In this document: one piece after another, positions 1 to 44,753 of the stretch
How positions within the stretch are numbered: position 1 is the first letter of the stretch
How the letters are laid out: every line of letters starts with the position of its first letter
Source: a virus
Taxonomy: Duplodnaviria > Heunggongvirae > Uroviricota > Caudoviricetes
Virus record (IMG/VR): IMGVR_UViG_2917860307_000001
Location: 1 to 44,753 of that record
Reading direction: 5' to 3' (one strand)
DNA length: 44,753 bases
Notes under the pieces: model-generated
Seen by the model: only the letters and a program-made list of their open reading frames with translations
Told to the model about the DNA's origin: nothing
The model's database searches: none
Made by a program: the position numbers and the translations under genes

Positions 1-474
1 ATGTACAGCCCGGTACAAATAGCCAATAAATTCATAACGTTGGGAAACCAACATCATAATCCTCTGACCCACATGCAACTGCAGAAGCTTACTTATATTG
101 CCCATGGTTACTATTTAGCATTAACAGGTAAGCCTTTGCTCAACGAATGTGTCTCTGCGTGGAAGTACGGTCCGGTTATTCCCGGAATGTACGATGCTTT
201 CAAAGATTATGGGAATAAGCCTGTTACGAATGTAGCAGTAGCTCCTTTTGGTGGCATTGTTACTATGGATCCGCAAGCAGAGAGCATTATAGGGGCTGTT
301 TATAAATTTTACGGCTCGAAAAATGGAATTGAGTTATCAACTCTAACTCATATGCCAGGTACGCCTTGGTCACAAACTTATAATGGTATTGGCTCGTCAA
401 TCATCCCAGATGATGCGATCAAGACTTATTATCATGATTTATTGAATAACCGACAGCAATGTCAGGGCCTCTGA
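1..474 (+). CDS. Panacea/DUF4065-like protein (SocA/GepA-like), putative antitoxin
   Basis: ORF beginning at window position 1 (ATG); N-terminal pattern YSPVQIANKFITLG...LTHMQLQKLTYIAHGYYLA resembles DUF4065/Panacea proteins; low-GC region; could extend upstream of the window. Confidence 0.5.
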   Translation: MYSPVQIANKFITLGNQHHNPLTHMQLQKLTYIAHGYYLALTGKPLLNECVSAWKYGPVIPGMYDAFKDYGNKPVTNVAVAPFGGIVTMDPQAESIIGAVYKFYGSKNGIELSTLTHMPGTPWSQTYNGIGSSIIPDDAIKTYYHDLLNNRQQCQGL

Positions 475-496
475 AAAAGTAATATTCAGGGATGAC

Positions 497-1045
497 ATGT
501 CTCGCAATTCAGATATCTATAAACTTATCGGAGCGGCTGCAGGTGTTGAAAATGGTCGCTCTGAAGCATCCTTAAACTATACTGACAGTCAAGAACAGGT
601 TTTTAAATCTGCATTTGAGCCGTCTAATCATGAGAGCGATGATGATTCTTCTTCAGAAAATAAAGCTATTCTGGAGGAAGAAGAGTTTGGTTCTAATACA
701 GGTGCATTGCATGAGTTTATGCAGCAGCACAGAATGGACAGTCTTCAAGCTCAGCTTGATATGCTCAAATCACAAGTACGCGATAAGATAGCTGACGCAA
801 CTGGTAAAGAAATAGACAATGAACTTCGGACAAAAATGGCATCATTCACGGTTTGGTTTATGTCGTGGTGGTGCTTATTTGTAGCCGTAATGTTTGTATC
901 GTTTCTTATTGCTCATGAAGGAAAGCCTCCAGTTGAAGCAATCGTTGCATTACTAGGTACAAGTACAATTAGCATTGTTGGTTTGGTTGGCTTCGTTGTT
1001 AGTGGATTGTTCAAATCAAGAAAAGATGGCGATAAAGAAAAATAA
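497..1045 (+). CDS. Hypothetical protein with acidic/coiled-coil N-terminus and two C-terminal transmembrane helices; putative toxin/effector partner
   Basis: 182-aa ORF 22 nt downstream of the Panacea-like gene; hydrophobic stretches FTVWFMSWWCLFVAVMFVSFLIA and AIVALLGTSTISIVGLVGFVVSGLF. Confidence 0.5.
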   Translation: MSRNSDIYKLIGAAAGVENGRSEASLNYTDSQEQVFKSAFEPSNHESDDDSSSENKAILEEEEFGSNTGALHEFMQQHRMDSLQAQLDMLKSQVRDKIADATGKEIDNELRTKMASFTVWFMSWWCLFVAVMFVSFLIAHEGKPPVEAIVALLGTSTISIVGLVGFVVSGLFKSRKDGDKEK

Positions 1046-1078
1046 CCCGTATATACACGGGTTATTCATGGTTTTAGT

Positions 1079-1351
1079 TTAGTTATATTTTTGTTTATCC
1101 GTTCTGACCTTTTCCCACTCAGCTCGTCCTTCTTCTCGTCTTTTGTCTATGTATTCCGCAAGATCCTGAATATTGATGCAACGTTTTGCTTTTTGTGATG
1201 TGCCGATGCGATATGTTGGAACAGGTAACTTACAAGCATTTGCTTTTGCTTCTGCTGTGGCTGGACTCATACCAAAGTACTTTTGGCTAACTGCTGAGAG
1301 TTCAATGTTTGGGGTATTGAATTCAGCCATCAGTAAAAACAAGGTGTTCAT
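1079..1351 (-). CDS. PrtN-family / excisionase-like DNA-binding protein
   Basis: Start chosen at MNTLFLLMAEF (ATG at 1351, GGAG RBS upstream); sequence pattern of PrtN/excisionase-like prophage proteins. Confidence 0.55.
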   Translation of the reverse strand: MNTLFLLMAEFNTPNIELSAVSQKYFGMSPATAEAKANACKLPVPTYRIGTSQKAKRCINIQDLAEYIDKRREEGRAEWEKVRTDKQKYN

Positions 1352-1387
1352 AATTTTCTCCATCAAAACCGGCTGCACCCGGGAAAA

Positions 1388-1960
1388 TCATAATTCTGTG
1401 CTGGTGGCAGGAATTAATTTCTGCCAGATAGCGGAAACATATTTTGCCTGATGACGGGCATCAGCCAGGGCGTTGTGCCGTTCGCCATCGAAAGGCATGT
1501 CCATTTTTGGGTCGAATCCGATGGAACGCCCAAGCGTAACGATCGTGCGTACATCGTGATCATTCCAGTACGCCCATGGGCAGATTTGTCCAGCTCGCTC
1601 ATAAGCTCCGCGTAAAATTACGTTGTCGAAGTTGGCTCCGTTACCCCAGACTTTTAAATATTTCGTATTGTCTGCGTGCCGATTAATGAAATGGCTCAGT
1701 TCAGAGAGTGCATCGCTGATCGACAAAGCATCATCAATACAGATTGCAGCTCGTGCTTCAGGGCTTTGTTTCAACCACCACAGGATGGTATCGCCGTCAG
1801 GTGTAGCCCCTTGCTCCATAGCACTGTCCAGGCTGACAACCGTATAGAATTCTTGTCCGATGTCTCCGGTTTCTGGGGTGAAGAACACCGCGCCAACGGA
1901 AACGATCGGTGCATCTTTATTTTTCCCCATCGTCTCAAGGTCGATCATTAAGTTGTTCAT
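1388..1960 (-). CDS. 3'-5' exonuclease (DnaQ-like fold)
   Basis: Start at MNNLMIDLETMG (ATG 1960, AGGAGGTGG RBS); DxE motif at N-terminus, H-x4-D near C-terminus; start overlaps upstream stop as ATGA. Confidence 0.6.
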   Translation of the reverse strand: MNNLMIDLETMGKNKDAPIVSVGAVFFTPETGDIGQEFYTVVSLDSAMEQGATPDGDTILWWLKQSPEARAAICIDDALSISDALSELSHFINRHADNTKYLKVWGNGANFDNVILRGAYERAGQICPWAYWNDHDVRTIVTLGRSIGFDPKMDMPFDGERHNALADARHQAKYVSAIWQKLIPATSTEL

Positions 1961-2328
1961 CACTCCACCTCCTGCTTCGGTTCTTGTATCGGCATCCATC
2001 TGATTACATCGCAATTACTTAGGTTGATGTCATCTCCAAGCCATCCTTGACCTTCAGACCAGCATTGCACGTAATACCCGCCTTCTGTGTCCACTACGCA
2101 CCACTGCGCGTCGTTCGGCATTCGCTCACTACAGCTTATCCAACCAGCCGGAGTTACCGGAGAGTTGCCAGATAGCTCGTTCAACTTGTAAGTCTGGCTT
2201 ACAGGTTCGGCTTCCAGCGAAGCTAACGCTATTTCATAAGCACGGCGCTCAATATTGTCTCGAACGTCCAGGCTCCCAATTCGCTCTTTGATTTCTTTAA
2301 TCAGTTCTTTGTCGGTAAACGTGATCAT
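1960..2328 (-). CDS. Phage hypothetical protein (DUF551-like C-terminus)
   Basis: 122-aa ORF translationally coupled to its neighbours in the leftward early operon. Confidence 0.45.
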   Translation of the reverse strand: MITFTDKELIKEIKERIGSLDVRDNIERRAYEIALASLEAEPVSQTYKLNELSGNSPVTPAGWISCSERMPNDAQWCVVDTEGGYYVQCWSEGQGWLGDDINLSNCDVIRWMPIQEPKQEVE

Positions 2329-2690
2329 TATGCTCCAGCCTCCGGTGCTTTCGGCATTACTGCCCAGTGAGTGATATTGACGTTTTCAAGGTCCCCGACC
2401 TGAAATGTCCACTGCCATTCTCCGGTTTCTTTTTGCCCCCAGGTGTACCAGAGAGAACGCCAGCCAATTAGCCAGCCTTCTCCGTTAGCATCGAATAACA
2501 AAACACTTTCATTTGCTGGTGGCAGTGCAGTTGACACTGGTATTACTTTGTTTTCCAGTGCCGCACATTTAGCTTCAAGCGCATCGAATTTACGCACCAG
2601 GTATTCAGCATCTGTTTCATTCACTTTCAGGTCTCGCGGTACACATCTCCCACGAAGAAACCCTTCCATTTCGAAAACATTCATGCGCAT
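2328..2690 (-). CDS. Phage hypothetical protein (YfdS-like, 120 aa)
   Basis: 120-aa ORF in same operon; position and size match yfdS of CPS-53-type prophages (from memory). Confidence 0.45.
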   Translation of the reverse strand: MRMNVFEMEGFLRGRCVPRDLKVNETDAEYLVRKFDALEAKCAALENKVIPVSTALPPANESVLLFDANGEGWLIGWRSLWYTWGQKETGEWQWTFQVGDLENVNITHWAVMPKAPEAGA

Positions 2691-3217
2691 TTGCGTAACT
2701 CCGATAACTCGTTAAAACGTTCCATAAACATCCCGTAGGCATGGCCCGGTGCCAGTGGAATCACTTTGAACATATCTGTTGCCGGGATACCTTCCAGTAC
2801 AGGCCAGAAAGAGCCATCATCAAGCCCGAGATCGCGGCGTTCGGTTGCCAGCATAATGAGATCGGCATATTTCACTGGCGTGCTCATAACCGGAGGTAAC
2901 CCGTATTTCTCACGGATTACGGCGTCTATTTTTTCTTCCATCCGTTTATAGTCAGGAAGAAGGCGTTTCAGTGGTGCGGGGATGTCCTGGCAATACGCTT
3001 CTGTTGCATCATGCATTAACGCTTCAAAAGCAAATTCCTGCGGCACCAGCTGGCTGCAAAGCACCGCATGTTGGGCGACGCTGTAGAAGTGAGAAAGATG
3101 ACCGGCAAAGCGGCAGATATTTGAAAGGGAAACCGCGATATCGTTAATAACGATGTCGTCTTTATTTATCTTGTCATAATAAAAATGCTTCCCGGAAAAA
3201 GTTTTAATAAATGACAT
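2681..3217 (-). CDS. yfdR: HD-domain 5'-deoxynucleotidase (YfdR-like)
   Basis: Start at MSFIKTF (ATG 3217, GGAG RBS) gives 178 aa; HD motif (LSHFYSVAQHAVL...MHDATEAY); matches K-12 YfdR size and family from memory. Confidence 0.65.
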   Translation of the reverse strand: MSFIKTFSGKHFYYDKINKDDIVINDIAVSLSNICRFAGHLSHFYSVAQHAVLCSQLVPQEFAFEALMHDATEAYCQDIPAPLKRLLPDYKRMEEKIDAVIREKYGLPPVMSTPVKYADLIMLATERRDLGLDDGSFWPVLEGIPATDMFKVIPLAPGHAYGMFMERFNELSELRKCA

Positions 3218-3345
3218 TTCGTTCTCCACTTTATATGCGCTGCACCGCGCTGAATTTTGGTAAAAGGAAGCCCTCACCATCCGGCGATTATTGAGTAAAT
3301 TATGTTTCCATAAATGCCCCCGCAGGGGCATTTGCAGTAATGAAA

Positions 3346-4170
3346 TCAGGCGGTGAAAGTACCAATAAAGGTTTCTACTTTGCTGTCTTTGAATTTCTCA
3401 ACAAGCAGATCACGAAATTCGTTAGCCATTTCTTCCTGCACCGCTTCCAGCTGAATAATGCGCAGAACCAGTACAGGACGATCGCCAGTGATAATGCTGA
3501 GGCGTAATTTAAACGGACGTTCTTTCAGGCCTTCAAACGGAACGCATTTAAATTCAAATGCCACTGGCATAATGTCTTTGGTTTTCGCTTCGACAGACTC
3601 CATCAGGGAGCGTTTGCCGCTGAAGTCATTATCTTCAAAATCAGCGGTCTGGTTTGCTTCAATCGTGATTTTACGGACCGCCGCAGCCGCTTTTGTTGCC
3701 TGAATAGCGTCACCATTAGCATCAAAGCCCACAAGATAGTCGGCCCAGTCTTCAATCCATTCTGCCAGTGACTTCTGGGAGTTACGCTCGCCGTTAACAG
3801 ACAACAGAGCAGAGAACGGTGCTGTCTTTTTCAGTTTGAGAGTGGCGGTGTTATCTGCGTGACCTGGTTCATCAATAGTACCCAGGTTAAGCACACTGAC
3901 GGCTCGCATATTATCGGCATCGATAAAGCAGCGGGTGCCTTCATCTGCAAGATCTTTAGAATAACGGGTAAAGTCATCGATGCTGGCAGTGGAAAGCGCA
4001 CCACGGAAACGGAAGCGATTTAAATTAAATTTTTCCAGATCATGAATGCGGAAATTCTCAGGCAATGCCACAGCATCGGCACCAATCTTACTGATAATTT
4101 CATTAACACCCTGAGCAGAAATAAGGGCATGGATTTGATTAATTGCGGTTGCGTCTAAGTTCTGAGACAT
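3346..4170 (-). CDS. yfdQ: YfdQ-like protein (DUF2303)
   Basis: 274-aa ORF; size and sequence character match the prophage YfdQ family (from memory). Confidence 0.55.
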
Positions 4171-4235
4171 AATAAGTCCTCACTATATAAAGATATTCAG
4201 TGATGAGATAAATAATCAGTTTATTAAGAACGATA

Positions 4236-4598
4236 TTAACGACCTGCTGCGCGGAGTTTTCCGTCAGGCTCACCGGCAAGAGTCAGTAATTGTCCTTGGT
4301 CTTCCTGCAGAATAGTCAGGCGACCACCGCGATTGACATACATCGGCGTTTCGGTGGTGTCTTCTTCGGAAATTTTCCCGCGGTTAGTCGGGCGAACATA
4401 TGAGAGTTTGTGTTTGATTTTCACACGGTTCTCATCAAACGGTTCGATTTCCAGGTTGAGTGAGACCTTACCTTTGGTTTTCGTGTTCATCACACCGGAA
4501 GCGACTTCACTGAGAACTGCGCCGATTTTGGTTTCAAATACGCCGCCGTCCAGCTCCCCGATAAATGCCTGCACATCAGTACTGCGTTCGCTAGCCAT
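4236..4598 (-). CDS. YfdP-like hypothetical protein
   Basis: Start at MASERSTDVQ (ATG 4598, GAGGAG RBS) gives 120 aa; first gene of the leftward early operon. Confidence 0.5.
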   Translation of the reverse strand: MASERSTDVQAFIGELDGGVFETKIGAVLSEVASGVMNTKTKGKVSLNLEIEPFDENRVKIKHKLSYVRPTNRGKISEEDTTETPMYVNRGGRLTILQEDQGQLLTLAGEPDGKLRAAGR

Positions 4599-4646
4599 TT
4601 TGCTGCTCCTCATCATATCGACCCTGCAAGGTCGGTTAGTTTCTCC

Positions 4647-4746
4647 ACAAAACAGAGAAGAACACCTGCGGTGACAGCCGCCCGGATGGATTGGGTTATG
4701 AGCCCGTCGTCCGGTGATGCTCTTCTCTGTTTTGTAAAAAGAGCGG
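4647..4746 (-). promoter_or_regulatory. Early-left leader element: boxA-like CGCTCTTTTTA followed by an 18-bp-stem hairpin (arms 4647-4664 and 4718-4735)
   Basis: Read on the minus strand: GGTACCGCTCTTTTTAC then a 17/18 complementary inverted repeat enclosing about 53 nt, ending about 50 nt upstream of the first early-left gene. Confidence 0.3.
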
Positions 4747-5230
4747 TACCAGCCGGAAGCAAGTGTACAAACTGGTACCGCCAAAGCAGTGGCTGTTGTG
4801 GCGGGATTGTCACTCAGGCGTATGGTCAGCCTGACAATCCGGTGTCCTCAACGGGGAAAGAGTAACCCCGCCATACTTACCGCCGCGCCATTTCGCGGAT
4901 TACCACAACGCTGAGAGCACTTAGCCAGTTACGGCACCACACTTTGTCGCGGCTCCATAAATGCTCTTATCGTTGCACCCTGGTCTCTTCCCAGGCGTCA
5001 AACCGAATCGCCACGCTGGTTAGGCGTCTTATCAGCATCATCATTGACTTGCACATTCCGGCTACCTGGTTTGTTTGCCCGAGCAAGGAGTGGATTGTCC
5101 CCTTTAACGTCCCCAGACCGCTAACGACGCATGTGCCATACGCCGTGTTACAACCAAATTTTGTTTGAATCTTGCCTGTTGCATGTTTCTTTTGGATACA
5201 TTATGTATCTCAAAGGTACATTGTCAAGTA

Positions 5231-5254
5231 TAAAAAAACCTGCCGAAGCAGGTT
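5231..5254 (-). terminator. Rho-independent terminator downstream of cI
   Basis: Hairpin AACCTGC-CGAA-GCAGGTT followed by a T-run on the minus strand, 13 nt past the cI stop. Confidence 0.55.
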
Positions 5255-5266
5255 CATAAATATTGA

Positions 5267-5941
5267 TTAGGCCTTTATTTTGTATCTTCTTGGTTTTCCC
5301 GAGAAAATCACTGTACCAATTATAGAGCAATTACCGTTGATCTTAATGTAAGGTTCAGGCCAGTTTGGGTTTAATGCTTTGAGGTAACGCTGTGTTCCAT
5401 CTTCTATCAACCGCTTGAAGGTGGTTTCGCCTGTATCGTGCATCAATGCAATAACGTCGTCACCGTGGCAGGCAGGGACTTCAGGATCAACAAAAATCAT
5501 GTCTCCCGGGCGGTACTCATCAATCATTGAATCACCAATCACCCGCAAGATATAAGTCATTTCGCCACAGGGTACAGGGCAGGGATAAGTTTCTGCTGTG
5601 CTCAAATCAACCTCAGAATAGCCAACTTCTTTCCATGCTCCGGCCTGTACCCATGATATGACAGGGACTAACGTTATTTGTTTGTTAGTGATTGAAACAT
5701 CAGGTTTTTTTGTGATGTTCGTTGTCTGGTGTTCTTGATCAAGCCATCCGACAGGCAGGTCGAAACATTTTTCGATGTGCCGTGCCATGCTGTCACCGAT
5801 ATTTTTAGTTGCACCATCTCCCATAAACCTGCTGGTCTGGGTTGGCTCGCGATCAATCATGGTGGCAAAGGAAGAATTCCCGCCAACACCATCTCTCAGT
5901 TTTCTGGCGTTAGACCGCCGGATGTCATGGACTGTTTTCAT
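5267..5941 (-). CDS. cI: CI-like repressor (HTH plus S24 LexA-like peptidase domain)
   Basis: 224 aa; N-terminal HTH region, C-terminal GDSM...catalytic-type motif; divergent from cro-like gene. Confidence 0.8.
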   Translation of the reverse strand: MKTVHDIRRSNARKLRDGVGGNSSFATMIDREPTQTSRFMGDGATKNIGDSMARHIEKCFDLPVGWLDQEHQTTNITKKPDVSITNKQITLVPVISWVQAGAWKEVGYSEVDLSTAETYPCPVPCGEMTYILRVIGDSMIDEYRPGDMIFVDPEVPACHGDDVIALMHDTGETTFKRLIEDGTQRYLKALNPNWPEPYIKINGNCSIIGTVIFSGKPRRYKIKA

Positions 5942-5956
5942 AATGAAATTAAAACC

Positions 5957-6026
5957 CTTGTACCGTTAAGGTACAAGTATCTTGAAGGTTCATTTTAATC
6001 ATGTAATATGTACATCGGAGGTACAT
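5957..6026. promoter_or_regulatory. Immunity operator/promoter region (OR-like) between cI and cro
   Basis: Inverted repeats CTTGTACC-N5-GGTACAAG (5957-5977) and ATGTAC-N7-GTACAT (6008-6026); candidate -35 TTGAAG and -10 TAATAT for rightward transcription. Confidence 0.45.
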
Positions 6027-6031
6027 ATTGT

Positions 6032-6232
6032 ATGAAAGCGTATTGGGACTCTTTAACCAAAGAACAGCAGGGCGAGTTGGCCGGAAAAGTTGGCTCAACA
6101 CCAGGCTACTTACGGCTGGTTTTCAATGGTTATAAAAAAGCCAGTTTTGTGCTGGCTAAAAAACTTGAGCAATGCACGTCAGGTGCAATTACGAAATCTG
6201 ACTTAAGACCGGATATCTATCCGAAAGATTAA
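6032..6232 (+). CDS. cro: Cro-like transcriptional regulator (YdaS-like)
   Basis: Start at MKAYWDSL (ATG 6032, GGAGGT RBS); 66 aa; divergent to cI. Confidence 0.6.
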   Translation: MKAYWDSLTKEQQGELAGKVGSTPGYLRLVFNGYKKASFVLAKKLEQCTSGAITKSDLRPDIYPKD

Positions 6233-6263
6233 CAGAACACCTTCAATTTTTAACCACAGAACG

Positions 6264-6827
6264 ATGAGGCTAACCGTGGGTAAGCATCACTGGAAAGTAG
6301 AAAAACAGCCTGAGTGGTACGTGAAAGCTGTCAGAAAAACTATCGCGGCGTTGCCGGGGGGGTACGCTGAAGCTGCTGAGTGGCTGGATGTAACAGAGAA
6401 CGCTTTATTCAACCGCCTTCGTGCAGATGGCGATCAGATTTTCCCGCTGGGATGGGCAATGATTTTACAGCGCGCGGCTGGCACTCACTACATTGCGGAT
6501 GCTGTCGCACAGTCTGCTGGTGGGGTGTTTGTATCGCTTCCTGAAATTGAGGAAGTGGAGAACGCCGATATAAACCAGCGCCTGCTGGAAGTCATCGAAC
6601 AGATCGGGAGTTACTCAAAGCAGATTCGTTCGGCAATCGAAGATGGGGTAGTGGAGCCACACGAGCAGACAGCAATTAATGATGAGTTGTATCTGTCAAT
6701 TTCGAAGCTCCAGGAGCATGCAGCACTGGTCTACAAAATCTTTTGCGCTCCAGAAAAGAGTGACGCCCGCGAGTGTGCAGCTCCGGGCGTCGTGGCGTTT
6801 TGTGTCTGTGGAGAAACTAACGCATGA
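6264..6827 (+). CDS. CII-like / YdaT-family regulatory protein
   Basis: 187-aa ORF immediately after cro; family call tentative. Confidence 0.45.
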   Translation: MRLTVGKHHWKVEKQPEWYVKAVRKTIAALPGGYAEAAEWLDVTENALFNRLRADGDQIFPLGWAMILQRAAGTHYIADAVAQSAGGVFVSLPEIEEVENADINQRLLEVIEQIGSYSKQIRSAIEDGVVEPHEQTAINDELYLSISKLQEHAALVYKIFCAPEKSDARECAAPGVVAFCVCGETNA

Positions 6828-7660
6828 ACAGTTTAACGGCAAATAACCGTTTGTCGCAACAGCAGGTGGTCAGCGTCGCTGAACACCTGTTGTTACGGCA
6901 TGAATGCAGATTACCAAATCACCTGGCTGTAAGTAACCACAGAGAACTTTACCTGACTGTGGGGGGCGAGTTGTGCAGGAACTTAACCGCTGGTTTCGTG
7001 ACGGAAGAGGGCTTTATGTCCATGTTATTCGTTGGGAGCCAGAAACACAGCGCGTTATCTATCTTCGCAAAGACTACCCGCATGAGTGTTTTAGTCCTTT
7101 GTGGAAATTCAGGCGTGATTTTGTTGAGTGTGAAGGACCACCAGCACATTGATTCTGCCATTCCGGGACGTTACACTGTTCAGGCACCTTATAAAGCGGG
7201 TGCCGGGATTGGCGTCCTGGAAATGTTATCGGCGATATATGACGCGCCAGCGTCTTTTTTATCGTCTGCGTCTGCGCACACCCAAATTATGGTGGGCTGG
7301 ACGGGGGCACCGAAAGGTGCGCCGGTTTCCGATAACGCCGGTTACGCCAACCCCGTTCAGTTCACCACCAGCGAAATTGGCGTTTCCGGTGGTGAAGGTA
7401 ATTCACTGTTATCGGAGGCTGCCATCATGGCTACTGTCCCAGCCCTCTCTCGTCTGAATGATGAAGACTTACATAAACTCAGTTATGTAACAACTGCACT
7501 ACGTGCTCTGCGCAAGGTAACTCTTTCGGATCCGCAGGCGCATCAGGTTCTGGTAGAAACCCTTCTTAACTTGCAGGCTGAACGTATTCGTCTGGCGGAT
7601 AAGGCTAATTTTCATATTCACCGTCTCCTGAATATCAGCGGAGGGCATCGTCATGCTTAA
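6824..7660 (+). CDS. Hypothetical protein (possibly YdaU-like); frame integrity uncertain
   Basis: 278-aa ORF; a protein-like 59-codon alternative-frame ORF (6973-7152) begins at a G6 run at 6961-6966. Confidence 0.35.
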   Translation: MNSLTANNRLSQQQVVSVAEHLLLRHECRLPNHLAVSNHRELYLTVGGELCRNLTAGFVTEEGFMSMLFVGSQKHSALSIFAKTTRMSVLVLCGNSGVILLSVKDHQHIDSAIPGRYTVQAPYKAGAGIGVLEMLSAIYDAPASFLSSASAHTQIMVGWTGAPKGAPVSDNAGYANPVQFTTSEIGVSGGEGNSLLSEAAIMATVPALSRLNDEDLHKLSYVTTALRALRKVTLSDPQAHQVLVETLLNLQAERIRLADKANFHIHRLLNISGGHRHA

Positions 7661-7889
7661 TCCGTTGATCCTCAATATTTGCCGTTTGCTTCAGCGTAAA
7701 AAAACATCAATTCCTACAGTTGGGCAGTGGTACACCACGCCTGCAGGGCATGTTCTACGTGTTAGCCTGGTTGACCGTGAATGTCAGAAGGTGATTTGTG
7801 AACCGCTGGGCCGTAATTACCGAGTCAGTATGCCGCTTATAGCCTTTTGCTCCGGAAAAAACATGAAGCATCTCGGAGGTGCAGCATGA
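7653..7889 (+). CDS. Hypothetical protein
   Basis: 78-aa ORF in the rightward early operon. Confidence 0.3.
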   Translation: MLNPLILNICRLLQRKKTSIPTVGQWYTTPAGHVLRVSLVDRECQKVICEPLGRNYRVSMPLIAFCSGKNMKHLGGAA

Positions 7890-8704
7890 GTATGGAGCTG
7901 ATGGTTAAAGCGATGAAAATTCGAGTGGGTAATCCATTGCGAAAACTGGTTCTGATCAAGCTGGCTGATAATGCCAGCGATCAGGGTGAGTGCTGGCCCA
8001 GCTACCAGCATATTGCTGACCAGTGCGAGATTAGCAAACGTTCTGTGATGAATCATATTGCGGCCCTTTGTGAGTCCGGGCTGGTAAAAAAAGTCACCCG
8101 GAAAGGTGAAAAAGGTAACTCAAGTAATATCTATCTCCTTCATCTGGATGGTGCAGGAGATTCACTAGGGGGTAGTGCAAATAATTCACTATCTGGTGCA
8201 GCAAATTCACCAGGTAGTGCAGGAGTTGCACCAGGGGGTAGTGCAGGAGATTCACCCAGAACCAGTCACTCTTTTGAACCAGTCAAAGAACCAGTCAATG
8301 AACCAATAGCTGTTGGTGAATCTGCTGATGAGTCTGTGCGGGTTCGTTCAAACCGACCGGAATACTCTCCGGAGTTTGAACAGGCATGGCTGGCATATCC
8401 CAAACGTGCTGGTGGCAATTCAAAATCTGCAGCCTTCAAAGCCTGGAAAGCCCGTTTGAATGAGGGGGTAAACCCCGAAACCATGCTGGAAGGTGTGAAA
8501 CGCTACGCGGGCTGGATATCTGCGATGGGTAACAGCGGCACACAATTTGTTAAACAGGCTGTCACGTTCTTTGGTCCGGATCGTCATTTCGAAGAATCCT
8601 GGGAAGTTCCTGCGGTATCGGCAGCCAGATGCGAAGACCCGTACTTCAAAGCCAGTTACAACAATGTGGACTACAGCCAGATCCCGGCAGGATTCAGGGG
8701 GTGA
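7886..8704 (+). CDS. Phage replication initiation protein (N-terminal HTH, Gly/Ser-rich linker)
   Basis: Start at MSMELMVKAMK (ATG 7886, GGAGGTG RBS); N-terminal helix-turn-helix resembling phage replication proteins; imperfect DNA repeats encode the GS linker. Confidence 0.6.
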   Translation: MSMELMVKAMKIRVGNPLRKLVLIKLADNASDQGECWPSYQHIADQCEISKRSVMNHIAALCESGLVKKVTRKGEKGNSSNIYLLHLDGAGDSLGGSANNSLSGAANSPGSAGVAPGGSAGDSPRTSHSFEPVKEPVNEPIAVGESADESVRVRSNRPEYSPEFEQAWLAYPKRAGGNSKSAAFKAWKARLNEGVNPETMLEGVKRYAGWISAMGNSGTQFVKQAVTFFGPDRHFEESWEVPAVSAARCEDPYFKASYNNVDYSQIPAGFRG

Positions 8705-8706
8705 GC

Positions 8707-9192
8707 ATGAGCCTGATGAGTGAGATTCAAAAATTCATTGAAAGCAATCCTGGATGTACGACCGGTGATATTGCGAATGCGTTTGCATACTTTCCACGTC
8801 CCCGTGTACTGAATACGACCCGTAAGTTACGCCAGTGCAGACGTGTCGCTTATCGCAGTGAAGGCAAAACACACAGGCATTTTTCTCGCAAGGCTGTGTT
8901 GCCACCTGAGCCGGTGCTGAAGCATATGAGTGTGGCCAGTAAAAGCTACGTCGGCACTAATGATCAGCGGGTGATTTTGCGCCTGATTCAGCAGGCAGAA
9001 GATCTGGAGTCCAGAGGTTTATTCCGTCGTGCTGCAACGGTGTGGATGGAGGCATTCCGTGAAAGCCACTCCCAGTCAGAACGAAACAATTTTCTGGCGC
9101 GCGTGAGCGGTGCTTACGGAAAAGCAGCAAGCGCGCTGTATCGGGTGATGAGTGGTATCTGTCAGGGAATTACGTGGGGGCTTAATGAGTAA
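8707..9192 (+). CDS. PerC-family-like regulator / hypothetical protein
   Basis: Start ATG 8707; C-terminal motif LESRGLFRRAATVWMEAFRESHSQSERNNF resembles PerC-like activators. Confidence 0.4.
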   Translation: MSLMSEIQKFIESNPGCTTGDIANAFAYFPRPRVLNTTRKLRQCRRVAYRSEGKTHRHFSRKAVLPPEPVLKHMSVASKSYVGTNDQRVILRLIQQAEDLESRGLFRRAATVWMEAFRESHSQSERNNFLARVSGAYGKAASALYRVMSGICQGITWGLNE

Positions 9193-9838
9193 TAAATATT
9201 GCCAGGCGCTGGTGGAGCTGCGAAACAAACCAGCCCATGAACTGAAGGAAGTGGGCGATCAGTGGCGCACGCCGGACAACATTTTCTGGGGAATTAACAC
9301 CCTGTTTGGCCCGTTTGTTCTGGATCTGTTCACTGACGGTGATAACGCCAAATGTGCCGCGTATTACACGGCGGAAGACAACGCGCTGGCGCATGACTGG
9401 TCAGAACGTCTTGCGGAGCTTAAAGGTGCTGCCTTTGGTAATCCCCCATACAGCCGCGCCAGTCAGCATGAGGGGCAATACATCACCGGCATGCGTTACA
9501 TCATGAAACATGCCAGTGCCATGCGTGATAAGGGCGGGCGCTATGTTTTCCTGATCAAAGCTGCCACCAGCGAAGTGTGGTGGCCGGAAGACGCAGACCA
9601 TATTGCTTTTATTCGCGGGCGTATTGGTTTTGAACTGCCTGCCTGGTTTATCCCGAAGGATGAGAAGCAGGTGCCGACAGGCGCTTTCTTCGCTGGTGCT
9701 ATTGCTGTTTTCGACAAGACCTGGAAGGGAGCGGCAATCAGCTACATCGGGCGCGATGAACTTGAGGCATGTGGTGAGGCCTTTCTGGCGCAGGTTCGCC
9801 AGCAGGCTGAAAAACTGGTCAGGGAGATGGCGGCATGA
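9185..9838 (+). CDS. Phage Dam-like DNA N6-adenine methyltransferase
   Basis: Start MSNKYCQ (ATG 9185); NPPY catalytic motif (AAFGNPPYSR). Confidence 0.7.
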   Translation: MSNKYCQALVELRNKPAHELKEVGDQWRTPDNIFWGINTLFGPFVLDLFTDGDNAKCAAYYTAEDNALAHDWSERLAELKGAAFGNPPYSRASQHEGQYITGMRYIMKHASAMRDKGGRYVFLIKAATSEVWWPEDADHIAFIRGRIGFELPAWFIPKDEKQVPTGAFFAGAIAVFDKTWKGAAISYIGRDELEACGEAFLAQVRQQAEKLVREMAA

Positions 9839-10161
9839 CGACGTTAACTCAATGCCAGCAGCAGGTGCTGGATATGCTGATTTCTTACCAGAAAGAGCGT
9901 GGCTTTCCGCCAACCAATCAGGAGGTGGCAACCATGCTGGGATACCGTTCAGTGAATGCAGCGGTAGAGCATCTTCGCGCACTGGAGAAAAAAGGCGTCA
10001 TCACGATAAAGCGTGGCGTGGCCCGGGGGATAACGCTTCATACCGCGGTGAAGGACGACGACAGCGAGGCGGTCGGGATTATCCGCGCACTGCTTGCCGG
10101 TGAGGAAAACGCAAGGCTGCGTGCAACCCACTGGTTACATGAGAGGGGCCTGAAAGTATGA
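9835..10161 (+). CDS. LexA N-terminal DNA-binding-domain protein (no peptidase domain)
   Basis: 108 aa; QQVLDMLISYQKERGFPPTNQEVATMLGYRSVNAAVEHLRALEKKGVITI closely parallels the LexA N-terminal domain (recalled from memory). Confidence 0.6.
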   Translation: MTTLTQCQQQVLDMLISYQKERGFPPTNQEVATMLGYRSVNAAVEHLRALEKKGVITIKRGVARGITLHTAVKDDDSEAVGIIRALLAGEENARLRATHWLHERGLKV

Positions 10162-10547
10162 AGCTGATCCTGCCTTTTCCGCCCAGCGTGAACACGTACT
10201 GGCGACACCCCAACAAAGGGGCGTTTGCTGGTAAGAGTCTGATAAGCGCAGCGGGGCGCAAATTCCAGAGCGCGGCGTGCGCAGCAATAGTTGAGCAGTT
10301 ACGTCGTCTGCCGAAACCAACGTCGGCACCTGCTTCAGTGGAGATCGTGTTGTTTCCTCCGGATAACCGGATCCGCGATCTGGACAACTATAACAAGGCG
10401 ATGTTTGACGCCCTGACCCACGCGGGTGTGTGGGAAGACGACAGTCAGGTGAAAAGAATGCTGGTTGAGTGGGGACCGGTTATCCCGGGAGGGAAGGTCG
10501 AGATCACTATCAGTAAGTACGAGAAAACGGCGGGTGCAGCCGCCTGA
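10158..10547 (+). CDS. rusA: Holliday junction resolvase RusA
   Basis: 129 aa; typical RusA sequence (LPFPPSVNTYW...D.DNY.KA..DAL). Confidence 0.8.
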   Translation: MKLILPFPPSVNTYWRHPNKGAFAGKSLISAAGRKFQSAACAAIVEQLRRLPKPTSAPASVEIVLFPPDNRIRDLDNYNKAMFDALTHAGVWEDDSQVKRMLVEWGPVIPGGKVEITISKYEKTAGAAA

Positions 10548-10566
10548 TTAAGAGGAGAAACGAAGT

Positions 10567-11376
10567 ATGAATAATCTGATGGTCATTGATGGTATTGAAG
10601 TTCGTCGTGATGCTTATGGGCGTTACAGCCTGAACGATCTGCACAGGGCAGCCGGGGGAGAACAAAAAAACCGCCCGAAATACTGGCTCTCCAATAAGCA
10701 AACCTGTGAATTGATTGAACAACTTTTCACCGAGGGTGGAATTCCGCCTCTGGAACAAAATCAACCAGTTAGCGTCATTAATGGCGGAAATAACCAGGGG
10801 ACGTATGTCTGCAAAGAACTGGTGTATGCCTATGCAATGTGGATCAGCCCGTCATTCCATCTGAAGGTGATCCGTACTTTCGATATGGTAACCAGCGCAC
10901 CGGAAAAATTATCCGGGCAGGCTGCTGACAAGATGCAGGCTGGAGTGATTCTGCTGGACTTTATGCGCCGGGAGTTAAACCTGTCTAACTCTTCAGTGCT
11001 TGGTGCCTGTCAGAAACTCCAGGAGGCTGTTGGCTTACCGAATCTGGCACCGCGCTATGCCATTGATGCTCCTGCTGATGCACACGATGGCTCAAGTCGC
11101 CCGACACTGTCACTGAGTGCACTGCTGAAACAGTATGGTATCCGCCTGACGGCTAATCAGGCATATCACCAGATGGTGAAGCTGGGGATCGTCGAGCAGC
11201 GCGAACGATACAGCCGTACCGCGATTAACAACATCAAAAAATTCTGGTTGCTGACAGCGAAAGGCTGCATGTTCGGCAAGAACATCACCAGTCCCGCCAA
11301 TCCGCGCGAGACGCAGCCGCATTTCTTCGAATCCCGATTCCCTGAGCTGTTAAAGCTGCTCGATACCGTTCATTGA
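10567..11376 (+). CDS. KilA-N domain protein
   Basis: N-terminal KilA-N pattern (VIDGIEVRRDAYGRYSLNDL...AMWISPSFHLKV). Confidence 0.6.
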   Translation: MNNLMVIDGIEVRRDAYGRYSLNDLHRAAGGEQKNRPKYWLSNKQTCELIEQLFTEGGIPPLEQNQPVSVINGGNNQGTYVCKELVYAYAMWISPSFHLKVIRTFDMVTSAPEKLSGQAADKMQAGVILLDFMRRELNLSNSSVLGACQKLQEAVGLPNLAPRYAIDAPADAHDGSSRPTLSLSALLKQYGIRLTANQAYHQMVKLGIVEQRERYSRTAINNIKKFWLLTAKGCMFGKNITSPANPRETQPHFFESRFPELLKLLDTVH

Positions 11377-11377
11377 G

Positions 11378-12373
11378 GTGACCGTGAGAGCACTACTGAC
11401 CCCTGAAATTGCCCCGCGTATGGGGATCGTATTGTTCAGGCCAGGTTCAGAGCTGATGCCCCTGTTTATGCAGGGGCGTGTCCTGCTGGAGCCTGAGCCG
11501 GAACGTTATTCATCTTTCGCCAGTGGTGCCGTTCCGGCGGCATCACAACCGCTGGCGGATGATCCTGCCGTTCGGGCCGTGTTCCGCAATGAGGCAGTGA
11601 TCCGTCGTGCTGGTGGCGTGGAATGTCTTGAAAGCTGGTTACTTCGTGAAAAAGGCTGCCAATGGCCTCATTCCGACTGGCACAGCGAGAACATGACCAC
11701 AATGCGACACGCTCCGGGCGCAATCCGTCTGTGCTGGCACTGCGATAACCAGCTGCGCGATCAGTTCACGGAACGGCTGGAATCAATGGCAACGGATAAC
11801 TGTGCCCGCTGGGTGTTGTCTGTAGTCCGTCGGGATCTCGGTTTTGATGATAACCATGCCGTGACAATGCCGGAACTGTGCTGGTGGCTGATTCGTAATG
11901 ACCTGGCGGATGCCTTACCTGAAAGCGCAGCCCGTAAGGCGCTGAGATTACCGAAACCTGCTGTGCCGTCTGTCACCCGGGAAAGTGACCTTGTGCCTTC
12001 GGTTCCTGCCACCAGCATCATCCAGGATAAAGCGAAAAATGTGCTGGCGCTGAAAGTGGATCCGGAGTCGCCGGAGTCTTTTATGTTACGCCCAAAACGC
12101 CGCCGCTGGGTTAATGAAAAGTACACGCGCTGGGTTAAGACACAGCCGTGTGCATGTTGTGGAAAGCCTGCTGATGATCCCCACCACCTGATAGGCCACG
12201 GTCAGGGTGGAATGGGTACAAAAGCGCATGACCTCTTTGTGTTGCCTTTGTGCAGAAAGCATCACGACGAGCTGCATGCGGATACCGTGGCATTTGAAGA
12301 GAAGTATGGCTCTCAGCTGGAGCTGATATTTCGTTTTATCGATCGTGCGCTGGCAATTGGCGTATTGGCGTAA
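11378..12373 (+). CDS. DUF968 domain protein
   Basis: GTG start; C-terminal Cys/His cluster PCACCGKPADDPHHLIGHG...LPLCRKHHDELH typical of DUF968 nin-region proteins. Confidence 0.6.
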   Translation: MTVRALLTPEIAPRMGIVLFRPGSELMPLFMQGRVLLEPEPERYSSFASGAVPAASQPLADDPAVRAVFRNEAVIRRAGGVECLESWLLREKGCQWPHSDWHSENMTTMRHAPGAIRLCWHCDNQLRDQFTERLESMATDNCARWVLSVVRRDLGFDDNHAVTMPELCWWLIRNDLADALPESAARKALRLPKPAVPSVTRESDLVPSVPATSIIQDKAKNVLALKVDPESPESFMLRPKRRRWVNEKYTRWVKTQPCACCGKPADDPHHLIGHGQGGMGTKAHDLFVLPLCRKHHDELHADTVAFEEKYGSQLELIFRFIDRALAIGVLA

Positions 12374-12386
12374 GTGGAGAACGAGC

Positions 12387-12941
12387 ATGAACCTTGAAGC
12401 CTTACCAAAATATTACTCCCCAAAATCTCCAAAATTGAGCGATGACGCACCGGCGACAGGCTCAGGTGGTTTAACGATTACGGATGTGATGGCTGCGCAG
12501 GGGATGGTGCAGTCGAAAGCACCGCTTGGGTTTGCCTTATTCCTGGCAAAAGTTGGTGTTCAGGATCCTCAATTTGCGATTGAAGGTCTGCTCAATTACG
12601 CGATGGCACTGGATAACCCGACATTGAACAAATTGAGTGAAGAAACCCGGTTACAGATCATCCCTTACCTTGTGAATTTTGCCTTTGCTGATTATTCCAG
12701 GTCTGCGGCAAGTAAGGCTCGCTGTGAGCATTGTGCTGGTACTGGATTTCATAATGTATTGCGCGAAGTGGTGAAACACTCCAGAAGCGGGGAATCTGTT
12801 ATCAAGGAAGAGTGGGTGAAGGAACTATGTCAGCATTGCCATGGTAAGGGAGAAGTCAGCACAGCGTGCAGAGGGTGTAAGGGTAAAGGTATTGTCCTGG
12901 ATGAAAAAAAGAACCCGGCTTCATGGTGTGCCTGTTTATAA
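12387..12941 (+). CDS. Antitermination protein Q (as read, terminates early; see downstream +1-frame fragment)
   Basis: Start MNLEALPKYY (ATG 12387); three CxxCxGxG zinc-finger repeats; position upstream of PR'-like promoter and lysis genes. Confidence 0.6.
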   Translation: MNLEALPKYYSPKSPKLSDDAPATGSGGLTITDVMAAQGMVQSKAPLGFALFLAKVGVQDPQFAIEGLLNYAMALDNPTLNKLSEETRLQIIPYLVNFAFADYSRSAASKARCEHCAGTGFHNVLREVVKHSRSGESVIKEEWVKELCQHCHGKGEVSTACRGCKGKGIVLDEKKNPASWCACL

Positions 12942-13140
12942 GATTTGTGGGCGTTGCAATGGCAACCGGTTTAGCCGTTTACCAACCACACTGGCGCGGC
13001 ATCATGTCCAGAAACTGGTACCGGACCTGACGGATTATCAGTGGTACAAAGGATATGCAGACGTTATTAATAAACTGGTTACAAAGTGCTGGCAGGAAGA
13101 AGCGTATGCTGAATCGCAATTGAGAAAAGTGACAAGATAG
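12901..13140 (+). CDS. Probable C-terminal fragment of antiterminator Q in the +1 frame
   Basis: Overlapping ORF in +1 frame beginning at the A7 run (12904-12910); carries a fourth CxxCxG repeat (CGRCNGNR). Confidence 0.35.
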   Translation: MKKRTRLHGVPVYKICGRCNGNRFSRLPTTLARHHVQKLVPDLTDYQWYKGYADVINKLVTKCWQEEAYAESQLRKVTR

Positions 13141-13171
13141 ATAATTTTCGCCGAAGATGTCGACGTGATGC

Positions 13172-13200
13172 TTGCATTTTTCAAAAAATATGGATAAGAT
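13172..13200 (+). promoter_or_regulatory. Late promoter PR'-like
   Basis: -35 TTGCAT, 17-nt spacer, -10 TAAGAT directly downstream of Q and about 45 nt upstream of a terminator. Confidence 0.45.
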
Positions 13201-13242
13201 TTTCTCAACGATGGGCCTTGTATGTCTACCGTTGGTAAATGT

Positions 13243-13268
13243 CAAAAACCCGCTGCTGAGCGGTTTTT
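13243..13268 (+). terminator. tR'-like rho-independent terminator
   Basis: AACCCGCT-GCTG-AGCGGTT hairpin (one-base bulge) followed by T7. Confidence 0.55.
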
Positions 13269-13428
13269 TTGTGCCTGATGTCTCATGAAACTATGAAATG
13301 GATTGGTGCGTTAAACATTTTTTCTTATTATCTTTTAGATTTTGGAGAGATGGTTAACGTCTGTATTCCAGAAACTCGATGGTTATTTAATAAATTAGTT
13401 TCAATGATGCTTCTAGGTTATGACTGTA

Positions 13429-13827
13429 ATGAAAAAGGTATTAATAGCAGCGATAGGTTTTTGTTTAGTTGGTTGTGCAGGTATGAAATTACCTGAGTAT
13501 TCGCAAGTTAAAGCAAGTCCGTATTATACAGATTGCCGTGCGTTTGCCATGGATGTTTATAAAAATGATGGATACAGCAAAATTGCGAAAACTACTATCC
13601 TTAGCATGGATGATGTGAAGGCTAGATATATTGTGACAGGGTGTGTAGTTGCTATGGGGAAAAACACTGTAGAGGAAATCAAAGCTGATCTCTCTGCTAA
13701 AGGGAGTTCTTTTGGGCTTATCAGTGGAGCTTGTTCTAGTGTGGCATGTCGGGTTGATGTAGAGCAGCAAATGAACGCTTATGTACTTGGTAGTTATTAT
13801 GCTGCAAATAAAAAAATTCCCGGATAA
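13429..13827 (+). CDS. Lipoprotein (moron)
   Basis: Signal peptide with lipobox MKKVLIAAIGFCLVGCAG; markedly low-GC gene flanked by terminators; alternative start at 13420. Confidence 0.6.
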   Translation: MKKVLIAAIGFCLVGCAGMKLPEYSQVKASPYYTDCRAFAMDVYKNDGYSKIAKTTILSMDDVKARYIVTGCVVAMGKNTVEEIKADLSAKGSSFGLISGACSSVACRVDVEQQMNAYVLGSYYAANKKIPG

Positions 13828-13922
13828 AATGAAAGCAGAGTTTTAAGCAAACCTTGTTTTCGATTATATGTCGAAGATAAATGTTAGTAACGGCATAATA
13901 AGTAAATATATAGCTGTGATAG

Positions 13923-13948
13923 CAACCCGCCACTGAGCGGGTTTTTTG
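13923..13948 (+). terminator. Rho-independent terminator
   Basis: AACCCGC-CACTGA-GCGGGTT hairpin followed by T6; near-copy of the terminator at 13243. Confidence 0.55.
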
Positions 13949-14069
13949 TACCCGTAAACTTGGTGCAGTACAGTAAACACGCTGGTGGTCGTGAATACTG
14001 ACTTTTTATCTTGCTGGCTTTTTAGACAAGAGTTATTGGTATGTCATGTTAACCAGAAGGGAAAAAGAC

Positions 14070-14273
14070 ATGCTAAAACAGCAAGATATGACAGAAACCG
14101 CCGCCGCAGTCCTTCATTTCTTACCTGCTGACAAGTGGGTAACGCCACGCATGATGACGAGAACTACCGGAGTAAGCGAAGCCCGGTGCCAGTTAATACT
14201 GACTCAGTTAGTTCTGGCGGGTCTGGCGAAGGATAACGGCGGGTACGGGAATAAATTCAGACGCTGCCAGTAA
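14070..14273 (+). CDS. Small putative DNA-binding protein (winged-helix-like)
   Basis: Start MLKQQDMTE (ATG 14070, AAGGGA RBS); 67 aa. Confidence 0.35.
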   Translation: MLKQQDMTETAAAVLHFLPADKWVTPRMMTRTTGVSEARCQLILTQLVLAGLAKDNGGYGNKFRRCQ

Positions 14274-14423
14274 TGGCGGTTTCCTGCTGTGAAAATGGGC
14301 GGCTGGTGGGTGTTGGTAGCACGTGCCAGCCATTCGCTCATGCTTACTGGTCACAAGCGAACCACGGCCCACTGCTTTAGCGCAAAAGCAGAGTGAGCCT
14401 ACCAGAGTTACGCTTACTGATCC

Positions 14424-15476
14424 ATGAAAAATACTGTAAAAATAAACAGTGTTGATTTAATCAACGCTGATTGCCTGCATTTTATTCAGTCCCTGCCTGA
14501 TGATTCCATTGACCTGATTGTTACCGATCCGCCGTACTTCAAGGTGAAACCCAACGGCTGGGACAATCAGTGGAAAGGGGACGAAGATTACCTTAAGTGG
14601 CTGGACCACTGTCTGGCCCAGTTCTGGCGGGTGTTAAAACCTGCCGGAAGCCTTTACCTGTTCTGTGGGCATCGCCTGGCATCTGATATTGAGATCATGA
14701 TGCGTGAACGTTTCAACGTGCTTAACCATATCATCTGGGCGAAGCCGTCCGGACGTTGGAATGGGTGTAATAAAGAAAGTCTGCGCGCATATTTTCCTGC
14801 CACAGAGCGCGTTCTGTTTGCTGAACATTACCAAGGGCCATATCGCGGCAAAAGTGACGGCTATGCGGCAAAAGAAAGGGAACTCAAACAGCACATAATG
14901 GCACCGCTGATATCGTATTTCAGGGATGCTCGTGCCGAACTGGGTATAACGGCAAAACAAATTGCCGAAGCCACAGGTAAGAAAAATATGGTTTCCCACT
15001 GGTTTGGTGCCAGTCAGTGGCAGTTGCCGAATGAGGCTGACTATCGGAAGTTACAGGCACTGTTTTCCCGTATAGCGGCAGAGAAGTTTCAGGAACAACA
15101 ACTGGAACAACCACACCACCAGCTGGTGGCATCTTATGATTCACTGAATCGCAAATATTCTGAATTGCTGGATGAGTTTAAATCTCTCCGGCGCTATTTC
15201 TCCGTATCAGTCTCCGTGCCTTATACCGATGTCTGGATGCATAAACCCGTTCAGTTCTACCCGGGTAAACATCCGTGTGAGAAACCGGCGGATATGCTCA
15301 GGCAAATAATCAATGCCAGTAGTCGACCTGGTGATCTGGTTGCTGATTTTTTTATGGGATCCGGTTCCACAATAAAAGCAGCAATGGCGCTGGGGCGTCG
15401 GGCCTTAGGTGTTGAGCTTGAGTCAGAGCGGTTTAACCAGACAGTGAAAGAGATAAACGAGCTGGTGGGGAAATAA
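14424..15476 (+). CDS. Orphan DNA methyltransferase (N6-adenine/N4-cytosine family, DPPY motif)
   Basis: 350 aa; motif IVTDPPYF near the N-terminus and a C-terminal AdoMet-binding-like region (DFFMGSGST). Confidence 0.8.
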
Positions 15477-15482
15477 TCTGGT

Positions 15483-15506
15483 GGCCACGTCAGGTGGCCT
15501 TTTTAT
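15483..15506 (+). terminator. Rho-independent terminator
   Basis: GGCCAC-GTCAG-GTGGCC hairpin followed by T5. Confidence 0.55.
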
Positions 15507-15543
15507 TTCCATTACACAGCACCCGCATCTGCGAGGTGGGGTT

Positions 15544-15758
15544 ATGAAATCCATGGATAAGTTAACAACGGGTGTCGCCTATGGCACCTCAGCAGGTAGT
15601 GCCGGGTACTGGTTTTACAGTTGCTCGATAAAGTCACGCCCTCACAGTGGGCGGCAATAGGTGTGCTGGGTAGTCTGGTGTTTGGCCTGCTGACGTATCT
15701 GACAAATCTTTATTTCAAGATTAAAGAAGACAAGCGTAAGGCTGCACGGGGAGAGTAA
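15544..15758 (+). pseudogene. Class II holin (S21-type pinholin), frame interrupted at a T4 run (15613-15616)
   Basis: ATG 15544 with GAGGTGG RBS gives [24 protein letters not shown] then a stop; a second frame continues [47 protein letters not shown]; together about 71 aa. Confidence 0.65.
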
Positions 15759-15762
15759 TTCA

Positions 15763-16077
15763 ATGACTCAAAACTATGAACTGATTGTGAAAGGGATCCG
15801 CAATTTTGATAATAAAGTTACGGTAACTTTAGCGTTACGGGACAAAAAACGCTTTGACGGTGAAATTTTTGACCTGGACATCTCGCTGGACCGTGTTGAA
15901 GGTGCCGCGCTGGAGTTTTATGAGGCAGCAGCCAGAAGGAGCATCAGACAGGTCTTCCTGGATGTTGCTGCTGGGTTATGTGAAGGGGACGAGCTGTTGC
16001 CAGAAACGCGCCCCTGTTCAGAGGCGCGGTATACCATAAAAATTAACAGTTCTGATAACTCGATTACGGGTTGTTAG
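15763..16077 (+). CDS. DUF1327 protein (YdfR-like)
   Basis: 104-aa ORF between holin and endolysin, as in Qin-type lysis cassettes (from memory). Confidence 0.55.
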   Translation: MTQNYELIVKGIRNFDNKVTVTLALRDKKRFDGEIFDLDISLDRVEGAALEFYEAAARRSIRQVFLDVAAGLCEGDELLPETRPCSEARYTIKINSSDNSITGC

Positions 16078-16132
16078 CTTTTTGCAGTTGGCTTTCCAGT
16101 ATCTTTCATTGGTAGCATCCTGATAAATATCC

Positions 16133-16666
16133 ATGAGCGCAAAAATCAAATACGGCCTGTCAGCTGCTGTTCTGGCGCTGATTGCTGCAGGCGCGTCTGC
16201 TCCTCAAATACTTGACCAGTTTCTGGATGAAAAAGAGGGTAACCACACTACGGCATACCGCGATGGTTCCGGTATATGGACCATCTGTCGTGGTGCCACA
16301 ATGGTGGATGGTAAGCCCGTCATACCGGGAATGAAGCTGTCGAAGGAAAAATGCGACCAGGTTAACGCTATTGAACGTGATAAGGCGCTGGCATGGGTGG
16401 AGCGCAATATTAAAGTACCACTGACCGAACCACAGAAAGCGGGTATAGCGTCATTTTGTCCCTATAACATTGGCCCCGGTAAGTGTTTCCCGTCGACGTT
16501 TTATAAGCGGCTGAATGCCGGTGATCGTAAGGGCGCATGCGAGGCGATTCGCTGGTGGATAAAAGATGGTGGGCGCGATTGCCGCATACGTTCAAATAAC
16601 TGCTATGGACAGGTTATTCGTCGTGACCAGGAAAGCGCATTAGCCTGTTGGGGGATAGATCAGTGA
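16133..16666 (+). CDS. SAR endolysin (phage lysozyme with N-terminal signal-anchor-release domain)
   Basis: 177 aa; N-terminal hydrophobic SAR segment [17 protein letters not shown] followed by a lysozyme-like domain with the EG-x-T-AYRD catalytic-region pattern. Confidence 0.8.
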
Positions 16667-17100
16667 GCAGAGTCGCCGCGATTATTTATGCTCTGGTTAT
16701 CTGCATCATCGTCTGCCTGTCATTGGCTGTTAATCATTACCGTGATAACGCCATCGCCTACAAAGAACAGCGCGATAAGGCCGCATCCATTATCGCTGAC
16801 ATGCAGAAACGTCAACGTAATGTAGCTGAACTCGATGCCAGATATACAAAGGAGCTTGCTGATGCTAACGCGACTATCGAAAGTCTCCGTGCTGATGTTT
16901 CTGCTGGGCGTAAGCGCCTGCAAGTCGCCGCCACCTGTGCAAAGTCAACGACCGGAGCCAGCGGCATGGGCGATGGAGAAAGCCCAAGACTTACAGCAGA
17001 TGCTGAACTCAATTATTACCGTCTCAGAAGTGGAATCGACAGGATAACCGCGCAGGTTAACTACCTGCAGGAGTACATCAGGACGCAATGCCTGAAATAA
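16663..17100 (+). CDS. i-spanin Rz
   Basis: Close similarity to lambda Rz N-terminus (recalled: [36 protein letters not shown]); GTG start at 16663 assumed. Confidence 0.75.
16862..17047 (+). CDS. o-spanin Rz1 (lipoprotein embedded in +1 frame of Rz)
   Basis: Embedded ORF with lipobox LLGVSAC and proline-rich mature region. Confidence 0.65.
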
Positions 17101-17131
17101 TTTTTTTGCAAATCACAAAGTCAATTTAATG

Positions 17132-17188
17132 AGCCTCGCGATGCGGGGCTTTTTGCAATAAATGCGTACCGCAACGCATGTTTTTTAC
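17132..17188 (+). terminator. Two tandem hairpin/T-run terminator candidates after the lysis cassette
   Basis: GCCTCGC-GAT-GCGGGGC + T5 and AATGCGT-ACCGCA-ACGCAT + T6. Confidence 0.4.
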
Positions 17189-17301
17189 ACCGAACCTGCC
17201 CCTTTGGAATGGGCCTTTGAGGATACCAGTTAGTGCTGGCGAGCCTCGGTGGGCTGGTTTCCTGTGCGGCAAAGGTTCATTTCAAAGAGTAGGTACACGC
17301 T

Positions 17302-17799
17302 ATGAAATCATTAACCCTCTTCAATCAACCAATTCGTATCGGTGAAGATGGCATGATCTGCCTCACTGATATGTGGAAAGCCAGTGGTAAAAGTGAATCT
17401 GAATCTCCGTACCACTACCTGCGAAACAAGCAGACCAAAGAGTTCTTAGCCGAGCTGGAGAAAAACCACGAATCTGTGGTTTTTACTGAGCGCGGTGTAC
17501 ACGGTGGAACATATGGCGGGAAGTTTGTTGCTTATGATTATGCAGCATGGCTAAACCCCGGATTTAAATATGCAGCCTATAAAGTCCTGGATGACTACTT
17601 CACCGGAGAACTTCAGCATCGCAACAGCTTAAGTGCGCAGCTCAATATGAAGTGTCATGAGTTTGATCAGAAAAAAGATATGGCGAGCTTCTGTGGACAA
17701 GGGCTGGCGGCATGGCGCTATACGAAGCCAGTGTTGGTCGCTGAGATTAACTCCCTGGCTAACCAGCTGCAGATAACGATCCCCGGGCTTCCGGGATGA
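17302..17799 (+). CDS. KilA-N domain protein (second copy)
   Basis: 165 aa; KilA-N-like pattern including WLNPGFKYAAYKVLDDY. Confidence 0.45.
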   Translation: MKSLTLFNQPIRIGEDGMICLTDMWKASGKSESESPYHYLRNKQTKEFLAELEKNHESVVFTERGVHGGTYGGKFVAYDYAAWLNPGFKYAAYKVLDDYFTGELQHRNSLSAQLNMKCHEFDQKKDMASFCGQGLAAWRYTKPVLVAEINSLANQLQITIPGLPG

Positions 17800-18053
17800 G
17801 TGATCGTGTCATTGAATGCGCCTCCAGAGCGGGGCGCGACTTCTCAGAGTTCATGAAAGGCGAGAAGGGCATGATGGAAGCATTGGCCTCGGTGGATGAG
17901 TTTGGCGAGCAGCTGCGCCTCAACGGCTGTGTCAATCATCACTTTGTTAGCTACATGATGCGGAACTCGATCATGCAGGCATTCATGGACATGGCAAAAG
18001 CCGAGAGGAAAGAAGAGCGCCGGCGTAAGCGAGCGGAAGCAAAAGCGAAGTAG
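17796..18053 (+). CDS. Hypothetical protein
   Basis: 85-aa ORF coupled to upstream gene; basic C-terminus. Confidence 0.35.
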   Translation: MSDRVIECASRAGRDFSEFMKGEKGMMEALASVDEFGEQLRLNGCVNHHFVSYMMRNSIMQAFMDMAKAERKEERRRKRAEAKAK

Positions 18054-18661
18054 CCATTACAAAGCCCATCTACTGGTGGGCTTGATAATGGCTTATACCC
18101 TACACGGGATAACTTAACTGATATCCCTTTTAACGGATAAAGGTATTCAAGCCTGACACATCATGCGCTGTATCGTCGCTGTATTCCTGCATTAACCATG
18201 ACCGTAGCCCGACGGGGAACTCCTTCTGCGCGAGTGTGCGGGAATAATCAAAAACGATGCACACCGGGTTTTTACCGCGCTAATGATTCGCGGGTTTGTC
18301 CCTCATGCTCGCCAGTCCTGTGCGGGGGTGGAAGAAACAGGACACTCACACAGATTCTTGTGGGTCGATGCTATTCCTTTCTGGATTATCCCGATGCCAT
18401 TCATGCAAGGGCTGTATCAGACGTTCGTCATGGCTGTCAGGCTGACGGGTCCTCCCGGTGGGGTGGCCTGCCACGGGGCGGGAGCGTCGCGGAAAAAGGC
18501 TAGTTTTTGAAATTTCATTCGTCATCACCACTACTGTAATGTATTGATATTACAGTGGTTTTATTTTTGTGGTGTCGATTTTGATTGTTTTTTGTTCATC
18601 GCTAACACCGTTTGCCTAAAGTTGTTCGCAAGATGCATGTTTAAAACATTCTGGAGCGGGT

Positions 18662-19156
18662 ATGGATCGAGAGTTAAAAAATCTGACGCTGAATATCAGT
18701 CAACTGGCGGCACTGTCAGGTGTACATCGCCAGACTGCTGCGGCAAGGCTGCAAAATCTACCCGTTGCAGGGGGGCATGAAAGCAACCTCAAGCTTTATC
18801 GGGTGGTTGATATTGTGTCGGCATTTCTGGCATTACCACCGCCGGTTGCAGAAGGCGAAATGGACGCGCATGAGCGCAAAGCCTGGTATCAGTCTGAACG
18901 TGAGCGTCTTAAGTTCGAACAGGAAACGGCACAACTCATTCCGGCCAGTGATGTCAGACGGGAGTTTGCCATCTGGGCAAAAGCGGTCGTGCAGGTGCTG
19001 GAGACATTACCGGATATTCTTGAACGTGACTGCGGTCTGCAGCCTGCCGCTGTGAGCCGTGTTCAGTCCATTATTGATGATCTGCGCGATCAGATAGCCC
19101 TGCGGGTGACTGAAGCAGGTGCGGATGATGAGGAGGAATTACAGCAGGAGGAGTAA
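18662..19156 (+). CDS. Terminase small subunit
   Basis: 164 aa, N-terminal HTH-like segment (LTLNISQLAALSGVHRQTAAARL), directly upstream of and overlapping terminase large subunit. Confidence 0.7.
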   Translation: MDRELKNLTLNISQLAALSGVHRQTAAARLQNLPVAGGHESNLKLYRVVDIVSAFLALPPPVAEGEMDAHERKAWYQSERERLKFEQETAQLIPASDVRREFAIWAKAVVQVLETLPDILERDCGLQPAAVSRVQSIIDDLRDQIALRVTEAGADDEEELQQEE

Positions 19157-21258
19157 TGCTGAATCAGGAAACCGCAAAGGCAGCACGAACCGATTCAGGT
19201 TATATCCTTCGCGCACCGAGACGAATGCGGGTTGCTGATGCCGTTGCTCAGTATATGCGGGTGCCCATGGGGGCAGGGAACTCAGTCCCGTGGGATCCGC
19301 TGGTGGCACCGTATGTTATTGAGCCGATGAACTGCCTGGCCTCGCGTGAATACGACGCAGTGATATTTGTTGGCCCGGCACGAACCGGCAAGACTATCGG
19401 CCTGATTGACGGCTGGGTGATTTACAACGTGATTTGCGATCCTGCTGATATGCTGATTATTCAGATGACGGAGGAAAAAGCCCGCGAACACTCCAAAAAA
19501 CGACTCGCCAGAACGTTTCGCGTCAGCCCGGAAGTGGTCAGTCGCCTGAGTCCGAACAAAAATGACAACAACGTTTATGACAGAACATTCCTTGCTGGTA
19601 ACTACCTGAAAATCGGCTGGCCGTCAGTCAATATCATGTCCTCATCAGATTATAAATGCGTCGCGCTGACGGATTATGACCGTTTTCCGGAAGATATTGA
19701 TGGCGAGGGGGATGCTTTCTCTCTTGCCTCAAAACGTACCACAACATTTATGTCCAGTGGTATGACGCTGGTGGAGAGTTCCCCCGGCAGGGATGTGAAG
19801 GATGTGAAATGGCGACGGACTTCACCGCATGAGGCTCCACCAACCACGGGGATACTATCGCTCTATAACCGTGGCGATCGCCGTCGCTGGTACTGGCCCT
19901 GTCCACACTGTGGTGAGTATTTTCAGCCCTGCGGCGATGTGGTTGCTGGTTTCCGTGATATTGCCGATCCCGTGCTGGCAAGTGAGGCGGCTTATATTCA
20001 GTGTCCTTCCTGTTCAGGACGGATTATGCCTGAACAAAAACGTGAGCTGAACGGACGTGGGGTCTGGTTGCGGGATGGTGAATCCATCAATGCGGATGGC
20101 AGTCGTTATGGTGATCCCCGACGCTCACGTATTGCGTCATTCTGGATGGAGGGTCCGGCAGCTGCTTACCAGACACTCTCGCAACTCGTTTACAAACTGC
20201 TTACTGCAGAACAGGAATACGAGACAACCGGAAGTGAAGAAACACTCAAGACGGTTATCAATACCGACTGGGGATTACCTTATCTTCCCCGCGCCAGCAT
20301 GGAGCAACGAAAAAGTGAACTGCTTGAGCAGCGGGCAGAGCCAGTTCCTTCCCGCAGTGTGCCGGATGGCGTTAATTTCCTTGTGGCGACAGTGGATGTG
20401 CAGGCGGGACGTCATCGCCGTTTTGTGGTTCAGGTAACGGGCTATGGCAGCCGTGGCGAACGCTGGATTATTGATCGTTACAACATCACGCAGTCATTGC
20501 GCGGTGACAGCGACGGGGAGAGCCAGCGAATTGATCCGGCCAGCTATCCGGAAGACTGGGATGTCCTGCTGACGGATGTTTTTCATAAAAGCTGGCCGCT
20601 GGCCTCCGATCCTTCTCAACAAATGCGACTGATGGCAATGGCGGTGGACTCCGGCGGTGAAGACGGGGTCACTGATAATGCCTATAAATTCTGGCGTCGT
20701 TGCCGTCGTGATGGCCTTGGTAAACGTATTTACCTGTTTAAGGGCGACAGCATCCGGCGCGCAAAACTGATCACCCGTACATTCCCTGATAACACCGGAC
20801 GAACGGGCCGACGGGCGCAGGCCGCAGGTGATGTGCCGCTCTGGCTTCTTCAGACGGATGCACTGAAAGACCGGGTGAATAACGCGTTATGGCGTGACTC
20901 GCCAGGTCCCGGCTATGTGCATTTCCCTGACTGGCTGGGGAGCTGGTTTTACGACGAACTGACGTATGAAGAGCGGAGCAGTGACGGGAAATGGAGTAAG
21001 CCGGGTCGCGGTGCCAACGAAGCTTTTGACCTGATGGTGTATGCCGAGGCTCTGGTCATTCTGCATGGATACGAAAAGATCCGCTGGCCGGATGCACCGG
21101 AGTGGGCGAGCCGGGAAACCTGGCTGGAGTGTGTCCCGGACAGTACCGAACCGTCACCCTCACCGGAACCGGTATCCACGCCTGTTAAAAAACAAAAACG
21201 GAAGAAAACAGTAACTGACGATGTTAACCCCTGGCTGACTTCCGGAGGATGGTTATGA
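19156..21258 (+). CDS. Terminase large subunit (GpA family)
   Basis: 700 aa; Walker A-like GPARTGKT; overall lambda gpA-like organisation. Confidence 0.9.
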   Translation: MLNQETAKAARTDSGYILRAPRRMRVADAVAQYMRVPMGAGNSVPWDPLVAPYVIEPMNCLASREYDAVIFVGPARTGKTIGLIDGWVIYNVICDPADMLIIQMTEEKAREHSKKRLARTFRVSPEVVSRLSPNKNDNNVYDRTFLAGNYLKIGWPSVNIMSSSDYKCVALTDYDRFPEDIDGEGDAFSLASKRTTTFMSSGMTLVESSPGRDVKDVKWRRTSPHEAPPTTGILSLYNRGDRRRWYWPCPHCGEYFQPCGDVVAGFRDIADPVLASEAAYIQCPSCSGRIMPEQKRELNGRGVWLRDGESINADGSRYGDPRRSRIASFWMEGPAAAYQTLSQLVYKLLTAEQEYETTGSEETLKTVINTDWGLPYLPRASMEQRKSELLEQRAEPVPSRSVPDGVNFLVATVDVQAGRHRRFVVQVTGYGSRGERWIIDRYNITQSLRGDSDGESQRIDPASYPEDWDVLLTDVFHKSWPLASDPSQQMRLMAMAVDSGGEDGVTDNAYKFWRRCRRDGLGKRIYLFKGDSIRRAKLITRTFPDNTGRTGRRAQAAGDVPLWLLQTDALKDRVNNALWRDSPGPGYVHFPDWLGSWFYDELTYEERSSDGKWSKPGRGANEAFDLMVYAEALVILHGYEKIRWPDAPEWASRETWLECVPDSTEPSPSPEPVSTPVKKQKRKKTVTDDVNPWLTSGGWL

Positions 21259-21467
21259 ACCAGAATGATATCGAAGCCATGATTCAGCGTTATACGGAAG
21301 CTGAAATGGCGGTGCTGGACGGAAAATCCGTCACCTTTAATGGTCAGCAGATGACCATGGAAAACTTATCTGAGATCCGGCAGGGACGGCAGGAGTGGGA
21401 GCGCCGCCTTGCGGCTCTGATTACACGACGACGGGGGCATCCCGGGTACCGGCTGGCGAGGTTCTGA
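21255..21467 (+). CDS. Head-tail joining protein (gpW-like)
   Basis: 70 aa; C-terminal RRRGHPGY resembles lambda W (recalled ...RRRGPAGFYV). Confidence 0.65.
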   Translation: MNQNDIEAMIQRYTEAEMAVLDGKSVTFNGQQMTMENLSEIRQGRQEWERRLAALITRRRGHPGYRLARF

Positions 21468-22975
21468 TGGCAATTCTTGATGATGTGATTGGCGTTTTTT
21501 CACCAGGATGGAAAGCGGCAAGGCTGCGTTCCCGGGCGGTGATCCAGGCTTATGAGGCCGTAAAAACTACGCGGACACACAAAGCCCGGCGGGAAAACCG
21601 AACTGCCGACCAGTTAAGCCAGTACGGGGCCGTGTCGTTACGTGAGCAGGCCCGTTACCTTGATAACAACCACGATCTGGTCATTGGTGTATTTGACAAG
21701 CTGGAAGAACGGGTGGTGGGGAAAAACGGGATTATTGTCGAGCCACATCCGGTATTACGCAATGGGGCCATTGCCCGTGATCTGGCAGCGGAGATACGCA
21801 CCCGATGGAGTGAATGGTCTGTCAGTCCGGAAGTTACCGGGCAGTTTACCCGTCCGATGCTGGAACGTCTGATGCTGCGTACCTGGCTGCGCGATGGTGA
21901 GGTGTTTGCCCAGATGGTTTCCGGGCGCATAAACAGCCTGACGCCTTCTGCCGGTGTTCATTTCTGGCTGGAGGCACTCGAGCCAGACTTTATTCCCATG
22001 ACCAGTGATGAGAGCAACAGGCTGAATCAGGGCGTGTTTGTTGATGACTGGGGGCGTCCCGAAAAATATCTGGTGTATAAAAGTCGTCCTGTATCCGGAC
22101 GGCAGATGGAAACCAAAGAAGTGGATGCAGAGCGAATGCTGCATCTTAAATTTGTTCGCCGTCTGCACCAGATGCGCGGGACGTCTTTATTGTCCGGTGT
22201 GCTGATCCGCCTCAGTGCCCTGAAAGAATATGAAGATTCTGAGCTGACTGCAGCAAGGATCGCTGCTGCTCTGGGGATGTACATCCGCAAAGGCGACGGA
22301 CAGAGCTATGAAACGGATGGTAATGACAGCAAGGAGAATGAACGCGAGCTTACCATTCAGCCAGGCATTATTTACGACGATCTGAAACCCGGCGAAGAAA
22401 TCGGAATGGTGAAGTCGGATCGCCCCAATCCTAACCTTGAAACTTTTCGTAATGGTCAGTTGCGTGCCGTGGCGGCGGGCAGTCGTCTGAGTTTTTCCAG
22501 TACAGCGCGCAACTATAACGGCACTTACAGCGCCCAGCGTCAGGAGCTGGTTGAATCCACTGATGGCTACCTGATCCTGCAGGACTGGTTTATTGGTGCC
22601 GTCACCCGCCCGATGTATCGTGCCTGGCTGAAACAGGCTGTGGCATCCGGTGTTATCAGGCTACCCCGCGATCTTGACCGTTCTTCACTGTATACCGCGG
22701 TGTATTCCGGACCGGTGATGCCGTGGATTGACCCTGTTAAGGAGGCTGAGGCCTGGAAAATTCAGATTCGTGGTGGAGCGGCGACAGAATCAGACTGGGT
22801 ACGTGCAGGTGGTCGTAATCCGGATGATGTCAAACGTCGGCGCAAGGCAGAAATTGATGAAAACCGCAAGCTGGATCTGGTATTTGATACCGATCCGGCC
22901 AGTGATAAAGGAGGCAGCAGTGCCGCAACGAAACGACAGGAGCCGCAGCACACCGACGACCAGTCCGAAGAATAA
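21467..22975 (+). CDS. Portal protein
   Basis: 502 aa starting MAILDDVIGVF; position after gpW and before prohead protease. Confidence 0.85.
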   Translation: MAILDDVIGVFSPGWKAARLRSRAVIQAYEAVKTTRTHKARRENRTADQLSQYGAVSLREQARYLDNNHDLVIGVFDKLEERVVGKNGIIVEPHPVLRNGAIARDLAAEIRTRWSEWSVSPEVTGQFTRPMLERLMLRTWLRDGEVFAQMVSGRINSLTPSAGVHFWLEALEPDFIPMTSDESNRLNQGVFVDDWGRPEKYLVYKSRPVSGRQMETKEVDAERMLHLKFVRRLHQMRGTSLLSGVLIRLSALKEYEDSELTAARIAAALGMYIRKGDGQSYETDGNDSKENERELTIQPGIIYDDLKPGEEIGMVKSDRPNPNLETFRNGQLRAVAAGSRLSFSSTARNYNGTYSAQRQELVESTDGYLILQDWFIGAVTRPMYRAWLKQAVASGVIRLPRDLDRSSLYTAVYSGPVMPWIDPVKEAEAWKIQIRGGAATESDWVRAGGRNPDDVKRRRKAEIDENRKLDLVFDTDPASDKGGSSAATKRQEPQHTDDQSEE

Positions 22976-22988
22976 TTCCTGGTTCAGG

Positions 22989-24947
22989 ATGCAGGCTGGT
23001 CACCAGAGTGACGCGGATATTTATATTTATGACGAGATTGGTTTCTGGGGTGTTACAGCGAAGCAGTTTATCAGTGATCTGAATGCACTGGGCGATATCA
23101 CCCACATTAATCTCCATATTAATTCACCGGGTGGCGATGTCTTTGAAGGCATCGCCATTTTTAATGCGCTGAAAACACATGGTGCGTCCATTACCGTTTA
23201 TGTCGACGGTGTGGCGGCGTCAATGGCGTCGGTCATTGCGATGGTGGGAAACCCGGTCATTATGCCGGAAAACACCTTCATGATGATTCATAAACCATTT
23301 GGCTTTACGGGCGGTGATGCGGAGGACATGCGCACCTATGCCGACCTGCTCGATAAGGTTGAGGCGGTTCTGTTACCCGCTTATGCACAGAAAACCGGGA
23401 AAACCACCGATGAAATTGCTGCCATGCTGGCGGATGAGACCTGGATGTCCGGTGCCGAATGTCTGGCACATGGATTTGCTGATCAGGTAACGCCAGCCGT
23501 TAAGGCAATGGCATGTATTCAGTCAAAACGTACAGAGGAATTTAAAAAGATGCCGGAATCCATTCGAAACATGATTACTCCGCCACGCAACAGTGCTCCA
23601 CGCGTACAGGATAATGAACCTGTAGCCTCCCGGACGCCAGTGCAGGCAGCAGCACCCGTGGTGGATGAAAACAGTATCCGTGCGCAGGTACTGGCAGAGC
23701 AAAAAGCGCGTGTAAACGGTATTAATGATTTGTTTGCCATGTTTGGCGGGCGTTATCAGACGCTGCAGGCTCAGTGTCTTGCCGATCCTGAATGTTCGCT
23801 GGAGCAGGCCCGCGAAAAGCTGTTGAACGAGATGGGGCGCGAGTCCACGCCATCCAATAAAAATACCCCGGCTCATATTTATGCCGGTAACGGTAATTTT
23901 GTGGGGGACGGGATCCGCCAGGCGCTGATGGCGCGTGCCGGATTTGAAAAAACCGAACGTGATAATGTCTACAACGGGATGACCCTGCGTGAATATGCTC
24001 GTATGTCACTGACTGAACGGGGGATTGGGGTTTCCAGTTATAACCCGATGCAGATGGTCGGTGCGGCGTTCACACACAGTACGTCTGACTTCGGTAATAT
24101 TCTGCTGGATGTTGCGAACAAAGCCATTCTGCAGGGCTGGGAAGATGCCCCTGAAACCTATGAACAGTGGACGCGGAAAGGTCAGTTGTCTGATTTTAAA
24201 ATTGCCCATCGTGTGGGTATGGGGGGCTTCAGTGCTCTGCGTCAGGTGCGTGAAGGGGCGGAATATAAATACGTCACCACCGGAGATAAACAGGCCACTA
24301 TTGCACTGGCGACCTATGGCGAGCTGTTCAGTATCACCCGTCAGGCCATTATCAATGATGATCTGAATATGCTGACCGATGTCCCGATGAAACTGGGCCG
24401 TGCGGCGAAATCCACTATTGCCGATCTGGTTTATGCCATTCTGACGTCTAACCCGAAAATCTCCACAGATAATGTAAGTCTGTTCGATAAAGCGAAACAT
24501 GCAAACGTACTGGAGAGCGCTGCAATGGACGTGGCATCGCTGGATAAAGCCCGCCAGTTGATGCGTGTTCAGAAAGAGGGGGAGCGTCATCTGAATATTC
24601 GTCCTGCGTTCGTACTGGTACCGACGGCGATGGAGTCTGTTGCTAACCAGGTCATTCGCTCCTCAAGTGTCAAGGGGGCTGACATTAACGCCGGTATTAT
24701 TAACCCGGTGAAAGATTTTGCGACCGTTATTGCAGAGCCTCGTCTTGATGATAACAGCCAGACCACTTTCTACCTGGCTGCGTCCAAAGGCTCCGATACG
24801 ATTGAAGTGGCTTATCTCAACGGTGTGGATACGCCATATATTGATCAGATGGAGGGCTTCAGTGTGGATGGCGTGACAACGAAAGTGCGTATTGACGCCG
24901 GTGTCGCGCCAGTTGATCACCGCGGTCTGGTGAAATGTACGGCGTAA
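22989..24947 (+). CDS. ClpP/S14-like prohead protease fused to major capsid protein
   Basis: N-terminal IYIYDEIG...INSPGGDV...MASVIAMVG protease pattern; C-terminal approx 350 aa capsid-like domain; start 22989 assumed. Confidence 0.7.
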   Translation: MQAGHQSDADIYIYDEIGFWGVTAKQFISDLNALGDITHINLHINSPGGDVFEGIAIFNALKTHGASITVYVDGVAASMASVIAMVGNPVIMPENTFMMIHKPFGFTGGDAEDMRTYADLLDKVEAVLLPAYAQKTGKTTDEIAAMLADETWMSGAECLAHGFADQVTPAVKAMACIQSKRTEEFKKMPESIRNMITPPRNSAPRVQDNEPVASRTPVQAAAPVVDENSIRAQVLAEQKARVNGINDLFAMFGGRYQTLQAQCLADPECSLEQAREKLLNEMGRESTPSNKNTPAHIYAGNGNFVGDGIRQALMARAGFEKTERDNVYNGMTLREYARMSLTERGIGVSSYNPMQMVGAAFTHSTSDFGNILLDVANKAILQGWEDAPETYEQWTRKGQLSDFKIAHRVGMGGFSALRQVREGAEYKYVTTGDKQATIALATYGELFSITRQAIINDDLNMLTDVPMKLGRAAKSTIADLVYAILTSNPKISTDNVSLFDKAKHANVLESAAMDVASLDKARQLMRVQKEGERHLNIRPAFVLVPTAMESVANQVIRSSSVKGADINAGIINPVKDFATVIAEPRLDDNSQTTFYLAASKGSDTIEVAYLNGVDTPYIDQMEGFSVDGVTTKVRIDAGVAPVDHRGLVKCTA

Positions 24948-24968
24948 ACGTCGCAGACAACAACTCTG

Positions 24969-24990
24969 ATGGCCCGTAAGGGCTTTTTTT
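24969..24990 (+). terminator. Rho-independent terminator after capsid gene
   Basis: GGCCC-GTAA-GGGC hairpin followed by T7. Confidence 0.5.
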
Positions 24991-25033
24991 GTACCTGAAA
25001 TCAGCCCCTGAACGGGGCTGTGCGGAGACAGTT

Positions 25034-25357
25034 ATGGCAAAGAATTTTGTAGAAGAAGGAAAAACGGTGGCGATTGTTGCCAGTGCAGCCATCAGCAGCG
25101 GAGATCTGGTGCAGGTGGGCGATGTTTTTGCGGTGGCGCTGACCGATATTCCACAGGGTGAAACAGGCGACGGCATGACCGAAGGTGTGTTTATGCTGCC
25201 TAAGCTGAAAACGGATGACATGAAAACGGGTAAGAAGGTTTATCTGAAGTCCGGAAAAGTTCAGCTGACTAACAGCGGCTCTGATCCGCTGGTCGGGGTT
25301 GTCTGGGCAGATGCTGGAACCAGTGCAGAAGAAGTGCCGGTAAAACTCAATGTCTGA
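25034..25357 (+). CDS. DUF2190-like head decoration/cement protein
   Basis: Start MAKNFVEEGK (ATG 25034); 107 aa immediately after the capsid gene. Confidence 0.45.
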   Translation: MAKNFVEEGKTVAIVASAAISSGDLVQVGDVFAVALTDIPQGETGDGMTEGVFMLPKLKTDDMKTGKKVYLKSGKVQLTNSGSDPLVGVVWADAGTSAEEVPVKLNV

Positions 25358-25625
25358 TCCCTTTTCCCGGTTGGCAGCGCGTATGGATGCTATCACGGTC
25401 AGAAAGATGGGAAAGACAGCCTCGATTAATGATGTCGATATGACTGTGATCCCTGGAGAAACACTGGCAGAGCTGAATGCTCTGTCCGGACCTGCGGTCT
25501 CTCTGGTGGTGTTTTCTTCGGGATACCGCCCACGGCGCGGGGATCGCGTTGTTTATGACGGACAACAATGGACGGTCACACGGCATGAACGCTTTAACGG
25601 TAAGCCAATGATTTTTATTGAGTAA
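25350..25625 (+). CDS. Head-tail connector / head completion protein
   Basis: 91-aa ORF between head and tail modules. Confidence 0.45.
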   Translation: MSDPFSRLAARMDAITVRKMGKTASINDVDMTVIPGETLAELNALSGPAVSLVVFSSGYRPRRGDRVVYDGQQWTVTRHERFNGKPMIFIE

Positions 25626-25636
25626 AGAGGTGTGGG

Positions 25637-26227
25637 ATGAAGGGGCTTGAGAATGCCATCCGCAATCTGAACAGCCTTGATACCCGTATGGTGCCACAGG
25701 CCAGCGCATGGGCGATAAACCGTGTGGCACAGAAAGCGGTCTCGGTTGCCACCCGGCAGGTTGCCGGGAATACCGTTGCGGGAGATAACCAGGTGAAAGG
25801 GATCCCCCTGAAACTGGTACGTCAGCGTGTCCGGGTGTTTAAAGCCAGTCCGTCAGGAAAAATGACGGCCAGGATCCGCGTTAACCGGGGCAATCTGCCC
25901 GCCATCAAACTGAACACAACACGGCGGCGTGCTGGTGAAGGACTGAGAGTGGGAAAATACTTTTTCCGGGGGGCATTTGTTCAGCAACTGGCGAATGGCC
26001 GCTGGCATGTTCTGAGGCGTCTTCCTGAAGCGCGTTTTGCAACAGGGCATGACCATCAGGGCAGGCCAAGAAAAAATCGTCTTCCTGTGGAGGTAGTGAA
26101 AATCCCGCTGTCCGGACCGCTGACACAGGCATTTGAAGATGCCCGCGACCGCATCATTGCTGCGGAAATGCCGAAACAGCTGGGGTATGCACTGAAACAA
26201 CAACTGAGGTTATGGCTGACCCGATGA
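25637..26227 (+). CDS. Minor tail protein Z
   Basis: 196 aa; clear similarity to lambda gpZ (shared segments such as NGRWHV and VVKIP...PLT.AF). Confidence 0.75.
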   Translation: MKGLENAIRNLNSLDTRMVPQASAWAINRVAQKAVSVATRQVAGNTVAGDNQVKGIPLKLVRQRVRVFKASPSGKMTARIRVNRGNLPAIKLNTTRRRAGEGLRVGKYFFRGAFVQQLANGRWHVLRRLPEARFATGHDHQGRPRKNRLPVEVVKIPLSGPLTQAFEDARDRIIAAEMPKQLGYALKQQLRLWLTR

Positions 26228-26625
26228 ACCGACATACACAAATCCGCCAGGCCGTACTGGCACGCCTTCGGGAACAGTGTGGAGACAGCGCCACGTTTTT
26301 TGACGGGCTTCCGGCATTTATTGATGCGCAGGAACTGCCTGCCGTGGCGGTGTGGCTGAGTGATGCTCAGTACACCGGAAAAATGACGGATGAAGATGAC
26401 TGGCAGGCTGTTCTGCATATTGCTGTCTTCATCCGGGCACAGGCACCGGATTCAGAGCTGGATATGTGGATGGAGAGCACCATTTTCCCGGCCCTGAATG
26501 ATGTACCGGCACTTTCCGGACTCATCGACACCCTGATCCCACTCGGTTTTAACTATCAACGTGATAATGAGATGGCCACCTGGGCGATGGCGGAAATCAC
26601 GTACCAGATCACGTACACGAATTAA
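26212..26625 (+). CDS. Minor tail protein U
   Basis: Similarity to lambda gpU (ATFFDG...PAVAV...EYTG...W..LHI.VF..AQ.PDSELD.WMES). Confidence 0.8.
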   Translation: MADPMNRHTQIRQAVLARLREQCGDSATFFDGLPAFIDAQELPAVAVWLSDAQYTGKMTDEDDWQAVLHIAVFIRAQAPDSELDMWMESTIFPALNDVPALSGLIDTLIPLGFNYQRDNEMATWAMAEITYQITYTN

Positions 26626-26635
26626 GGAGGTGGCA

Positions 26636-27379
26636 ATGACCACACCAAATCCACTGGCAAAGACGAAAGGTGCGGGGACGACGTTCTGGATGTATACCGG
26701 CAACGGCGACGCATTTGCGAACCCTTTGTCGGACACTGACTGGCTGCGTCTTGCGATGGTGAAGGATCTGCAACCTGGCGAAATGACCGCTGATGCAGAA
26801 GATGATACTTATCTCGATGATGAAGATGCAGACTGGAAAACGACAACCCAGGGGCAGAAATCAGTCGGTGATACTTCGGCGACGCTGGCCTGGCGTCCGG
26901 GTGACAGCGGGCAGAAAAAACTGGTTCAGTTGTTCGACTCCGGTGAAGTCTGCGCGTTTCGTATCAAATATCCCAACGGTACTGTTGATGTTTTCCGTGG
27001 CTGGCTGAGTTCACTGGGTAAAACCATTGCCTCAAAAGACGTGATGACCCGCACTGTGAAAATCAGCGGTGTGGGGCGTCCGTATCTGGCAGAGGAAGGC
27101 ACTGATACAGTGAGCGTTACCGGGCTGACGGTGGCACCGGCATCTGCCAGTGTAAAAGTGGGAGCAACCACCACGCTGACCTTTACAGTAAAACCTGACG
27201 GAGCCAGTGACAAAGCGATCAGTGTGCATTCGTCAGATCCACAGACTGCCACGGTGACCCTGAACGGGCTTGTAGCCACGGTGAAAGGCGTGAAGCAGGG
27301 CAGTGTCAGCATTGTGGGCATGACCGCTGACGGGAATTTTGTGGCTGTGGCTGCGGTGACTGTCAGCGCCGCAGGTTAA
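26636..27379 (+). CDS. Major tail protein V
   Basis: Start MTTPNPLAKTKGAGTT (AAGGAGGTGG RBS); strong similarity to lambda gpV. Confidence 0.9.
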   Translation: MTTPNPLAKTKGAGTTFWMYTGNGDAFANPLSDTDWLRLAMVKDLQPGEMTADAEDDTYLDDEDADWKTTTQGQKSVGDTSATLAWRPGDSGQKKLVQLFDSGEVCAFRIKYPNGTVDVFRGWLSSLGKTIASKDVMTRTVKISGVGRPYLAEEGTDTVSVTGLTVAPASASVKVGATTTLTFTVKPDGASDKAISVHSSDPQTATVTLNGLVATVKGVKQGSVSIVGMTADGNFVAVAAVTVSAAG

Positions 27380-27399
27380 CAGGACGATACTCATCATTT

Positions 27400-27425
27400 G
27401 CCCCGGTTATCCGGGGCTTTTTTTG
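27400..27425 (+). terminator. Hairpin/T-run after major tail gene
   Basis: GCCCCGG-TTAT-CCGGGGC followed by T7. Confidence 0.5.
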
Positions 27426-27440
27426 CAGGTGGAGAACATG

Positions 27441-27827
27441 ATGTTTCTGAAACAGGGCACGTTTAATTATGAAAAACAGTCCGTGGTGCTCAGTGAGCTG
27501 TCCGGGCTGCAGAGAATTGAATATCTGGCGTTTGTTCAGCAGCGAACGGCAAAGTTTGATGCCGGTGAGGGAGAACTGCCGGAGGCTGAACGACAGATTG
27601 CTTTTCTGCGGATGGGGATGGATATCAATGCCTGGCTGGTTTCCCGCTCACTGTGGAATGCGGATCAGTCTAAGGATGTAGAGACGCTTTGCGCATCCGT
27701 TATTACAACATGGTCGTATGATGCCCTGGGTGCGGGGGCGGAGATGGTTCTGTCGCTGAGCGGTATGGGGGCCATTGATAATGCCGGGGATGATGAGCAT
27801 GAGGCGCTGACGCCGGAAAAGTCCTGA
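27441..27827 (+). CDS. Tail assembly chaperone G
   Basis: Start MFLKQGTF; similarity to lambda gpG (TLSELS.LQRIE.L). Confidence 0.8.
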   Translation: MFLKQGTFNYEKQSVVLSELSGLQRIEYLAFVQQRTAKFDAGEGELPEAERQIAFLRMGMDINAWLVSRSLWNADQSKDVETLCASVITTWSYDALGAGAEMVLSLSGMGAIDNAGDDEHEALTPEKS

Positions 27828-28165
27828 CGCGGGAAATGCAGTTTGTCATGCGGCTTGCCCGGGAGTTCCGGCGGGCAGACTGGCGGCGGATGCTGTCGGA
27901 AATGTCGGCCACTGAGCTTGGTGAGTGGGGCGATTATTTCCGGATGCAGAGCTTCAGTGATGTGTGGATGGATGCGCAGTTTGCCTCGCTGAAGGCATTG
28001 ATCGTGAGAATGGTGTCCGGCAGCAGTGATGCTGCGGTGGCTGATTTCAGCCTTTTACCGGAAGAGAACGGGATACCGGAGCGAACGGACGAAGAACTGA
28101 TGCATCTTGGGGAAGGTATTTCCGGAGGTGTGCGTTATGGACCAGATAGCCAACCTGGTCATTGA
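27803..28165 (+). CDS. gpT-like extension expressed as G-T fusion by programmed -1 frameshift
   Basis: -1 frame open from 27803 with no start codon of its own until 27836; overlaps the 3' end of G; candidate slip site CCGGAAAAG at 27813-27821. Confidence 0.65.
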   Translation, partial: GADAGKVLTREMQFVMRLAREFRRADWRRMLSEMSATELGEWGDYFRMQSFSDVWMDAQFASLKALIVRMVSGSSDAAVADFSLLPEENGIPERTDEELMHLGEGISGGVRYGPDSQPGH

Positions 28166-29798
28166 TTTGGGGATTGATGCGGCAGAGTTTAAAAATGAAA
28201 TCCCCCGTATCAAAAACCTTCTGAATGGTGCAGCCAGCGATGCAGAACGGTCTTCTGCCCGTATGCAGCGTTTTATGGAGCGTCAGACTCAGGCCGCCCG
28301 GCAGACAACGCAGGCGGCGTCTTCGGCTGCAACAGCCGCATCCGTCCATGCGCAGACGGTGGAGAAGAACGCACAGGCTCATGAACGCATGGCCCGCGAG
28401 GTGGAGAAAACCCGCCAGCGCATGGAGGCGCTGAGCCAGAAAATGCGCGAGGAACAGGCGCAGGCCATGGCTCTGGCGGAGGCTCAGGATAAAGCGGCTG
28501 CTGCGTTTTATCGTCAGATTGACAGTGTGAAACAGGCCAGTGCGGGGCTGCAGGAATTACAGCGTATTCAGCAGCAGATCCGACAGGCCAGAAACAGTGG
28601 CGGGATTGGTCAGCAGGATTATCTGGCGCTGATTTCTGAGGTTACGGCGAAAACCCGTGTTCTTACACAGGCTGAGGAAGAGGCTACCCGACAGAAAGTG
28701 GCGTTTATCCGTCAGCTTAAAGAGCAGGCAACCCGCCAGAATCTTTCTTCTTCTGAGTTGCTTCGTGCTAAGGCTGCCCAGCTGGGGGTAAGCAGTGCTG
28801 CAGAAGTGTATATCCGCAAAATGGAGCAGGCAGGAAAAGCCACGCATTCGCTGGGGCTGAAAAGTGCAGCGGCCCGTCAGGAGATAGGCGTTCTGATAGG
28901 TGAACTGGCCCGCGGAAATTTAGGTGCGCTGAGGGGATCCGGAATAACGCTGGCTAACCGTGCCGGGTGGATAGACACATTGATGTCACCGAAAGGCATG
29001 ATGCTTGGCGGGGTTATTGGCGGTATTGCCGCGGCTGTCTATGGTCTGGGTAAAGCCTGGTATGACGGTCAGAAGGAGGGGGAAGAATTTAACCGCCAGC
29101 TGTCGCTGACGGGGCATTATGCCGGAGTCACTGCCGGGCAGCTGTGGACGCTCAGTCGTGCTATTTCCGGGAATGGTATCACGCAACATGCTGCAGCCGG
29201 TGCGCTGGCTCAGGTGGTGGGGAGTGGTGCATTTCGTGGAAACGATATCGGTATGGTGGCGAGAGCTGCCGCACAGATGGAGCGATCGGTTGGCCAGTCG
29301 GTCAGCGATACCATAAGTCAGTTTAAGCGGCTGAAGGATGATCCTGTAAATGCCGCGAAGGCTCTGGACAATGAGCTGCATTTTCTTACTGCCACTCAGC
29401 TTGAGCAGATACGCGTCCTTGGGGAACAGGGGCGGTCCAGTGATGCGGCACGGATAGCCATGTCTGCACTGGCAGAGGAAACCGGTCGGCGTACTGCGGA
29501 TATTGATAATAACCTCAATGCGCTGGGCAGTACGCTGAAGTATCTGTCTGATTTATGGAGTCGTTTCTGGGATGCGGCCATGAATATTGGTCGTGAAGAC
29601 TCGCTGGATGAACAGATTTCCGCTTTACAGGAGAAAGTGTCGCGGGCGAAAAGACTCCCCTGGACGGCATCATCTTCTCAGGTTGAGTACGATCAGCAGC
29701 GTCTTAACGAGCTTCAGGAGAAAAAAACGCCAGAAGGATTTGCAGGATGCAAAAGAGCAGGCAGAGCGGAATTATCAGGAGCAACAGAAACGCCGTAA
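28137..29798 (+). CDS. Tail tape measure protein gpH-like, N-terminal part (reading frame interrupted near 29721-29810)
   Basis: Start MDQIANLVIDLG (GGAGGTG RBS) parallels lambda gpH N-terminus; ORF ends 29798 in what should be mid-protein. Confidence 0.75.
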   Translation: MDQIANLVIDLGIDAAEFKNEIPRIKNLLNGAASDAERSSARMQRFMERQTQAARQTTQAASSAATAASVHAQTVEKNAQAHERMAREVEKTRQRMEALSQKMREEQAQAMALAEAQDKAAAAFYRQIDSVKQASAGLQELQRIQQQIRQARNSGGIGQQDYLALISEVTAKTRVLTQAEEEATRQKVAFIRQLKEQATRQNLSSSELLRAKAAQLGVSSAAEVYIRKMEQAGKATHSLGLKSAAARQEIGVLIGELARGNLGALRGSGITLANRAGWIDTLMSPKGMMLGGVIGGIAAAVYGLGKAWYDGQKEGEEFNRQLSLTGHYAGVTAGQLWTLSRAISGNGITQHAAAGALAQVVGSGAFRGNDIGMVARAAAQMERSVGQSVSDTISQFKRLKDDPVNAAKALDNELHFLTATQLEQIRVLGEQGRSSDAARIAMSALAEETGRRTADIDNNLNALGSTLKYLSDLWSRFWDAAMNIGREDSLDEQISALQEKVSRAKRLPWTASSSQVEYDQQRLNELQEKKTPEGFAGCKRAGRAELSGATETP

Positions 29799-31204
29799 TG
29801 CTGAAAATGCATGCACTGAACCGGATGAATGAAACGGAAGCAGCACGACATCAGCGTGAAATTGCGCGTATTAATGCCATGCAGTACGCCGATCAGGCTG
29901 TCAGGGATGCGGCGATACAACGTGAAAATGAACGTTACGAGAAAGCCCTGGCATCCGGTAAGAAAAAAACACGCGAAACCCGTAATGATGAGGCCACCCG
30001 GTTATTGCTGCAGTACAGTCAGCAACAGGCACAGGTGGAAGGACAGATTGCTGCTGCCAGACAGTCAGCAGGCATTGCCACGGAAAGGATGACAGAAGCG
30101 CATAAACAGCTTCTGGCTCTGCAGCAGCGCATCAGCGACCTGGACGGGAAAAAACTGACGGCAGATGAAAAGAGTGTGCTGGCCCGTAAAGATGAACTGA
30201 TTCAGGCACTGACGCTGCTGGATGTAAAACAGCAGGAGCTTCAGAAACAGACGGCACTCAACGAGCTGAAGAAAAAAACAATTCAGCTGACCAGTCAACT
30301 GACTGAAGAAGAGCGCGCTCAGCGTCAGCAACATGACCTGGATATCGCCACGGTGGGTATGGGTGATCAGCAGCGGCAGCGATATCAGGTACAACTGAGT
30401 CTTCGCCAGAAATACCAGCAACAGCTGGAGCAGTTGAGGCGGGATAGTGAGCAGAAAGGGACATATAACACGGATGACTACAGAAAGGCCGAGCAGGCGC
30501 TGACGGAGAGCCTGAACCGACAACTGAATGAGAATCGCCGTTACTGGCAACAGCTTGAAGTTGTGCAGGGTAACTGGAAAAACGGAGTCCTGCGTGCATT
30601 TCAGGATTTTACCGTGGATGCAGATAATACGGCAGGAACAGCAGAACAGGTGTTCTCGTCAGCCTTCAGCAACATGGGAAATGGCCTGGCAACTTTTGTC
30701 ACTACCGGCAAACTCAATTTCAAATCCTTCACCTCTTCTGTGCTGTCAGATATGGCGAAAATCCTGGCGCAGGCAACCATGATGAAATCGATAAAAGGGA
30801 TTGGCAGTGTACTGGGATTTGATCTCAGCAGCCTTTCCCTGAATGCCAATGGGGGGATTTATCAGTCTGCTGATTTGAGTCGCTACAGTGGCACGGTGGT
30901 TAACCGTCCGACGTTTTTTGCTTTTGCAAAAGGCGCGGGTGTGATGGGGGAAGCTGGACCTGAAGCCATTCTGCCACTGCGTCGTGGTGCTGACGGTAAG
31001 CTGGGGGTTGTGGCGGATATTGGTGGTTCAGGTATGGCGATGTTTGCCCCGCAGTACAACATCGAGATCAATAACGATGGCACGAACGGGCAGATAGGTC
31101 CGGCTGCCCTGAAGGTGGTTTATGACCTTGGGAAAAAAGCGGCAGCGGACTTTATGCAACAGCAGGCCCGTGATGGTGGTCGGTTAAGTGGAGCATATCG
31201 GTAA
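29747..31204 (+). CDS. Tail tape measure protein gpH-like, C-terminal part
   Basis: Coiled-coil-rich sequence ending ...EINNDGTNGQIGPAALKVVYDLGKKAAADFMQQQARDGGRLSGAYR, matching the lambda gpH C-terminus. Confidence 0.75.
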   Translation: MQKSRQSGIIRSNRNAVMLKMHALNRMNETEAARHQREIARINAMQYADQAVRDAAIQRENERYEKALASGKKKTRETRNDEATRLLLQYSQQQAQVEGQIAAARQSAGIATERMTEAHKQLLALQQRISDLDGKKLTADEKSVLARKDELIQALTLLDVKQQELQKQTALNELKKKTIQLTSQLTEEERAQRQQHDLDIATVGMGDQQRQRYQVQLSLRQKYQQQLEQLRRDSEQKGTYNTDDYRKAEQALTESLNRQLNENRRYWQQLEVVQGNWKNGVLRAFQDFTVDADNTAGTAEQVFSSAFSNMGNGLATFVTTGKLNFKSFTSSVLSDMAKILAQATMMKSIKGIGSVLGFDLSSLSLNANGGIYQSADLSRYSGTVVNRPTFFAFAKGAGVMGEAGPEAILPLRRGADGKLGVVADIGGSGMAMFAPQYNIEINNDGTNGQIGPAALKVVYDLGKKAAADFMQQQARDGGRLSGAYR

Positions 31205-31533
31205 TGGAGACGTTTCACTGGAAAGTGCGCCCGGATATGAATGTGGTATCAGAGCCGAAAGTGGTGACAGTGAAGCTGGGCGATGGTTATGAACAGCGTC
31301 GTGCGGCGGGACTGAATAACCAGTTGTCGACTTACAGCGTGACGATACGTGTTCGTAAATGTGAACACCCATCTTTAAAAGCCTTTCTGGAACGGCACGG
31401 TGGCGTCCGCGCATTTCAGTGGACGCCACCTTATGACTGGAAGCCGATCAGGGTGGTTTGTCGTAAATGGTCGGCAAGCGTGGGGGCGTTGTGGGTAACC
31501 ATAACGGCAGATTTTGAACAGGTCGTGGCATAG
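31204..31533 (+). CDS. Minor tail protein M
   Basis: 109 aa, strong similarity to lambda gpM. Confidence 0.9.
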   Translation: METFHWKVRPDMNVVSEPKVVTVKLGDGYEQRRAAGLNNQLSTYSVTIRVRKCEHPSLKAFLERHGGVRAFQWTPPYDWKPIRVVCRKWSASVGALWVTITADFEQVVA

Positions 31534-31542
31534 GAGGCTCTG

Positions 31543-32241
31543 ATGCAGGATATTCCACAGGAAACACATCATGAGACGACACGCCTCACTCAGTCAGCCC
31601 AGGTGGTGCTCTGGGAAATCGATCTGACAGAGGTCGGTGGTGAACGTTATTTTTTCTGTAATGAGCAGAACGAAAAAGGTGAGCCGGTTACCTGGCAGGG
31701 GCGGCAGTATCAGGCATACCCCATTCAGGGGACGGGATTTGAACTGAACGGCAAGGGCAGTGCTGCCCGTCCGACACTGACGGTTTCTAACCTGCACGGA
31801 ATGGTCACCGGGATGGCGGAAGACCTGCAGAGTCTGGTCGGCGGAACGGTGGTCAGGCGTAAGGTTTACGCCCGTTTTCTGGATGCGGTGAACTTCGTCA
31901 ACGGAAACAGTGACGCCGATCCGGAGCAGGAGGTGATCAGCCGCTGGCGCATCGAGCAGTGCAGCGAACTGAGCGCGGTCAGTGCCTCTTTTGTACTGTC
32001 CACGCCGACGGAAACGGACGGTGCTGTTTTTCCGGGGCGCATCATGCTGGCTAATACCTGCACCTGGACCTATCGCGGTGATGAGTGCGGTTATCACGGT
32101 CCGGCTGTCGCTGATGAATATGACCAGCCGACGTCCGATATCACGAAGGATAAATGCAGCAAATGCCTGAGTGGTTGTAAGTTTCGCAATAACGTCGGCA
32201 ACTTTGGCGGCTTCCTTTCCATTAACAAACTTTCGCAGTAA
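31543..32241 (+). CDS. Minor tail protein L
   Basis: 232 aa, near-identical to lambda gpL as recalled. Confidence 0.9.
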   Translation: MQDIPQETHHETTRLTQSAQVVLWEIDLTEVGGERYFFCNEQNEKGEPVTWQGRQYQAYPIQGTGFELNGKGSAARPTLTVSNLHGMVTGMAEDLQSLVGGTVVRRKVYARFLDAVNFVNGNSDADPEQEVISRWRIEQCSELSAVSASFVLSTPTETDGAVFPGRIMLANTCTWTYRGDECGYHGPAVADEYDQPTSDITKDKCSKCLSGCKFRNNVGNFGGFLSINKLSQ

Positions 32242-32245
32242 TCCC

Positions 32246-32989
32246 ATGACACAGACAGAATCAGCGATTCTGGCGCACGCCCGGCGATGTGCGCCAGCGG
32301 AGTCGTGCGGCTTCGTGGTGAGAACGCCGGAGGGGGAAAGATATTTTCCCTGCGTGAATATCTCCGGTGAGCCGGAGGCGTATTTCCGGATGTCGCCGGA
32401 GGACTGGCTGCGGGCAGAGATGCAGGGTGAGATTGTGGCGCTGGTCCACAGCCACCCCGGTGGTCTGCCCTGGCTGAGTGAGGCTGACAGGCGGCTGCAG
32501 GTGCAGAGCGATTTGCCTTGGTGGCTGGTCTGCCGGGGTGAGATTCATAAATTCCGCTGTGTGCCGCATCTGACCGGGCGGCGCTTTGAGCACGGGGTGA
32601 CGGACTGTTACACGCTGTTCCGGGATGCTTATCATCTGGCGGGGATTGAGATGCCGGATTTTCATCGCGGGGATGACTGGTGGCGTCACGGTCAGAATCT
32701 CTATCTGGATAATCTGGAGGCCACAGGGCTGTATCAGGTGCCGTTGTCAGCGGCGCAGCCGGGCGATGTGCTGCTGTGCTGTTTTGGTTCATCGGTGCCG
32801 AATCATGCCGCCATTTACTGTGGTGACGGCGAGCTGCTGCACCATATTCCTGAACAACTGAGCAAACGAGAGAGGTATACCGACAAATGGCAGCGACGCA
32901 CACACTCCCTCTGGCGTCACCGGGCATGGCACGCATCTGCCTTTACGGGGATTTGCAACGATTTGGCCGCCGCATCGACCTTCGTGTGA
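32246..32989 (+). CDS. Tail assembly protein K (NlpC/P60 and MPN-like)
   Basis: Start MTQTESAILAHARRCAP; lambda gpK-like. Confidence 0.85.
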   Translation: MTQTESAILAHARRCAPAESCGFVVRTPEGERYFPCVNISGEPEAYFRMSPEDWLRAEMQGEIVALVHSHPGGLPWLSEADRRLQVQSDLPWWLVCRGEIHKFRCVPHLTGRRFEHGVTDCYTLFRDAYHLAGIEMPDFHRGDDWWRHGQNLYLDNLEATGLYQVPLSAAQPGDVLLCCFGSSVPNHAAIYCGDGELLHHIPEQLSKRERYTDKWQRRTHSLWRHRAWHASAFTGICNDLAAASTFV

Positions 32990-33534
32990 AAACGGGGGCC
33001 GAAGCCATCCGGGCGCTGGCCACACAGCTCCCGGCGTTTCGTCAGAAACTGAATGACGGCTGGTATCAGGTGCGCATTGCCGGGCGTGATGCAGGTGAAA
33101 CCGAATTATCTGCCCGTCTTAATGAGCCGCTGGCAAATGGTGCCGTGATCCATATCGTGCCGCGTCTGGCGGGAGCTAAAAGTGGCGGTGTATTTCAGGT
33201 GGTGCTGGGGGCGGCGTTGATTGCGGTGGCATGGTGGAACCCTGTGGGCTGGCTGGGTGCCGCGGCTGTATCGGGCATGTATGCGGCAGGGGCCAGTATG
33301 ATCCTGGGCGGTGTGGCGCAGATGCTGGCACCGAAAGCCAGGACGTCCACGGCAGCCAGTACAGATAACGGCAAACAGAACACCTATTTCTCCTCACTGG
33401 ATAACATGGTTGCTCAGGGCAATGTTTTGCCTGTTCTGTACGGTGAAATGCGTGTGGGGTCGCGGGTGGTTTCTCAGGAGATCAGCACGGCAGACGAAGG
33501 GGACGGTGGTCAGGTTGTGGTGATTGGTCGCTGA
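32887..33534 (+). CDS. Tail assembly protein I
   Basis: 215 aa; N- and C-termini match lambda gpI as recalled; overlaps K as in lambda. Confidence 0.85.
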   Translation: MAATHTLPLASPGMARICLYGDLQRFGRRIDLRVKTGAEAIRALATQLPAFRQKLNDGWYQVRIAGRDAGETELSARLNEPLANGAVIHIVPRLAGAKSGGVFQVVLGAALIAVAWWNPVGWLGAAAVSGMYAAGASMILGGVAQMLAPKARTSTAASTDNGKQNTYFSSLDNMVAQGNVLPVLYGEMRVGSRVVSQEISTADEGDGGQVVVIGR

Positions 33535-33594
33535 TGCAAAATGTTTTATGTGAAACCGCCTCCGGGCGGTTTTGTCGTTTATGGAGCATGACGA

Positions 33595-36500
33595 ATGGGT
33601 AAAGGCAGCAGTAAGGGGCATACCCCGCGAGAAGCGAAGGACAACCTGAAATCCACGCAGTTGCTGAGTGTGATTGATGCCATCAGTGAAGGGCCGATTG
33701 AAGGTCCGGTGGATGGATTAAAAAGCGTGCTGCTGAACAGTACGCCGGTGCTGGACACTGAGGGGAATACCAACATCTCCGGTGTCACAGTGGTGTTCCG
33801 GGCAGGTGAGCAGGAGCAGACTCCGCCGGAGGGATTTGAATCCTCCGGCTCCGAGACGGTGCTGGGTACGGAAGTGAAATATGACACGCCGATCACCCGG
33901 ACCATCACGTCTGCAAATATCGACCGTCTGCGCTTTACCTTCGGTGTGCAGGCACTGGTGGAAACCACCTCAAAGGGGGACAGGAATCCGTCGGAAGTCC
34001 GCCTGCTGGTTCAGATACAACGTAACGGTGGCTGGGTGACGGAAAAAGACATCACCATTAAGGGCAAAACCACCTCGCAGTATCTGGCCTCGGTGGTGGT
34101 GGATAACCTGCCGCCGCGACCGTTCAATATCCGGATGCGCAGGATGACACCGGACAGCACAACAGACCAGCTGCAGAACAAAACGCTCTGGTCGTCATAC
34201 ACCGAAATCATCGATGTGAAACAGTGCTACCCGAACACGGCACTGGTCGGCGTGCAGGTGGATTCGGAGCAGTTCGGCAGCCAGCAGGTGAGCCGTAATT
34301 ATCATCTTCGCGGGCGCATTCTGCAGGTGCCGTCGAACTATAACCCGCAGACGCGGCAATACAGCGGTATCTGGGACGGGACGTTTAAACCGGCATACAG
34401 CAACAACATGGCCTGGTGTCTGTGGGATATGCTGACCCATCCGCGCTACGGCATGGGGAAGCGTCTCGGTGCGGCGGATGTGGACAAATGGGCGCTGTAT
34501 GTCATCGGCCAGAATTGCGACCAGTCGGTGCCGGATGGCTTTGGTGGCACGGAGCCGCGCATCACCTGTAATGCCTACCTGACCACACAGCGTAAGGCGT
34601 GGGATGTTCTCAGTGATTTCTGCTCGGCGATGCGCTGTATGCCGGTATGGAACGGGCAGACGCTGACGTTCGTGCAGGACCGACCGTCGGATAAGGTGTG
34701 GACCTATAACCGCAGTAATGTGGTGATGCCGGATGATGGCGCGCCGTTCCGCTACAGCTTCAGCGCCCTGAAGGACCGCCATAATGCCGTTGAGGTGAAC
34801 TGGATTGACCCGAATAACGGCTGGGAGACGGCGACAGAGCTTGTTGAAGATACGCAGGCCATTCTCCGTTACGGTCGTAACGTCACGAAGATGGATGCCT
34901 TTGGCTGTACCAGCCGGGGGCAGGCACACCGCGCCGGGCTGTGGCTGATTAAAACGGAGCTGCTGGAAACGCAGACCGTGGACTTCAGCGTGGGTGCAGA
35001 AGGGCTTCGCCATGTACCGGGCGATGTCATTGAAATCTGTGATGATGACTATGCGGGTATCAGCATCGGCGGGCGCGTGCTGGCGGTGAACAGCCAGACG
35101 CGGACACTGACGCTCGACCGTGAAATCACGCTGCCATCCTCCGGCACCACGCTGATAAGCCTGGTTGACGGACAGGGGAATCCGGTCAGCGTGGAGGTCC
35201 AGTCCGTCACCGACGGCGTGAAGGTGAAAGTGAGACGGGTTCCTGACGGCGTTGCAGAATACAGCGTGTGGGGGCTGAAGCTGCCGACGCTGCGCCAGCG
35301 CCTGTTCCGCTGCGTGAGTATCCGTGAGAACGATGACGGTACGTATGCCATCACCGCCGTGCAGCATGTGCCGGAGAAAGAAGCCATCGTGGATAACGGG
35401 GCGCACTTTGACGGCGACCAGAGCGGCACGGTGAATGGTGTCACTCCGCCAGCAGTGCAACACCTGACCGCAGAAGTCACCGCAGACAGCGGGGAATACC
35501 AGGTGCTGGCGCGCTGGGATACGCCGAAGGTGGTGAAGGGCGTGAGCTTTATGCTTCGCCTGACCGTGGCAGCGGATGACGGCAGTGAGCGGCTGGTCAG
35601 CACGGCCCGGACGACGGAAACCACATACCGCTTCAGGCAGCTGGCTCTGGGAAATTACAGTCTGACAGTCCGGGCGGTAAATGCGTGGGGGCAGCAGGGC
35701 GATCCGGCGTCGGTATCGTTCCGGATTGCCGCACCGGCAGCGCCATCGCGGATTGAGCTGACGCCGGGTTATTTTCAGATAACCGCCACGCCGCATCTTG
35801 CGGTTTATGATCCGACTGTACAGTTTGAGTTCTGGTTCTCGGAAAAGCGGATTGCGGATATCAGGCAGGTTGAAACCACAGCCCGCTATCTTGGCACGGC
35901 GCTGTACTGGATAGCCGCCAGTATCAATATCAAACCGGGCCATGATTATTATTTTTACGTTCGCAGTGTGAACACCGTCGGCAAATCGACATTCGTGGAG
36001 GCTGTCGGTCGGGCGAGCGATGATGCGGAAGGTTACCTGGATTTTTTCAAAGGCCAGATAACCGAATCCCATCTCGGCAAGGAGCTGCTGGAAAAAGTCG
36101 AGCTGACGGAGGATAACGCCAGCAAACTGGAGGAGTTTTCGAAAGAGTGGAAGGACGCCAACGATAAATGGAATGCCATGTGGGGCGTCAAAATTGAGCA
36201 GACCGAAGACGGCAGGCATTATGTCGCGGGGCTTGGCCTTAGTATGGAGGATACGGAGGAAGGCAAACTGAGCCAGTTCCTGGTTGCCGCTAACCGTATC
36301 GCGTTTATTGACCCGGCAAACGGGAATGAAACGCCGATGTTTGTGGCGCAGGGCAACCAGATATTCATGAACGAAGTGTTCCTGAAGTATCTGACGGCTC
36401 CCACCATTACCAGTGGCGGCAATCCGCCGGTATTTTCCCTGACACCGGACGGGCGGCTGACGGCGAAAAATGCCGATATCAGCGGTAACGTGAATGCGAA

Positions 36501-36993
36501 CTCCGGGACGCTCAATAATGTCACGATTAACCAGAACTGTCGGATTCTGGGAAAACTGTCTGCCAACCAGATTGAAGGTGATATTGTCAAAACGGTGGGA
36601 AAAGCCTTTCCGAGAAATGGCAGTTATGCCAGCGGTACAATAACGGTCACTGTGTACGATGACCAGGCTTTTGACCGTCAGATAGTAATCCCACCCGTTC
36701 TGTTTCGCGGTGGTAAGCATGAAAACTTCAACAGCAACAACCAACAGTCATACTGGTATTCAACCTGTAAGCTGCAGGTGCTGAAGAACGGACAGGAAAT
36801 CTTTCAGCAACCCGCGACGGATGTCAGCAGGGTATTTTCATCCGTCATTGATATGCCTGCCGGACACGGTCATGTCACCCTGACTTTCAATGTTTCTTCA
36901 TATGGTGCTAATAACTGGACGCCAACGACCAGTATCAGCGACCTTCTTGTTGTCGTGATGAAGAAATCAACAGCCGGTATCAGTATCAGTTGA
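33595..36993 (+). CDS. Tail tip / host specificity protein J
   Basis: 1132 aa, same length as lambda gpJ with strong similarity over the N-terminal and central regions. Confidence 0.9.
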
Positions 36994-37011
36994 ATTTTAT
37001 AACCCCAATAC

Positions 37012-37037
37012 GGGCGCCAGAAATGGCGCCTTTTTTA
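37012..37037 (+). terminator. Rho-independent terminator after J
   Basis: GGCGCC-AGAAAT-GGCGCC followed by T6. Confidence 0.55.
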
Positions 37038-37060
37038 TTGCAGAAAAGCGAGAGGTAATT

Positions 37061-37660
37061 ATGCGTAAATTATGTGCTGTTATTCTGTCTGCAGTAGTCT
37101 GGCTGGTCGCCGCTGGTACGCCAGCGAGTGCAGCAGAGCATCAGTCCACACTAAGCGGCGGGTATCTTCAGTCCCATACTGATATGCCCGGCAACGATGA
37201 CCTGAAGGGCATTAACGTGAAATACCGTTATGAATTTACGGACACGCTGGGGCTGGTGACGTCATTCAGCTATGCAGGAGACAAGAATCGCCAGCTTACC
37301 CGTTACAGCGATACCCACTGGCATGAAGATTCCATTCGTAACCGCTGGTTCAGCGTGATGGCGGGGCCGTCTGTGCGCGTGAATGAATGGTTCAGCGCGT
37401 ATGCGATCGCGGGTGTGGCTTACAGCCGTGTGTCGACTTTTTCCGGGGATTATCTTCAGGTGACCGACAACAAGGGGGATACGCACGATGTGCTGACCGG
37501 AAGTGATGACGGTCGCCACAGCAACACGTCTCTGGCGTGGGGGGCTGGCGTGCAGTTTAACCCGACCGAATTCGTGGCCATTGATATTGCTTATGAAGGT
37601 TCCGGCAGTGGCGACTGGCGCACTGACGGTTTCATCGTGGGTGTCGGTTATAAATTCTGA
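37061..37660 (+). CDS. lom: Outer membrane protein Lom (Ail/Lom family)
   Basis: 199 aa with signal peptide; beta-barrel OMP pattern ending GVGYKF; position after J as in lambda. Confidence 0.8.
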
Positions 37661-37685
37661 TTAGCCAGGTAACACAGTGTTATGA

Positions 37686-37713
37686 CAGCCCGCCGGTTCA
37701 GGCGGGCTTTTTT
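37686..37713 (+). terminator. Rho-independent terminator after lom
   Basis: AGCCCGCC-GGTTCA-GGCGGGCT followed by T6. Confidence 0.55.
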
Positions 37714-37724
37714 GTGGAGTGGAT

Positions 37725-40082
37725 ATGGCAGCAGTAAAAATCTCAGGTGTGCTGAAAGATGGTGCGGGTAAACCAATACAGAACTGCACTATTCAACTGA
37801 AGGCAAAGCGTAACAGCACCACGGTACTGGTGAACACGGTGGCCTCTGAAAATCCGGATGAAGCCGGGCGTTACAGCATGGATGTTGAGTATGGCCAGTA
37901 CAGCGTCATCCTGCTGGTTGAAGGTTTTCCGCCTTCACATGCCGGGACCATTACCGTCTATGAAGGCTCCAGACCAGGTACGCTGAATGATTTTCTCGGT
38001 GCCATGACGGAAGATGATGTCATGCCGGAGGCATTGCGTCGTTTTGAGGCAATGGTGGAAGAAGCGGCACGCAACGCCGAAGCCGCCTCTCAGAGCGCAG
38101 CGGCGGCAAAGAAATCCGAAACTGCAGCGGCATCATCGAAGAACGCGGCGAAAACCTCAGAAACGAATGCAGCTAACAGCGCACAGGCGGCAGCGTCCTC
38201 GCAGACTGCATCGGCAAACTCCGCGACAGCAGCCAAAAAATCAGAAACCAACGCGAAAAACAGTGAGACAGCCGCAAAGACGAGCGAAACCAACGCAAAG
38301 TCCAGCCAGACGGCAGCGAAAACAAGCGAAACGAATGCCAAAGCCAGTGAAACTGCGGCGAAAAGCAGTCAGGATGCAGCAGCCGAAAGCGAGAGTGCTG
38401 CAGCTGGTTCTGCGACTTCAGCAGCTGGATCAGCAACTGCTGCGGCTAACAGCCAGAAAGCCGCGAAGACGAGCGAAACTAACGCAAAGTCCAGCCAGAC
38501 GGCAGCGAAGACCAGCGAAACGAATGCCAAAGCCAGCGAAACTGCGGCGAAAAACAGTCAGGATGCAGCAGCCCAAAGCGAGAGTGCCGCAGCTGGTTCT
38601 GCAACAGCGGCAGCTAATAGCCAAAAAGCTGCAAAAACCAGTGAAACTAACGCAAAGACGAGTGAAACAAAAGCAGCAGCCAGCGAGACAGAAGCAACGT
38701 CAGCCGCAACAAGAGCAGAGAATGCAGCCCGGATTGCAGAAGATGCCGCTGATCCTGCTTCTGTCCCTCCGCTTCCTGATATCTGGCTACCCTTGAATGA
38801 TTCTCTGGAAGCGATAACAGGGTATGCCCCGGGCTATAAAACAATAACCATCGGCAGTGATGAAATAACAATGCCTGTTAATGGCATATGCCAATTTAGC
38901 CGGGCTTCATCTGCAACGTATATTGATAAGTCCGGGCATATTACCGTGGCAGGGAATAACGTTCCTCGTTTTGAAAAATATGGTTTGCTGATAGAGAATC
39001 AGCGAACAAACATGTTCGTAAATAGTTTTAATCCTGATGCCTGGAATAAAAGCGGTGGTATATCTGTAACATCATCAACAGATGAATTTGAGTTTAAATA
39101 TGGACGTTTCACGGTAGGAAGCGATATAGCAGGAACGACAACAGGGAGAAATATATGCACAGTTGCTGGTAACAAAGGCATAGATGTGACTGGCGATGAT
39201 CAGTACAGTAAAGGTCCGTATGTTACCGCGTCGTTCAGGGTAAGAAGTGATCTCAATGTTCGCGCACGTATCCGTTTTGAACGGTATAACTCGGAAGGAT
39301 ACACCTTCCTTTGCGACGCCTATTTGTCATTACAGACCCATGAACTACAAATTACTGGTGGCAATGCCCAGCTATTAACAGCAAACTTTGAAATCGATCC
39401 AGGTAGTGGATGGATATACTTTCAGGCAACACTGAAATGTCTGCCAGAATGGGGAATGGTTGGTACGCAGCTGCAAATTGCAGCCGACAGAGCTGTGGGG
39501 TCTTTTGCAACAGGTGACTGGATAGAAGTAACCACCCCGCAATTCGAGTATGGTGCTTGTGCAACTTCCTTCATCATAACGACAACTGAGCCAGCGACTC
39601 GTGCATCAGATTTATGTAAATTTCCGCTGATGAAAAATATGTATACCATGCCTTTTACGTTCATGGTGGAAGTCCATAAAAACTGGTTTATTTCTCATAA
39701 TGCGGCACCGCGTGTCATTGATTCAGAAAATCACCAGTCCGGAGGCCCATTTATTATGGGGTTTGGTTCTTCTGGAACTATTAGTCAGGACGGTTATTCG
39801 TATTGCGATATAGGCGGGGCTAACCGACGTGTATATGAGTCATGCGGAGTAAGAGATCTTGTTATGGGATTCAGGGTTAAGGCTGACGGCATGACATGCT
39901 CATTTGCAAATAAGCATATAAGCACAGAAACAAAAACAGTATGGAAATATATTCGTGAAGCTGCTGTGATTCGTATCGGGGGACAAACGACGACAGGATT
40001 ACGACACCTTAATGGTCATATAAAAAACCTCCGTTTCTGGAACAGAGCATTGTCAGATACGCAGCTTAAGGAATACGTATAA
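37725..40082 (+). CDS. Side tail fibre protein (lambda Stf-like N-terminus, repetitive shaft, LamG-like C-terminal domain)
   Basis: N-terminus AVKISGVLKDGAGKPIQNCTIQLKAKRNSTTVLVNTV parallels lambda Stf; Ala/Ser/Thr/Lys-rich repeats; C-terminal motif GHIKNLRFWNRALSDTQLKEY typical of LamG-type jelly-roll domains. Confidence 0.75.
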   Translation: MAAVKISGVLKDGAGKPIQNCTIQLKAKRNSTTVLVNTVASENPDEAGRYSMDVEYGQYSVILLVEGFPPSHAGTITVYEGSRPGTLNDFLGAMTEDDVMPEALRRFEAMVEEAARNAEAASQSAAAAKKSETAAASSKNAAKTSETNAANSAQAAASSQTASANSATAAKKSETNAKNSETAAKTSETNAKSSQTAAKTSETNAKASETAAKSSQDAAAESESAAAGSATSAAGSATAAANSQKAAKTSETNAKSSQTAAKTSETNAKASETAAKNSQDAAAQSESAAAGSATAAANSQKAAKTSETNAKTSETKAAASETEATSAATRAENAARIAEDAADPASVPPLPDIWLPLNDSLEAITGYAPGYKTITIGSDEITMPVNGICQFSRASSATYIDKSGHITVAGNNVPRFEKYGLLIENQRTNMFVNSFNPDAWNKSGGISVTSSTDEFEFKYGRFTVGSDIAGTTTGRNICTVAGNKGIDVTGDDQYSKGPYVTASFRVRSDLNVRARIRFERYNSEGYTFLCDAYLSLQTHELQITGGNAQLLTANFEIDPGSGWIYFQATLKCLPEWGMVGTQLQIAADRAVGSFATGDWIEVTTPQFEYGACATSFIITTTEPATRASDLCKFPLMKNMYTMPFTFMVEVHKNWFISHNAAPRVIDSENHQSGGPFIMGFGSSGTISQDGYSYCDIGGANRRVYESCGVRDLVMGFRVKADGMTCSFANKHISTETKTVWKYIREAAVIRIGGQTTTGLRHLNGHIKNLRFWNRALSDTQLKEYV
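38275..38640 (+). repeat. Two tandem imperfect copies of an approx 170-190 bp unit within the tail fibre gene
   Basis: Repeated DNA encoding KTSETNAKSSQTAAKTSETNAKASETAAK(S/N)SQDAAA(E/Q)SESAAAGSAT...; one copy carries an extra 21-nt insert. Confidence 0.6.
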
Positions 40083-40351
40083 TGCGGGATATAACATTAC
40101 GATTCGATAACAGAGAACAGTTTAACGCAATTGTATATGACAGTGGCCTGTTCAGTCTTGAAGAAGAAAACGGGGTTCTTGTTGATGTTATTGGCTGCGT
40201 TATCGATTACGAGGAGCCAGAAAACGAAAGATGTACAGGCATTGATCGCGGTGGTTTTTTCGTAAACATGAGGATCGTTGATAGCAGTAAAAACATATCT
40301 TCTTTAATGCCTTTCATTACGACAGATCAGCATGTAAGGACATGGGCTTAA
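40082..40351 (+). CDS. Hypothetical protein (possible fibre accessory/assembly factor)
   Basis: 89-aa ORF overlapping the tail fibre stop. Confidence 0.35.
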   Translation: MRDITLRFDNREQFNAIVYDSGLFSLEEENGVLVDVIGCVIDYEEPENERCTGIDRGGFFVNMRIVDSSKNISSLMPFITTDQHVRTWA

Positions 40352-40363
40352 TGGAGTAAGACA

Positions 40364-41404
40364 ATGGTTACAAAAACAGTAATTCCTGATGACATCAAAA
40401 CGCTAAAATCCGATGTTAGTAAACTAAAAGCTGATCAAGGAAGCTATGCAACAAAATCTTATGTAGACAATAAAACAACATGGAATGGTTATTGCAATGT
40501 AATCTATGATCAAAAAACATTGCCAACAACTGGAACTATATTCAGCGGTAAGCTGCATTTGTCAAATAAGACTGGTGAAACGGAAAACGCTTATAGTGAC
40601 ATATATACCAGAAAAAATATTGATGGTACTAAAGATACAATGACGAGGATCGTCACACATAACGGGACAAAAGGTATCTTTTGGGACTTTAGTGATCTTT
40701 ACGGAGGAACTTTAATTTTCCCTGGCACTGCTGGTTATTTGAAAATGGGTAAGTGCCTCATGTCCTATGGGGATCGTGTAGATAATGCCCTGATTAAATT
40801 TGATTATACAGACACATTACAGATCAAATATGCCAATCATGGTTCGACCATGACACTAAACACACAGGGAACCGCTCACGCTGGCGTTACTGCTAAATTG
40901 TGGGGCAATTCTAGCCGTCCGGTTGTTTATGAAGTTGGTGTAGATGGTGGGGCTTTTATATTCTTTGGTCAAAAACAAACAGATGACACATATGCATTTG
41001 CTGTTAATGGTGCATGTCAAGCGACCGCATTTAACCAGACCTCTGACCGAGACCTGAAAGATAATATTCAGGTGATTGATAATGCAACCGATCGCATCCG
41101 TAAGATGAATGGTTATACATACACGCTTAAAGAAAACGGGATGCCTTACGCTGGTGTTATCGCACAGGAAGCCTTAGAAGCAATTCCAGAGTCCGTAGGC
41201 TCTACGATAAAATATAGGGACGGTGGTAGCGGATCTGAAGGCGAAGAAGGTGAACGGTATTACACTGTAGATTATTCTGGTGTTACTGGCTTGCTTGTTC
41301 AGGTAGCCAGAGAGTCAGACGACAGAATAACAGCACTGGAAGAAGAAAACGCAGAATTAAGACAAATGTTATCTGCAATTGAGGCGGCGCTTGCGTCTAA
41401 ATAA
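40364..41404 (+). CDS. Tail fibre/receptor-binding protein with C-terminal intramolecular chaperone (peptidase S74-like) domain
   Basis: C-terminal SDRDLKDNIQVIDNATDRIRKMNGYTYTLKENGMPYAGVIAQEALEAIPESV followed by a coiled coil, typical of autoproteolytic fibre chaperone domains. Confidence 0.6.
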   Translation: MVTKTVIPDDIKTLKSDVSKLKADQGSYATKSYVDNKTTWNGYCNVIYDQKTLPTTGTIFSGKLHLSNKTGETENAYSDIYTRKNIDGTKDTMTRIVTHNGTKGIFWDFSDLYGGTLIFPGTAGYLKMGKCLMSYGDRVDNALIKFDYTDTLQIKYANHGSTMTLNTQGTAHAGVTAKLWGNSSRPVVYEVGVDGGAFIFFGQKQTDDTYAFAVNGACQATAFNQTSDRDLKDNIQVIDNATDRIRKMNGYTYTLKENGMPYAGVIAQEALEAIPESVGSTIKYRDGGSGSEGEEGERYYTVDYSGVTGLLVQVARESDDRITALEEENAELRQMLSAIEAALASK

Positions 41405-41409
41405 TATTA

Positions 41410-41433
41410 AGGGGCCGAGCGCCCCGTTTTATT
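41410..41433 (+). terminator. Hairpin/T-run after fibre gene
   Basis: GGGGC-CGAGC-GCCCC followed by GTTTTATT. Confidence 0.4.
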
Positions 41434-41733
41434 GGGTAGGATGAAAATGGATATAACACCCTTACTTCATGCACTTTGTGCTGTGGCTGCGCAGCTACTG
41501 ATTGGTCTTTTTACCGGGAACTGGGCTTACGGAGCGATAGCCGGTTGTACGTTCTTCATTGCGCGTGAACACACCCAGGCAGAATATCGCTGGATTGAAA
41601 TGTTCGGACATGGCAAGCGTATGAATATGCGTGGTGGGGCGGTTTTGATCCGCGCGTGTGGGATGTAGCAAGCCTGATGGATTTTGCTGTGCCGGTGATG
41701 GCGTGTCTGCTGGTCTGGCTGTTTATCCGTTAA
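41432..41733 (+). pseudogene. Small membrane protein, frame interrupted near a G4 run (41636-41639)
   Basis: 78-aa ORF ends at 41668, while a protein-like hydrophobic C-terminus (FDPRVWDVASLMDFAVPVMACLLVWLFIR) continues in the adjacent frame to 41733. Confidence 0.4.
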
Positions 41734-41843
41734 ACATAAAAAGCCGCAGCAACTTGTCATGGCAGAATACTGCGGCTGGCTGGTGAACTTCCGATAGTGC
41801 GAGTATTGAATGATTTCCAGCCGTTATCGATTTTACGTATTAA

Positions 41844-42092
41844 TTAATGAACAAACCACTCGTCAGCAGACTCCCAGGTATCTTTCAGAGTTTCCTGAAC
41901 AAAAGTTTTAGCTGAATCTTTATCGGCGGTGCGCGTAACAGAAAGGCCATCGTTGCTGGTGGCTTTTACGATCACCTCTACATCGTCATAACGCTTACTG
42001 ATGCGTCGAGTTAATTCTTCCTTCAACGCATCCACAGCACCGTTTGGCATTTTAGTCATTTTCTCTTTGGCTATGCAGATCTCAATACGCAT
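41844..42092 (-). CDS. dinI: DinI-like DNA damage-inducible protein
   Basis: 82 aa; MRIE..IAK...P.GA.DAL..EL.RRI......V....A..N.LSV......D......ETWESAD.WFV pattern matching DinI. Confidence 0.75.
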
Positions 42093-42105
42093 AAAAATCC
42101 CTCTA

Positions 42106-42125
42106 TACTGTGTTTGTATACAGTA
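42106..42125. promoter_or_regulatory. LexA (SOS) box upstream of the dinI-like gene
   Basis: TACTGT-GTTTGTAT-ACAGTA, a CTGT-N8-ACAG palindrome 14 nt upstream of the dinI-like start. Confidence 0.6.
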
Positions 42126-42153
42126 TTATTTTTAACTGTATGAATAAACAGTG

Positions 42154-43251
42154 TCAAGAGGTCTTATTTCTGCTCCTTTGGAGTTCTTCAAAACGATTAT
42201 GTAAAGATTTTGGATACAGTTCGGTATATACCTGCCATAGCACGTTTAATGAACGATGCCCTGTAACCTGGGCGACTTCCTCAATACTAAAACCAGCCTC
42301 AAATAAGCGACTTGCCCCTTCTCTACGCAAATCATGGTATCGCAGATCTTTAATACCTAATTTGCTTCTTACCCTCTGAAATCCTGCGGTAACAGAAGTG
42401 CTGTTGTATGGAAAAATGAATTCAGATTTTTTGGGTTGTCGTTGGACGATATCCCAGGCTTCCCCAAGCAAGGCCACTTTCATATGGTTACCTTCCTTTT
42501 TACGTGGATCTTTCCTGTCTCTTACTAGTATAGATTTTTGTTCCTGGTCGAGATCTTCCCATCGTAACCGGCATACTTCTCCGATTCGCATACAGGACCA
42601 CACAGAAAATTTGAGGATATCAACGAACGGAATTTTTGAGCATTTATGAGTAGATCGTTGTTGAAGGCCTTCAATGAGCATGTCTAGTTCATCAGATGCT
42701 GGTCTACGATTACGACGATTTGATTTACCAATTAAACCAAGTTTAAGTAGATATGGACGAGCGGCTTTTGCTGGGTTTGATGTGTAATTAATTCCGTATA
42801 CAGGTTTGGCTGCATCCAGAACACTGCCAAGATAACTAACATCGTGGCTAACAGTAGCTGGACCTGCACCGGCGTTGTTTCTCAACCTGCAATGTTCTAT
42901 TACGTCATTTTCTGTTAATTCAGATAGTCTGATCGCAGAAATGTCACTATCCATAAGTAGTTCCAGCACATATCTTTTAGTGCGGCCTGCTTTACCTCCT
43001 GCATTTGGATCATTTAAATATTTGTGTAGCAAATCACGGACAGTAAGGCCGTCAATCTCGCTTGATGATGGGATTCCATACAAATCTAGTTCCATCACTT
43101 TCTGTGTACCCCATGTTTTGGCATGAGCATGTTTGGGAAAGGTTTTACTTTCCCTGTAAGTGATGACACCTTTTTCTTTAATAATCACGGTGCAACGATA
43201 GCGTGGTGTGCCATCGGATTTTAGCCGTTTCTCTATGTTATAGTACGCCAT
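42154..43251 (-). CDS. int: Tyrosine integrase (dusA-associated type)
   Basis: 365 aa; C-terminal catalytic-region pattern (R...HDLRR...VTGHRSL...Y); adjacent to and divergent from dusA. Confidence 0.85.
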   Translation of the reverse strand: MAYYNIEKRLKSDGTPRYRCTVIIKEKGVITYRESKTFPKHAHAKTWGTQKVMELDLYGIPSSSEIDGLTVRDLLHKYLNDPNAGGKAGRTKRYVLELLMDSDISAIRLSELTENDVIEHCRLRNNAGAGPATVSHDVSYLGSVLDAAKPVYGINYTSNPAKAARPYLLKLGLIGKSNRRNRRPASDELDMLIEGLQQRSTHKCSKIPFVDILKFSVWSCMRIGEVCRLRWEDLDQEQKSILVRDRKDPRKKEGNHMKVALLGEAWDIVQRQPKKSEFIFPYNSTSVTAGFQRVRSKLGIKDLRYHDLRREGASRLFEAGFSIEEVAQVTGHRSLNVLWQVYTELYPKSLHNRFEELQRSRNKTS

Positions 43252-43339
43252 TACTCAATCTCGTCATTTCAGGTTCCCATGCGTTGTGGGAACCTGTGCG
43301 GGAACCTAACGCGAGAAAAATAGCCTGAAATGTTCAAAA

Positions 43340-44377
43340 ATGCACGATAATCATGAAACACAAAAAATTAATCAAACCAGCGTGATGCCTGAAAAAACTG
43401 GTGTTTACTGGAATTCTCGGTTTAGCATTGCTCCTATGCTCGACTGGACGGACAGACACTGCCGTTATTTCCTGCGTCTGCTCTCCCGTAATACGCTGCT
43501 CTATACCGAAATGGTGACCACAGGGGCGATTATTCACGGTAAAGGTGATTACCTGGCATACAGTGAAGAAGAGCATCCGGTGGCGTTGCAGTTGGGCGGT
43601 AGCGATCCGGCGGCGCTGGCGCAGTGTGCGAAGCTGGCAGAAGCGCGCGGATATGATGAGATCAACCTGAATGTTGGCTGCCCGTCAGACCGGGTACAGA
43701 ACGGCATGTTTGGCGCGTGCCTGATGGGGAATGCGCAACTGGTGGCTGACTGCGTAAAAGCGATGCGCGACGTAGTGTCGATTCCAGTGACGGTGAAAAC
43801 GCGTATTGGCATTGACGACCAGGACAGCTATGAATTTCTCTGTGATTTTATCGACACTGTTTCCGGCAAAGGCGAATGCGAGATGTTTATTATCCATGCG
43901 CGCAAAGCCTGGCTTTCTGGTTTAAGTCCGAAAGAAAACCGTGAGATCCCGCCGCTCGATTACCCGCGTGTCTATCAACTGAAGCGTGATTTCCCGCATC
44001 TGACTATGTCGATTAACGGCGGCATCAAGTCACTGGAAGAGGCTAAAGCACACCTGCAACATATGGATGGCGTGATGGTCGGGCGTGAAGCGTATCAAAA
44101 CCCAGGCATTCTGGCGGCGGTGGATCGAGAGATATTTGGTTCCTCGGATACCGATGCCGATCCGGTGGCGGTGGTACGAGCTATGTATCCGTACATTGAG
44201 CGTGAACTCAGCCAGGGGACGTATCTCGGTCATATCACCCGGCATATGCTGGGGCTGTTCCAGGGGATTCCTGGTGCGCGGCAGTGGCGGCGGTATTTAA
44301 GTGAAAATGCCCATAAAGCGGGCGCTGACATTAACGTGCTGGAACATGCGCTCAAACTGGTAGCGGATAAGCGTTAA
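43340..44377 (+). CDS. dusA: tRNA-dihydrouridine synthase A
   Basis: 345 aa; conserved [17 protein letters not shown]... DusA sequence; first approx 30 residues look prophage-derived. Confidence 0.9.
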
Positions 44378-44459
44378 TTTTTCACCACAAAGTAGTCAAA
44401 TTCACCACGCCCTGCGCTTCGACGCGGGGCGTTTTGTTGATAAATCAATATGTTATTTC

Positions 44460-44476
44460 TGGCATGATTCTTGTAA
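44460..44476 (+). promoter_or_regulatory. Sigma-54 promoter of pspG
   Basis: TGGCAT-N5-TTGT matching the -24/-12 consensus TGGCAC-N5-TTGC, about 35 nt upstream of the pspG start. Confidence 0.55.
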
Positions 44477-44510
44477 AGCCAGCAAGAGATTTCATTTTTG
44501 GGAGAACATC

Positions 44511-44753
44511 ATGCTGGAACTACTTTTTGTGATTGGCTTTTTTGTCATGTTGATGGTCACCGGCGTTTCATTGCTGGGCATTATCGCTGCGCTGGTTGTG
44601 GCGACGGCCATTATGTTCCTCGGTGGGATGCTGGCATTGATGATTAAGTTGCTGCCGTGGCTGCTGTTGGCGATTGCGGTAGTGTGGGTGATCAAGGCGA
44701 TTAAAGCGCCAAAAGTGCCTAAATATCAGCGTTATGACCGCTGGCGTTACTAA
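44511..44753 (+). CDS. pspG: Phage shock protein G
   Basis: 80-aa small hydrophobic protein ending KAPKVPKYQRYDRWRY; located downstream of dusA as in E. coli. Confidence 0.85.
   Translation: MLELLFVIGFFVMLMVTGVSLLGIIAALVVATAIMFLGGMLALMIKLLPWLLLAIAVVWVIKAIKAPKVPKYQRYDRWRY

Follow-up and report, generated by a model that had tools for sequence, protein, structure and literature searches.

A phage-borne gene pair, very probably an allele of the validated Escherichia coli PanA-PanT toxin-antitoxin system, in the att-xis cargo slot of a dusA-integrating lambdoid prophage

The closest described system is the "PanA/PanT Esc. col." pair of Kurata et al. 2022 (PNAS 119:e2102212119; PMC8832971), which consists of the antitoxin WP_000287252.1 and the toxin WP_000019185.1. 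The pair comes from E. coli STEC O31 and was assigned to toxin cluster T3; its row in the supplement reads 'A|T, 22', meaning that the antitoxin gene precedes the toxin gene with a gap of 22 nt, and the locus is flagged there as 'NotPhage'. Expression of this PanT halts growth, and transcription, translation and replication stop together. The toxin depolarises the inner membrane and admits SYTOX Green, which indicates large pores, and co-expressed PanA neutralises it (PMC8832971, Table 1 and Fig. 2B). HokB was the comparison control in that study. Neutralisation by PanA persists in the absence of the ClpXP and Lon proteases, and a PanA:PanT complex was demonstrated by pull-down in five PanAT systems other than that of E. 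coli. The form of PanA proven to act as an antitoxin is 157 aa long, and a GPV motif is functionally important in PanA(Vib. har.) (PMC8832971).

A second system of the same general design is PanT_D11/T12:PanA of Bartonella choladocola (apis), in which the partner of a stand-alone Panacea antitoxin is likewise a toxin with a charged N-terminus and with transmembrane (TM) helices at its C-terminus. The Bartonella toxin depolarises the membrane and admits SYTOX (Kurata 2022; Ernits et al. 2023, PMC10440598). Mutagenesis of the PanT_D11:PanA pair revealed direct neutralisation by the stand-alone Panacea domain, acting through the Panacea core, and the substitutions Y56A and H120E abolish it (PMC10440598). 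The Bartonella toxin belongs to a different cluster, and according to Kurata et al. homology between T3 and T12 is possible, not demonstrated. The Panacea/DUF4065 domain is also carried by SocA of the type VI toxin-antitoxin system SocA-SocB of Caulobacter crescentus. There, however, the antitoxin serves as an adaptor for ClpXP and the target of SocB is the sliding clamp of DNA polymerase, whereas neutralisation by PanA is independent of ClpXP and Lon. Lambda RexA-RexB, HokB, TisB and RmrT of RosmerTA follow an analogous logic, in which the membrane-depolarising effector of a prophage or mobile element is restrained by a partner and its action ends in energy collapse. Even here there are differences, since RexA activates RexB whereas PanA inhibits its toxin, and Hok and TisB belong to type I systems, in which antisense RNA exerts the control. 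Pfam, PHROG, PADLOC and PDB sequence searches gave no sequence relationship between RexAB, HokB, TisB or RmrT and PanA-PanT.

The DNA considered here (the window) is the whole 44,753-nt stretch of the virus record IMGVR_UViG_2917860307_000001. The relevant features are as follows, the last two being context.

1..474, plus strand: panA (ORF1), stand-alone Panacea (DUF4065) antitoxin, 157 aa (PF13274 match; 153/157 to WP_000287252.1)
475..496, plus strand: panA-panT intergenic spacer, 22 nt, AAAAGTAATATTCAGGGATGAC (identical in the validated locus)
497..1045, plus strand: panT (ORF2), membrane toxin of cluster T3, 182 aa (173/182 to WP_000019185.1; phrog_13343)
842..916, plus strand: PanT TM helix 1, about aa 116-140 (hydropathy; AlphaFold2 helix, pLDDT 77-85)
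938..1012, plus strand: PanT TM helix 2, about aa 148-172, ALLGTSTISIVGLVGFVVSGLFK (hydropathy, AlphaFold2, homologue alignment)
1041..1067, no strand assigned: bidirectional terminator-like hairpin AATAACCCGTATATACACGGGTTATT between the convergent panT and xis genes, right edge of the cassette (in the window, and at the same site in contig L004)
1079..1378, minus strand: xis, PrtN-like excisionase, annotated as 90 aa in relatives (PF11112, 81.8 bits; phrog_1300 excisionase)
42154..43251, minus strand: dusA-type tyrosine integrase at the opposite prophage end, adjoining intact dusA (43340-44377)

Positions 1-1045 are very probably an allele of the experimentally validated type II pair. The two antitoxins are 97% identical and the two toxins 95%, the DNA of the window is about 96% identical to the validated locus (43 mismatches in 1100 aligned bases), and gene order and the 22-nt spacer are alike. 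The terminator and the chromosomal position, at a dusA prophage end, are also common to both, and WP_000287252.1 and WP_000019185.1 are the RefSeq annotation at the syntenic locus of E. coli STEC1588 (NZ_CP129263). Compared with the validated allele, both genes show purifying selection (dN/dS of 0.09 for panA and 0.13 for panT). The four substitutions in PanA (positions 126, 136, 137 and 142) all lie in the C-terminal tail, beyond a Panacea region (27-123) that is 100% identical, and the nine in PanT are divided among the variable N-terminus (six), the helix (one) and TM1 (two, C124W and G131V).

A preliminary description of this DNA had proposed that ORF1 is a Panacea antitoxin that neutralises a membrane-depolarising toxin encoded by ORF2, and exactly this has been demonstrated for the 95-97% identical pair (PMC8832971, Table 1, Fig. 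5). The same description called the pair 'possibly undescribed', which was mistaken. The pair was published and validated in 2022 (as T3 in the Kurata supplement), and GenBank PV340566 (phage PhiR47_1) already names both genes PanA and PanT; hence it is not new. The abortive-infection pairing that the description also suggested is a candidate role. The SNIPE preprint, which used phage PhiR47.1, does not discuss the PanA/PanT annotation of PV340566. Re-identification of a published toxin-antitoxin pair adds little by itself, and the points that its context adds are modest.

The assignment of ORF1 to Panacea/DUF4065, made at first from the sequence alone, was borne out by a profile search: residues 27-123 match profile positions 1-112 of 113 in PF13274 (SocA_Panacea), scoring 66.2 bits where the cut-off is 25.7 (E=6.2e-18). 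A PDB sequence search with PanA returned no match. The conserved residues of PanA include W54, GPV 57-59, H117 and T121-P122-W123, which do not vary among the partners of distant PanT homologues. G57-P58-V59 is invariant across six PanA partners of PanT homologues, and among homologous pairs the divergence of PanA parallels that of PanT, with GPV, H117 and TPW unchanged throughout. In comparison with the mutationally tested Bartonella antitoxin, Y56 and H117 of the window protein stand in corresponding motifs, an equivalence that motif context suggests.

Position 1 of the window is the A of the panA ATG. The window begins exactly at this start codon; it therefore contains the whole ORF, while the ribosome-binding site and promoter of panA fall outside. 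The 157-aa start is preceded by the Shine-Dalgarno sequence GAGGAGG at a spacing of 6 nt, and the true start of ORF1, which had been marked for checking, was thereby settled as that of the 157-aa protein. A 162-aa form, beginning at the sole in-frame ATG upstream (15 nt away) and present in one database entry (P0004), was also considered; it was rejected because its ATG overlaps the GAGGAGG that serves the 157-aa start.

The domain common to PanA and SocA raises the question of whether PanA acts as a SocA-like (type VI) proteolytic adaptor that passes PanT to ClpXP. There is indeed an NCBIfam match between PanA and SocA_antitoxin, but at 99.7 bits it is sub-threshold and far under the equivalog cut-off of 190 (NF047745), and PanT, a membrane protein, bears no relation to SocB. 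The adaptor reading is largely refuted by the finding that PanA still neutralises in strains without ClpXP and Lon (PMC8832971), and we consider it very unlikely.

The general layout of ORF2 had been anticipated as a 22-nt gap followed by a 182-aa protein with an acidic, coiled-coil-like N-terminal region and two C-terminal transmembrane helices. The spacer is exactly 22 nt long (475-496). In a Kyte-Doolittle scan with a 19-residue window, values above 1.6 are confined to about 114-142 and 145-172; these two TM segments agree with the AlphaFold2 helices, and residues 1-115 contain 23 D/E versus 12 K/R, for a net charge of -11. The coiled-coil wording is only loosely supported, by a long amphipathic helix and a sub-threshold match to SlyX, while the acidic character and the two helices stand as described. 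PanT matches phrog_13343 over its full length (2e-112); it matches no Pfam family above cut-off, has no informative NCBIfam match, and its profile finds no match among PDB sequences. Weak Pfam matches to DUF2207_C, DUF677, 7tm_6, DUF2975 and SlyX (12-17 bits against cut-offs of 25-33) were set aside as compositional or driven by the TM segments.

The AlphaFold2 model of PanT, computed from a 42-sequence alignment, shows disorder at 18-52 and a long helix at 68-139 that continues into TM1, followed by a loop (140-145) and TM2 (146-177). Its confidence is low: the mean pLDDT is 59.7 and its pTM 0.28, with 68-85 for the TM hairpin, and its secondary structure alone was used. Across the family the N-terminus is variable and the juxtamembrane helix carries the invariant motif G103-x-x-I-D-N-x-L-R; all 32 invariant family columns are kept in the window protein. 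Small residues abound in TM2, which hardly varies among homologues whose overall identity is 32-45%.

In the mechanism that we propose, PanT of the window would be anchored by its C-terminal two-helix hairpin, and the glycine/serine-rich, almost invariant TM2 might mediate oligomerisation into a pore. PanA, a bare Panacea domain, would bind the cytosolic N-terminal and juxtamembrane parts of PanT and so keep the toxin inactive. The contact site proposed for PanA is modelled on the mutationally tested Bartonella PanT_D11:PanA pair, and we likewise infer the pore and the oligomer. A small, two-TM, phage-encoded protein with no Pfam family above threshold could in principle be something else, such as a holin-like lysis factor or a superinfection exclusion protein whose adjacency to ORF1 is incidental. 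However, the lysis cassette of this phage is about 15 kb away (endolysin at 16133-16666), a Panacea gene is linked at every one of the 15 homologous loci, whose phage backgrounds are unrelated, and toxicity of the 95% identical protein, with rescue specific to PanA, has been published (PMC8832971). A non-toxin identity for ORF2 is therefore barely credible.

The panAT pair occupies a swappable cargo slot in a dusA-integrating lambdoid prophage, bounded by attL on one side and xis on the other. Integrase, intact dusA and pspG are found at the right end of the window, and related chromosomes carry a 105-bp fragment from the 5' part of dusA about 305 nt upstream of panA. In sibling phages the att-xis slot holds a YafO-family pair or other ORFs in place of panAT, and homology with siblings of different cargo stops about 63 nt past the att core. 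On the other side of the slot, xis is the first conserved phage gene and lies beside different cargo in PhiR55_1, PhiR40_1 and mEp460. The suggestion that the pair sits near a prophage end, in a low-GC block, thus agrees with both the att context and the base composition (40.2% GC at 1-1078 versus 50.9% at 1079-43251).

Three sequenced phages (PhiR47_1, phiSTEC1575-Stx2k and 1720a-02) carry the pair, as do 79 of 5426 complete E. coli genomes, each in single copy. PanAT(Esc. col.) carries the flag 'NotPhage' in the supplement, whereas the copy in the window is clearly prophage cargo. What is new here is that this validated pair is cargo of inducible dusA-integrating lambdoid phages, one of them Stx2k-converting. 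Its swappable slot, its predicted promoter, and the placement and conserved TM2 and juxtamembrane motif of the PanT family are likewise new context.

As cargo, panAT is a self-contained cassette of about 1.3 kb, with its own consensus sigma-70 promoter and the terminator hairpin listed above. The predicted promoter, a consensus match in related and source contigs, is a perfect TTGACA-16-TATAAT located 160 nt upstream of the panA ATG, just outside the window (in the zero-mismatch contig L029 and also in L004). ACAGTG/CACTGT repeats flank this promoter and were considered as a candidate operator. Of six copies in 6.1 kb, four lie within 181 nt; the whole-locus count is only marginally unusual, being reached by 3 of 200 shuffles, and PanA has no DNA-binding domain, which leaves the repeats as a side observation.

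The surroundings of related pairs bear on the role of the cassette. A 153-157-aa PF13274 gene lies directly upstream in all eight distinct PanT homologues examined (33-66% identity, 15 loci). The homologues occur across Enterobacterales, mostly in the accessory slots of P2-like prophages. In the slot between gpA and portal, the neighbours of homologous pairs are an RVT_1 reverse-transcriptase gene (L014) or DUF4145, and in L012 a homologous pair adjoins a type I restriction-modification system. We take this P2 gpA-to-portal slot to correspond to the tin/old defence hotspot of Rousset et al. 2022.

We picture panAT as being expressed in the lysogen, so that loss or inactivation of PanA would kill or arrest the cell. 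The trigger would most likely be infection by another phage, that is, abortive infection, with prophage stabilisation as the alternative. A role in prophage-encoded abortive infection or exclusion is compatible with the membrane mechanism set out above, and we judge its chance to fall somewhat short of even. The invading phage would inactivate or titrate PanA, with Panacea as the sensor, or block its resynthesis, and freed PanT would depolarise the membrane before the invader's cycle ends. This role is favoured by the alternative toxin-antitoxin pairs in the slot of sibling phages and by the neighbours of the homologous pairs, and an independent strong promoter would fit a module that the lysogen expresses. 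A sensory role for Panacea is preferred by the NetFlax authors, who also demonstrated phage defence by a RosmerTA pair of that network, one with a membrane toxin (PMC10440598). Against it, PADLOC-DB v2.0.0 has no match to PanT and just a spurious 10.8-bit match of PanA to a type I restriction enzyme model, and the neighbourhood case is guilt by association over 15 loci. A search of the accessible literature found no phage-defence test of a PanAT/DUF4065 membrane pair.

Alternatively, the cassette could be a prophage addiction or stabilisation module, or a selfish hitch-hiking toxin-antitoxin pair, with no anti-phage function. Loss of the prophage would then deprive the cell of labile PanA, and residual PanT would kill. 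Such behaviour is classical for type II pairs on mobile elements, the cassette lies at the extreme end of the prophage and adjoins att, and its single-copy occurrence in a small set of E. coli genomes is consistent with a mobile selfish element. However, this reading presupposes a difference in stability between PanA and PanT, and neutralisation is independent of Lon and ClpXP (PMC8832971). In addition, killing after prophage loss would bring limited benefit, because an excised phage normally kills the cell anyway. On this evidence a purely addictive or selfish role seems unlikely, though by no means negligibly so.

Returning to abortive infection, we suggest tentatively, and with more doubt than assurance, that PanAT is one of several interchangeable lysogen-expressed cassettes rather than a housekeeping chromosomal toxin-antitoxin system. 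It would be shared between the att-xis slot of dusA-integrating lambdoid phages, including Stx2k-converting ones, and the gpA-portal slot of P2-like phages, and Panacea would sense a phage cue and release a pore-forming toxin whose pore is built from TM2. If the abortive-infection and sensing reading is true, it would provide the first defined trigger and role for the 'hyperpromiscuous' Panacea domain. The YafO-family and other cargo in the siblings' slot, together with the homologues in P2-like slots, make a phage-defence test worthwhile, and the locus is a convenient E. coli model for what Panacea senses and what PanAT pairs do.

The toxin family itself is wider than the loci discussed so far. 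A profile search of 1.84 billion proteins recovered distant relatives of PanT, the count of strict linkage to a Panacea gene covering the 15 loci alone. Distant PanT-like proteins with two TM segments number roughly 330. With its near-invariant TM2 and juxtamembrane motif, the PanT family extends to several hundred uncharacterised small two-TM proteins.

The gene pair at the left end of the window is, to judge from its sequence, an allele of a toxin-antitoxin system that has already been published and experimentally characterised. The antitoxin gene (panA), the toxin gene (panT) and their right-hand neighbours are arranged as follows.

1-474, + strand: panA (ORF1), 157 aa; the first base of the window is that of the panA ATG
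between 1-474 and 497-1045: panA-panT spacer, 22 nt
497-1045, + strand: panT (ORF2), 182 aa
1041-1067: terminator-like hairpin between the convergent panT and xis
1079-1378, - strand: PrtN-like excisionase gene (xis), to the right of panAT

The preliminary description took ORF1 for a Panacea/DUF4065 protein, and the HMM search that it proposed bears this out: Pfam PF13274 (SocA_Panacea, formerly DUF4065) matches residues 27-123 at 66.2 bits, against a cut-off of 25.7. The 22-nt gap and the 182-aa second protein are both present as reported. The Pfam search returned no above-threshold family for ORF2, and phrog_13343 (function unknown) spans it from end to end. The acidic N-terminal part and two C-terminal transmembrane helices ascribed to this protein are confirmed by a charge count (23 acidic and 12 basic residues in 1-115), by a Kyte-Doolittle scan, whose two hydrophobic segments span roughly residues 116-140 and 148-172, and by AlphaFold2. 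The AlphaFold2 model, built from 42 homologues and of low overall confidence (mean pLDDT 59.7), shows residues 18-52 as disordered and 68-139 as a long helix continuing into the first transmembrane helix (TM1); a short loop (EGKPP) and the second (TM2, 146-177) follow. Of the described features of ORF2, only the phrase "coiled-coil-like" for the N-terminal region is loosely supported.

Kurata et al. (2022, PMC8832971) verified nine Panacea pairs experimentally, one of which is "PanA Esc. col.-PanT Esc. col." from E. coli STEC O31, with antitoxin WP_000287252.1, toxin WP_000019185.1 and the mode of action given as "membrane". Their supplementary table places this pair in toxin cluster T3, in antitoxin-then-toxin order with a 22-nt gap. 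The assignment of the window pair as an allele of this system follows from three results: the two accessions are the RefSeq entries at the syntenic locus of strain STEC1588; the window DNA is collinear with that locus, with identical spacer and terminator; and the proteins are identical at 153/157 positions for PanA (all four changes in the C-terminal tail, none in the Panacea match) and 173/182 for PanT. Both genes are under purifying selection, with dN/dS against the validated allele of 0.09 for panA and 0.13 for panT. The window sequence itself is matched without a mismatch over 4045 nt by contig PDIF01000060.1 of GCA_004745355.1, and its PanT sequence appears in a record from Escherichia sp. 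E2748. The panAT block is found in 79 of 5426 complete E. coli genomes, each time chromosomal and in single copy, and in three phages by megablast against phage records. PhiR47_1 (PV340566) annotates the two genes as "PanA antitoxin" and "PanT toxin"; with this label and the published work in place, the suggestion that the pairing might be undescribed does not hold.

In the published experiments the near-identical PanT was toxic in E. coli, shut down methionine, uridine and thymidine incorporation indiscriminately, and strongly depolarised the membrane, as read out with DiSC3(5). SYTOX Green entered PanT-expressing cells, an effect that the authors attribute to large pores, and cognate PanA rescued the cells (PMC8832971). 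These data match the proposal of a membrane-depolarising toxin paired with a Panacea antitoxin; that identification was correct, and the system was already known. ClpXP and Lon are dispensable for neutralisation by PanA proteins (PMC8832971), and in this the PanAs differ from SocA-like adaptors and are therefore not adaptors of that kind. The PanA:PanT pull-downs in the same study cover five pairs other than the E. coli one. For Bartonella PanT_D11, which is compositionally similar to the window PanT, the predicted complex has the bare Panacea domain of PanA touching the unstructured N-terminus and a short pre-TM helix, and neutralisation is lost with Y56A and H120E (Ernits et al. 2023, PMC10440598). 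Compared with Y56 and H120 of Bartonella PanA, the window PanA has Y56 immediately preceding GPV and H117 within "LTHMPGTPW". In the PanA partners of PanT homologues, GPV, W54, H117 and TPW do not vary. By analogy with the Bartonella pair, PanA would neutralise the window PanT directly and stoichiometrically.

Conservation within PanT was read from an alignment of 29-42 homologues, in which the acidic N-terminus can hardly be aligned at all. Three parts are invariant in proteins whose overall identity is only 32-45%: the juxtamembrane motif G103-x-x-I-D-N-x-L-R-x-x-x-A, TM1 positions T118, F121, M122, W125, C126, F128 and V129, and nearly the whole of TM2 (window 938-1012; ALLGTSTISIVGLVGFVVSGLFK). 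This invariant, small-residue-rich TM2 may pack helix-to-helix in an oligomeric pore. Homologues with identities as low as about 33% are spread across the Enterobacterales (Klebsiella, Salmonella, Enterobacter, Providencia, Pantoea, Serratia and Cronobacter), and each of the eight distinct homologues looked up (15 loci) has a PF13274 gene of 153-157 aa immediately upstream. PanA identity drops in parallel with that of PanT (72, 58, 44 and 44%), arguing that the pair moves and diverges as a unit. These homologues occupy the following sites.

five sites: P2-like prophages, in the stretch from the replication gene gpA to the portal gene, with a reverse-transcriptase gene as neighbour once and DUF4145 once
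one site: within a phage tail module
one site: a prophage-chromosome junction
one site: adjoining a type I restriction-modification system
one site: an island adjoining smpB

Searching 1.84 billion cluster representatives with a PanT profile gave 332 matches at E<=1e-3, of which 42 reach E<=1e-10. Many of the distant matches are 100-145 aa long with two transmembrane segments, only the helix and two-TM part being aligned, and they share a "...GLVGF..KGLFG" ending; no Pfam family was found for these distant proteins. One remote member has a sub-threshold match to the CyanoTRADDas_TM two-TM domain.

These genes lie at the right end of the window.

42154-43251, - strand: tyrosine integrase
43340-44377: intact dusA
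with the integrase and dusA: pspG

In related chromosomes and the zero-mismatch contig, the left flank runs zur, a truncated dusA 5' fragment, the att core, about 305 nt and panA. The two ends together identify a dusA-integrating lambdoid prophage, in which panAT is located between attL and the excisionase gene. The low-GC block described near the prophage end is likewise real (40.2% in panAT, 50.9% in the remaining prophage). The window edge coincides with the gene boundary, and the panA promoter lies outside it; the upstream 307 nt are found in the zero-mismatch contig (L029, 2198-2504) and in a related sequence with the locus (L004, 2194-2500). Both contain a candidate promoter, a perfect TTGACA-16-TATAAT some 160 nt ahead of the ATG, and a Shine-Dalgarno sequence (GAGGAGG) 6 nt ahead of it. 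Four ACAGTG/CACTGT copies within 181 nt, in AAACA(C/G)(T/A)GTGA-like repeats, flank the candidate promoter; they could be an operator, although PanA itself lacks a DNA-binding domain. The truncated dusA' fragment of the host has the same orientation as panAT, so that transcription starting at the dusA promoter could continue into panAT, though only in the lysogen.

The interval between att and xis holds different cargo in sibling phages, of which PhiR55_1 and PhiR40_1 show about 97% identity across 80% of the neighbouring 24 kb.

window 1-1078: panAT
PhiR55_1 (L018) 206-1196 and PhiR40_1 (L019) 222-1212: a two-gene cassette; the first gene encodes a protein of 179 aa that matches nothing in Pfam, the second a YafO-family toxin (PF13957, 1.9e-21)
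mEp460 (L020) 2241-3144: two other uncharacterised ORFs, 177 and 57 aa

Homology among the three types stops about 63 nt past the att core, which, with the differing cargo, argues for a swap-in position; the panAT cassette appears to carry its own promoter. Further two-gene systems could be sought in this attP-xis slot, a cargo hotspot. In the published table the E. coli locus (row GCF_000281775.1) carries the flag "NotPhage" (PMC8832971). In every instance examined (six chromosomes and three phage genomes), however, panAT sits at one end of a lambdoid prophage integrated at dusA, and the Stx2k-converting phage phiSTEC1575-Stx2k is among the carriers; the locus is phage-borne, and the flag is corrected accordingly.

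The remaining interest of panAT is as prophage cargo with a candidate defence role. PADLOC has no defence model for PanA or PanT, and a literature search found neither a published test of biological role for the E. coli pair nor a phage-challenge experiment on any PanAT membrane pair. Abortive infection is the most attractive reading, tentatively held, given the cargo-slot position, the neighbours in P2-like phages, the independent candidate promoter and the sensor role suggested for Panacea by the NetFlax authors (PMC10440598). The main alternative is that panAT serves prophage addiction, or plain selfish persistence.

Elsewhere in the window, the late antiterminator gene Q (12345-13140) is split into two overlapping ORFs, one of 198 aa (phrog_127 positions 1-177) and one of 99 aa (positions 175-252). 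The split is a +1 frameshift from one extra A in an A-run (A7 at about 12898-12904; A6 in the intact PhiR47_1 Q). Either the extra base is a sequencing error or Q is truly inactivated, which would leave the prophage defective in late gene expression. Between Q and the lysis genes, the stx position in Stx-converting relatives, lie an ORF of unknown function (13420-13827, +, 135 aa, 38% GC, phrog_4748) and a DNA methyltransferase gene (14424-15476, +); this interval has no tRNA genes, against four in PhiR47_1. Gathering-level Rfam matches to the isrK Hfq-binding RNA (7184-7260, +, 63.7 bits) and C4 antisense RNA (7285-7372, +, 82.8 bits) point to a P1/P7-type antisense immunity module at 7184-7372, within the lambdoid early region. 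A DinI homologue is encoded at 41844-42092. Long tandem repeats rich in Ala, Ser and Thr (such as KTSETNAK and SSQTAA) occur in the tail-fibre gene (37719-40082, +); they account for a strong AT-skew spike of 0.39 at 38-39 kb and for spurious long ORFs in other frames.

Follow-up and report, generated by a model that had tools for sequence, protein, structure and literature searches.

The window, the whole stretch of DNA that was analysed (44,753 nt, positions 1 to 44,753 of record IMGVR_UViG_2917860307_000001), holds an N-less lambdoid prophage of the SfV/cdtI/e14 type. A gap of 668 bp separates the cI stop (5267) from the start of yfdP (4598), the first early-left gene, and forms the minus-strand leader. 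On the PL (leftward) transcript this leader carries a two-part cassette, consisting of a terminator-like hairpin, T, and a structured RNA, B. From cI towards yfdP, the features are:

5255-5236: cI terminator, directly upstream of the PL-like promoter
5200-5227, minus strand: PL-like promoter (TTGACA, 16 nt, CATAAT; 11/12 matches in a promoter/terminator scan)
5183-5222: operator-like repeats around the PL-like promoter (repeat search)
4903-5146, minus strand: leader module L2, non-coding, with invariant blocks (e.g. CCAGGUAGCCGGAAUGUGCAAGUC) and hairpins (alignment)
4795-4909, minus strand: element A, a structured RNA with an acceptor-like closing stem, UUGUGG(U)/(G)CCACAA
4671-4865, plus strand: 64-aa ORF over the long hairpin
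4613-4813, minus strand: 66-aa ORF over the long hairpin
4736-4782, minus strand: T, an intrinsic-terminator-like hairpin (inverted repeat and fold)
4642-4740, minus strand: B, a three-way-junction RNA of 99 nt (fold, covariation, RNAalifold, covariance model)
4693-4705, minus strand: tip of the P2 arm of B, GGG-CUCAUAA-CCC (sequence identity to E. coli tRNA-fMet)
4635-4648, minus strand: conserved tail GUGGAGAAACUAAC, kept across genera
4619-4634, minus strand: h, a small GC hairpin (CGACC-UUGCA-GGGUCG) lying 3′ of B and 5′ of the ribosome-binding site
4236-4611, minus strand: Shine-Dalgarno sequence GAGGAG (4611-4606) and yfdP (ATG 4598, stop 4236; phrog_204)

Many related prophages keep the segment with the PL-like promoter as one block (query positions 1-61). 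Module L2, in which pairing within the hairpins is kept through compensatory changes and the small ORFs have no PHROG match, aligns with Phytobacter prophages and with a segment that directly precedes a phage tRNA-Arg gene. Element A is not itself called as a tRNA by tRNA finders; its position is that of a real tRNA gene in Phytobacter prophages, immediately upstream of T and B (L018 2222-2300, found by ARAGORN and by the Rfam tRNA model at 52.8 bits).

A preliminary description had reported in this leader a BoxA-like motif followed by an inverted repeat, with no U-tract after the repeat and no N-like gene nearby. The geometry was confirmed. The string CGCTCTTTTTA (4745-4735, minus strand) stands directly 5′ of a 17/18 inverted repeat (4718-4735/4647-4664, minus strand) with 53 nt between its arms, which a repeat search lengthens to 25 nt at 84 % complementarity. 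The hairpin ends 48 nt before the yfdP ATG (4598), and the bases 3′ of it are GUGGAGAAACUAAC rather than a U-tract. Nor was an N-like or arginine-rich ORF found in the gap (4599-5266, either strand). None of the ORFs and mini-ORFs matches a PHROG N or antiterminator family; the mini-ORFs are without any PHROG match, and the overlapping ORFs fall into families of unknown function only. An N-like gene between cI and the early-left genes is also absent from the annotation of SfV, mEp460, Stx2a_1447, and Ayreon. A conserved mini-ORF that opens with the GUG in the tail was considered and dropped, as it is not maintained in other genera.

The boxA-like string and its hairpin

Element T has a stem formed by 4782-4772 and 4752-4742, a loop of 19 nt, and a U-tract at 4740-4736. 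The string taken for a boxA in the preliminary description is present; however, it consists of the 3′ strand of the GC-rich hairpin GGCGGTACCAG...CTGGTACCGC and the U-tract of T. In relatives, the 'CGCTC' part of CGCTCTTTTTA is exchanged for CGTCC, CGCAA, CGCCC, GCACC, and others, giving CGTCCTTTTT, CGCAATTTTTT, CGCCCTTTTT, or GCACCTTTTTT at this place, and these replacements co-vary with the 5′ strand of the hairpin, only the hairpin and the T-run (T4-8) being conserved. A hairpin abutting a T-run is found in 97 distinct relatives with many different stem sequences; at least 12 of the stem sequences are unrelated, and some are canonical terminators with an 8-bp stem and a loop of 4-5 nt. Like an intrinsic terminator, T has a GC-rich hairpin followed by a U-tract (UUUUU) on the transcribed strand, although its 19-nt loop is atypical for efficient terminators and the consensus terminator scan missed it.

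A boxA must be single-stranded. Because the 5′ half of CGCTCTTTTTA varies as a terminator stem, and the motif is base-paired in the predicted folds (both single-sequence and RNAalifold), the boxA reading is unsupported. As judged from the sequences compared, the resemblance to boxA is a coincidence and the string is a terminator-like tail. Two other signals within T were rejected: the likeness of GGCGGTA to the RfaH ops element is not conserved, the stems varying freely, and a promoter in the loop (GATAAT) has inconsistent spacing to the -35-like sequences and is absent from the E. coli form.

A conserved RNA of the leftward strand

Element B is closed by P1, in which 4740-4716 pairs with 4666-4642 over 25 bp including G·U (RNAfold) and the 5′ arm opens with the U-tract of T; within it lie P2 (4714-4682) and P3 (4681-4668). 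Its folding energy in RNAfold is -51.2 kcal/mol (z = -6.95), and none of 200 shuffled sequences folds as well. Folding and covariance analysis across homologous prophages, which had been named as the check on the earlier claim, bears the structure out: pairing holds in 93.4 % of cells, compared with 33-53 % in the slid controls, compensatory changes occur in 12 of the 32 pairs, and none of 500 shuffles equals the observed values. RNAalifold independently gives the same helices. Conservation of the long hairpin with compensatory changes in other genera, across the Enterobacterales, is far beyond chance, and the structure has thus not been lost in related prophages.

The U30·G108 wobble is kept in 19 of 24 sequences, and the U:A and U:G pairs between the tail and the U-tract in all 24. 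Because conserved G·U wobbles fix the strand, B is an RNA on the leftward strand; its covariance model (R1) reaches 113 bits on the minus strand, against 42 bits on the plus strand. On this comparative evidence B is a real conserved RNA structure, and that part of the preliminary description which proposed a structured, cis-encoded leader RNA on the leftward transcript stands.

P1 measures 20-27 bp in the long-form relatives, usually with one conserved mismatch, and only 6-8 bp in the short-P1 members of the family, while P3 varies from 14 to about 40 nt in steps that are not multiples of three. Of the tail GUGGAGAAACUAAC, GGAGA closes the base of P1 by pairing with the U-tract, and AACUAAC is a single-stranded linker; the tail is conserved in Escherichia, Mangrovibacter, Enterobacter, Kosakonia, Phytobacter, and Providencia. 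In leaders of yfdP and rdgC, the start codon follows the tail at a distance of 40-47 nt, a stretch that takes in h and the Shine-Dalgarno sequence. The structure of h is kept with differing stems (GGCGG/CCGCC, GCGCC/GGCGU, GCCCC/GGGGC) and loops that are mostly (U/G)GCAG-like across relatives. Kissing between the UGCA loops of P3 and h was rejected, as these loops fail to co-occur consistently. Pairing of the CUCAU loop with a downstream Shine-Dalgarno sequence (UGAGG) was likewise rejected as a conserved feature, since many copies have UGAGG but several do not (CAGAGGG, CAAAGGG, CGAGAGG).

The most strongly conserved sequence of B is the core of P2, which resembles a tRNA. The 13 nt of GGGCUCAUAACCC (4705-4693) are identical to positions 29-41, the anticodon stem-loop, of E. 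coli tRNA-fMet, the initiator tRNA, and CG-N-CGGGCUCAUAACCC-N-A matches it at 17 of 19 positions (tRNA-fMet sequence from PMC8887418; also the metY gene). In 24 diverse sequences, CUCAU in the 7-nt loop never varies, nor do two of the G-C pairs; the remaining one of the three is lost in five of the 24, and loop positions 37/38 vary between AA, UC, and UA. The core GGCUCAU[AU][AC]CCCAAUC recurs in diverse prophage contigs and is also kept in the short-P1 variants. It is present, too, in a possible GC-rich outlier beside tRNA-Gln, which was retrieved with the core pattern itself and scores only 20.9 bits. Relatives in Providencia keep P1 and the tail and have no tRNA-like core, and e14 has UUAAUAA instead of CUCAUAA. 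No cloverleaf was found: ARAGORN gives 0 genes in the window, and there is no Rfam tRNA match even at E<=10 in 4400-5400. The relaxed and mitochondrial modes of ARAGORN gave many non-specific calls, which were discarded.

Across Enterobacterales prophages B is common, being present in 2,490 of the 5,426 complete E. coli genomes (3,319 copies, 1-5 per genome), and all copies inspected lie in prophage leaders. The first gene after it varies and may be yfdP, rdgC, a yfdR-like gene, or xisE (in e14, where B has been mis-annotated as ymfH). A T-run stands at a fixed distance from the core in nearly all copies, both in a highly redundant set (200 of 218) and in a comparison of 97 distinct upstream sequences. 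The short form, too, comes directly after a terminator, with a Q gene on one side and the holin gene on the other. Where there is a second copy, it belongs to a late operon already provided with Q. Copies occur in two operons of one phage (L226), and in one locus (L214) the copy follows a promoter, without a terminator. In the window, R1 finds one copy only, the PR operon having none. The element is not always present: two yfdP leaders (L016 and L017) have T without B, another (L008) retains ...UUUUAU joined to GUGGAGAAC with the B insert absent, and the late leader of the window itself runs from a terminator straight to the holin ribosome-binding site. In L034 there is a mosaic junction at the edge of B.

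Rfam 15 has no match over 4599-5192 at gathering score, and nothing meaningful at E<=10 in 4400-5400. On 20 related loci it has none over the leader, giving only the real tRNAs of other loci, and none of its sRNA families match the leader. No published description of B was found in the literature on SfV antitermination, yfdP, ymfH, initiator-tRNA mimics, anticodon decoys, and lambdoid tRNA-like leaders. By these searches B is a previously unannotated RNA family, new to Rfam. An RNA of about 100 nt in nearly half of complete E. coli genomes has therefore gone unannotated or been mistaken for small proteins, such as ymfH of e14. In a large N-less lambdoid group, whose early-left control the lambda and HK022 paradigms do not explain, it stands at the start of the early-left operon. 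The annotation can be corrected from boxA to a predicted terminator, and from ymfH-type ORFs to RNA, and a covariance model is supplied for the new family. Elsewhere in the window, the Rfam matches are limited to C4 and isrK, both in the PR operon.

What the cassette may do

The reading favoured here, to which a probability of roughly one in three is given, is that B is an RNA-level module on transcripts that have read through the terminator, its long helix being an RNase III-type processing or stability site and its tRNA-like arm binding a factor. We infer that most PL transcripts, bearing the upstream tRNA-like leader RNA (L2 and A), would end at T. On read-through, B would fold and pull the U-tract into the long double-stranded helix, and would then act at the RNA level, most likely as an RNase III-type processing or stability determinant. 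Processing would split an upstream small RNA from the early-left mRNA, which would start about 45 nt before the start codon, headed by h. The P2 arm would form a module of its own, there to be recognized by a reader of the initiator or CAU anticodon arm.

The conserved hairpin and T-run of T, with its non-conserved CGCTC, are consistent with this, as are the tie between B and terminators, including that of the short form, the independence from the downstream protein (yfdP, rdgC, yfdR-like, xisE, holins), and the spacing of 40-47 nt held between tail and AUG. So is the real tRNA upstream of T and B in Phytobacter prophages. The layout of a small RNA or tRNA, a terminator, a long hairpin, and then genes is that of metY-rimP-nusA, rpsO-pnp, and lambda tI/sib, where, as here, the hairpin is made only on read-through; unlike those leaders, B has members without the long duplex and an arm like tRNA-fMet, and no sequence similarity was found between B and the metY-rimP leader. 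The 25-bp near-perfect duplex is of a length that suits E. coli RNase III, and P1 of the window forms the nearly uninterrupted duplex of about 20 bp or more that such cleavage takes.

B also occupies the place of the lambda PL leader, from PL/cI to the first early-left gene. There, in the nutL, RNase III-sensitive hairpin, and N arrangement, a linear motif is likewise followed by a large hairpin some tens of nt before the ribosome-binding site, and the long duplex of B is compatible with RNase III. The B leader, however, has no conserved boxA, boxB, or N; its motif is a terminator-like tail, followed by a three-way junction with a tRNA-like arm.

Several observations sit less well with the read-through module. 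The 19-nt loop of T is atypical and escaped the consensus scan, and the copy in L214 follows a promoter without a terminator. RNase III processing cannot be the function of the whole family, because the 6-8 bp of the short-P1 members are too short for the enzyme, and a simple processing site does not explain why conservation is strongest in the tRNA-like core of P2. As B is optional (L016/L017, L008, and the late leader of the window), an accessory 'payload' RNA would suit equally. Phage sRNAs that end at intrinsic terminators inside operons are known, namely lambda 6S and StxS from PR′, and PasA and PasC just upstream of holin genes (bioRxiv 10.64898/2026.05.13.724894). T could end an upstream leader RNA in the same way, but B lies downstream of the terminator and so is not the terminated sRNA.

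Antitermination had been the earlier proposal for this region, and the lack of an N-like gene in the window, SfV, mEp460, Stx2a_1447, and Ayreon would fit a put-like cis antiterminator, in which nascent B (or A/L2) would bind its own RNA polymerase, making it resist pausing and termination, and so stand in for N. In HK022, put RNA attaches to the zinc-binding domain of the polymerase beta' subunit and lets transcription pass terminators. B resembles put in that it is a structured cis RNA, seemingly independent of protein, whose two internal stem-loops are adjacent, and in its place close to the start of an operon in a phage without N. Its place near the start of long operons, in two of them in L226, and directly after the promoter in L214, as with putL, points the same way, and a long untranslated leader might be expected to need protection from Rho. 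Even so, this is improbable, for B is downstream, not upstream, of the sole obvious terminator, and the second copies sit in late operons that already have Q. Within the early-left operon a simple scan, which misses large-loop hairpins, brought up no strong terminator, so that there is no obvious need for a processive antiterminator.

Homology to put was not borne out either. Rfam finds nothing in the HK022 immunity region and therefore has no put model, so a covariance model (R2) was built instead from HK022 putL and putR, on which it scores 99 and 90 bits in HK022. R2 gives nothing at E<=10 in the leader of the window or in 18 related leaders, R1 has no match in HK022, and no similarity to putL or putR was seen in sequence or structure. 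Whereas put has copies behind both early promoters, ahead of the terminators that it suppresses, the window has B only once, and not in the PR operon.

A classical nut site, with CGCTCTTTTTA as boxA and a boxB-like hairpin, read by Nus factors and an N-like protein, has been largely refuted and is very improbable. The string resembles boxA (CGCUCUU(U)A), and h, with 5 bp and a 5-nt loop, lies 8 nt past the conserved tail; but the 5′ half of the motif is unconserved, co-varies as a terminator stem, and is paired in the predicted RNA. None of the loops of h (UUGCA, UGGCA, UGAUG) resembles GNRA, and CGCTCTTTTTA is followed by a 99-nt three-way junction, where a boxB would be a hairpin of some 15 nt carrying a GNRA-like pentaloop. 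The leader has no N-like or arginine-rich ORF, and none of the varied first genes is N-like.

It is also quite improbable that B is a selfish or neutral palindromic insert (MITE-like, cf. Correia/ERIC), or a DNA-level inverted repeat marking a recombination boundary, with no RNA function of its own. Like Correia and ERIC elements, it is an insert of some 100 nt that is co-transcribed with genes and whose long inverted ends enclose a short core; Correia hairpins are RNase III substrates. There is polymorphism for its presence at the same site (L008 having no insert), a mosaic junction at its edge (L034), and up to five copies per E. coli genome. Its copies, however, as far as inspected, are at homologous positions in prophage leaders and not dispersed, with no evidence of transposition. 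The arm changes are compensatory, and the conserved G·U pairs would turn into A·C mismatches on the opposite strand or in DNA. Conservation is higher in the internal core than in the arms, and the short-P1 relatives have no long repeats.

That the ORFs overlapping the hairpin make small phage proteins is hardly credible. PGAP and other pipelines call a 'hypothetical protein' or YmfH there, and the ORFs match PHROG families of unknown function, but these 'families' lie on both strands of one segment, P3 changes length by non-multiples of three, the substitutions are those of compensatory base-pairing, and many genomes leave the segment unannotated.

More room must be given to a tentative possibility in which the P2 arm is the essential part and P1 a mere scaffold, the arm binding a reader of the anticodon stem-loop of the initiator tRNA (CAU). 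The hallmark of initiator tRNA is three consecutive G-C pairs, read by the P site and IF3. Candidate partners would be the 30S P site with IF3, giving cis control of initiation at a gene about 100 nt downstream; MetRS or another enzyme recognizing the CAU anticodon; or a nuclease specific for tRNA-fMet, such as VapC-type PIN toxins, towards which the arm could act as decoy, inhibitor, or sensor. In Shigella and Salmonella, VapC cuts tRNA-fMet within the anticodon loop. A place behind terminators heading strongly expressed operons would then merely secure expression.

The exact 13-nt identity of GGGCUCAUAACCC, the invariance of CUCAU and two G-C pairs in the 24 sequences, and retention of the core in short-P1 variants and in the possible GC-rich outlier (20.9 bits; found by the core pattern) argue for such a ligand module. 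So do the optional and modular nature of B, as in accessory genes, and the tRNA-related modules that make up the rest of the leader. Against it, positions 37/38 vary and one G-C pair is lost in 5/24, Providencia relatives have no core and e14 has UUAAUAA, B does not overlap the ribosome-binding site, a 3-bp stem is a minimal mimic, and a decoy must outcompete abundant tRNA-fMet. No partner protein was identified, and a literature search gave none. The operator of E. coli thrS mRNA is a mimic of an anticodon arm, and B likewise has in a 5′ leader hairpin a copy of a tRNA anticodon stem-loop (13 nt of tRNA-fMet). In contrast to that operator, it is off the ribosome-binding site, unlinked to an aminoacyl-tRNA synthetase gene, phage-borne, behind terminators, and without a cloverleaf.

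In its most specific form, P2 would be a functional initiator tRNA mimic that docks in the 30S P site (IF3) or is read by MetRS or VapC-type PIN nucleases, and the leader of about 590 nt, with A and L2, would be a composite tRNA-derived regulatory RNA replacing N-type control. This is unlikely. If true, temperate phages would carry such a mimic at the head of early-left and late operons, either as a new cis control of translation initiation on terminator read-through transcripts or, alternatively, as a decoy or inhibitor RNA directed at tRNA-fMet-cleaving defence systems. An exact initiator-tRNA arm beside tRNA-derived modules, nearly always behind a terminator (L214 excepted), provides a directly testable handle.

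The early-left leader and its terminator-like hairpin

The nearest relatives of this lambdoid prophage are cdtI, 2H10, Ayreon, the Stx2c phages, mEp460, and SfV, with 88-98 % identity across the cI-yfdP interval. The features of this region are:

5941-5267 (-), cI repressor, LexA/S24-type
5255-5236 (-), cI terminator
5227-5200 (-), PL-like promoter (TTGACA, 16 nt, CATAAT) among operator-like repeats
5146-4903 (-), L2, leader module
4909-4795 (-), A, structured RNA
4782-4736 (-), T, terminator-like hairpin
4740-4642 (-), B, three-way-junction RNA with helices P1, P2, and P3
4619-4634 (-), h, small GC hairpin
4598 (-), ATG of yfdP, the first early-left gene, followed by DUF2303/yfdQ and then a yfdR-like gene

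From the positions of the promoter and yfdP, ~590 nt at the start of the leftward transcript are untranslated, and this leader folds with unusual stability (-228 kcal/mol, z = -5.2). A simple scan, which misses large-loop hairpins and missed T too, found the early-left operon free of strong internal terminators as far as 1067-1040. The end of this operon (ORF 1079-1378, -) is separated from the convergent ORF 497-1045 by a 12-bp palindrome at 1040-1067 that resembles a strong terminator on both strands.

The preliminary description read CGCTCTTTTTA as a BoxA-like motif followed by a long hairpin. The motif is present (4745-4735, -), as is the 18-nt inverted repeat (4718-4735 / 4647-4664; 17/18 complementary, 53 nt enclosed), which ends 48 nt before the yfdP ATG with no U-tract after it. 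Also as described, the 668-bp cI-yfdP gap contains no N-like ORF. Directly upstream, GGCGGTACCAG (4782-4772) pairs with CTGGTACCGC (4752-4743) to form the stem of T; this stem ends with the 'CGC' of the motif, and 'TCTTTTT' is the U-tract. When yfdP loci of other species, 80 viral contigs, and contigs retrieved with the hairpin core were compared, a GC-rich hairpin followed by T4-8 was always found at this position. The stem sequences vary freely (GGCGGTACCAG, GCGGCGTC, GCGGCACC, TGCCCATC, CTGGCGG, GTCGGCGTC, GCCTCGGC, and others), CCGCTCTTTTT and CCGTCCTTTTT are both common among E. coli copies, and some relatives have canonical terminators with 8 bp and a 4-5-nt loop. Since the stems differ freely around a constant hairpin and T-run, it is therefore the terminator shape that is conserved, not a boxA.

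In several genera (L006, L016, L022, L025, L028-L030, L148, and L180), the T loop holds a nested stem and a conserved asymmetric motif, GA(A/U)GAUAAUGUUCUG, missing from the E. coli form; a promoter reading of this motif did not fit.

Structure, strand, and distribution of element B

At its full length the hairpin has 25 bp (-51.2 kcal/mol, z = -6.95), and none of 200 shuffles was as stable. Folding and covariance across relatives, proposed as a check in the preliminary description, show that the structure is conserved in other genera, with compensatory changes; its plan is common to Mangrovibacter, Enterobacter, Atlantibacter, Leclercia, Kosakonia, Phytobacter, Superficieibacter, Scandinavium, Pseudocitrobacter, and E. 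coli. P1 is a long basal helix, its 5′ arm starting in the U-tract and its 3′ arm ending in the conserved GUGGAGAA(A)CUAAC, and beyond it are the arm P2 and a variable hairpin, P3, of 14 to ~40 nt. In Providencia relatives, P1 and the tail are retained around a different interior. Across 24 diverse sequences, standard pairs fill 93.4 % of pair cells, versus 33-53 % when partners are slid 1-3 columns, two-sided changes occur in 12 of the 32 pairs, and the observed pairing values were reached by none of 500 shuffles; a neutral palindrome is unlikely. RNAalifold predicts P1, P2, P3, and the U-tract:GGAGA pairing unaided. Of the 24 sequences, 19 retain a U·G wobble, and there are G·U pairs at other sites; as these would be A·C mismatches on the other strand, the functional molecule is the leftward RNA. 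With the covariance model built from B (R1), the window gives 113 bits on its minus strand versus 42 bits on the plus strand, with one copy, and all long-form relatives give 75-116 bits. The anatomy, strand, and conservation of B are matters of observation. No Rfam family matches B or the leader, and B has no tRNA cloverleaf.

B is present at ≥95 % identity in 2,490 of 5,426 complete E. coli genomes, in one to five copies each, either unannotated or as 'hypothetical protein'. In K-12 e14 it is annotated as ymfH, directly upstream of xisE-intE. This ymfH (L116 2502-2813) overlaps A, T, and B, and is probably not protein-coding. A coding reading of B itself is unlikely, with ORF 'families' on both strands, indels that are not multiples of three, and compensatory substitutions. 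ORFs of the PHROG families phrog_33599 and phrog_3651 lie on opposite strands of B.

The first gene after B is yfdP, rdgC, a yfdR-like HD-domain gene, xisE, or others, depending on the locus, and therefore B is not tied to one protein. In yfdP and rdgC leaders, 40-47 nt separate the B tail from the start codon, always with hairpin h, which has a (U/G)GCAG-like loop, between them. In a short form of B, which shares the P2 core, P1 has only 6-8 bp; this form is found just after a terminator, ahead of holin genes. L226 carries Q (PF03589), terminators, short B, and a lambda-S holin (PF05106) in that order, with a long copy before rdgC on the same contig. B is optional, some yfdP leaders having T without B and others the tail without B. 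The L214 copy follows a promoter, without a terminator. In the late leader of the window, the terminator (15483-15499) runs straight into the holin RBS without B. Overall, B is linked to the preceding terminator, independent of the downstream gene, and modular.

The short form is inserted exactly between the terminator and a conserved CAGCACCCGC...GCGAGGTG holin RBS hairpin in L226 (12006-12060), L153 (1917-1971), and L119 (104-187). In the window (15483-15545, +), the terminator is GGCCACGTCAGGTGGCC-TTTTT, and the phage-21-type holin starts ~45 nt later. Small GC hairpins with (G/U)UGCAG-type loops (window 3237-3250 and 4619-4634, both -) recur just before the RBS of yfdP, rdgC, and yfdR-like genes; one example, GCGCGGUGCAGCGC, precedes a yfdR-like gene and is annotated as a terminator in phage Ayreon. 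The UUGCAG loop is also frequent in P3 of B. These recurrent hairpins may act as a common signal, either for protein binding or for processing.

Possible roles of element B

It is suggested, with a probability of roughly 0.35, that B is an RNase III-type processing or stability site on transcripts that read through T. T would end most PL transcripts, freeing a tRNA-like leader RNA; on read-through transcripts B would fold and pull the U-tract into the 25-bp duplex, and processing there would set the 5′ part of the early-left mRNA. Analogous RNase III-type duplexes are those of metY-rimP-nusA, rpsO-pnp, the lambda N leader, and tI/sib. This reading is weakened chiefly by the short family members, which cannot be RNase III substrates, and by the fact that conservation in B is strongest in a tRNA-like arm, GACGG(G)CUCAUAACCCAAUCC.

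The P2 tip, GGG-CUCAUAA-CCC (4705-4693), matches E. coli tRNA-fMet exactly over positions 29-41; that tRNA reads CGCGGGGUGGAGCAGCCUGGUAGCUCGUCGGGCUCAUAACCCGAAGAUCG... (PMC8887418), with the metY gene sequence as a second source. By our own post hoc estimate, allowing for stem complementarity, the chance of an exact match between any one of ~40 anticodon arms and a given 3-bp/7-nt hairpin is ~4e-5. CUCAU is invariant across the 24 sequences; loop positions 37/38 vary (AA, UC, or UA), the outermost G-C pair is lost in five, and the decayed e14 copy has UUAAUAA in place of CUCAUAA. The chief rival, which is rather doubtful, is that the P2 arm is the functional end, a mimic that the 30S P site with IF3, MetRS, or a nuclease specific for tRNA-fMet (such as VapC) would recognize. 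The nut- or put-like element of the preliminary description fares worse. For nut, the boxA is unconserved and, in the predicted fold, base-paired, and boxB and N are both lacking, making it unlikely. Comparison with HK022 put gave no similarity in either direction; a put-like antiterminator RNA non-homologous to put is improbable, as B lies after the terminator and is single-copy in the window.

Full-text literature searches found no description of B. The nearest literature is that on the Pas sRNAs, which are encoded within phage operons and end at terminators that precede holin genes. B is a structured cis-encoded phage leader RNA, and its terminator-abutting layout combined with a copy of the initiator-tRNA anticodon arm is unprecedented in the literature searched.

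tRNA-related leader parts and other RNAs

A is closed by a 7-bp acceptor-like stem (UUGUGGU/GCCACAA) and occupies the site of a real tRNA in Phytobacter prophages (ARAGORN; Rfam 52.8 bits), with which it shares the 5′ flank GUGCUCU..CGUUGUGG. A itself was undetected by ARAGORN and Rfam, and a variant in SfV and e14 has a different interior; it looks like a tRNA-derived RNA. L2 is homologous to the segment just 5′ of a phage tRNA-Arg(UCU) in an unrelated E. coli prophage region (L117 2501-2745). It contains blocks that do not vary (CCAGGUAGCCGGAAUGUGCAAGUC; GGCGAU..GGUGUGAC), its hairpins show compensatory changes (CCUGG/CCAGG to CCUCG/CGAGG), and prophages of Phytobacter and Kosakonia conserve it. 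L2 may serve phage tRNA genes as a conserved leader RNA or as a promoter unit. These comparisons therefore give the leader order PL, L2, tRNA-like A, T, B, h, and SD, and the leader outside T and B is tRNA-related.

In two Phytobacter ursingii prophages (L018 2222-2300 and L023 1186-1264), the early-left leader tRNA has the anticodon loop CUAAUAA (anticodon AAU). This anticodon is unusual in bacteria. Both this loop and the UUAAUAA of e14 B have the appearance of a CAU anticodon in which C34 has become A.

On the plus strand, the PR operon carries isrK (7184-7260, 63.7 bits) and C4 antisense RNA (7285-7372, 82.8 bits) in tandem (Rfam), inside a 278-aa ORF (6824-7660) annotated as an 'immunity region' protein in phage records. 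The arrangement points to an RNA immunity module of the P1/P7 or Gifsy kind, and to the ORF being, at least in part, an RNA locus. The pair is also found in SfV-type, mEp460, and Stx2a_1447 loci.

Follow-up and report, generated by a model that had tools for sequence, protein, structure and literature searches.

The prophage sequence analysed here carries several genes that change reading frame within an otherwise complete gene order, which raises the question of whether these breaks are inactivating mutations of a decaying prophage or errors of the assembly in which they were deposited. The window, i.e., the whole stretch of 44,753 nucleotides that was analysed, matches contig PDIF01000060.1 of the draft assembly GCA_004745355.1 of Escherichia sp. 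E2748 at 100% identity, and this host belongs to Escherichia cryptic clade II. Since a second data set of the same strain shows each gene intact, we regard the frame breaks as very probably single-base indel errors in the Ion Torrent draft PDIF01 and not prophage decay.

Prophage type and sources of sequence

The window contains a lambda-like prophage integrated at dusA, and its right prophage-host junction spans positions 42154–44377:

42154–43251, minus strand: integrase
43340–44377, plus strand: host dusA

Measured against relatives, the window has the full gene order, the same as in dusA-integrating lambda-like prophages with a ClpP-protease/capsid fusion head module (mEp460/PhiR47_1-like), in which the integrase adjoins dusA as it does here. 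Nucleotide identity of the window with E. coli prophages, PhiR47_1 and mEp460 is 96–99% in the head, tail and late regions. What sets the window apart from the mEp460/PhiR47_1-like group is its host from cryptic clade II, with host flank DNA ~92.5% identical to E. coli, while the phage itself is nothing unusual. Both the large terminase and the methyltransferase proved far too common to be specific (5,143 and 22,622 index blocks, respectively), and looking them up gave only E. coli relatives, which were used only as extra comparators.

The draft PDIF00000000 of E2748 was built on single-end Ion Torrent reads of 35–400 nt at 45x coverage, with MIRA and SPAdes as the assemblers (PMC6639607). The proteins of VATP01 (GCA_005781125.1) also bear the label Escherichia sp. 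E2748, which makes it a further assembly of this strain. We combined it with the Logan assembly of run SRR8835203, which appears to be paired with VATP01 on the basis of sequence identity and accession series, and refer to both as the second data set. Literature searches returned nothing on the sequencing platform of VATP01 and SRR8835203, which may also be Ion Torrent. The second data set spans window positions 4886–9908, 10218–13973, 14303–31882 and 41534–44753 (29.6 kb in total). Positions 1–4885, 9909–10217, 13974–14302 and 31883–41533 lie outside it, and no frame break was found in these four stretches. A further run, SRR6148327, is probably the Ion Torrent run behind PDIF01, as we infer from zero substitutions and the accession series; its Logan assembly departs from PDIF01 by other single-base indels only (A9 against A7 in aphA, and sites at 30914 and 37871).

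Frame breaks in the window and the state of each gene in the second data set

Compared with 13 E. coli relatives, seven single-base indels break coding frames in the window. They are located in the following genes:

8707–9192, plus strand: PerC-like gene, C-terminal part frameshifted, with one C missing at 9101/9102
12387–13140, plus strand: antiterminator Q, split by an over-called A7 at 12904–12910 (true A6, as in relatives)
13420–13827, plus strand: 141-aa lipoprotein-like gene, C-terminus changed by an over-called A7 at 13810–13816 (true A6)
15544–15760, plus strand: EssD-type holin of 71 aa, whose frame is lost at an under-called T4 at 15613–15616 (true T5, as in relatives)
28137–31204, plus strand: tape measure gene (1021 aa when intact), with two breaks, an over-called A7 at 29721–29727 (true A6, as in relatives) and a spurious A at 29811
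41447–41733, plus strand: 95-aa small membrane-protein gene, broken, with one C missing at 41630

Two more indels are intergenic:

13261–13263, plus strand: under-called G run, GG in the window and GGG in the second assembly, within a terminator-like GC stem that precedes T7
27418–27424, plus strand: T7 run (true T6) between tail tube gene V and gene G

The original prediction had named four broken genes. The frame changes that it placed at A7 in Q, at T4 in the holin and at A7 in the tape measure are all present in the window, with A6, T5 and A6, respectively, in relatives. Its fourth gene, the small membrane protein, does change frame, but through the lost C at 41630 and not at the G4 run to which the change had been assigned. 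The four genes also fall short of the full set of breaks, to which we add the second tape measure site at 29811, the PerC-like site at 9101/9102 and the lipoprotein-like site at 13810–13816. All seven coding breaks and both intergenic indels are absent from the VATP01/SRR8835203 contigs, and all 13 aligned loci keep the in-frame length at the broken tracts. At the intergenic T run, the Logan assemblies of both SRR8835203 and SRR6148327 have T6.

For the PerC-like gene, VATP01000020.1 has the C at 9101/9102 and an intact PerC of 159 aa, with 0 mismatches in 5,024 nt. The true sequence of this site is GCGCGCCGTG, against GCGCG-CGTG in the window, and one extra base occurs in 8 of the 8 relatives that align there; PGAP called no protein at this locus in PDIF01. 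PerC products with guessed starts (161 and 185 aa) were absent from the protein collection, the VATP01 annotation being 159 aa, and it was the DNA comparison that settled the site. For Q, VATP01000034.1 carries A6 and a Q of 250 aa, and after repair the 250-aa product is identical to a Q protein present on about 1000 or more contigs. The A7 allele was found in 0 of the 2,184 complete E. coli genomes that have this segment (best place per record).

Once repaired, the 141-aa lipoprotein-like protein is identical to TLI79869.1 of Escherichia sp. E2748. VATP01000019.1 is identical to the window across 11,776 nt save one T in the holin, with T5 also found in Logan contig SRR8835203_476. VATP01000019.1 likewise encodes TLI84472.1 of Escherichia sp. 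E2748, which is exactly the repaired 95-aa small membrane protein; here the true sequence ATGCCGTGG became ATGCGTGG in the window, at a site that precedes the G4 run by 6 nt. The second break of the tape measure gene is a +1 insertion at 29811 (GC[A]TGC) with no homopolymer. Logan contig SRR8835203_45 is without both extra A's and encodes the 1021-aa tape measure, with 0 mismatches in 6,237 nt, and the doubly repaired protein exactly matches one on 27 contigs. The Logan assembly of SRR6148327, the presumed Ion Torrent run, is without the A at 29811, and its contigs end exactly at the tape measure A run. Neither insertion occurs in 1,825 E. coli genomes (best place per record). An exact look-up in the protein collection returned neither the shortened N-terminal parts of Q and the tape measure nor the holin fragment or the truncated small protein, a result that is uninformative alone because NCBI leaves pseudogenes untranslated.

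Comparison with the same locus in related strains found the breaks absent from relatives. One further candidate is a G run upstream of the PerC-like gene:

6961–6966, plus strand: G6 run within a 278-aa ash-family ORF (6824–7660), just upstream of the overlapping DUF4222 ORF (GTG at 6973)

This run had been proposed as a possible break, and we found none: positions 6961–6966 are the same in a relative (L001), and the second E2748 assembly (L040) differs from the window over 4886–9908 at 9101 only. Annotations of both E2748 assemblies, and of many E. coli genomes, give the ash protein this length of 278 aa. Paired adjacent indels relative to the relatives (e.g., 7226/7230 and 36775–36789) were also set aside as alignment effects in divergent stretches that leave the frame unchanged.

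A different kind of frame change occurs in the tail region:

27441–28165, plus strand: tail assembly chaperones G (27441–27827) and T (27836–28165), with T in the -1 frame relative to G

The same G/T layout is present in every relative, and positions 27813–27821 read CCGGAAAAG. This is the sole frame change in the window that we would expect to be genuine, a conserved programmed frameshift whose mechanism we take to be the one established for lambda G/gpGT.

Error pattern and alternative explanations

The second data set differs from the window by 1 substitution, which is synonymous, and 9 single-base indels over 29.6 kb. Miscalls were concentrated in the longest runs, with 4 of 16 seven-base runs affected versus 5 of the 21,779 other runs in these 29.6 kb (Fisher p = 2e-11). 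Across 39.2 kb of prophage and host flank combined, there are 11 indels and 1 substitution, and the adjoining host flank, compared between PDIF01 and the second data set, contributes no substitution and two of the indels, which break host genes yjbQ and uvrA in PDIF01 only. The indel rates of 0.32 per kb in the prophage and 0.18 per kb in the host are not significantly different (p = 0.36). Ion Torrent reads homopolymer length from signal strength, which leads to over- and under-calls, and sporadic single-base indels occur as well. In E2748, some of these run-length and sporadic errors would have become fixed in the assembler consensus, and those inside genes would then appear as frameshifts. 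The pattern resembles Ion Torrent indel errors in other draft bacterial assemblies, which likewise consist of single-base indels with almost no substitutions, are strongly enriched in the longest runs, affect prophage and host genes alike, and give different run lengths when the same reads are assembled differently, as is the case for E2748. The suggestion that the platform had miscalled homopolymers is borne out by the Ion Torrent source and by the loss of every break in the second same-strain data set. Its purely homopolymer form holds for the long-run miscalls but not for three of the seven coding breaks, where the run is only one or two bases long, with one spurious base outside any run. 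Unlike classic long-homopolymer miscalls, these three would be general indel or consensus errors.

These breaks could instead be real pseudogenes, the E2748 prophage being a cryptic remnant in which slippage mutations had disabled genes for regulation, lysis and the tail. The deposited locus does resemble cryptic lambdoid E. coli prophages, with a complete gene order and interrupted Q, holin and tape measure. In addition, the tape measure has a nonsense codon or frameshifts in four of nine loci with an identical large terminase, including that of E2348/69, and the annotation of E. coli ECL27977 gives a frameshift in the small membrane-protein gene, at a different site. However, the E2748 interruptions differ from those of cryptic lambdoid prophages in that they are not reproduced in the same strain, lie at positions seen in no relative, and come without other decay, the sequence downstream of the breaks being perfectly conserved and the repaired Q and tape measure agreeing in every residue with widespread E. 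coli proteins. The same kind of break affects host uvrA and yjbQ in this draft only, 11 indels stand against 1 substitution in 39 kb, and the draft comes from Ion Torrent reads. With all seven breaks absent from the second E2748 assembly and read set, inactivation by slippage, which the original prediction had offered as its other possibility, is refuted for E2748, and we consider the pseudogene reading very improbable.

Still less probable is real heterogeneity, in which the data sets drew on different E2748 sub-populations or passages, e.g., through a mismatch-repair mutator or phase-variable homopolymers that turn the prophage on and off. At four of the sites the tract is an A or T run of 5 to 7 bases, a type that slips in vivo, and the first-run Logan contigs end at the tape measure A run, which shows that reads disagree there; such disagreement at homopolymers is, however, likewise produced by Ion Torrent noise. 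Tract length is constant in the 13 aligned loci and in the best matches of ~1,800 to 2,200 E. coli genomes, breaks are present outside repeats too, uvrA, an essential-repair gene of the host, carries one, and a mutator would add substitutions, of which one was seen. We give an equally slight chance to the idea that the Q and tape measure tracts are unstable in living E2748 and that the first library captured a real silenced sub-population, as part of a phase-variable inducibility switch; if so, tract slippage would silence late-gene expression and tail assembly. Programmed recoding, with ribosomal frameshifting or transcriptional slippage at the A7 runs in Q and tape measure bringing expression back into frame, has a probability close to nil. 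A runs are known slippery sites and the same window has the conserved G/T arrangement of programmed-frameshift type, yet a programmed site should be conserved out of frame, whereas relatives and the second E2748 assembly all have A6 and a single open frame, and the tape measure would need a second event at the non-slippery position 29811.

Consequences for the prophage and for the PDIF01 genome

Under assembly error as the preferred explanation, the real Q, holin, tape measure, PerC-like, lipoprotein-like and small membrane-protein genes are almost certainly intact. The prophage itself is most likely intact and looks complete on sequence grounds, and in its corrected form it may be inducible. 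GCA_005781125.1 is a better reference for E2748 than PDIF01.

There is no biological finding here, and the value of the result is as a warning on the PDIF01 genome. With a single-base indel roughly every 3 to 5 kb, frameshifts and pseudogenes in this genome, including those in uvrA and yjbQ, should not be taken as biology. Pseudogene counts, "cryptic" prophage calls and analyses of functional divergence that are based on PDIF01 would be inflated, and similar care may be needed with the sister Ion Torrent assemblies of that project.

Prophage, host and source assembly

The window carries a lambda-like prophage that runs, from left to right, through early genes, a cI-type repressor, replication and Nin-region genes, Q, a lysis cassette, terminase, portal, a ClpP-protease/capsid fusion, the tail genes V-G-T-H-M-L-K-I-J, lom and tail fibres, followed by:

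42154-43251, minus strand, integrase, adjoining host dusA
43340-44377, host dusA

The host flank (dusA and pspG, window 43340-44753) aligns to E. coli without gaps at only ~92.5% identity, which places the host in a different Escherichia species. The dusA product exactly matches "unclassified Escherichia" proteins, and PDIF01000060.1 (GCA_004745355.1) is 100% identical to the window in all fetched stretches (33340-44753, 23595-44753 and 5763-26077), with protein names giving the strain label Escherichia sp. E2748. PDIF00000000 belongs to strain E2748 of cryptic clade II and was produced from single-end Ion Torrent reads at 45x (genome announcement, PMC6639607). Despite this divergent clade II host, the prophage shares 96-99% identity with prophages integrated at dusA in many E. 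coli genomes and with phages PhiR47_1 and mEp460, a sequence contrast that suggests recent phage exchange between Escherichia cryptic clade II and E. coli. Upstream of dusA in sister clade II strains (loci L015-L017; E4385 and relatives), the same integration site has a 95.6% identical integrase and DinI module, but Mu-like tail and baseplate genes replace the lambda-like prophage.

Frame breaks in the window

Indels were listed from alignments of the window with E. coli relatives, and the unpaired ones were examined in 13 loci and in three-frame translations. Seven single-base indels disrupt a coding frame; the aligned relatives are unanimous against the window in every case:

9101/9102, PerC-like gene, one base missing
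12904-12910, Q, A7 (A6 in relatives)
13810-13816, 141-aa lipoprotein-like gene, A7 (A6 in relatives), C-terminus alone altered
15613-15616, EssD-type holin, T4 (T5 in relatives)
29721-29727, tape measure, A7 (A6 in relatives)
29811, tape measure, additional A outside a homopolymer (GC[A]TGC)
41630, 95-aa membrane protein, C missing (ATGCCGTGG to ATGCGTGG)

The two tape measure insertions sum to a net +2. The original prediction had named breaks in Q, the holin, the tape measure and the small membrane protein, and all four are present in the window sequence, although the membrane protein gene changes frame at the lost C instead of the proposed G4 run; three breaks had been overlooked. A further candidate, the G6 run at 6961, is no frame break: it is the same in the sole aligning relative and lies within a 278-aa ash-family ORF that many genomes annotate with the same length.

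The only frame change of biological origin in the window is likely that of the tail chaperones G and T (27441-28165), where T is in the -1 frame in all relatives as well as in the window, which is the arrangement of lambda gpG/gpGT. G ends with CCG GAA AAG TCC TGA (27813-27827) and T starts at 27836. With no canonical GGGAAAG heptamer at the G/T junction, GGAAAAG (27815-27821) is, judging from the sequence, the likely putative slip site. In the spacer between the L stop and the K start (32238-32245) the window has TAATCCCATG versus TAAATCCCATG in E. coli relatives, one A fewer and with no coding effect. Here the first read set, as assembled by Logan, matches the window; the difference may be real or another error, the second data set spanning other stretches.

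Comparison with a second data set of strain E2748

Two further sources were compared with the window: VATP01 (GCA_005781125.1), whose proteins have TLI accession numbers and bear the name Escherichia sp. E2748, and an independent Logan assembly of run SRR8835203.

L040, VATP01000020.1, window 4886-9908: 0 mismatches, 1 indel (PerC C present, PerC intact at 159 aa)
L037, VATP01000034.1, 10218-13973: 1 synonymous mismatch, 3 indels (Q A6, 250 aa intact; intergenic GGG at 13261; lipoprotein-like gene A6, 141 aa)
L033, VATP01000019.1, 14303-26077: 11,776 nt, 0 mismatches, 1 indel (holin T5, 71 aa intact)
L035, SRR8835203_476, 15374-16866: holin result as in L033
L043, SRR8835203_45, 25646-31882: 0 mismatches, 3 indels (intergenic T6 at 27418; both tape measure A's missing, giving a single 1021-aa ORF)
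L018, SRR8835203_114, 41534-44753 plus 9.6 kb of host: 0 mismatches, 3 indels (small-gene C restored; yjbQ T6 not T7; uvrA TT not T)

Across the 29.6 kb of window compared there were nine single-base indels and one substitution, and all seven coding breaks (7/7) were gone. The sole substitution between E2748 assemblies in 39 kb is at window 11298 (C vs A, synonymous, in the KilA-N gene). A literature search gave no platform for VATP01 or SRR8835203.

Host genes outside the prophage were affected equally. In the PDIF01000060.1 flank past the window's right end (locus L014), yjbQ (T7 vs T6, 17996) and uvrA (T vs TT, 19408) are frameshifted in the PDIF01 draft only; gene calling recovers both in the SRR8835203 contig and neither in PDIF01. 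The apparent uvrA pseudogene in the E2748 PDIF01 genome is not to be trusted.

We infer that SRR6148327 is the Ion Torrent run of PDIF01, as for the run-to-assembly assignments in general. Its Logan assembly has 0 substitutions against PDIF01 and departs from the deposited assembly solely by other single-base indels, so that two assemblers given one read set disagree only on base number at such sites:

aphA, A9 vs A7 deposited, splitting aphA
yjbQ, T6
27418, T6
29811, A missing
30914, T5 vs T6 deposited
37871, T vs TT deposited

The contigs of this Logan assembly also break precisely at the A run of the tape measure gene, L042 extending to 29726 and L031 resuming from 29722.

Origin of the frame breaks

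Indels outnumbered substitutions 11:1 across 39.2 kb. Within the comparable 29.6 kb, 4 of 16 length-7 runs were over-calls of true 6-mers, versus 5 of 21,779 other runs (Fisher p = 2e-11), and the indel rate was not significantly higher in the prophage (0.32 per kb) than in the host (0.18 per kb; p = 0.36). Genes were repaired by taking out or putting in a single base, per gene. Repaired Q (250 aa) is an exact match to a protein present on at least about 1000 contigs, the tape measure (1021 aa) after repair is an exact match to one on 27 contigs, and the repaired 141-aa and 95-aa proteins are exactly TLI79869.1 and TLI84472.1 of the E2748 annotation. In searches with the tape measure and Q segments, the window alleles were absent from complete E. 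coli genomes; for the tape measure segment, the top matches among 1,828 records are identical over all 139 shared bases and lack both A's, and the best of 2,188 records for Q lack one A.

Genuine decay of a cryptic prophage by slippage, which the original prediction had set beside platform miscalls, was plausible beforehand. The tape measure is truly disrupted in four of nine related E. coli loci whose prophage encodes the identical large terminase, at positions other than those in the window, and the small gene is frameshifted at a different site in strain ECL27977. Those four loci (L005, L007, L009 from E. coli E2348/69, and L012, about 18930-22020 per locus) have one nonsense codon and three frameshifts, and genuine pseudogenes of the tape measure appear to be frequent in this family of prophages. 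For E2748, however, decay is contradicted by the second data set. We infer that this data set is the accurate one since it matches every relative at the seven coding breaks, restores every ORF, two host genes included, and concurs at three sites with the other assembly made from the first reads. Phase variation or a mutator sub-population is unlikely, because relatives show no variation in tract length, and because uvrA and sites without repeats are broken too. Programmed recoding at the A7 runs can be excluded, as all relatives are in frame.

The breaks are thus almost certainly indel errors of Ion Torrent sequencing and of the consensus that became fixed in the PDIF01 draft, an artefact of a well-known kind: the platform is established, the breaks are not reproduced in the same strain, and the differences are biased to indels and homopolymers. 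Platform miscalling, the other option first put forward, was right, and so was the check suggested for it. The finding serves as a quality flag for the PDIF01 assembly; the frame breaks are not a real biological feature, and what E2748 carries is an ordinary dusA-integrating lambda-like prophage.

Follow-up and report, generated by a model that had tools for sequence, protein, structure and literature searches.

A LexA-type DNA-binding domain without an autoprotease domain, joined to a conserved helical hairpin in a family of Enterobacterales prophage proteins

Introduction

What use might a temperate phage have for a LexA-type DNA-binding domain that comes without the autoprotease domain of LexA? 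The question is raised by a 108-aa ORF of the 44,753-nucleotide stretch of DNA analyzed here, referred to below as the window, which is a lambdoid prophage inserted beside dusA. A first-pass annotation described the product as a LexA N-terminal domain and proposed that, together with DinI, it lets the phage tune SOS-dependent induction. Here we consider the protein, its operon, the family to which it belongs and the SOS boxes of the window, and we weigh the roles that this evidence would allow.

Results

A LexA-type winged helix-turn-helix that ends before the S24 domain

The ORF begins with ATG and encodes 108 amino acids. The gene and the parts of its product are as follows.

9835..10161, plus strand: gene for the 108-aa LexA-domain protein (ORF list, sequence, PF01726, PHROG 362)
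9835..10038, plus strand: winged helix-turn-helix domain, residues 1-68 (AlphaFold2 secondary structure, Foldseek)
9952..9990, plus strand: recognition helix, residues 40-52, VNAAVEHLRALEK (phmmer alignment to E. coli LexA)
10054..10143, plus strand: predicted C-terminal helical hairpin, residues 74-103 (AlphaFold2 model, family conservation)

Residues 1-65 match the Pfam LexA_DNA_bind model PF01726 over its full length (model positions 1-65 of 65, E 2.9e-19), and the score of 69 bits lies above the gathering cut-off of 23.7. By sequence, the nearest solved structures are 1lea, the DNA-binding domain of E. coli LexA (E 6e-16), and full-length LexA (E about 1e-15), with 51% identity to the E. 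coli protein over residues 1-69. The AlphaFold2 model, for which 21 family sequences were aligned, has a mean pLDDT of 84 and shows helices at residues 6-22, 28-35, and 40-52 and wing strands at residues 56-58 and 66-68; its top Foldseek match is the DNA-bound LexA N-terminal domain 3jso_B, with an rmsd of 1.0 Å over 68 residues and 50% identity. The Pfam match, the identity to LexA and the superposition of the model bear out the first-pass description of a LexA N-terminal-like product without an S24 domain.

Pfam finds no Peptidase_S24 domain in the protein, the chain of which stops at residue 108, and the Ser119/Lys156 dyad of the LexA S24 domain has no counterpart. The score against the NCBIfam lexA equivalog TIGR00498 is 70.5 bits, below the cut-off of 110.95 that defines LexA proper, and only positions 1-91 of the 203 in that model are matched. 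RecA-stimulated self-cleavage should be impossible because the domain that holds the dyad is missing, and the proposal that the product is uncleavable by activated RecA is upheld to the extent that absence of the domain allows. Judged by its domain content, then, the protein would be a RecA-insensitive LexA-type winged helix-turn-helix. It matches PHROG 362 from end to end (profile positions 1-106 of 106, E 1.2e-59), a family labeled as a phage "transcriptional repressor." A defense-system search with PADLOC returned nothing beyond a weak winged helix-turn-helix match.

An early operon shared with a resolvase and the Q antiterminator

The left part of the prophage holds, in order, a Panacea-domain gene, leftward early genes, a CI-like repressor, a CII-like gene, Ash, a replication gene, and a PerC-like gene. 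A KilA-N gene stands between RusA and DUF968/HNH, and Q is followed by an N6_N4 methyltransferase and then by the lysis, head, and tail genes. The landmarks needed here are the following.

5267..5941, minus strand: CI-like repressor with an S24 domain
9152..9838, plus strand: phage Dam N6-adenine methyltransferase (Pfam Dam, E 6.4e-45)
10158..10547, plus strand: RusA Holliday-junction resolvase (Pfam RusA)
11378..12941, plus strand: DUF968/HNH gene and Q antiterminator gene (Pfam, synteny)
12345..12941, plus strand: Q antiterminator
41844..42092, minus strand: dinI-like gene, 82 aa (Pfam DinI, E 1.2e-19)
42154..43251, minus strand: integrase, with dusA next

The stop codon of Dam overlaps the ATG at 9835 in an ATGA, and the stop codon of the LexA-domain gene at 10159-10161 overlaps the RusA ATG at 10158 in another. 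A consensus scan found no promoter-like site directly before the gene, and between 7254 and 12061 it found no plus-strand terminator-like site except one weak 5-pair match at 9003. The overlaps, taken with the lack of a nearby promoter or terminator, place the gene within a long rightward early operon that is expected to be silent in the lysogen.

This setting is kept widely in the family. Across loci from a metagenome, Cronobacter, Salmonella, and others, RusA is the downstream neighbor for most of the family (loci L002-L008 and L015-L017), and DUF968 and Q accompany the family gene in all loci examined. At 40-60% protein identity the order is still family gene, RusA, KilA-N or a pRha/ANT antirepressor-like gene, DUF968, and Q. 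Such constancy could point away from transcription control altogether and toward an accessory DNA-binding protein of nin-region recombination or replication that partners RusA, the DUF968 HNH-like protein, or both. A parallel would be phage lambda, where the small Fis-like NinH adjoins the Rap resolvase. The translational coupling to RusA, which is adjacent or at most two genes downstream in most subfamilies, the presence of DUF968 always within about three genes, and the failure to find an operator in the window all fit such a role. However, RusA is dispensed with in Klebsiella, the lambdoid nin order is conserved for many unrelated genes, and near-invariant S39, N41, and A42 in the recognition helix suggest base-specific reading. 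We regard the accessory role as decidedly unlikely.

Two conserved LexA residues are replaced throughout the family

The DNA-contacting residues of E. coli LexA are S39, N41, A42, E44, and E45 (PMC3091678). Inspection of the same five positions in the 108-aa protein, which the first-pass annotation had proposed as a check, gives a divided answer: S39, N41, A42, and E45, four of the five contacts, are kept, but E44 is replaced with Val, as is R28 of LexA with Asn. The wing motif R64-G65-I66 of LexA is retained. Position 7 is Cys in the 108-aa protein and Arg in LexA and in 15 of 17 family clusters.

These positions were followed in 105 cluster representatives of the family, which are retrieved proteins that align to the family profile and have both the winged helix-turn-helix and the C-terminal hairpin. 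They are set beside 36 LexA-like matches with a cleavage-site or catalytic-serine motif, a biased comparison set in that these are the best matches to the query.

S39: family 105/105; LexA-like 36/36
N41: family 103/105; LexA-like 36/36
A42: family 90/105; LexA-like 36/36
E45: family 65/105, with Asp in 28; LexA-like 23/36
E44: family 0/105, with V, A, T, N, L, F, R, or Y instead; LexA-like 34/36
R28: family 0/105; LexA-like 35/36
R28 and E44 together: family 0/105; LexA-like 34/36

The residues invariant in the family are S39, R64-G65, A97, and L101. Subfamilies differ from one another at position 44 (V/A/T/N/L/F) and at position 45 (E/D/L), and the Klebsiella members read NAVLLH, with Leu-Leu at positions 44-45. 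Since E44 and R28 are lost family-wide and LexA almost never changes them, the replacements argue for an altered and possibly diversified DNA specificity, and the variation of subfamilies at positions 44 and 45 is what would be expected if specificities had diverged. The near-invariance of S39, N41, and A42, together with the frequent retention of E45, leaves room for a CTGT-like half-site, which the family may recognize on the evidence of these residues.

The first-pass annotation had also cast the protein as an SOS-insensitive repressor at LexA boxes. Insensitivity to RecA follows from the missing S24 domain, but with E44 and R28 gone from every one of the 105 family members, the case for binding to the boxes is weaker.

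The C-terminal residues form a conserved hairpin

The roughly 35 residues that follow the winged helix-turn-helix are not a leftover linker, as the truncated-LexA description would have them, but form a two-helix module that is conserved in the family. In the model, a low-confidence linker at residues 69-73 leads into helices 74-88 and 93-103, which pack as a hairpin with block mean pLDDT values of 88-91 across residues 81-100. Among 17 family clusters, non-redundant at 80% identity, A97 and L101 of the hairpin are invariant, R94/R96 are kept, position 100 is aromatic, and positions 82, 83, 86, and 87 are hydrophobic. Both helices are amphipathic in the family. A hairpin of this size is too small to bury an amphipathic face by itself, which points to an element for dimerization or partner binding. 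Many winged helix-turn-helix repressors dimerize via helices that follow the wing. Over its full length the model has weak Foldseek matches to BlaI-like and MntR-like proteins, such as 2g9w with 104 aligned columns. From the model and the conservation pattern we infer that the hairpin of residues 74-103 is probably a dimerization or partner-binding module that replaces the LexA C-terminal domain.

The first helix of the hairpin overlaps the former LexA cleavage region. HMMER pairs residues 78-90 (EAVGIIRALLAGE) with LexA residues 74-86 (EGLPLVGRVAAGE), so that Ala88-Gly89 sits opposite the LexA scissile bond Ala84-Gly85. This alignment suggests that the family descended from a LexA truncated just past the cleavage region. 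It also allows a role in protein-protein contact rather than DNA reading, either by pairing with host LexA, a heterodimer that the first-pass annotation had proposed, or by use of residues 78-90 as a decoy that fills the active site of LexA, CI, or UmuD. The HMMER alignment does run to LexA residue 86 with "AGE" matched, and TIGR00498 is matched through position 91. However, distant family members have E-R, T-R, D-D, A-E, or A-D in place of Ala-Gly, and AlphaFold2 models residues 78-90 as a confident helix and not as an extended strand; a cleavage-site or decoy role for the segment is unlikely on both counts. Nor has the protein a catalytic domain that could act on the Ala-Gly pair. Pairing with LexA is unsupported, since LexA dimerizes through its C-terminal domain (PMC3091678), which is absent here. 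A protein-protein role of either type strikes us as very improbable.

SOS boxes in the window are host-LexA sites

A pattern search of the window for CTGT-N8-ACAG found four occurrences against 0.56 expected. Three of them are strong SOS boxes (42106-42125, 42134-42153, and 14432-14451) by a position-weight matrix that was made from E. coli operators and is heuristic only. The occurrence at 6927 scores less than 10 bits and was set aside as probably non-functional. Two of the strong boxes flank a promoter of the dinI-like gene.

42106..42153, minus strand: two strong SOS boxes, TACTGTGTTTGTATACAGTA and AACTGTATGAATAAACAGTG, bracketing the dinI promoter (pattern search, matrix)

Their scores of 22.7 and 22.8 bits are above the median of the training operators, and the -35 element TTGACA of the promoter lies at 42157..42152. 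Where the first-pass annotation placed one SOS box upstream of dinI, the search gives two. The third strong box is intragenic, lying in codons 3-9 of the N6_N4 methyltransferase. Salmonella relatives carry this box unchanged, though within a region that is 96% conserved throughout.

An unbiased scan of the window for 14,080 spaced-palindrome architectures ranked ACTGT-N8-ACAGT first by over-representation, with three observed and 0.04 expected (Bonferroni-corrected p 0.18), and it gave no candidate operator beyond the SOS box. A search of 5900-14500 for short inverted repeats recovered only the immunity-region operators besides the SOS box. The core CACANNTGTG, of the type bound by the gp6 protein of phage GIL01, does not occur in the window (1.2 expected), and a gp6-type operator for the 108-aa protein was rejected.

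The SOS boxes bear on a reading in which the protein is a RecA-insensitive surrogate for LexA that, during lytic growth, binds canonical boxes and closes them again. It would then silence SOS-controlled genes of the prophage, dinI among them, along with the SOS regulon of the host and the LexA-controlled antirepressors of rival prophages. Several observations are as such a surrogate would have them: the 51% identity to the LexA DNA-binding domain with S39, N41, A42, and E45 in place, the three strong boxes in the prophage with the SOS box as its top over-represented spaced palindrome, and, in the relative KP63, additional SOS-like boxes preceding the left-end Panacea gene. Against it, E44 and R28 are absent from all 105 family members and jointly present in 34 of the 36 LexA-like matches, Arg7 has become Cys in the 108-aa protein, and the Klebsiella members have Leu-Leu at positions 44-45. 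The boxes of the window are host-LexA sites that host LexA fully explains, and for the 108-aa protein they are only candidate targets. They are compatible with the surrogate model and are not evidence for it.

Klebsiella and Enterobacter variants behind an SOS box

In Klebsiella, a 130-aa member of the same PHROG 362 (P0297, with 1017 member sequences and 43% identity) is encoded in an operon headed by a canonical promoter and a 27-bit SOS box, TACTGTTTATTTATACAGTA. The order is dinI, a small ORF with a GTG start (phrog_1813), the family gene, a 67-aa ORF, DUF968, and a Q-like antiterminator, and RusA is missing. An Enterobacter prophage has a terminator, the SOS box ACCTGTACATTCATACAGTA, a small ORF of the phrog_1813 type, the family gene, RusA, DUF968, and Q. 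By the layout of these operons, the family gene is in some phages directly SOS-induced and tied to dinI.

That the family gene in these genera stands behind a canonical SOS box, with dinI, can be counted in favor of a LexA surrogate. The same arrangement argues against simple repression of SOS boxes by the family member, since the Klebsiella SOS promoter also drives the Q-like gene and self-repression would hinder lytic growth. The link with DinI that the first-pass annotation drew is likewise of two parts. Klebsiella relatives share an SOS-box operon with dinI, but in E. coli and Shigella phages the two genes occur independently. In a phage collection the dinI cassette was present in 92 records and the LexA-domain gene in 50, with a large but incomplete overlap; the LexA-domain gene stands without the dinI cassette in five Shigella phage records, and the reverse is true of 19 Stx1a phage records. 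Strict linkage to dinI was ruled out on these grounds. With the separability of the two genes and the sufficiency of host LexA for the boxes added to the residue replacements, we consider the surrogate unlikely.

A widespread and annotated prophage family

The gene is already annotated and very widespread, and its kind, the phage stand-alone LexA-domain protein, is known; such proteins are frequent among predicted viral structures. DNA that is 100% identical to the gene is found in E. coli genomes, annotated as "LexA family protein/transcriptional regulator," and the gene is present in 2233 of 5426 complete E. coli genomes. It is carried by phages SfII, SfV, mEp460, and cdtI and by Stx2a- and Stx2c-converting phages. 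Relatives were retrieved down to about 40% identity in two large protein collections, with Escherichia, Salmonella, Citrobacter, Cronobacter, Klebsiella, Enterobacter, Atlantibacter, and Hafnia as hosts, and across these Enterobacterales genera the family members are intact, at approximately 105-135 aa. The PHROG 362 proteins are a distinct Enterobacterales prophage family and not merely a truncated or broken LexA.

Database names for the gene include "LexA family protein" (RefSeq), "LexA DNA binding domain protein," and "transcriptional repressor," and also "SOS-response repressor and protease LexA," which is wrong. A genomic study of Stx phages lists the family as "pham 237, LexA family regulator" without functional study, and a search of the full-text literature found no experimental work on the PHROG 362 family. 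The "bully phage" 1720a-02 also carries the gene, and the interference of that phage with another prophage has been mapped to Cro.

Discussion

The reading that we tentatively prefer, and consider quite possibly correct, is that the 108-aa protein is a LexA-derived regulator that dimerizes through its own hairpin, has a diverged operator specificity, and is made together with Q in lytic development. The winged helix-turn-helix of residues 1-68 is joined by a short flexible linker to the tail of residues 74-103, which would take over the dimerization role of the LexA C-terminal domain. The gene has no promoter of its own, and its translation is coupled to that of its neighbors Dam and RusA in the rightward early operon running up to Q. 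The protein would be made only after inactivation of the prophage repressor or on infection, alongside the late-gene activator Q. It would then act as a sequence-specific DNA-binding regulator, the specificity of which may have shifted off the canonical SOS box by analogy with GIL01 gp6, and would be no simple surrogate for LexA.

A bolder scenario follows from the occurrence of the gene in prophages of approximately 40% of E. coli strains, Stx prophages included. A RecA-proof LexA surrogate supplied by these prophages could re-occupy SOS boxes after prophage induction or, alternatively, could hold SOS-regulated phage promoters open. Re-occupation would silence the SOS regulon of the host along with dinI, the methyltransferase, and the left-end Panacea module of the prophage itself, and would extend to the LexA-controlled antirepressors, colicins, and toxins of competitors. 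In the alternative version, phage promoters would be kept open against returning LexA, which would amount to a commitment switch. We think this scenario unlikely.

Whatever the role, family members can be told from true LexA by two marks, the loss of R28 and E44 and the gain of the C-terminal hairpin, and the LexA annotation should not be transferred to PHROG 362 proteins. If the family protein acts at SOS-controlled promoters, it bears on prophage induction, on Shiga-toxin release, and on competition among co-resident prophages. If it has an operator of its own, the family adds to the regulators of the lambdoid early-to-late transition.

Comparison with known systems

E. coli LexA (1lea, 3jso) has the same winged helix-turn-helix and adds to it the S24 domain for autoproteolysis and dimerization. 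LexA is an autoregulated host gene, whereas the 108-aa protein is encoded by a phage early-operon gene and has an additional conserved two-helix tail. The LexA 1-84 fragment is likewise a LexA DNA-binding domain parted from its C-terminal domain, and it reportedly keeps weak, cooperative operator binding. This fragment binds DNA less tightly, and once cleavage has exposed targeting residues, ClpXP and Lon degrade it quickly (PMC3159453). The phage protein, in contrast, ends in …ERGLKV and carries a tail of its own.

The BlaI/MecI, MntR, and MarR repressors resemble the 108-aa protein in having a winged helix-turn-helix followed by helices. The resemblance is an analogy for dimerization only, with a TM-score of about 0.5, an rmsd of about 7 Å, and no sequence relationship.

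The Gifsy prophages have a LexA-controlled dinI-antirepressor-irsA operon (PMC3121763), and the family gene of Klebsiella and Enterobacter holds the equivalent slot, after a terminator, an SOS box, dinI in some cases, and a small ORF, and upstream of the resolvase and Q. The Klebsiella gene order prompted the thought that the family is Gifsy IrsA. This was rejected, since in Gifsy-2 the slot is filled by STM1020, a DUF1367 protein (E 4e-98) without significant similarity to the family and not a LexA-domain protein. The window also differs from the Gifsy operon in having dinI at the opposite end of the prophage from the LexA-domain gene.

The nearest characterized counterpart in kind is gp6 of the Bacillus thuringiensis tectivirus GIL01, a truncated LexA homolog that binds the palindrome GaCACAnnTGTGaC and activates the late promoter (PMC6182141). 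It too is in essence a LexA DNA-binding domain without the catalytic domain in a temperate phage, and it is made from the early operon after SOS induction, an early-operon position that it has in common with the 108-aa protein. The likeness is drawn from the published description of gp6, which is shorter, lacks the helical tail, and belongs to a tectivirus of a Gram-positive host. The late genes of the window depend on the Q antiterminator, in contrast to the gp6-activated late promoter of GIL01.

SOS-box-headed operons in related prophages

In two of the prophage loci compared, a LexA-domain gene lies within an operon that is headed by an SOS-box promoter:

L009 5362-8243, SOS-box-promoter operon, Klebsiella prophage
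L007 7505-10413, SOS-box-promoter operon, Enterobacter prophage

Behind the promoter, the gene order is dinI, a phrog_1813 ORF, the LexA-domain gene, a phrog_1212 ORF, (RusA), DUF968 and a Q-like antiterminator. Because the antiterminator is inside the SOS-box-headed operon, late-gene activation in these prophages would be directly controlled by LexA. In the Enterobacter prophage the repressor, an HTH protein of 128 aa, lacks an S24 domain, and for this reason the small phrog_1813 ORF of the L007 operon may be an antirepressor. Another strong SOS box of the same prophage (24.9 bits with our heuristic matrix, as for all scores here) is found at L007 12164-12183, with the lysozyme gene on one side and a minus-strand gene for a 202-aa product on the other.

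SOS boxes within coding regions

Two further SOS boxes are found inside genes, one in the window and one in a metagenomic prophage (L002):

14424..15476, N6_N4 DNA methyltransferase gene, downstream of Q and ahead of the lysis genes
L002 2369..3064, minus strand, CI-like S24 repressor gene

The strong SOS box TACTGTAAAAATAAACAGTG (22.8 bits; window 14432-14451) is situated within codons 3-9 of the methyltransferase and recurs unchanged in three Salmonella prophage loci (L015-L017), where the surrounding region is 96% conserved as a whole, so conservation of the site by itself tells little. The near-perfect SOS box of the metagenomic prophage, TACTGTTTATAAATACAGTA (26.5 bits), is at L002 2836-2855, within the repressor coding region.

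Prophage ends and a palindrome

The following genes are found toward the ends of the window:

1..474, SocA/Panacea antitoxin-domain gene, window left end (1-1045)
42154..43251, minus strand, integrase, adjoining the dihydrouridine synthase gene
43340..44377, dihydrouridine synthase gene, spanning 42154-44377 together with the integrase

The 182-aa partner of the Panacea gene at the left end (1-1045) gave no Pfam match. In the related E. coli KP63 prophage, outside the window, three SOS-box-like sites (20.4, 19.6 and 16.7 bits; L001 860-983) are immediately upstream of the Panacea gene, which with its partner may form a LexA-controlled toxin-antitoxin-like module. The window prophage appears to be integrated at the dusA site; the KP63 prophage has zur on the opposite side. 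An imperfect 49-bp palindrome (6852-6900), with 24-nt arms that are 83% complementary, directly follows the CII-like gene beside a weak CTGT-N8-ACAG match at 6927, and may act as a terminator, as an origin or as a regulatory element.

Tandem LexA-domain proteins and annotation of the 108-aa protein

Eight retrieved proteins (P0132, P0133, P0148, P0151, P0153, P0155, P0156 and P0159) contain two tandem LexA DNA-binding domains per chain without an S24 domain, and could recognise a palindromic operator as pseudo-dimers made of a single chain. Several deposited phage genomes, e.g., LR595868, KF030445 and AB285204, name the 108-aa protein "SOS-response repressor and protease LexA" or "RecA-mediated autopeptidases". 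The protein so named has no peptidase domain, and the protease and autopeptidase names look like annotation transferred from LexA.

Follow-up and report, generated by a model that had tools for sequence, protein, structure and literature searches.

The antiterminator Q of phage lambda (PDB 4MO1 and 7UBJ-7UBN) is a protein of 207 aa that contains two CxxC motifs, CRDCHGTG and CGRCKGVG. The lambda Q gene has ninI as its upstream neighbour and is located directly upstream of a promoter region that carries CTCAACGATGGG and is followed by a terminator. Inside CTCAACGATGGG, AACGAT is the sigma-dependent pause element of lambda, and the lambda 6S RNA is approximately 190 nt long. A second described group of Q proteins, the YdfT/QuuQ type, includes E. 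coli WP_001047112.1 and proteins of phages SfV, mEp460 and Ayreon and of Stx2c phages. The homologous Q coding sequences of E. coli prophages, phage Ayreon and SfV are 753 nt long according to their annotations. The stretch of DNA analysed in the present study (hereafter the window, 44,753 nt) contains a Q locus of the same general arrangement, in which the Q reading frame as it stands in the sequence is split at a run of adenines. Does this split represent a property of the organism or of the sequence record?

The Q frame as read extends on the + strand from the ATG at 12387 to the stop codon at 12939-12941 and encodes 184 aa that match PF03589 (E=1.3e-25) and, weakly, DnaJ_CXXCXGXG. This frame contains three CxxCxGxG motifs, CEHCAGTG (residue 113), CQHCHGKG (residue 148) and CRGCKGKG (residue 161), and runs through an A7 homopolymer at 12904-12910 (+ strand). 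The final ~10 residues of the 184-aa frame (KNPASWCACL) result from out-of-frame read-through past the A run. The remainder of Q resides in the +1 frame, which is open from 12841 to the stop codon at 13138-13140. Its segment at 12911-13140 (+ strand) encodes CGRCNGNR and the C-terminal 75 residues, matches PF03589 on its own (E=1.3e-23) and yields a product that aligns to residues 117-207 of chain Q in 7UBM, with the C-terminal 75 residues homologous to lambda Q 131-207. The N-terminal and C-terminal fragments score 89.7 and 83.4 bits, respectively, against PF03589 (Antitermination protein Q), for which the curated cut-off is 26.7 bits. Because both fragments independently match this family far above the threshold, the locus represents a single split gene rather than a chance pattern of open reading frames.

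The preliminary description of this DNA had reported seven adenines at 12904-12910 that split a Q-like open reading frame, as well as three CxxCxGxG repeats and a stop at 12941, and our reading of the sequence agrees on these points. A fourth repeat, CGRCNGNR, is located in the +1 frame as it had stated, although the motif ends in R instead of G. Deletion of one A does fuse the fragments into a four-motif protein, but this protein is 250 aa long and not ~260 aa. A truncated product would also lack essential parts, in line with that description: it would be missing the C-terminal 75 residues (lambda Q 131-207) together with the fourth Cys motif. Since the lost stretch includes the second Cys pair of lambda Q, a Q product without the part after the frameshift is predicted to be, very probably, inactive.

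Removal of one A generates a gene at 12387-13140 (+ strand) that encodes a lambda-type antiterminator Q (250 aa, 753 nt). The repaired 250-aa protein is a residue-for-residue match to a public protein that occurs on at least 1000 contigs. In a sequence search against solved structures, the only Q structures returned were those of lambda Q; the repaired protein matched chain Q of 7UBM over both halves with E=2.9e-37 and ~42% identity, and 4MO1 and 7UBJ were also matched. The CxxC motifs of Q align with CRDCHGTG and CGRCKGVG of lambda Q, and the second of these pairs falls in the +1 frame as read. Four CxxCxGx(G/R) motifs with spacings of 35, 13 and 26 residues occupy residues 113-194 of repaired Q, compared with two such motifs in lambda Q. 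Relative to lambda Q, an insertion of ~40 residues adds two CxxCxGxG motifs, and four motifs in a DnaJ-like arrangement could hold two zinc ions. This comparison suggests that the four-motif Q carries a DnaJ-like module for two zinc ions inserted in the lambda Q fold. As judged from its sequence, the true gene is an ordinary lambda-type Q antiterminator of the YdfT/QuuQ-type subgroup, a very common group whose members have four such motifs.

The A7 allele was sought in a broad set of relatives. The Q region has matches in 3,409 E. coli records, from a set of 5,426 complete genomes, and in 68 phage records. In an alignment with Q relatives, A6 stands opposite the A7 of the window, and A6 is present in 120 of 120 panel loci. 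A 71-nt query centred on the A run matched 861 E. coli records, none of which is identical to the query, and the 117 closest of these 861 records differ from it solely by a one-base gap. A 38-nt A7 query, which can be seeded by A7 carriers only, returned no match in the E. coli genomes. Exact pattern scans found no A7 copy in IMG/VR (versus at least 120 A6 copies), none among GTDB species representatives and none in JGI metagenomes. Furthermore, an exact look-up located neither the as-read 184-aa product nor the as-read 99-aa product of Q among ~15 billion proteins, and every Q homologue whose annotation or gene calls were read contains a single 753-nt open reading frame. Given that the gene is otherwise unchanged, the extra A is either extremely recent or not real.

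The distribution of the A run also bears on a functional interpretation of A7, in which the run would act as a programmed recoding site and produce low, tunable levels of full-length Q via slippage during transcription or a +1 slip of tRNA-Lys on the ribosome. In E. coli, A-runs support slippage of both the polymerase and the ribosome, as in dnaX and IS elements, and the zero frame of Q reads GA-A AAA AAG, a classic slippery heptamer. However, the heptamer favours a -1 shift into ORF 12923-13030, the wrong frame, whereas the continuation of Q requires a +1 or -2 shift. Moreover, the A7 run and the two-frame layout are not conserved, as all homologues inspected combine A6 with one uninterrupted open reading frame, and another assembly of the same strain, described below, also has A6. 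We thus rejected a programmed frameshift or slippage site on the grounds that A7 occurs in no homologue and that the heptamer slips the wrong way, and we give recoding practically no credence.

The window corresponds to positions ~48841-93593 of contig PDIF01000060.1 (GCA_004745355.1) from Escherichia sp. E2748, to which it is 100% identical without gaps over the aligned stretches 1-16704 and 33340-44753. Flow-based sequencing platforms are prone to miscalling homopolymer lengths. PDIF00000000 is the assembly of the Escherichia cryptic clade II strain E2748 and was built with MIRA and SPAdes from single-end Ion Torrent reads of 35-400 nt at 45x coverage (PMC6639607). The host is not E. coli proper, given that the dusA-pspG end of the window shares only 90-95% identity with any of the 5,426 E. 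coli genomes, and dusA ~92%.

For strain E2748, a second data set is provided by GCA_005781125.1 (VATP01; proteins labelled Escherichia sp. E2748) together with the Logan contigs of SRR8835203. A literature search found no paper that describes the VATP01 assembly or SRR8835203, and the platform of VATP01 is undocumented there. The window and this second data set overlap over 34,353 bp, in which one substitution and nine single-base indels separate them. Stretch 1-9908 has no substitution and one indel (9101); stretch 10218-13973 has one substitution (11298) and three indels (12904, 13261 and 13810). No substitution is found in the remaining stretches, which contain one indel at 15612 (14303-22077), three at 27418, 29721 and 29811 (25646-35339) and one at 41629 (41534-44753). 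In particular, contig VATP01000034.1 of E2748 carries A6, and Q is called on it as a 250-aa gene.

These observations bear on the functional conclusion of the preliminary description, according to which Q is truncated and late-gene antitermination is impaired. Impaired antitermination in this organism is unsupported because the second assembly of the same strain contains A6 and an intact 250-aa Q and because the window derives from an Ion Torrent draft with eight further single-base indels. The outcome named beforehand as speaking against truncation was an A run of another length that brings the gene back into one frame, and the A6 run of the second E2748 assembly is in effect that outcome. 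We are therefore highly confident that the Q split stems from a miscalled homopolymer length in the Ion Torrent draft, with the seventh A as an overcall, and that the organism has A6 and an intact 753-nt Q gene. The features of an artefact coincide at this site: the platform is error-prone, the indel is absent from the second same-strain assembly, and nine indels are accompanied by a single substitution in 34,353 bp.

Q is one of several genes in the window that appear broken. When the genes of one related E. coli prophage were translated against the window, frame breaks were detected in Q, in the tape measure gene (at two sites) and in the genes for a PerC-like protein, a 141-aa lipoprotein, the EssD holin and a 95-aa protein. 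Relative to the panel, indels at 9101, 12904, 13810 and 15612 occur in the window only; window-unique indels were counted here as the net offset per cluster, given that BLAST places homopolymer gaps inconsistently. The breaks outside Q are also false. The second E2748 data set contains intact versions of the PerC-like gene (8701-9182; 159 aa), the lipoprotein gene (13420-13845), the EssD holin gene (15544-15759; 71 aa) and the tape measure gene (28137-31204; 1021 aa), and repair of the 95-aa gene (41447-41730) yields a protein identical to one of E2748. After repair, Q, the holin, the tape measure protein and the 141-aa and 95-aa proteins each match a public protein exactly. Neither tape-measure insertion is shared by any of 1,828 E. 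coli records, among which the best matches differ from the window by those two gaps only, and the as-read products of the 141-aa gene and the holin gene are absent from ~15 billion sequences. Outside coding regions, two runs contain indels relative to the second data set, namely the G run of the terminator and a T run before gpG. The indels at 29811 and 9101 are located outside long homopolymers and fit the usual pattern of Ion Torrent consensus errors less well. Upstream of the small terminase gene, the window also shows one-base deficits at 18364 and 18408-18412 compared with 12 of 13 related loci; these represent natural variation and not errors because no difference from the second E2748 assembly is seen at these positions.

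Run SRR6148327 appears to provide a view of the draft reads through another assembler. Its Logan contigs are identical to the PDIF contig except for indels, and we infer from this identity that SRR6148327 is the Ion Torrent run of E2748. The SRR6148327 contigs depart from the deposited assembly at 27418, 29811, 30914 and 37871 and share its deletion at 41629. Which indels are called from these reads depends on the assembler, given that two assemblies of apparently the same run disagree. At 41629, the difference is systematic in the reads, or conceivably real, since the Ion Torrent re-assembly repeats the deletion. A search via neighbouring proteins found no SRR6148327 Logan contig that spans the A run of Q. 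Two SRR6148327 Logan contigs end and begin within a run of A in the tape measure gene (29722-29726), and these breaks are an indirect hint that run lengths vary among the Ion reads.

Could the A7 run nevertheless be a genuine mutation? A real, very recent A6-to-A7 change would inactivate Q as part of prophage decay, for example in a mismatch-repair-deficient subclone, and would leave late genes that cannot be switched on. The simultaneous breakage of Q, holin and tape measure resembles a cryptic prophage, and the repetition of the 41629 indel by a second assembler on the same run points in the same direction. Homopolymer indels are, moreover, the typical spectrum of mismatch-repair mutators. 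Decay or a mutator background is disfavoured, however, because substitutions would accumulate too, and the second assembly, which differs by a single substitution over 34 kb, shows no break in any of the six genes. In addition, the repaired proteins each match widespread proteins exactly, which indicates that no other change occurred in them. The disagreement between two assemblers on the indels of the same run and the known tendency of Ion Torrent towards such errors also argue against a real mutation, which we regard as very unlikely. A decaying prophage in a non-coli host, as could be read from six broken genes and a dusA of ~92% identity, was likewise ruled out by the second assembly, in which the six genes are intact. 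A further and extremely unlikely reading is that the first E2748 stock to be sequenced did carry A7, so that a single homopolymer slip would silence Q together with the whole late operon and could revert at high frequency. In that case, the run would constitute a contingency switch for prophage inducibility.

The homopolymer-length error in Q has a practical implication for the use of this record. The window contains at least nine single-base indel errors that create six false pseudogenes, and any apparent frameshift in it should be compared with the second E2748 assembly (VATP01) before interpretation.

With Q restored, the locus resembles a late control region. A DUF968/HNH-like gene, which always precedes this type of Q, is located upstream at 11384-12373 (+ strand). 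Downstream of Q, alignment with lambda 44494-44809 defines a candidate late promoter PR' at 13172-13216 (+ strand), which consists of TTGCAT, 17 nt, TAAGAT and then CTCAACGATGGG. Its hexamers were picked by eye, and the promoter scanner gave no + strand listing for that site; the 12-mer CTCAACGATGGG is identical to the corresponding lambda sequence. The promoter region is followed by a tR'-like intrinsic terminator at 13250-13270 (+ strand) that contains a stem-loop and a T-run; the annotations of Ayreon and SfV also mark it as a terminator. The G run of this terminator reads GG in the window versus GGG elsewhere, and none of the 43 relatives that cover the run shows the one-base shortage. Because CTCAACGATGGG and the terminator are separated by only ~50-60 nt, a leader RNA that ends at the terminator would be far shorter than lambda 6S RNA. 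Lysis genes (holin, endolysin and Rz) and then structural genes are located 3' of the terminator. The DUF968-Q-promoter-terminator-lysis order is the standard layout of a putative Q-dependent late operon.

Homology to lambda Q allows us to propose how this operon would be switched on. Q would bind a site in the late promoter just downstream of its own gene (~13172-13216) and load onto RNA polymerase that is held at a sigma-dependent pause set by the AACGAT element. The Q-modified polymerase would then pass the terminator at 13250-13270 and go on to transcribe the lysis and structural genes. In biological terms, the locus is a standard, widespread lambda-type Q with a late promoter and a terminator. 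It contains nothing new, and its true Q is the same as an allele that is very common in E. coli prophages.

The prophage is positioned at the 5' end of dusA (41844-44753), where a tyrosine integrase gene (42154-43251, minus strand) adjoins dusA and lies directly after the DinI and tail-fibre genes. In related strains, the same int-dusA junction carries a Mu-like tail module, which indicates that different phages use this integrase and site. At the left prophage end, a SocA/Panacea-domain protein (1-474) is followed by a 182-aa protein without a Pfam match, both within 1-1045, and this pair may be a toxin-antitoxin or defence pair. GCA_004323665.1 and SRR8061821 contain a closely related prophage that shares the early region and the DUF968 gene and encodes a 121-aa PF06530-type Q instead. 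The presence of a PF06530-type Q in the position of a lambda-type Q illustrates the mosaic exchange of Q modules.

Compared with known systems, the Q of the window shares with lambda Q a conserved N-terminal segment and the same C-terminal ...VTR, and its gene, like that of lambda, lies directly upstream of a promoter region with CTCAACGATGGG and then a terminator. Unlike the 207-aa lambda Q, the protein has 250 aa and contains a ~40-residue insertion with two extra CxxCxGxG motifs. The loci also differ in that the leader from promoter to terminator is ~60 nt here, with a lambda block of ~120 nt absent from the window by alignment, and in that the upstream neighbour is a DUF968/HNH gene instead of ninI. 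With the frameshift sites of dnaX and IS911, the as-read sequence has in common an A AAA AAG heptamer in the zero frame; it differs from them in that a +1 and not a -1 shift is needed and in that the site is missing from all homologues and from the second assembly. The YdfT/QuuQ-type loci have DNA that is 96-99.6% identical to that of the window and the same DUF968-Q-terminator order. The repaired protein exactly matches one member of this group, and the extra A of the window is the sole difference.

Follow-up and report, generated by a model that had tools for sequence, protein, structure and literature searches.

A lipoprotein moron cassette between two homologous terminators behind the late control unit of a lambdoid prophage, with a predicted role at the cell envelope

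Late control unit and paired terminators

The window analysed here, which is the whole stretch of 44,753 nucleotides, is a lambdoid prophage and carries an integrase gene (42154–43251) and the host gene dusA (43340–44377). The locus of interest reads, on the plus strand, from the late antiterminator gene Q through a PR'-like late promoter and a first terminator, T1, in the position of tR', to an AT-rich cassette with a lipoprotein gene and a second terminator, T2. Beyond T2 lie two resident genes of the late-leader context, one encoding a 75-aa winged-helix-like protein (14046–14273, plus strand; phrog_331) and the other an N6/N4 DNA methylase (14424–15476, plus strand; PF01555, PADLOC MTase_II). 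Both are present in phage SfV, which has no cassette, and both lie outside the insertion described below.

Upstream of the cassette the gene order is RusA, KilA-N, DUF968 and Q, which is common to the phages SfV, mEp460, Ayreon and Stx2k/Stx2c, with 96–97% identity over window positions 13100–14050. The Q gene (12387–13140, plus strand; PF03589) is of the lambda type and is frameshifted in the window, where it is read as two overlapping ORFs (12345–12941 and 12841–13140). The intact 250-aa homologue of Ayreon matched PF03589 in Pfam (9.6e-54), the family to which lambda Q also belongs.

The PR'-like promoter (13172–13215, plus strand) starts 32 bases 3' of Q and consists of TTGCAT (13172–13177), a 17-nt spacer and TAAGAT (13195–13200). 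Six nucleotides past the -10 hexamer we found AACGATGGG (13207–13215), which is the -10-like pause element AACGAT plus GGG. The lambda PR' promoter, as read from NC_001416, has the form TTGACT-17-TAAATT-6-AACGATGGG, so that the hexamer geometry and the distance to this element are identical in the two. The PR'-like promoter was the top-scoring sigma-70 match in its interval, and by analogy with lambda the pause element and Q loading would be expected to work there in the same way. The leader RNA of about 62 nt ends at T1 (13243–13270, plus strand), in which a stem (13250–13263) followed by a T-run folds at -10.8 kcal/mol. Scanning of the interval for RNA families and tRNAs returned none, and the PR' leader had no Rfam match. 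Because a PF03589 Q is followed by a promoter with the lambda PR' geometry and pause element and then by a terminator hairpin, the presence of a lambda-type Q/PR'/tR' unit upstream of the cassette is well supported by sequence. The original prediction had placed a PR'-like promoter and a terminator downstream of Q, and the comparison with lambda and the hairpin scan located both at or near the expected positions.

T2 (13924–13949, plus strand) has a stem at 13924–13943, formed by 7 pairs and followed by a T-run, with a folding energy of -12.0 kcal/mol. A terminator scan reported six sites as against 1.4 expected in shuffles, T1 and T2 both among them. Pairwise alignment of the two in the window gave 25 identical positions out of 29, and in Ayreon a 24-nt core, AACCCGCCACTGAGCGGGTTTTTT, is identical in T1 and T2; the second terminator had been described beforehand as a near copy of the first, and this description holds. 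Compared with its counterparts in Ayreon and SfV, the T1 of the window lacks one G (13261), which shortens one arm of the stem, and has a C>T difference; the folding energies in Ayreon and SfV are -14.1 and -10.7 kcal/mol, respectively. When a 20-nt T2 pattern was searched with up to three mismatches, only the T1 and T2 sites were found in 44.7 kb (0.01 expected by chance). The T1/T2 pair was missed by the repeat scan of the window, as the seed is split by the 1-bp deletion there.

T2 also occurs in other settings. In PhiR40_1, T2 together with its 3' flank, GTACCYGTAAACTTGGTGCAGTACAG, stands behind a different Q module (PF06530), and across many prophages T2 with this flank is the allele commonly found as the terminator before the 75-aa gene; 1408 E. 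coli genomes have the boundary between terminator and 75-aa gene. In a Salmonella prophage the lipoprotein gene again lies between two terminators behind another Q (PF06576/PF06530). A T2-type copy stands to the left of this homologous cassette, and a different terminator stands to its right, where a terminator-like hairpin, CCCGCATTGCGCGGG, is followed by TTTTT (-14.8 kcal/mol). The latter hairpin was absent from the pattern-scan listing, probably because of its shorter T-run. Judged by their near identity, the rarity of the pattern and its recurrence behind other Q modules, T1 and T2 are homologous module joints and not chance look-alikes. T1 with its flank resembles the SfV-type allele, and T2 with its flank resembles the allele found behind other Q modules. 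The arrangement may have arisen when the cassette was inserted carrying its own terminator or, alternatively, two phages may have recombined at the terminators. The homologous terminators on the two flanks are an example of how intrinsic terminators can act as joints between modules in mosaic lambdoid genomes.

The inserted cassette and its gene family

The cassette (13280–13960, plus strand; about 670–680 bp) begins 10–12 nt after the tR' terminator. The GC content of positions 13280–13950 is 36.4%, compared with a mean of 50.7% (sd 5.2%) for segments of this size across the window, of which only 0.09% are as low; the cassette is the lowest stretch of its size, and the AT-richness originally predicted for the lipoprotein gene is thereby borne out by the computed profile. 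Alignment with SfV revealed an empty site, in which T1 plus GTGCCTTGATGT abuts TGGCAGTACGGTAAACACG and is followed by the 75-aa gene. At this position about 680 bp intervene in the window, in Ayreon and in the Stx2k phage.

The cassette was found in 215 of 5426 complete E. coli genomes (about 4%), in all of them on the chromosome, whereas 196 complete E. coli genomes have the uninterrupted SfV-type junction and no cassette; among the prophages that have this Q module, about half lack it. Phages that carry it include mEp460, Ayreon and the Stx2c and Stx2k phages, and in the latter two types it lies between tR' and stx2. A moron is recognised by presence or absence at a collinear site, deviant GC content, a terminator and a promoter of its own, and expression from the repressed prophage; the cassette has the first three of these marks and a candidate for the promoter. 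To judge from these genome comparisons, it is an inserted moron, real and widespread and of the ordinary kind. The proposal of a terminator-bounded moron thus agrees with the empty site in SfV and the 196 genomes, the 215 carriers, the deviant GC content, the terminator and the occurrence on unrelated backbones described below. The published annotation of Ayreon already shows both terminators and the ORF, given as a hypothetical protein between terminators. Since a moron of this textbook style is familiar, the architecture of the cassette adds nothing new.

The position of the cassette had been called the classic Q-lysis junction. The cassette does follow tR', but the term is slightly loose, as the 75-aa gene and the methylase gene come after it and the holin is about 1.7 kb away. 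The phage has a holin, an endolysin and Rz of its own, and SfV and the 196 genomes with the same module lack the gene, which in the Rac-like and phage-plasmid contexts lies away from lysis genes. For these reasons the view that the gene is an ordinary component of the lysis cassette fails.

The lipoprotein gene (13420–13846, plus strand) probably starts at 13420 or 13429, with the lipobox cysteine codon at 13474. The initial view that it has no recognisable family did not survive a profile search, in which it matched phrog_4748 (E 7.5e-91), a family that carries no assigned function; the other PHROG matches were weak and all labelled "unknown function". Searches of 5.8 and 1.84 billion proteins yielded about nine clusters, from E. 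coli, Salmonella and Buttiauxella, with one 28%-identical outlier, and an exhaustive HMM search of the 1.84 billion representatives returned eight proteins in total. The E. coli and the Salmonella sequences each occur on at least 1000 contigs, and some members of the family are labelled "Lipoprotein" in UniProt. By tblastn we could add phage-plasmids of about 110 kb from Klebsiella, Citrobacter and Cronobacter, Buttiauxella as well, and altogether 204 plasmid records. A literature search on the gene found no paper. Pairwise dN/dS values were 0.08–0.22, with synonymous sites saturated, and by this measure the gene is real and under strong purifying selection.

The settings in which the gene is found differ widely. 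Besides the E. coli cassette and its Salmonella homologue, the gene is located in Rac-like early regions beside vapBC, in divergent orientation, and in the phage-plasmids beside replication genes, where a second small lipoprotein gene follows. In the Salmonella, Rac-like and phage-plasmid settings the gene brings along a non-coding stretch of its own upstream. The distant member P0015 lies within a transposon-rich island, a location that gives no clue to function. None of the contexts examined links the gene to tail genes. On the strength of these contexts, the gene is mobile among unrelated phage backbones.

Within the cassette, the best sigma-70 match in the interval 13265–13440 is a candidate promoter of the form TTGGTG-17-TATTAT (13303–13331, plus strand), with a score of 9.3; PR' scores 8.0. 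The aligned position of the Salmonella cassette reads TTGGTA-18-TATCAT. The number of promoter matches across the region was not above that in shuffles, and in the Rac-type and phage-plasmid contexts the promoter position differs from that in the E. coli cassette. In the Rac-like regions the divergent orientation means that the gene needs a promoter of its own. Given the conserved promoter-like pair and the Rac-like and phage-plasmid contexts, an autonomous transcription unit is the favoured reading of the cassette. A candidate for its transcript was considered and rejected: sRNA-17 of E. coli K1 is an intergenic sRNA of an mEp460-like prophage that is regulated by ArcA (PMC7719688), but it maps at about window position 4737, and the primer and alignment sequences given in that paper fall at 4743–4763, outside the cassette.

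The location of the gene, as the first ORF past PR'/tR' and on the late strand, would also fit a purely late gene, that is, one without its own promoter that is made by Q-dependent read-through of T1 and has a lytic role, either by masking receptors so that progeny are not lost on debris, like Llp of T5, or by modulating the breakdown of the envelope. The same position behind another Q type in the Salmonella phage is consistent with this, as is the fact that the cassette promoter is a consensus match. We nevertheless regard a purely late role as unlikely, since the family also occurs in Rac-like early regions and by phage-plasmid replication genes, far from late operons, and since the cassette is lacking in about half of the prophages that share the Q module. 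A terminator right after the gene would moreover be superfluous for a plain member of the late operon, and the lysis genes are already supplied by the phage.

The copy in the window differs from close relatives by 1-bp indels at 12904, 13261, 13810, 15612, 26623, 27418, 29721 and 32239. The first of these is a change from A6 to A7 at 12904–12910 and accounts for the Q frameshift, the one at about 15612 splits the holin, and the last four fall in the structural region. In the lipoprotein gene an extra A in the run at 13810–13816 shortens the ORF to 135 aa, with a stop at 13827, whereas the reading frame of all relatives has 141 aa and an equivalent end at 13846 in the window; the last eight residues are replaced (FPDKMKAEF to IPG). 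All 29 full-length E. coli cassette matches listed span 652 nt as against 653 in the window, a length that fits A6 rather than A7 in this run. Taken at face value, the indels would describe a dead relic, a decaying prophage with a broken Q, an altered tR', a lipoprotein that has lost its C-terminus and an inactive cassette, and if they are real the local copy may indeed be non-functional. This reading seems to us rather improbable, because nearly all of the indels are single-base changes (+/-1) in homopolymer runs, which is the signature of sequencing error, and no IS element or large deletion was found within the region. The indels of the window point to sequencing error, with prophage decay as the alternative.

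The predicted lipoprotein and its proposed role

The protein of the window begins with the signal peptide MKKVLIAAIGFCLVG, followed by the lipobox cysteine. Its parts are MKK-VLIAAIGFCLV-G-C, that is, a positively charged start, a hydrophobic stretch and the lipobox LVGC that had been noted at the outset. The lipobox cysteine is invariant across the homologues, including the 28%-identical one, with the lipobox variants LVGC, IVGC, MVGC, MAGC, STGC and LSGC. At position +2 most homologues have Ala, with Ser in the Buttiauxella protein and Val in P0015. Because this residue is never Asp, the rule for Enterobacteriaceae predicts Lol sorting to the outer membrane, and the invariant lipobox supports the reading as a lipoprotein at the sequence level. 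Four further cysteines are invariant among the homologues and probably form two disulfides, and conserved motifs include SPYYxxCRxFA, VYKNDGYSK, GCVVxMGK and the C-terminal KKFPxxMKxEF. Modelled with AF2 (pLDDT 78, pTM 0.76), the mature part is a generic bundle of four long helices, to which a short helix at the N terminus and a small hairpin are added.

Scans of the protein found no Pfam family at E <= 1, no NCBIfam match and no defence family in PADLOC-DB v2, and no annotated exclusion family was recovered from Pfam, PHROGs or PADLOC. Matches from a PDB profile search (uL14m and an LRR protein) were at chance level and were discarded. Kinship to the second lipoprotein of the phage-plasmids or to the reverse-oriented lipoprotein of PhiR40_1 was likewise rejected, the hhalign result being signal-peptide similarity or none. 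As no family, defence system or fold was matched, we can only infer the function of the protein, and the superinfection exclusion and serum resistance suggested at the outset are guesses that none of these results supports.

Among small lipoproteins of lambdoid prophages, a parallel in kind is bor, also an outer-membrane-type lipoprotein moron, and members of the present family are frequent on elements from clinical E. coli, Salmonella and Klebsiella. From these two features one could read a factor of the Bor/Iss/TraT type for virulence or host interaction, acting in serum or complement resistance or altering host interaction otherwise, and not against phages. The Pfam scan included Lambda_Bor among the families that were not matched, and hhalign aligned the lambda Bor profile at the signal peptide and lipobox only (22 columns, probability 43%), for which reason we rejected kinship to lambda Bor and hold a factor of this type to be quite improbable. 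A different threat is considered in the idea of an orphan immunity protein or inhibitor directed against an attacker that acts in the periplasm, for example an amidase or muramidase effector of a T6SS, an enzyme of the colicin or pesticin type, or the lysozyme of a phage. A small, helical, disulfide-containing periplasmic protein is the typical profile of such immunity proteins. The lipoprotein is small and, as modelled, helical and periplasm-facing, with predicted disulfides and the conserved surface motif VYKNDGYSK, all of which would suit this idea; even so, we consider it very improbable.

We propose instead that the cassette is a self-contained unit of about 670 bp, comprising the promoter candidate, a leader of about 85–90 nt, the lipoprotein gene and T2. 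In the lysogen, the always-active PR' would yield only a short RNA stopped at T1, the cassette promoter would drive the lipoprotein gene independently, and T2 would keep cassette transcription out of the methylase and lysis genes beyond it. Once the prophage is induced, RNA polymerase modified by Q would pass both T1 and T2, and the lipoprotein would then also be the first late product, made at a high level. The precursor, of about 14–15 kDa, would pass through Sec, receive its lipid at the invariant cysteine and be cleaved by signal peptidase II, and Lol sorting would place the protein on the inner leaflet of the outer membrane, facing the periplasm. The mature part is expected to form a compact bundle of four to five helices with a conserved flexible C-terminal tail, KKFPxxMKxEF.

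In this role the protein would be an envelope factor of lysogenic conversion that protects the carrier cell, and our first guess is that it stops other phages from entering, at the level of the outer membrane or of the periplasm. We think it probable, though well short of certain, that the locus is an autonomous moron cassette whose product is an envelope-located protective lipoprotein in lysogens. A more speculative extension, which we put forward as possible but doubtful, is that phrog_4748 is the founding member of a new class, phage-borne helical-bundle lipoproteins of the periplasm or outer membrane with two disulfides and an FPxxMKxEF tail. By binding a conserved component of the envelope, they would shield E. 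coli, Salmonella and Klebsiella lysogens from a common envelope-directed threat, be it the entry of heterologous phages or a toxin that acts in the periplasm. If this is true, the spread of the gene through lambdoid, Rac-like and SSU5-like phage-plasmid elements would mark it as a portable gene of broad use in defence or fitness. A factor that did exclude phages or protect the envelope in this way would bear on the prediction of host range in phage therapy and on the contributions of prophages in clinical Enterobacteriaceae. The new interest of the locus is in the protein, a strongly conserved one without a recognisable fold or annotated family.

Comparison with known systems

Morons were defined for HK97 and HK022 (Juhala et al. 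2000) and were reviewed in "The moron comes of age" (PMC3594210). Like the lambdoid morons, the cassette is an extra unit with deviant GC content, a site-specific presence or absence, a promoter-like site and a terminator, and it moves among backbones. Unlike them, it has homologous terminators on both sides, of which one also serves as tR', and its promoter is a prediction.

The resemblance to lambda bor (Bor/Iss, serum resistance) lies in a small lambdoid lipoprotein moron with a predicted outer-membrane location. The bor gene, however, follows Rz on the opposite strand, whereas the cassette gene follows tR' on the late strand; similarity in sequence ends at the signal peptide and lipobox, and a helical bundle is predicted for the present protein. 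Cor (of phi80, N15 and HK022) and Llp (of T5) are also small phage lipoproteins, and the action at the outer membrane that we propose is drawn from them by analogy only. Such receptor-blocking lipoproteins are usually linked to the receptor-binding genes of their phage. The present protein is about twice the size of Cor and Llp, and in the contexts seen its gene stands apart from the genes for tail and receptor-binding proteins, a difference from these two that weakens a model of self-exclusion.

In its surroundings the cassette can be set beside the stx and other cargo genes of Stx phages, with which it shares the interval from Q to holin and a constitutive PR' that is terminated just downstream in lysogeny. 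The short RNA from PR' to tR' would correspond to the 6S RNA of lambda and to StxS in Stx phages (PMC7547250). Compared with lambda, in which the PR' leader is 194 nt long, the leader of the prophage described here is much shorter.

Lipoprotein slot and terminator boundary

In phage PhiR40_1, the slot equivalent to that of the cassette holds a 148-aa protein with an ISGC lipobox (1930-2376, minus strand), which is reverse-oriented and without a Pfam family; a Q of the PF06530 type bounds the slot on one side and a T2-like terminator on the other. The presence of this lipobox protein, which differs from the cassette protein, suggests that the slot repeatedly gains lipoprotein morons. Among 5426 E. 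coli genomes, 1408 share a boundary made up of the terminator and the start of the module carrying the 75-aa winged-helix-like gene, and this boundary lies behind several different Q modules (window 13243-13270 and 13924-13949; loci L002, L004 and PhiR40_1). Such an arrangement would fit a role for the terminator as a joint at which lambdoid mosaics recombine.

Other features of the window

Compared with close relatives, the window has homopolymer runs that differ in length by one base at 12904-12910, 13261, 13810-13816 and ~15612, and further such differences at 26623, 27418, 29721 and 32239. As a result, Q is frameshifted, the tR' stem is altered, the lipoprotein is truncated, and the holin ORF is split into two pieces (15481-15660 and 15621-15758) by the difference at ~15612. 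These differences look like sequencing errors, or else like signs of a decaying prophage.

Additional low-GC islands (38-42% GC in 671-nt windows) occur at 1-1500, 39700-41200 and 41700-43400; one spans the tail-fibre-distal genes (40082-41404), another covers the integrase end, adjoining dusA, and they may contain further accessory genes. The window also contains sRNA-17 (~4737-4930, plus strand; exact 21-nt match at 4743-4763), a published 193-nt, ArcA-repressed RNA of E. coli K1 RS218 (PMC7719688); its matched start is in the early-left region, in antisense overlap with the ORF at 4236-4784. It is unrelated to the lipoprotein cassette.

Phage-plasmids and Shiga-toxin phages

In SSU5-like phage-plasmids, a second small lipoprotein of 99 aa (L005, 6446-6745; L013, 2931-3230) begins 10 nt past the phrog_4748 family member. 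It has an LSGC lipobox, contains cysteine and has no detectable homology to its phrog_4748 neighbour; the two genes may form an operon in these elements.

In phiSTEC1575-Stx2k and the Stx2c phages LC727876-90, the cassette lies with both terminators between PR' and stx2, so that PR'-derived toxin transcription must cross T1, the lipoprotein gene and T2; in the Stx2c records this gene is unannotated.

Follow-up and report, generated by a model that had tools for sequence, protein, structure and literature searches.

Organization of the locus

The window, by which is meant the whole 44,753-nt stretch of DNA that was analysed, carries a lambdoid prophage. Between its late antiterminator gene Q and its lysis genes lie a small open reading frame, a 139-nt untranslated leader and an intact gene for a 350-residue DNA methyltransferase (hereafter the methylase); these features and their neighbours are collected in Table 1. 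Downstream of the methylase come a P21-type holin gene, a DUF1327 gene and a lysozyme gene, and the gene order from Q to holin is common to phages Ayreon, SfV, phiP27 and Stx2a_1447. A preliminary description, made from the sequence alone, had placed an orphan DPPY-motif methyltransferase of 350 residues in this slot between Q and the lysis cassette, with a small winged helix-turn-helix gene before it, a terminator after it and a second, Dam-like methylase elsewhere in the prophage; every element of that arrangement has held up under the profile searches, structure prediction and comparisons with relatives that are presented below.

Table 1. Features of the methylase locus and the second methylase (positions in the window)
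Feature	Position	Strand	Basis and remarks
Orphan phage Dam-type methylase, NPPY motif	9152..9838	+	likely start 9185
Late antiterminator Q, Pfam Antiterm type	12387..13140	+	split ORFs 12345..12941 and 12841..13140, both match PF03589
First terminator after Q, tR'-like	13250..13270	+	terminator scan; annotated at same place in Ayreon, SfV
135-aa cargo gene, lipoprotein-type signal (…LVGC…)	13420..13827	+	phrog_4748, unknown function, E=9e-85
Second intrinsic terminator	13924..13950	+	terminator scan; annotated in Ayreon
67-aa protein, predicted winged helix, conserved methylase partner	14070..14273	+	AlphaFold2, Foldseek; phrog_331, unknown function
Conserved untranslated methylase leader, 139 nt	14285..14423	+	conservation, covariance model
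M.EcoGII-family beta-class N6-adenine methyltransferase, 350 aa, intact	14424..15476	+	Pfam, motifs, alignments
Intrinsic terminator between methylase and holin	15483..15506	+	terminator scan; annotated in Ayreon, SfV
S21-type (P21-type) holin, first lysis-cassette gene	15544..15758	+	PF04971 on C-terminal part; frameshifted here

Terminator-like hairpins on the coding strand follow Q (13250), the lipoprotein-like cargo gene (13924), the small ORF (14263-14280) and the methylase (15483). The first of these consists of CCGCTGCTGAGCGG followed by T7 and the second of AACCCGCCACTGAGCGGGTT followed by TTTTGT; the one behind the methylase is a GC-rich hairpin (15483-15499) followed by TTTTTATTT. 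The hairpin at 14263-14280, which holds the stop codon of the small ORF in its loop, is weak here and a clear terminator in relatives. Just upstream of the 13250 terminator we infer a candidate late promoter, TTGCAT-17-TAAGAT (13172-13200). The product of the 135-residue cargo gene has no match in Pfam or PADLOC.

The second methylase lies at some distance upstream. Its product matches TIGR01712, 'phage N-6-adenine-methyltransferase', with 254 bits (cut-off 97) and PF05869 with E=6e-45, and its translation contains FGNPPYS. It is a full-length member of the phage Dam type (TIGR01712/PF05869; M.EcoGV and M.EcoVT2-Dam in PMC6602927), unrelated in family to the methylase at 14424, and membership in that family suggests GATC specificity.

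The methylase cassette is an already known and widespread phage cassette. Over its 1.66 kb, identity is 99-99.6% in phages mEp460, Ayreon and cdtI and about 90% in Stx2c phages, and 1,059 of 5,426 complete E. coli genomes contain at least 80% of the cassette. Small ORF, leader and methylase recur in this order in SfV (orf47/orf48), phiP27 (L23/L24) and Stx2a_1447; in phiP27 and Stx2a_1447 the cassette stands directly upstream of tRNA genes and stx2. Homologues, at 56-93% identity, extend across the Enterobacterales (Salmonella, Klebsiella, Citrobacter, Erwinia, Proteus, Morganella, Photorhabdus, Xenorhabdus and Gilliamella).

Condition of this copy

Calling indels against Ayreon, E. coli H1 and PhiR47_1 reveals a set of single-nucleotide differences, at every one of which the relatives are intact. 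Q has A7 near 12904, where Ayreon and E. coli H1 have A6, and is split as a result into the two frames of Table 1, the relatives having one intact gene of 753 nt; A7 in place of A6 near 13812 alters the C-terminus of the lipoprotein-like gene; the holin gene is frameshifted by T4 in place of T5 near 15609-15612; the tape measure gene has A7 in place of A6 at 29721 and one more base at 29811; an indel in an intergenic T-run lies at 27418. The splits of Q and of the holin gene had been missed in the preliminary description.

If these indels were real, this copy could not be expressed by its own Q and would yield no phage, and the cassette could then be inert cargo of a decaying prophage, its methylase never made. 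That reading deserves to be weighed, since the closest relatives are intact at the same sites, but we judge it unlikely. Nearly all of the indels lie in runs of 4-7 identical bases, which is a signature of sequencing error and points to that cause rather than to decay. The remaining late region is 98-99.9% identical to that of viable phages, and the methylase ORF is free of frameshift and specifies a protein 100% identical to RefSeq WP_000799656.1 of E. coli H1. Moreover, Q of another prophage could act in trans.

The methylase and its specificity

Pfam N6_N4_Mtase matches residues 29-341 of the 350-residue protein (E=2e-42), the match containing a long insert. The catalytic motif DPPY occupies residues 35-38 and the SAM-binding motif FxGxG (as FMGSG) residues 310-314, so that the motifs stand in the beta-class order: DPPY N-terminal, target-recognition domain central, FxGxG C-terminal. 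The protein aligns over its full length with M.EcoGII, with 281 of 349 residues identical (81%) and two 1-residue gaps; the M.EcoGII sequence used came from a PDF by machine reading (supplementary file 5 of PMC11551740) and has a few errors. [quoted passage not shown] The reconstructed ancestor Anc291 is closer still, at 89% identity. By sequence, the methylase is a member of the known M.EcoGII family, and the enzyme itself is not new. M.EcoGII and M.EcoGI, from prophages of E. coli O104:H4 C227-11, are likewise prophage-borne and without nuclease partner (PMC5778455); M.EcoGII, 349 residues long, has the same order of DPPY, target-recognition domain and FxGxG, and 19% of residues differ between it and the methylase of the window. 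The best sequence matches in the PDB (E about 1e-24) are other beta-class enzymes, matched over the conserved catalytic core only and uninformative on specificity.

M.EcoGII methylates adenine in any context, in double- and single-stranded DNA, RNA and hybrids; up to 99% of dA is methylated and many restriction enzymes are blocked. It is prophage-encoded, silent in its native lysogen and harmful under constitutive expression (PMC5778455). Anc291, Anc289, Anc284 and M.EcoGII are all active on DNA and RNA, and no motif was found for the enzymes assayed for site specificity, M.EcoGII, Anc291 and SUPREM (Anc284) (PMC11551740). Because the protein of the window is bracketed by these tested non-specific enzymes, M.EcoGII and the ancestors, there is a strong case that it, too, would methylate adenine without sequence specificity. 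Motif-based prediction of its target, which the preliminary description had proposed as a check, is moot because the M.EcoGII family has no recognition motif. The specificity of such methylases can shift with few substitutions.

These relationships bear directly on what the enzyme might do. The preliminary description had offered two readings of the orphan methylases, anti-restriction protection of phage DNA and epigenetic effects on the host, and the second is now disfavoured. It would require a site-specific enzyme expressed in the lysogen and acting on host genes in the manner of Dam or CcrM. Orphan methylases can indeed be regulators, and the protein bears a weak likeness to the NCBIfam models for YhdJ and CcrM. 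However, its scores lie far below the curated cut-offs (110 versus 292 bits for YhdJ, NF008572; 68 versus 830 bits for CcrM, NF050803), by which it is an equivalog of neither; its close relatives M.EcoGII and M.EcoGI lack specificity, are toxic and stay silent in the lysogen (PMC5778455); no extra motif appears in SMRT methylomes of lysogens whose homologues are 92-93% similar (PMC6602927); and several terminators, together with a start lacking a Shine-Dalgarno (SD) sequence, precede the gene. An epigenetic function is, on this evidence, very improbable.

An in-vivo substrate other than duplex phage DNA, such as RNA in the form of phage or host transcripts, or single-stranded DNA in the form of replication or packaging intermediates, seems to us to have about as slender a chance. 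M.EcoGII and its relatives do methylate single-stranded DNA, RNA and RNA:DNA hybrids in vitro (PMC5778455, PMC11551740), but the strongest reported activity is on duplex DNA, no RNA role has been shown in vivo, and a role in protecting packaged DNA agrees with the late-operon position of the gene. Least credible of all is a methylase that forms half of a restriction-modification or defence system with a nuclease encoded nearby: the DUF968/HNH protein encoded at 11378-12373 has a weak HNHc_6 match (E=4e-6) and an SfV homologue annotated as HNH endonuclease, but its gene is located before Q, in the part read ahead of the late promoter, and many loci with the methylase do not have it; its product matches no PADLOC defence model; the methylase is actually flanked by the winged-helix and holin genes; and a nuclease would lack a defined target if its partner methylase were non-specific. 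Scanning the flanking ORFs with Pfam, PHROGs and PADLOC turned up no nuclease partner. A Type II restriction-modification system is marked by an adjacent cognate endonuclease; the neighbours here are the winged-helix protein, the lipoprotein-like protein and the holin. The preliminary description had named such an endonuclease, or loss of the catalytic motifs, as grounds for abandoning its reading; the first was looked for and not found, and DPPY and FxGxG are intact. Methylation of duplex phage DNA by a stand-alone, non-specific enzyme is the function that we prefer.

The small winged-helix protein

The start of the small ORF is fixed at 14070: all homologues begin with MLKQQDM (an alternative ATG at 14046 would give 75 residues). 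The ORF is also annotated in phages Ayreon and SfV. The AlphaFold2 model of its product, built with 24 homologues, has a pLDDT of 83 and the topology H-b-H-H-b-b, with helices at residues 4-17, 26-33 and 37-49 and strands at 53-55 and 63-65. Foldseek matches the model to many winged-helix domains with probability 1.0; the top match is ADAR1 Zalpha (TM 0.86, rmsd 1.0 Å), followed by IclR, TrmBL2, PefI and the RNA-binding winged helix of SelB. As modeled, then, the protein has a winged helix-turn-helix fold. Its Pfam matches (MarR_2, TrmB) are weak, and distant homologues, about 50-60% identical, are called 'TrmB family' in some sources. A Zalpha (Z-DNA/Z-RNA) domain was considered and rejected: the fold matches, but in our alignment the conserved contact residues of ADAR1 Zalpha, Asn173, Tyr177 and Trp195, are replaced by Gln41, Thr45 and Phe63, and the key Tyr is thus missing.

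The third (recognition) helix, CQLILTQL, is invariant among homologues and other positions are variable, a pattern that fits a conserved nucleic-acid target. In other species, about 55 of 80 loci encode a homologue, 35-62% identical, immediately before the methylase; where it is absent, other cargo genes fill its slot. The protein is evidently a frequent, conserved and yet dispensable partner of the methylase; it is not required, because about a quarter of the loci keep the leader without having the winged-helix gene. Its most likely role is that of a nucleic-acid-binding modulator of the methylase switch.

A conserved leader precedes the methylase

Across 40 loci from other species, the leader retains 83-92% nucleotide identity in most, the methylase coding sequence 67-84% in nearly all, and the DNA of the small ORF can scarcely be aligned. 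The leader is thus better conserved than either flanking gene, and it is kept in loci from which the small ORF is missing. It is not a coding sequence or an N-terminal extension of the methylase: no frame is open across species, indels shift the frames, and the methylase ATG is preceded, 3 nt away, by an in-frame TGA. The methylase start has no Shine-Dalgarno sequence; its consensus context is GCTTACTGATCYATG, with an invariant GATC at 14419-14422. The DNA of the leader also contains the near-palindrome GCTTTAGCGCAAAAGC.

In the proposed fold, helix H0 (14296-14300 with 14367-14371) closes H1 (14301-14331) and H2 (14333-14361), which are one base apart; H3 (14374-14389) and H4 (14392-14418) follow, the latter ending 5 nt before the methylase ATG. 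A covariance model of the leader (143 positions, 34 pairs) finds one strong match in each locus, in every case on the coding strand and with its end at the ATG, with 48 loci scoring at least 98 bits and nothing comparable elsewhere in the 666 kb scanned. Pairing occupies 93% of cells; sliding the partners lowers this to 45% or less. Eight pairs are changed on both sides, versus 3.8 ± 1.3 in shuffled alignments (reached in 0 of 500), and the covariation score is 0.115 versus 0.072 (0 of 500); extra pair types, one of five measures, are not above shuffles (167 of 500). The compensatory changes fall mostly in H1 and H2, and H0, H3 and H4 are mainly invariant. Because the structure was derived from the same sequences that were used to test the pairing, support for the fold is only moderate. 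G-U pairs are frequent (25 of 31 at one position of H4) and favour the mRNA-sense strand as the one that would fold.

The leader does not correspond to an RNA catalogued in Rfam. It has no Rfam match at E<=10 when searched as 186 nt and none at E<=1 when searched as 3.4 kb, and ARAGORN and Rfam are equally blank for a tRNA or known small RNA. The prophage small RNAs Pas, AgvB, AsxR, Esr41 and STnc100 are different elements (AgvB, AsxR, Esr41 and STnc100 are in Rfam and gave no match). An antiterminator RNA like HK022 put was also rejected: the covariance model missed the put regions of HK022, and its weak match there and in lambda falls in the Q-to-S interval. Within the leader, TGTGAAAAT resembles an extended -10 element; its length varies (GAAAAT/GAAAT) and there is no -35. 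The conserved element beside the small protein gene looks more like an RNA leader than a promoter.

Its origin may be read from the weak matches just mentioned. Hairpin elements upstream of gene S in lambda (45,015-45,130) and HK022 (37,096-37,211) align, at 15-17 bits, with the 5' half of the leader; the aligned part, GTGAAA..GGGYGGC, hairpin H1, ..GGTCAC.., lies in the Q-to-S interval of both phages. The lambda and HK022 hairpins run into GTTTTG and look like terminators, whereas the U-tract is lost from the methylase leader, which has gained H0, H3 and H4. The equivalent of H1 in Xenorhabdus and Photorhabdus also has a U-tract. The simple terminator scan, which misses lambda tR', cannot decide whether H1 is a terminator. 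These likenesses suggest that the leader probably derives from a late-region terminator module. A search of the literature found no description of the leader or of the winged-helix partner, and within the searchable literature these are the only parts of the cassette that appear to be undescribed.

Proposed function and control

We think it probable that the cassette encodes an M.EcoGII-family enzyme whose Q-dependent late expression hypermethylates phage DNA against restriction and which is off in the lysogen. The gene lies in the late operon, where Q and the late promoter region precede it and the holin gene follows, with three to four intrinsic terminators between the promoter region and the methylase and one more before the holin gene. 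On account of the terminators that stand between promoter region and gene, the methylase would be transcribed only by the terminator-resistant RNA polymerase that Q makes, that is, late after induction or infection. The enzyme would then methylate a large share of the adenines in replicating phage DNA, and progeny genomes would arrive in new hosts already protected against Type I, II and III restriction that is sensitive to adenine methylation.

Given the toxicity of such an enzyme for the host, the methylase would be kept off in the lysogen. The stacked terminators would account for part of this silence and the folded leader would probably contribute, H4 lying so close to the non-SD start; terminators and start are both consistent with silence in the lysogen. 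The winged-helix protein would modulate the switch, and the Dam-type enzyme would add methylation at GATC. For the family, silence in lysogens and toxicity are documented (PMC5778455, PMC6602927, PMC12707154), and a 2025 review groups Mom and M.EcoGII together as silent in lysogens and toxic (PMC12707154). The anti-restriction role is the literature's own reading of the M.EcoGII family (PMC5778455, PMC12707154), and the anti-restriction suggestion of the preliminary description agrees with it. For the locus at hand we infer late expression, the anti-restriction benefit and the roles of leader and small protein. The cited papers contain no demonstration of an anti-restriction benefit in vivo for any member of the family.

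The arrangement invites comparison with the com-mom genes of phage Mu. Com, a zinc finger, opens a stem that hides the start of mom, and Mom is an acetyltransferase-fold enzyme. The counterpart of that stem in the window would be H4, the hairpin next to the non-SD methylase start. Further likenesses are an enzyme that modifies DNA against restriction, is toxic and stays silent in the lysogen (PMC12707154) and a small nucleic-acid-binding protein of about 60 residues encoded immediately upstream (the binding being predicted here). On the other side, there is no relationship of sequence or fold, the window having a winged helix and a SAM methylase, and a quarter of the methylase loci lack the small protein. 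The resemblance is best taken as an analogy in logic, not as homology. The C proteins of Type II restriction-modification systems offer another comparison: there the gene for a small DNA-binding protein, a possible timing device, stands just before a modification gene, a layout similar to the one here. C proteins are of the Xre helix-turn-helix type and act on C-boxes, in systems that include a nuclease; by contrast, the small protein of the window is, as predicted, a winged helix, there is no nuclease, and no C-box was identified.

More speculatively, the leader might be an undescribed cis-regulatory RNA for M.EcoGII-type genes that forms, with the winged-helix protein, a safety switch like that of Mu com/mom. 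The leader would block the non-SD start, and release of the block would fall to the small protein, whose winged helix would then bind an RNA hairpin, or to some other late signal, for instance processing by RNase III. This we put forward tentatively, as a conceivable scheme rather than a probable one.

Implications

The methylase itself adds nothing new, being one more copy of a very common and commercially used enzyme family. There is some value for annotation: genes that RefSeq and phage records label 'DNA methyltransferase' or 'site-specific DNA-methyltransferase' could be named M.EcoGII-type non-specific. The lead that the locus offers is to the question of how phages keep control of an enzyme whose mis-expression is lethal. 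In phiP27 and Stx2a_1447, where the Q-dependent late region has the cassette directly before the tRNA genes and stx2, any effect of the leader could extend to read-through into the toxin genes. The cloning or use of M.EcoGII-type enzymes could likewise benefit from a defined control element.

The methylase leader

The untranslated leader of the methylase, present in one copy per locus, retains 83-92% identity between genera in nucleotide comparison of the loci, with both flanking genes less conserved, and carries some compensatory base changes. A search of Rfam with the leader yielded no match. Its 5' half aligns weakly (15-17 bits) with a hairpin that lies between tR' and gene S in two phages, and is followed in each of them by GTTTTG: lambda (45,015-45,130; L088, 1216-1331) and HK022 (L087, 37096-37211). 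Lambda probably has tandem late terminators at that site. At the other end of the leader, an invariant GATC stands 1 nt 5' of the methylase ATG, and the methylase start has no Shine-Dalgarno sequence.

The DNA of the proposed helix H3 (14374-14389) is a near-perfect 16-bp palindrome, GCTTTAGCGCAAAAGC, which in many relatives is perfect, as GCTTTAGCGCTAAAGC. This segment could equally be an operator, with a dimeric winged-helix protein as its binder.

Features of the window and of two Stx2 phages
Feature	Location	Strand	Remark
isrK	window 7184-7260	+	Rfam, 63.7 bits, above gathering threshold
C4 antisense RNA	window 7285-7372	+	Rfam, 82.8 bits, above gathering threshold
Cargo gene, 135 aa	window 13420-13827		lipoprotein signal (…LVGC…); phrog_4748 match
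Methylase leader, 139 nt	window 14285-14423	+	cross-genus conservation
DUF1327 (YdfR family) gene	window 15763-16077		inserted between holin and endolysin
Cassette and downstream toxin region, phiP27	L083 2290-5136
Cassette and downstream toxin region, Stx2a_1447	L084 2784-5814

Genomic setting

The isrK and C4 antisense RNA matches fall within or adjoin ORF 6824-7660 and suggest that the early region has an antirepressor control module of the P1/P7 or Gifsy type. The cargo gene is bounded by terminators on both sides (13250 and 13924), and the PHROG that it matches is labelled as of unknown function; one phage record labels the gene 'porin'.

At several sites this copy differs from close intact relatives by an indel of 1 nt, almost always within a homopolymer run. 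These indels split Q (~12904), the holin gene (~15610) and the tape measure gene (29721 and 29811) and change how the lipoprotein gene ends (~13812); another is intergenic (27418). They stem either from sequencing errors in homopolymers or from decay of the prophage.

In phiP27 and Stx2a_1447, the winged-helix gene, leader and methylase lie directly 5' of ileZ/argN/argO and stx2AB; the cassette terminators and leader are therefore placed between Q and the toxin genes.
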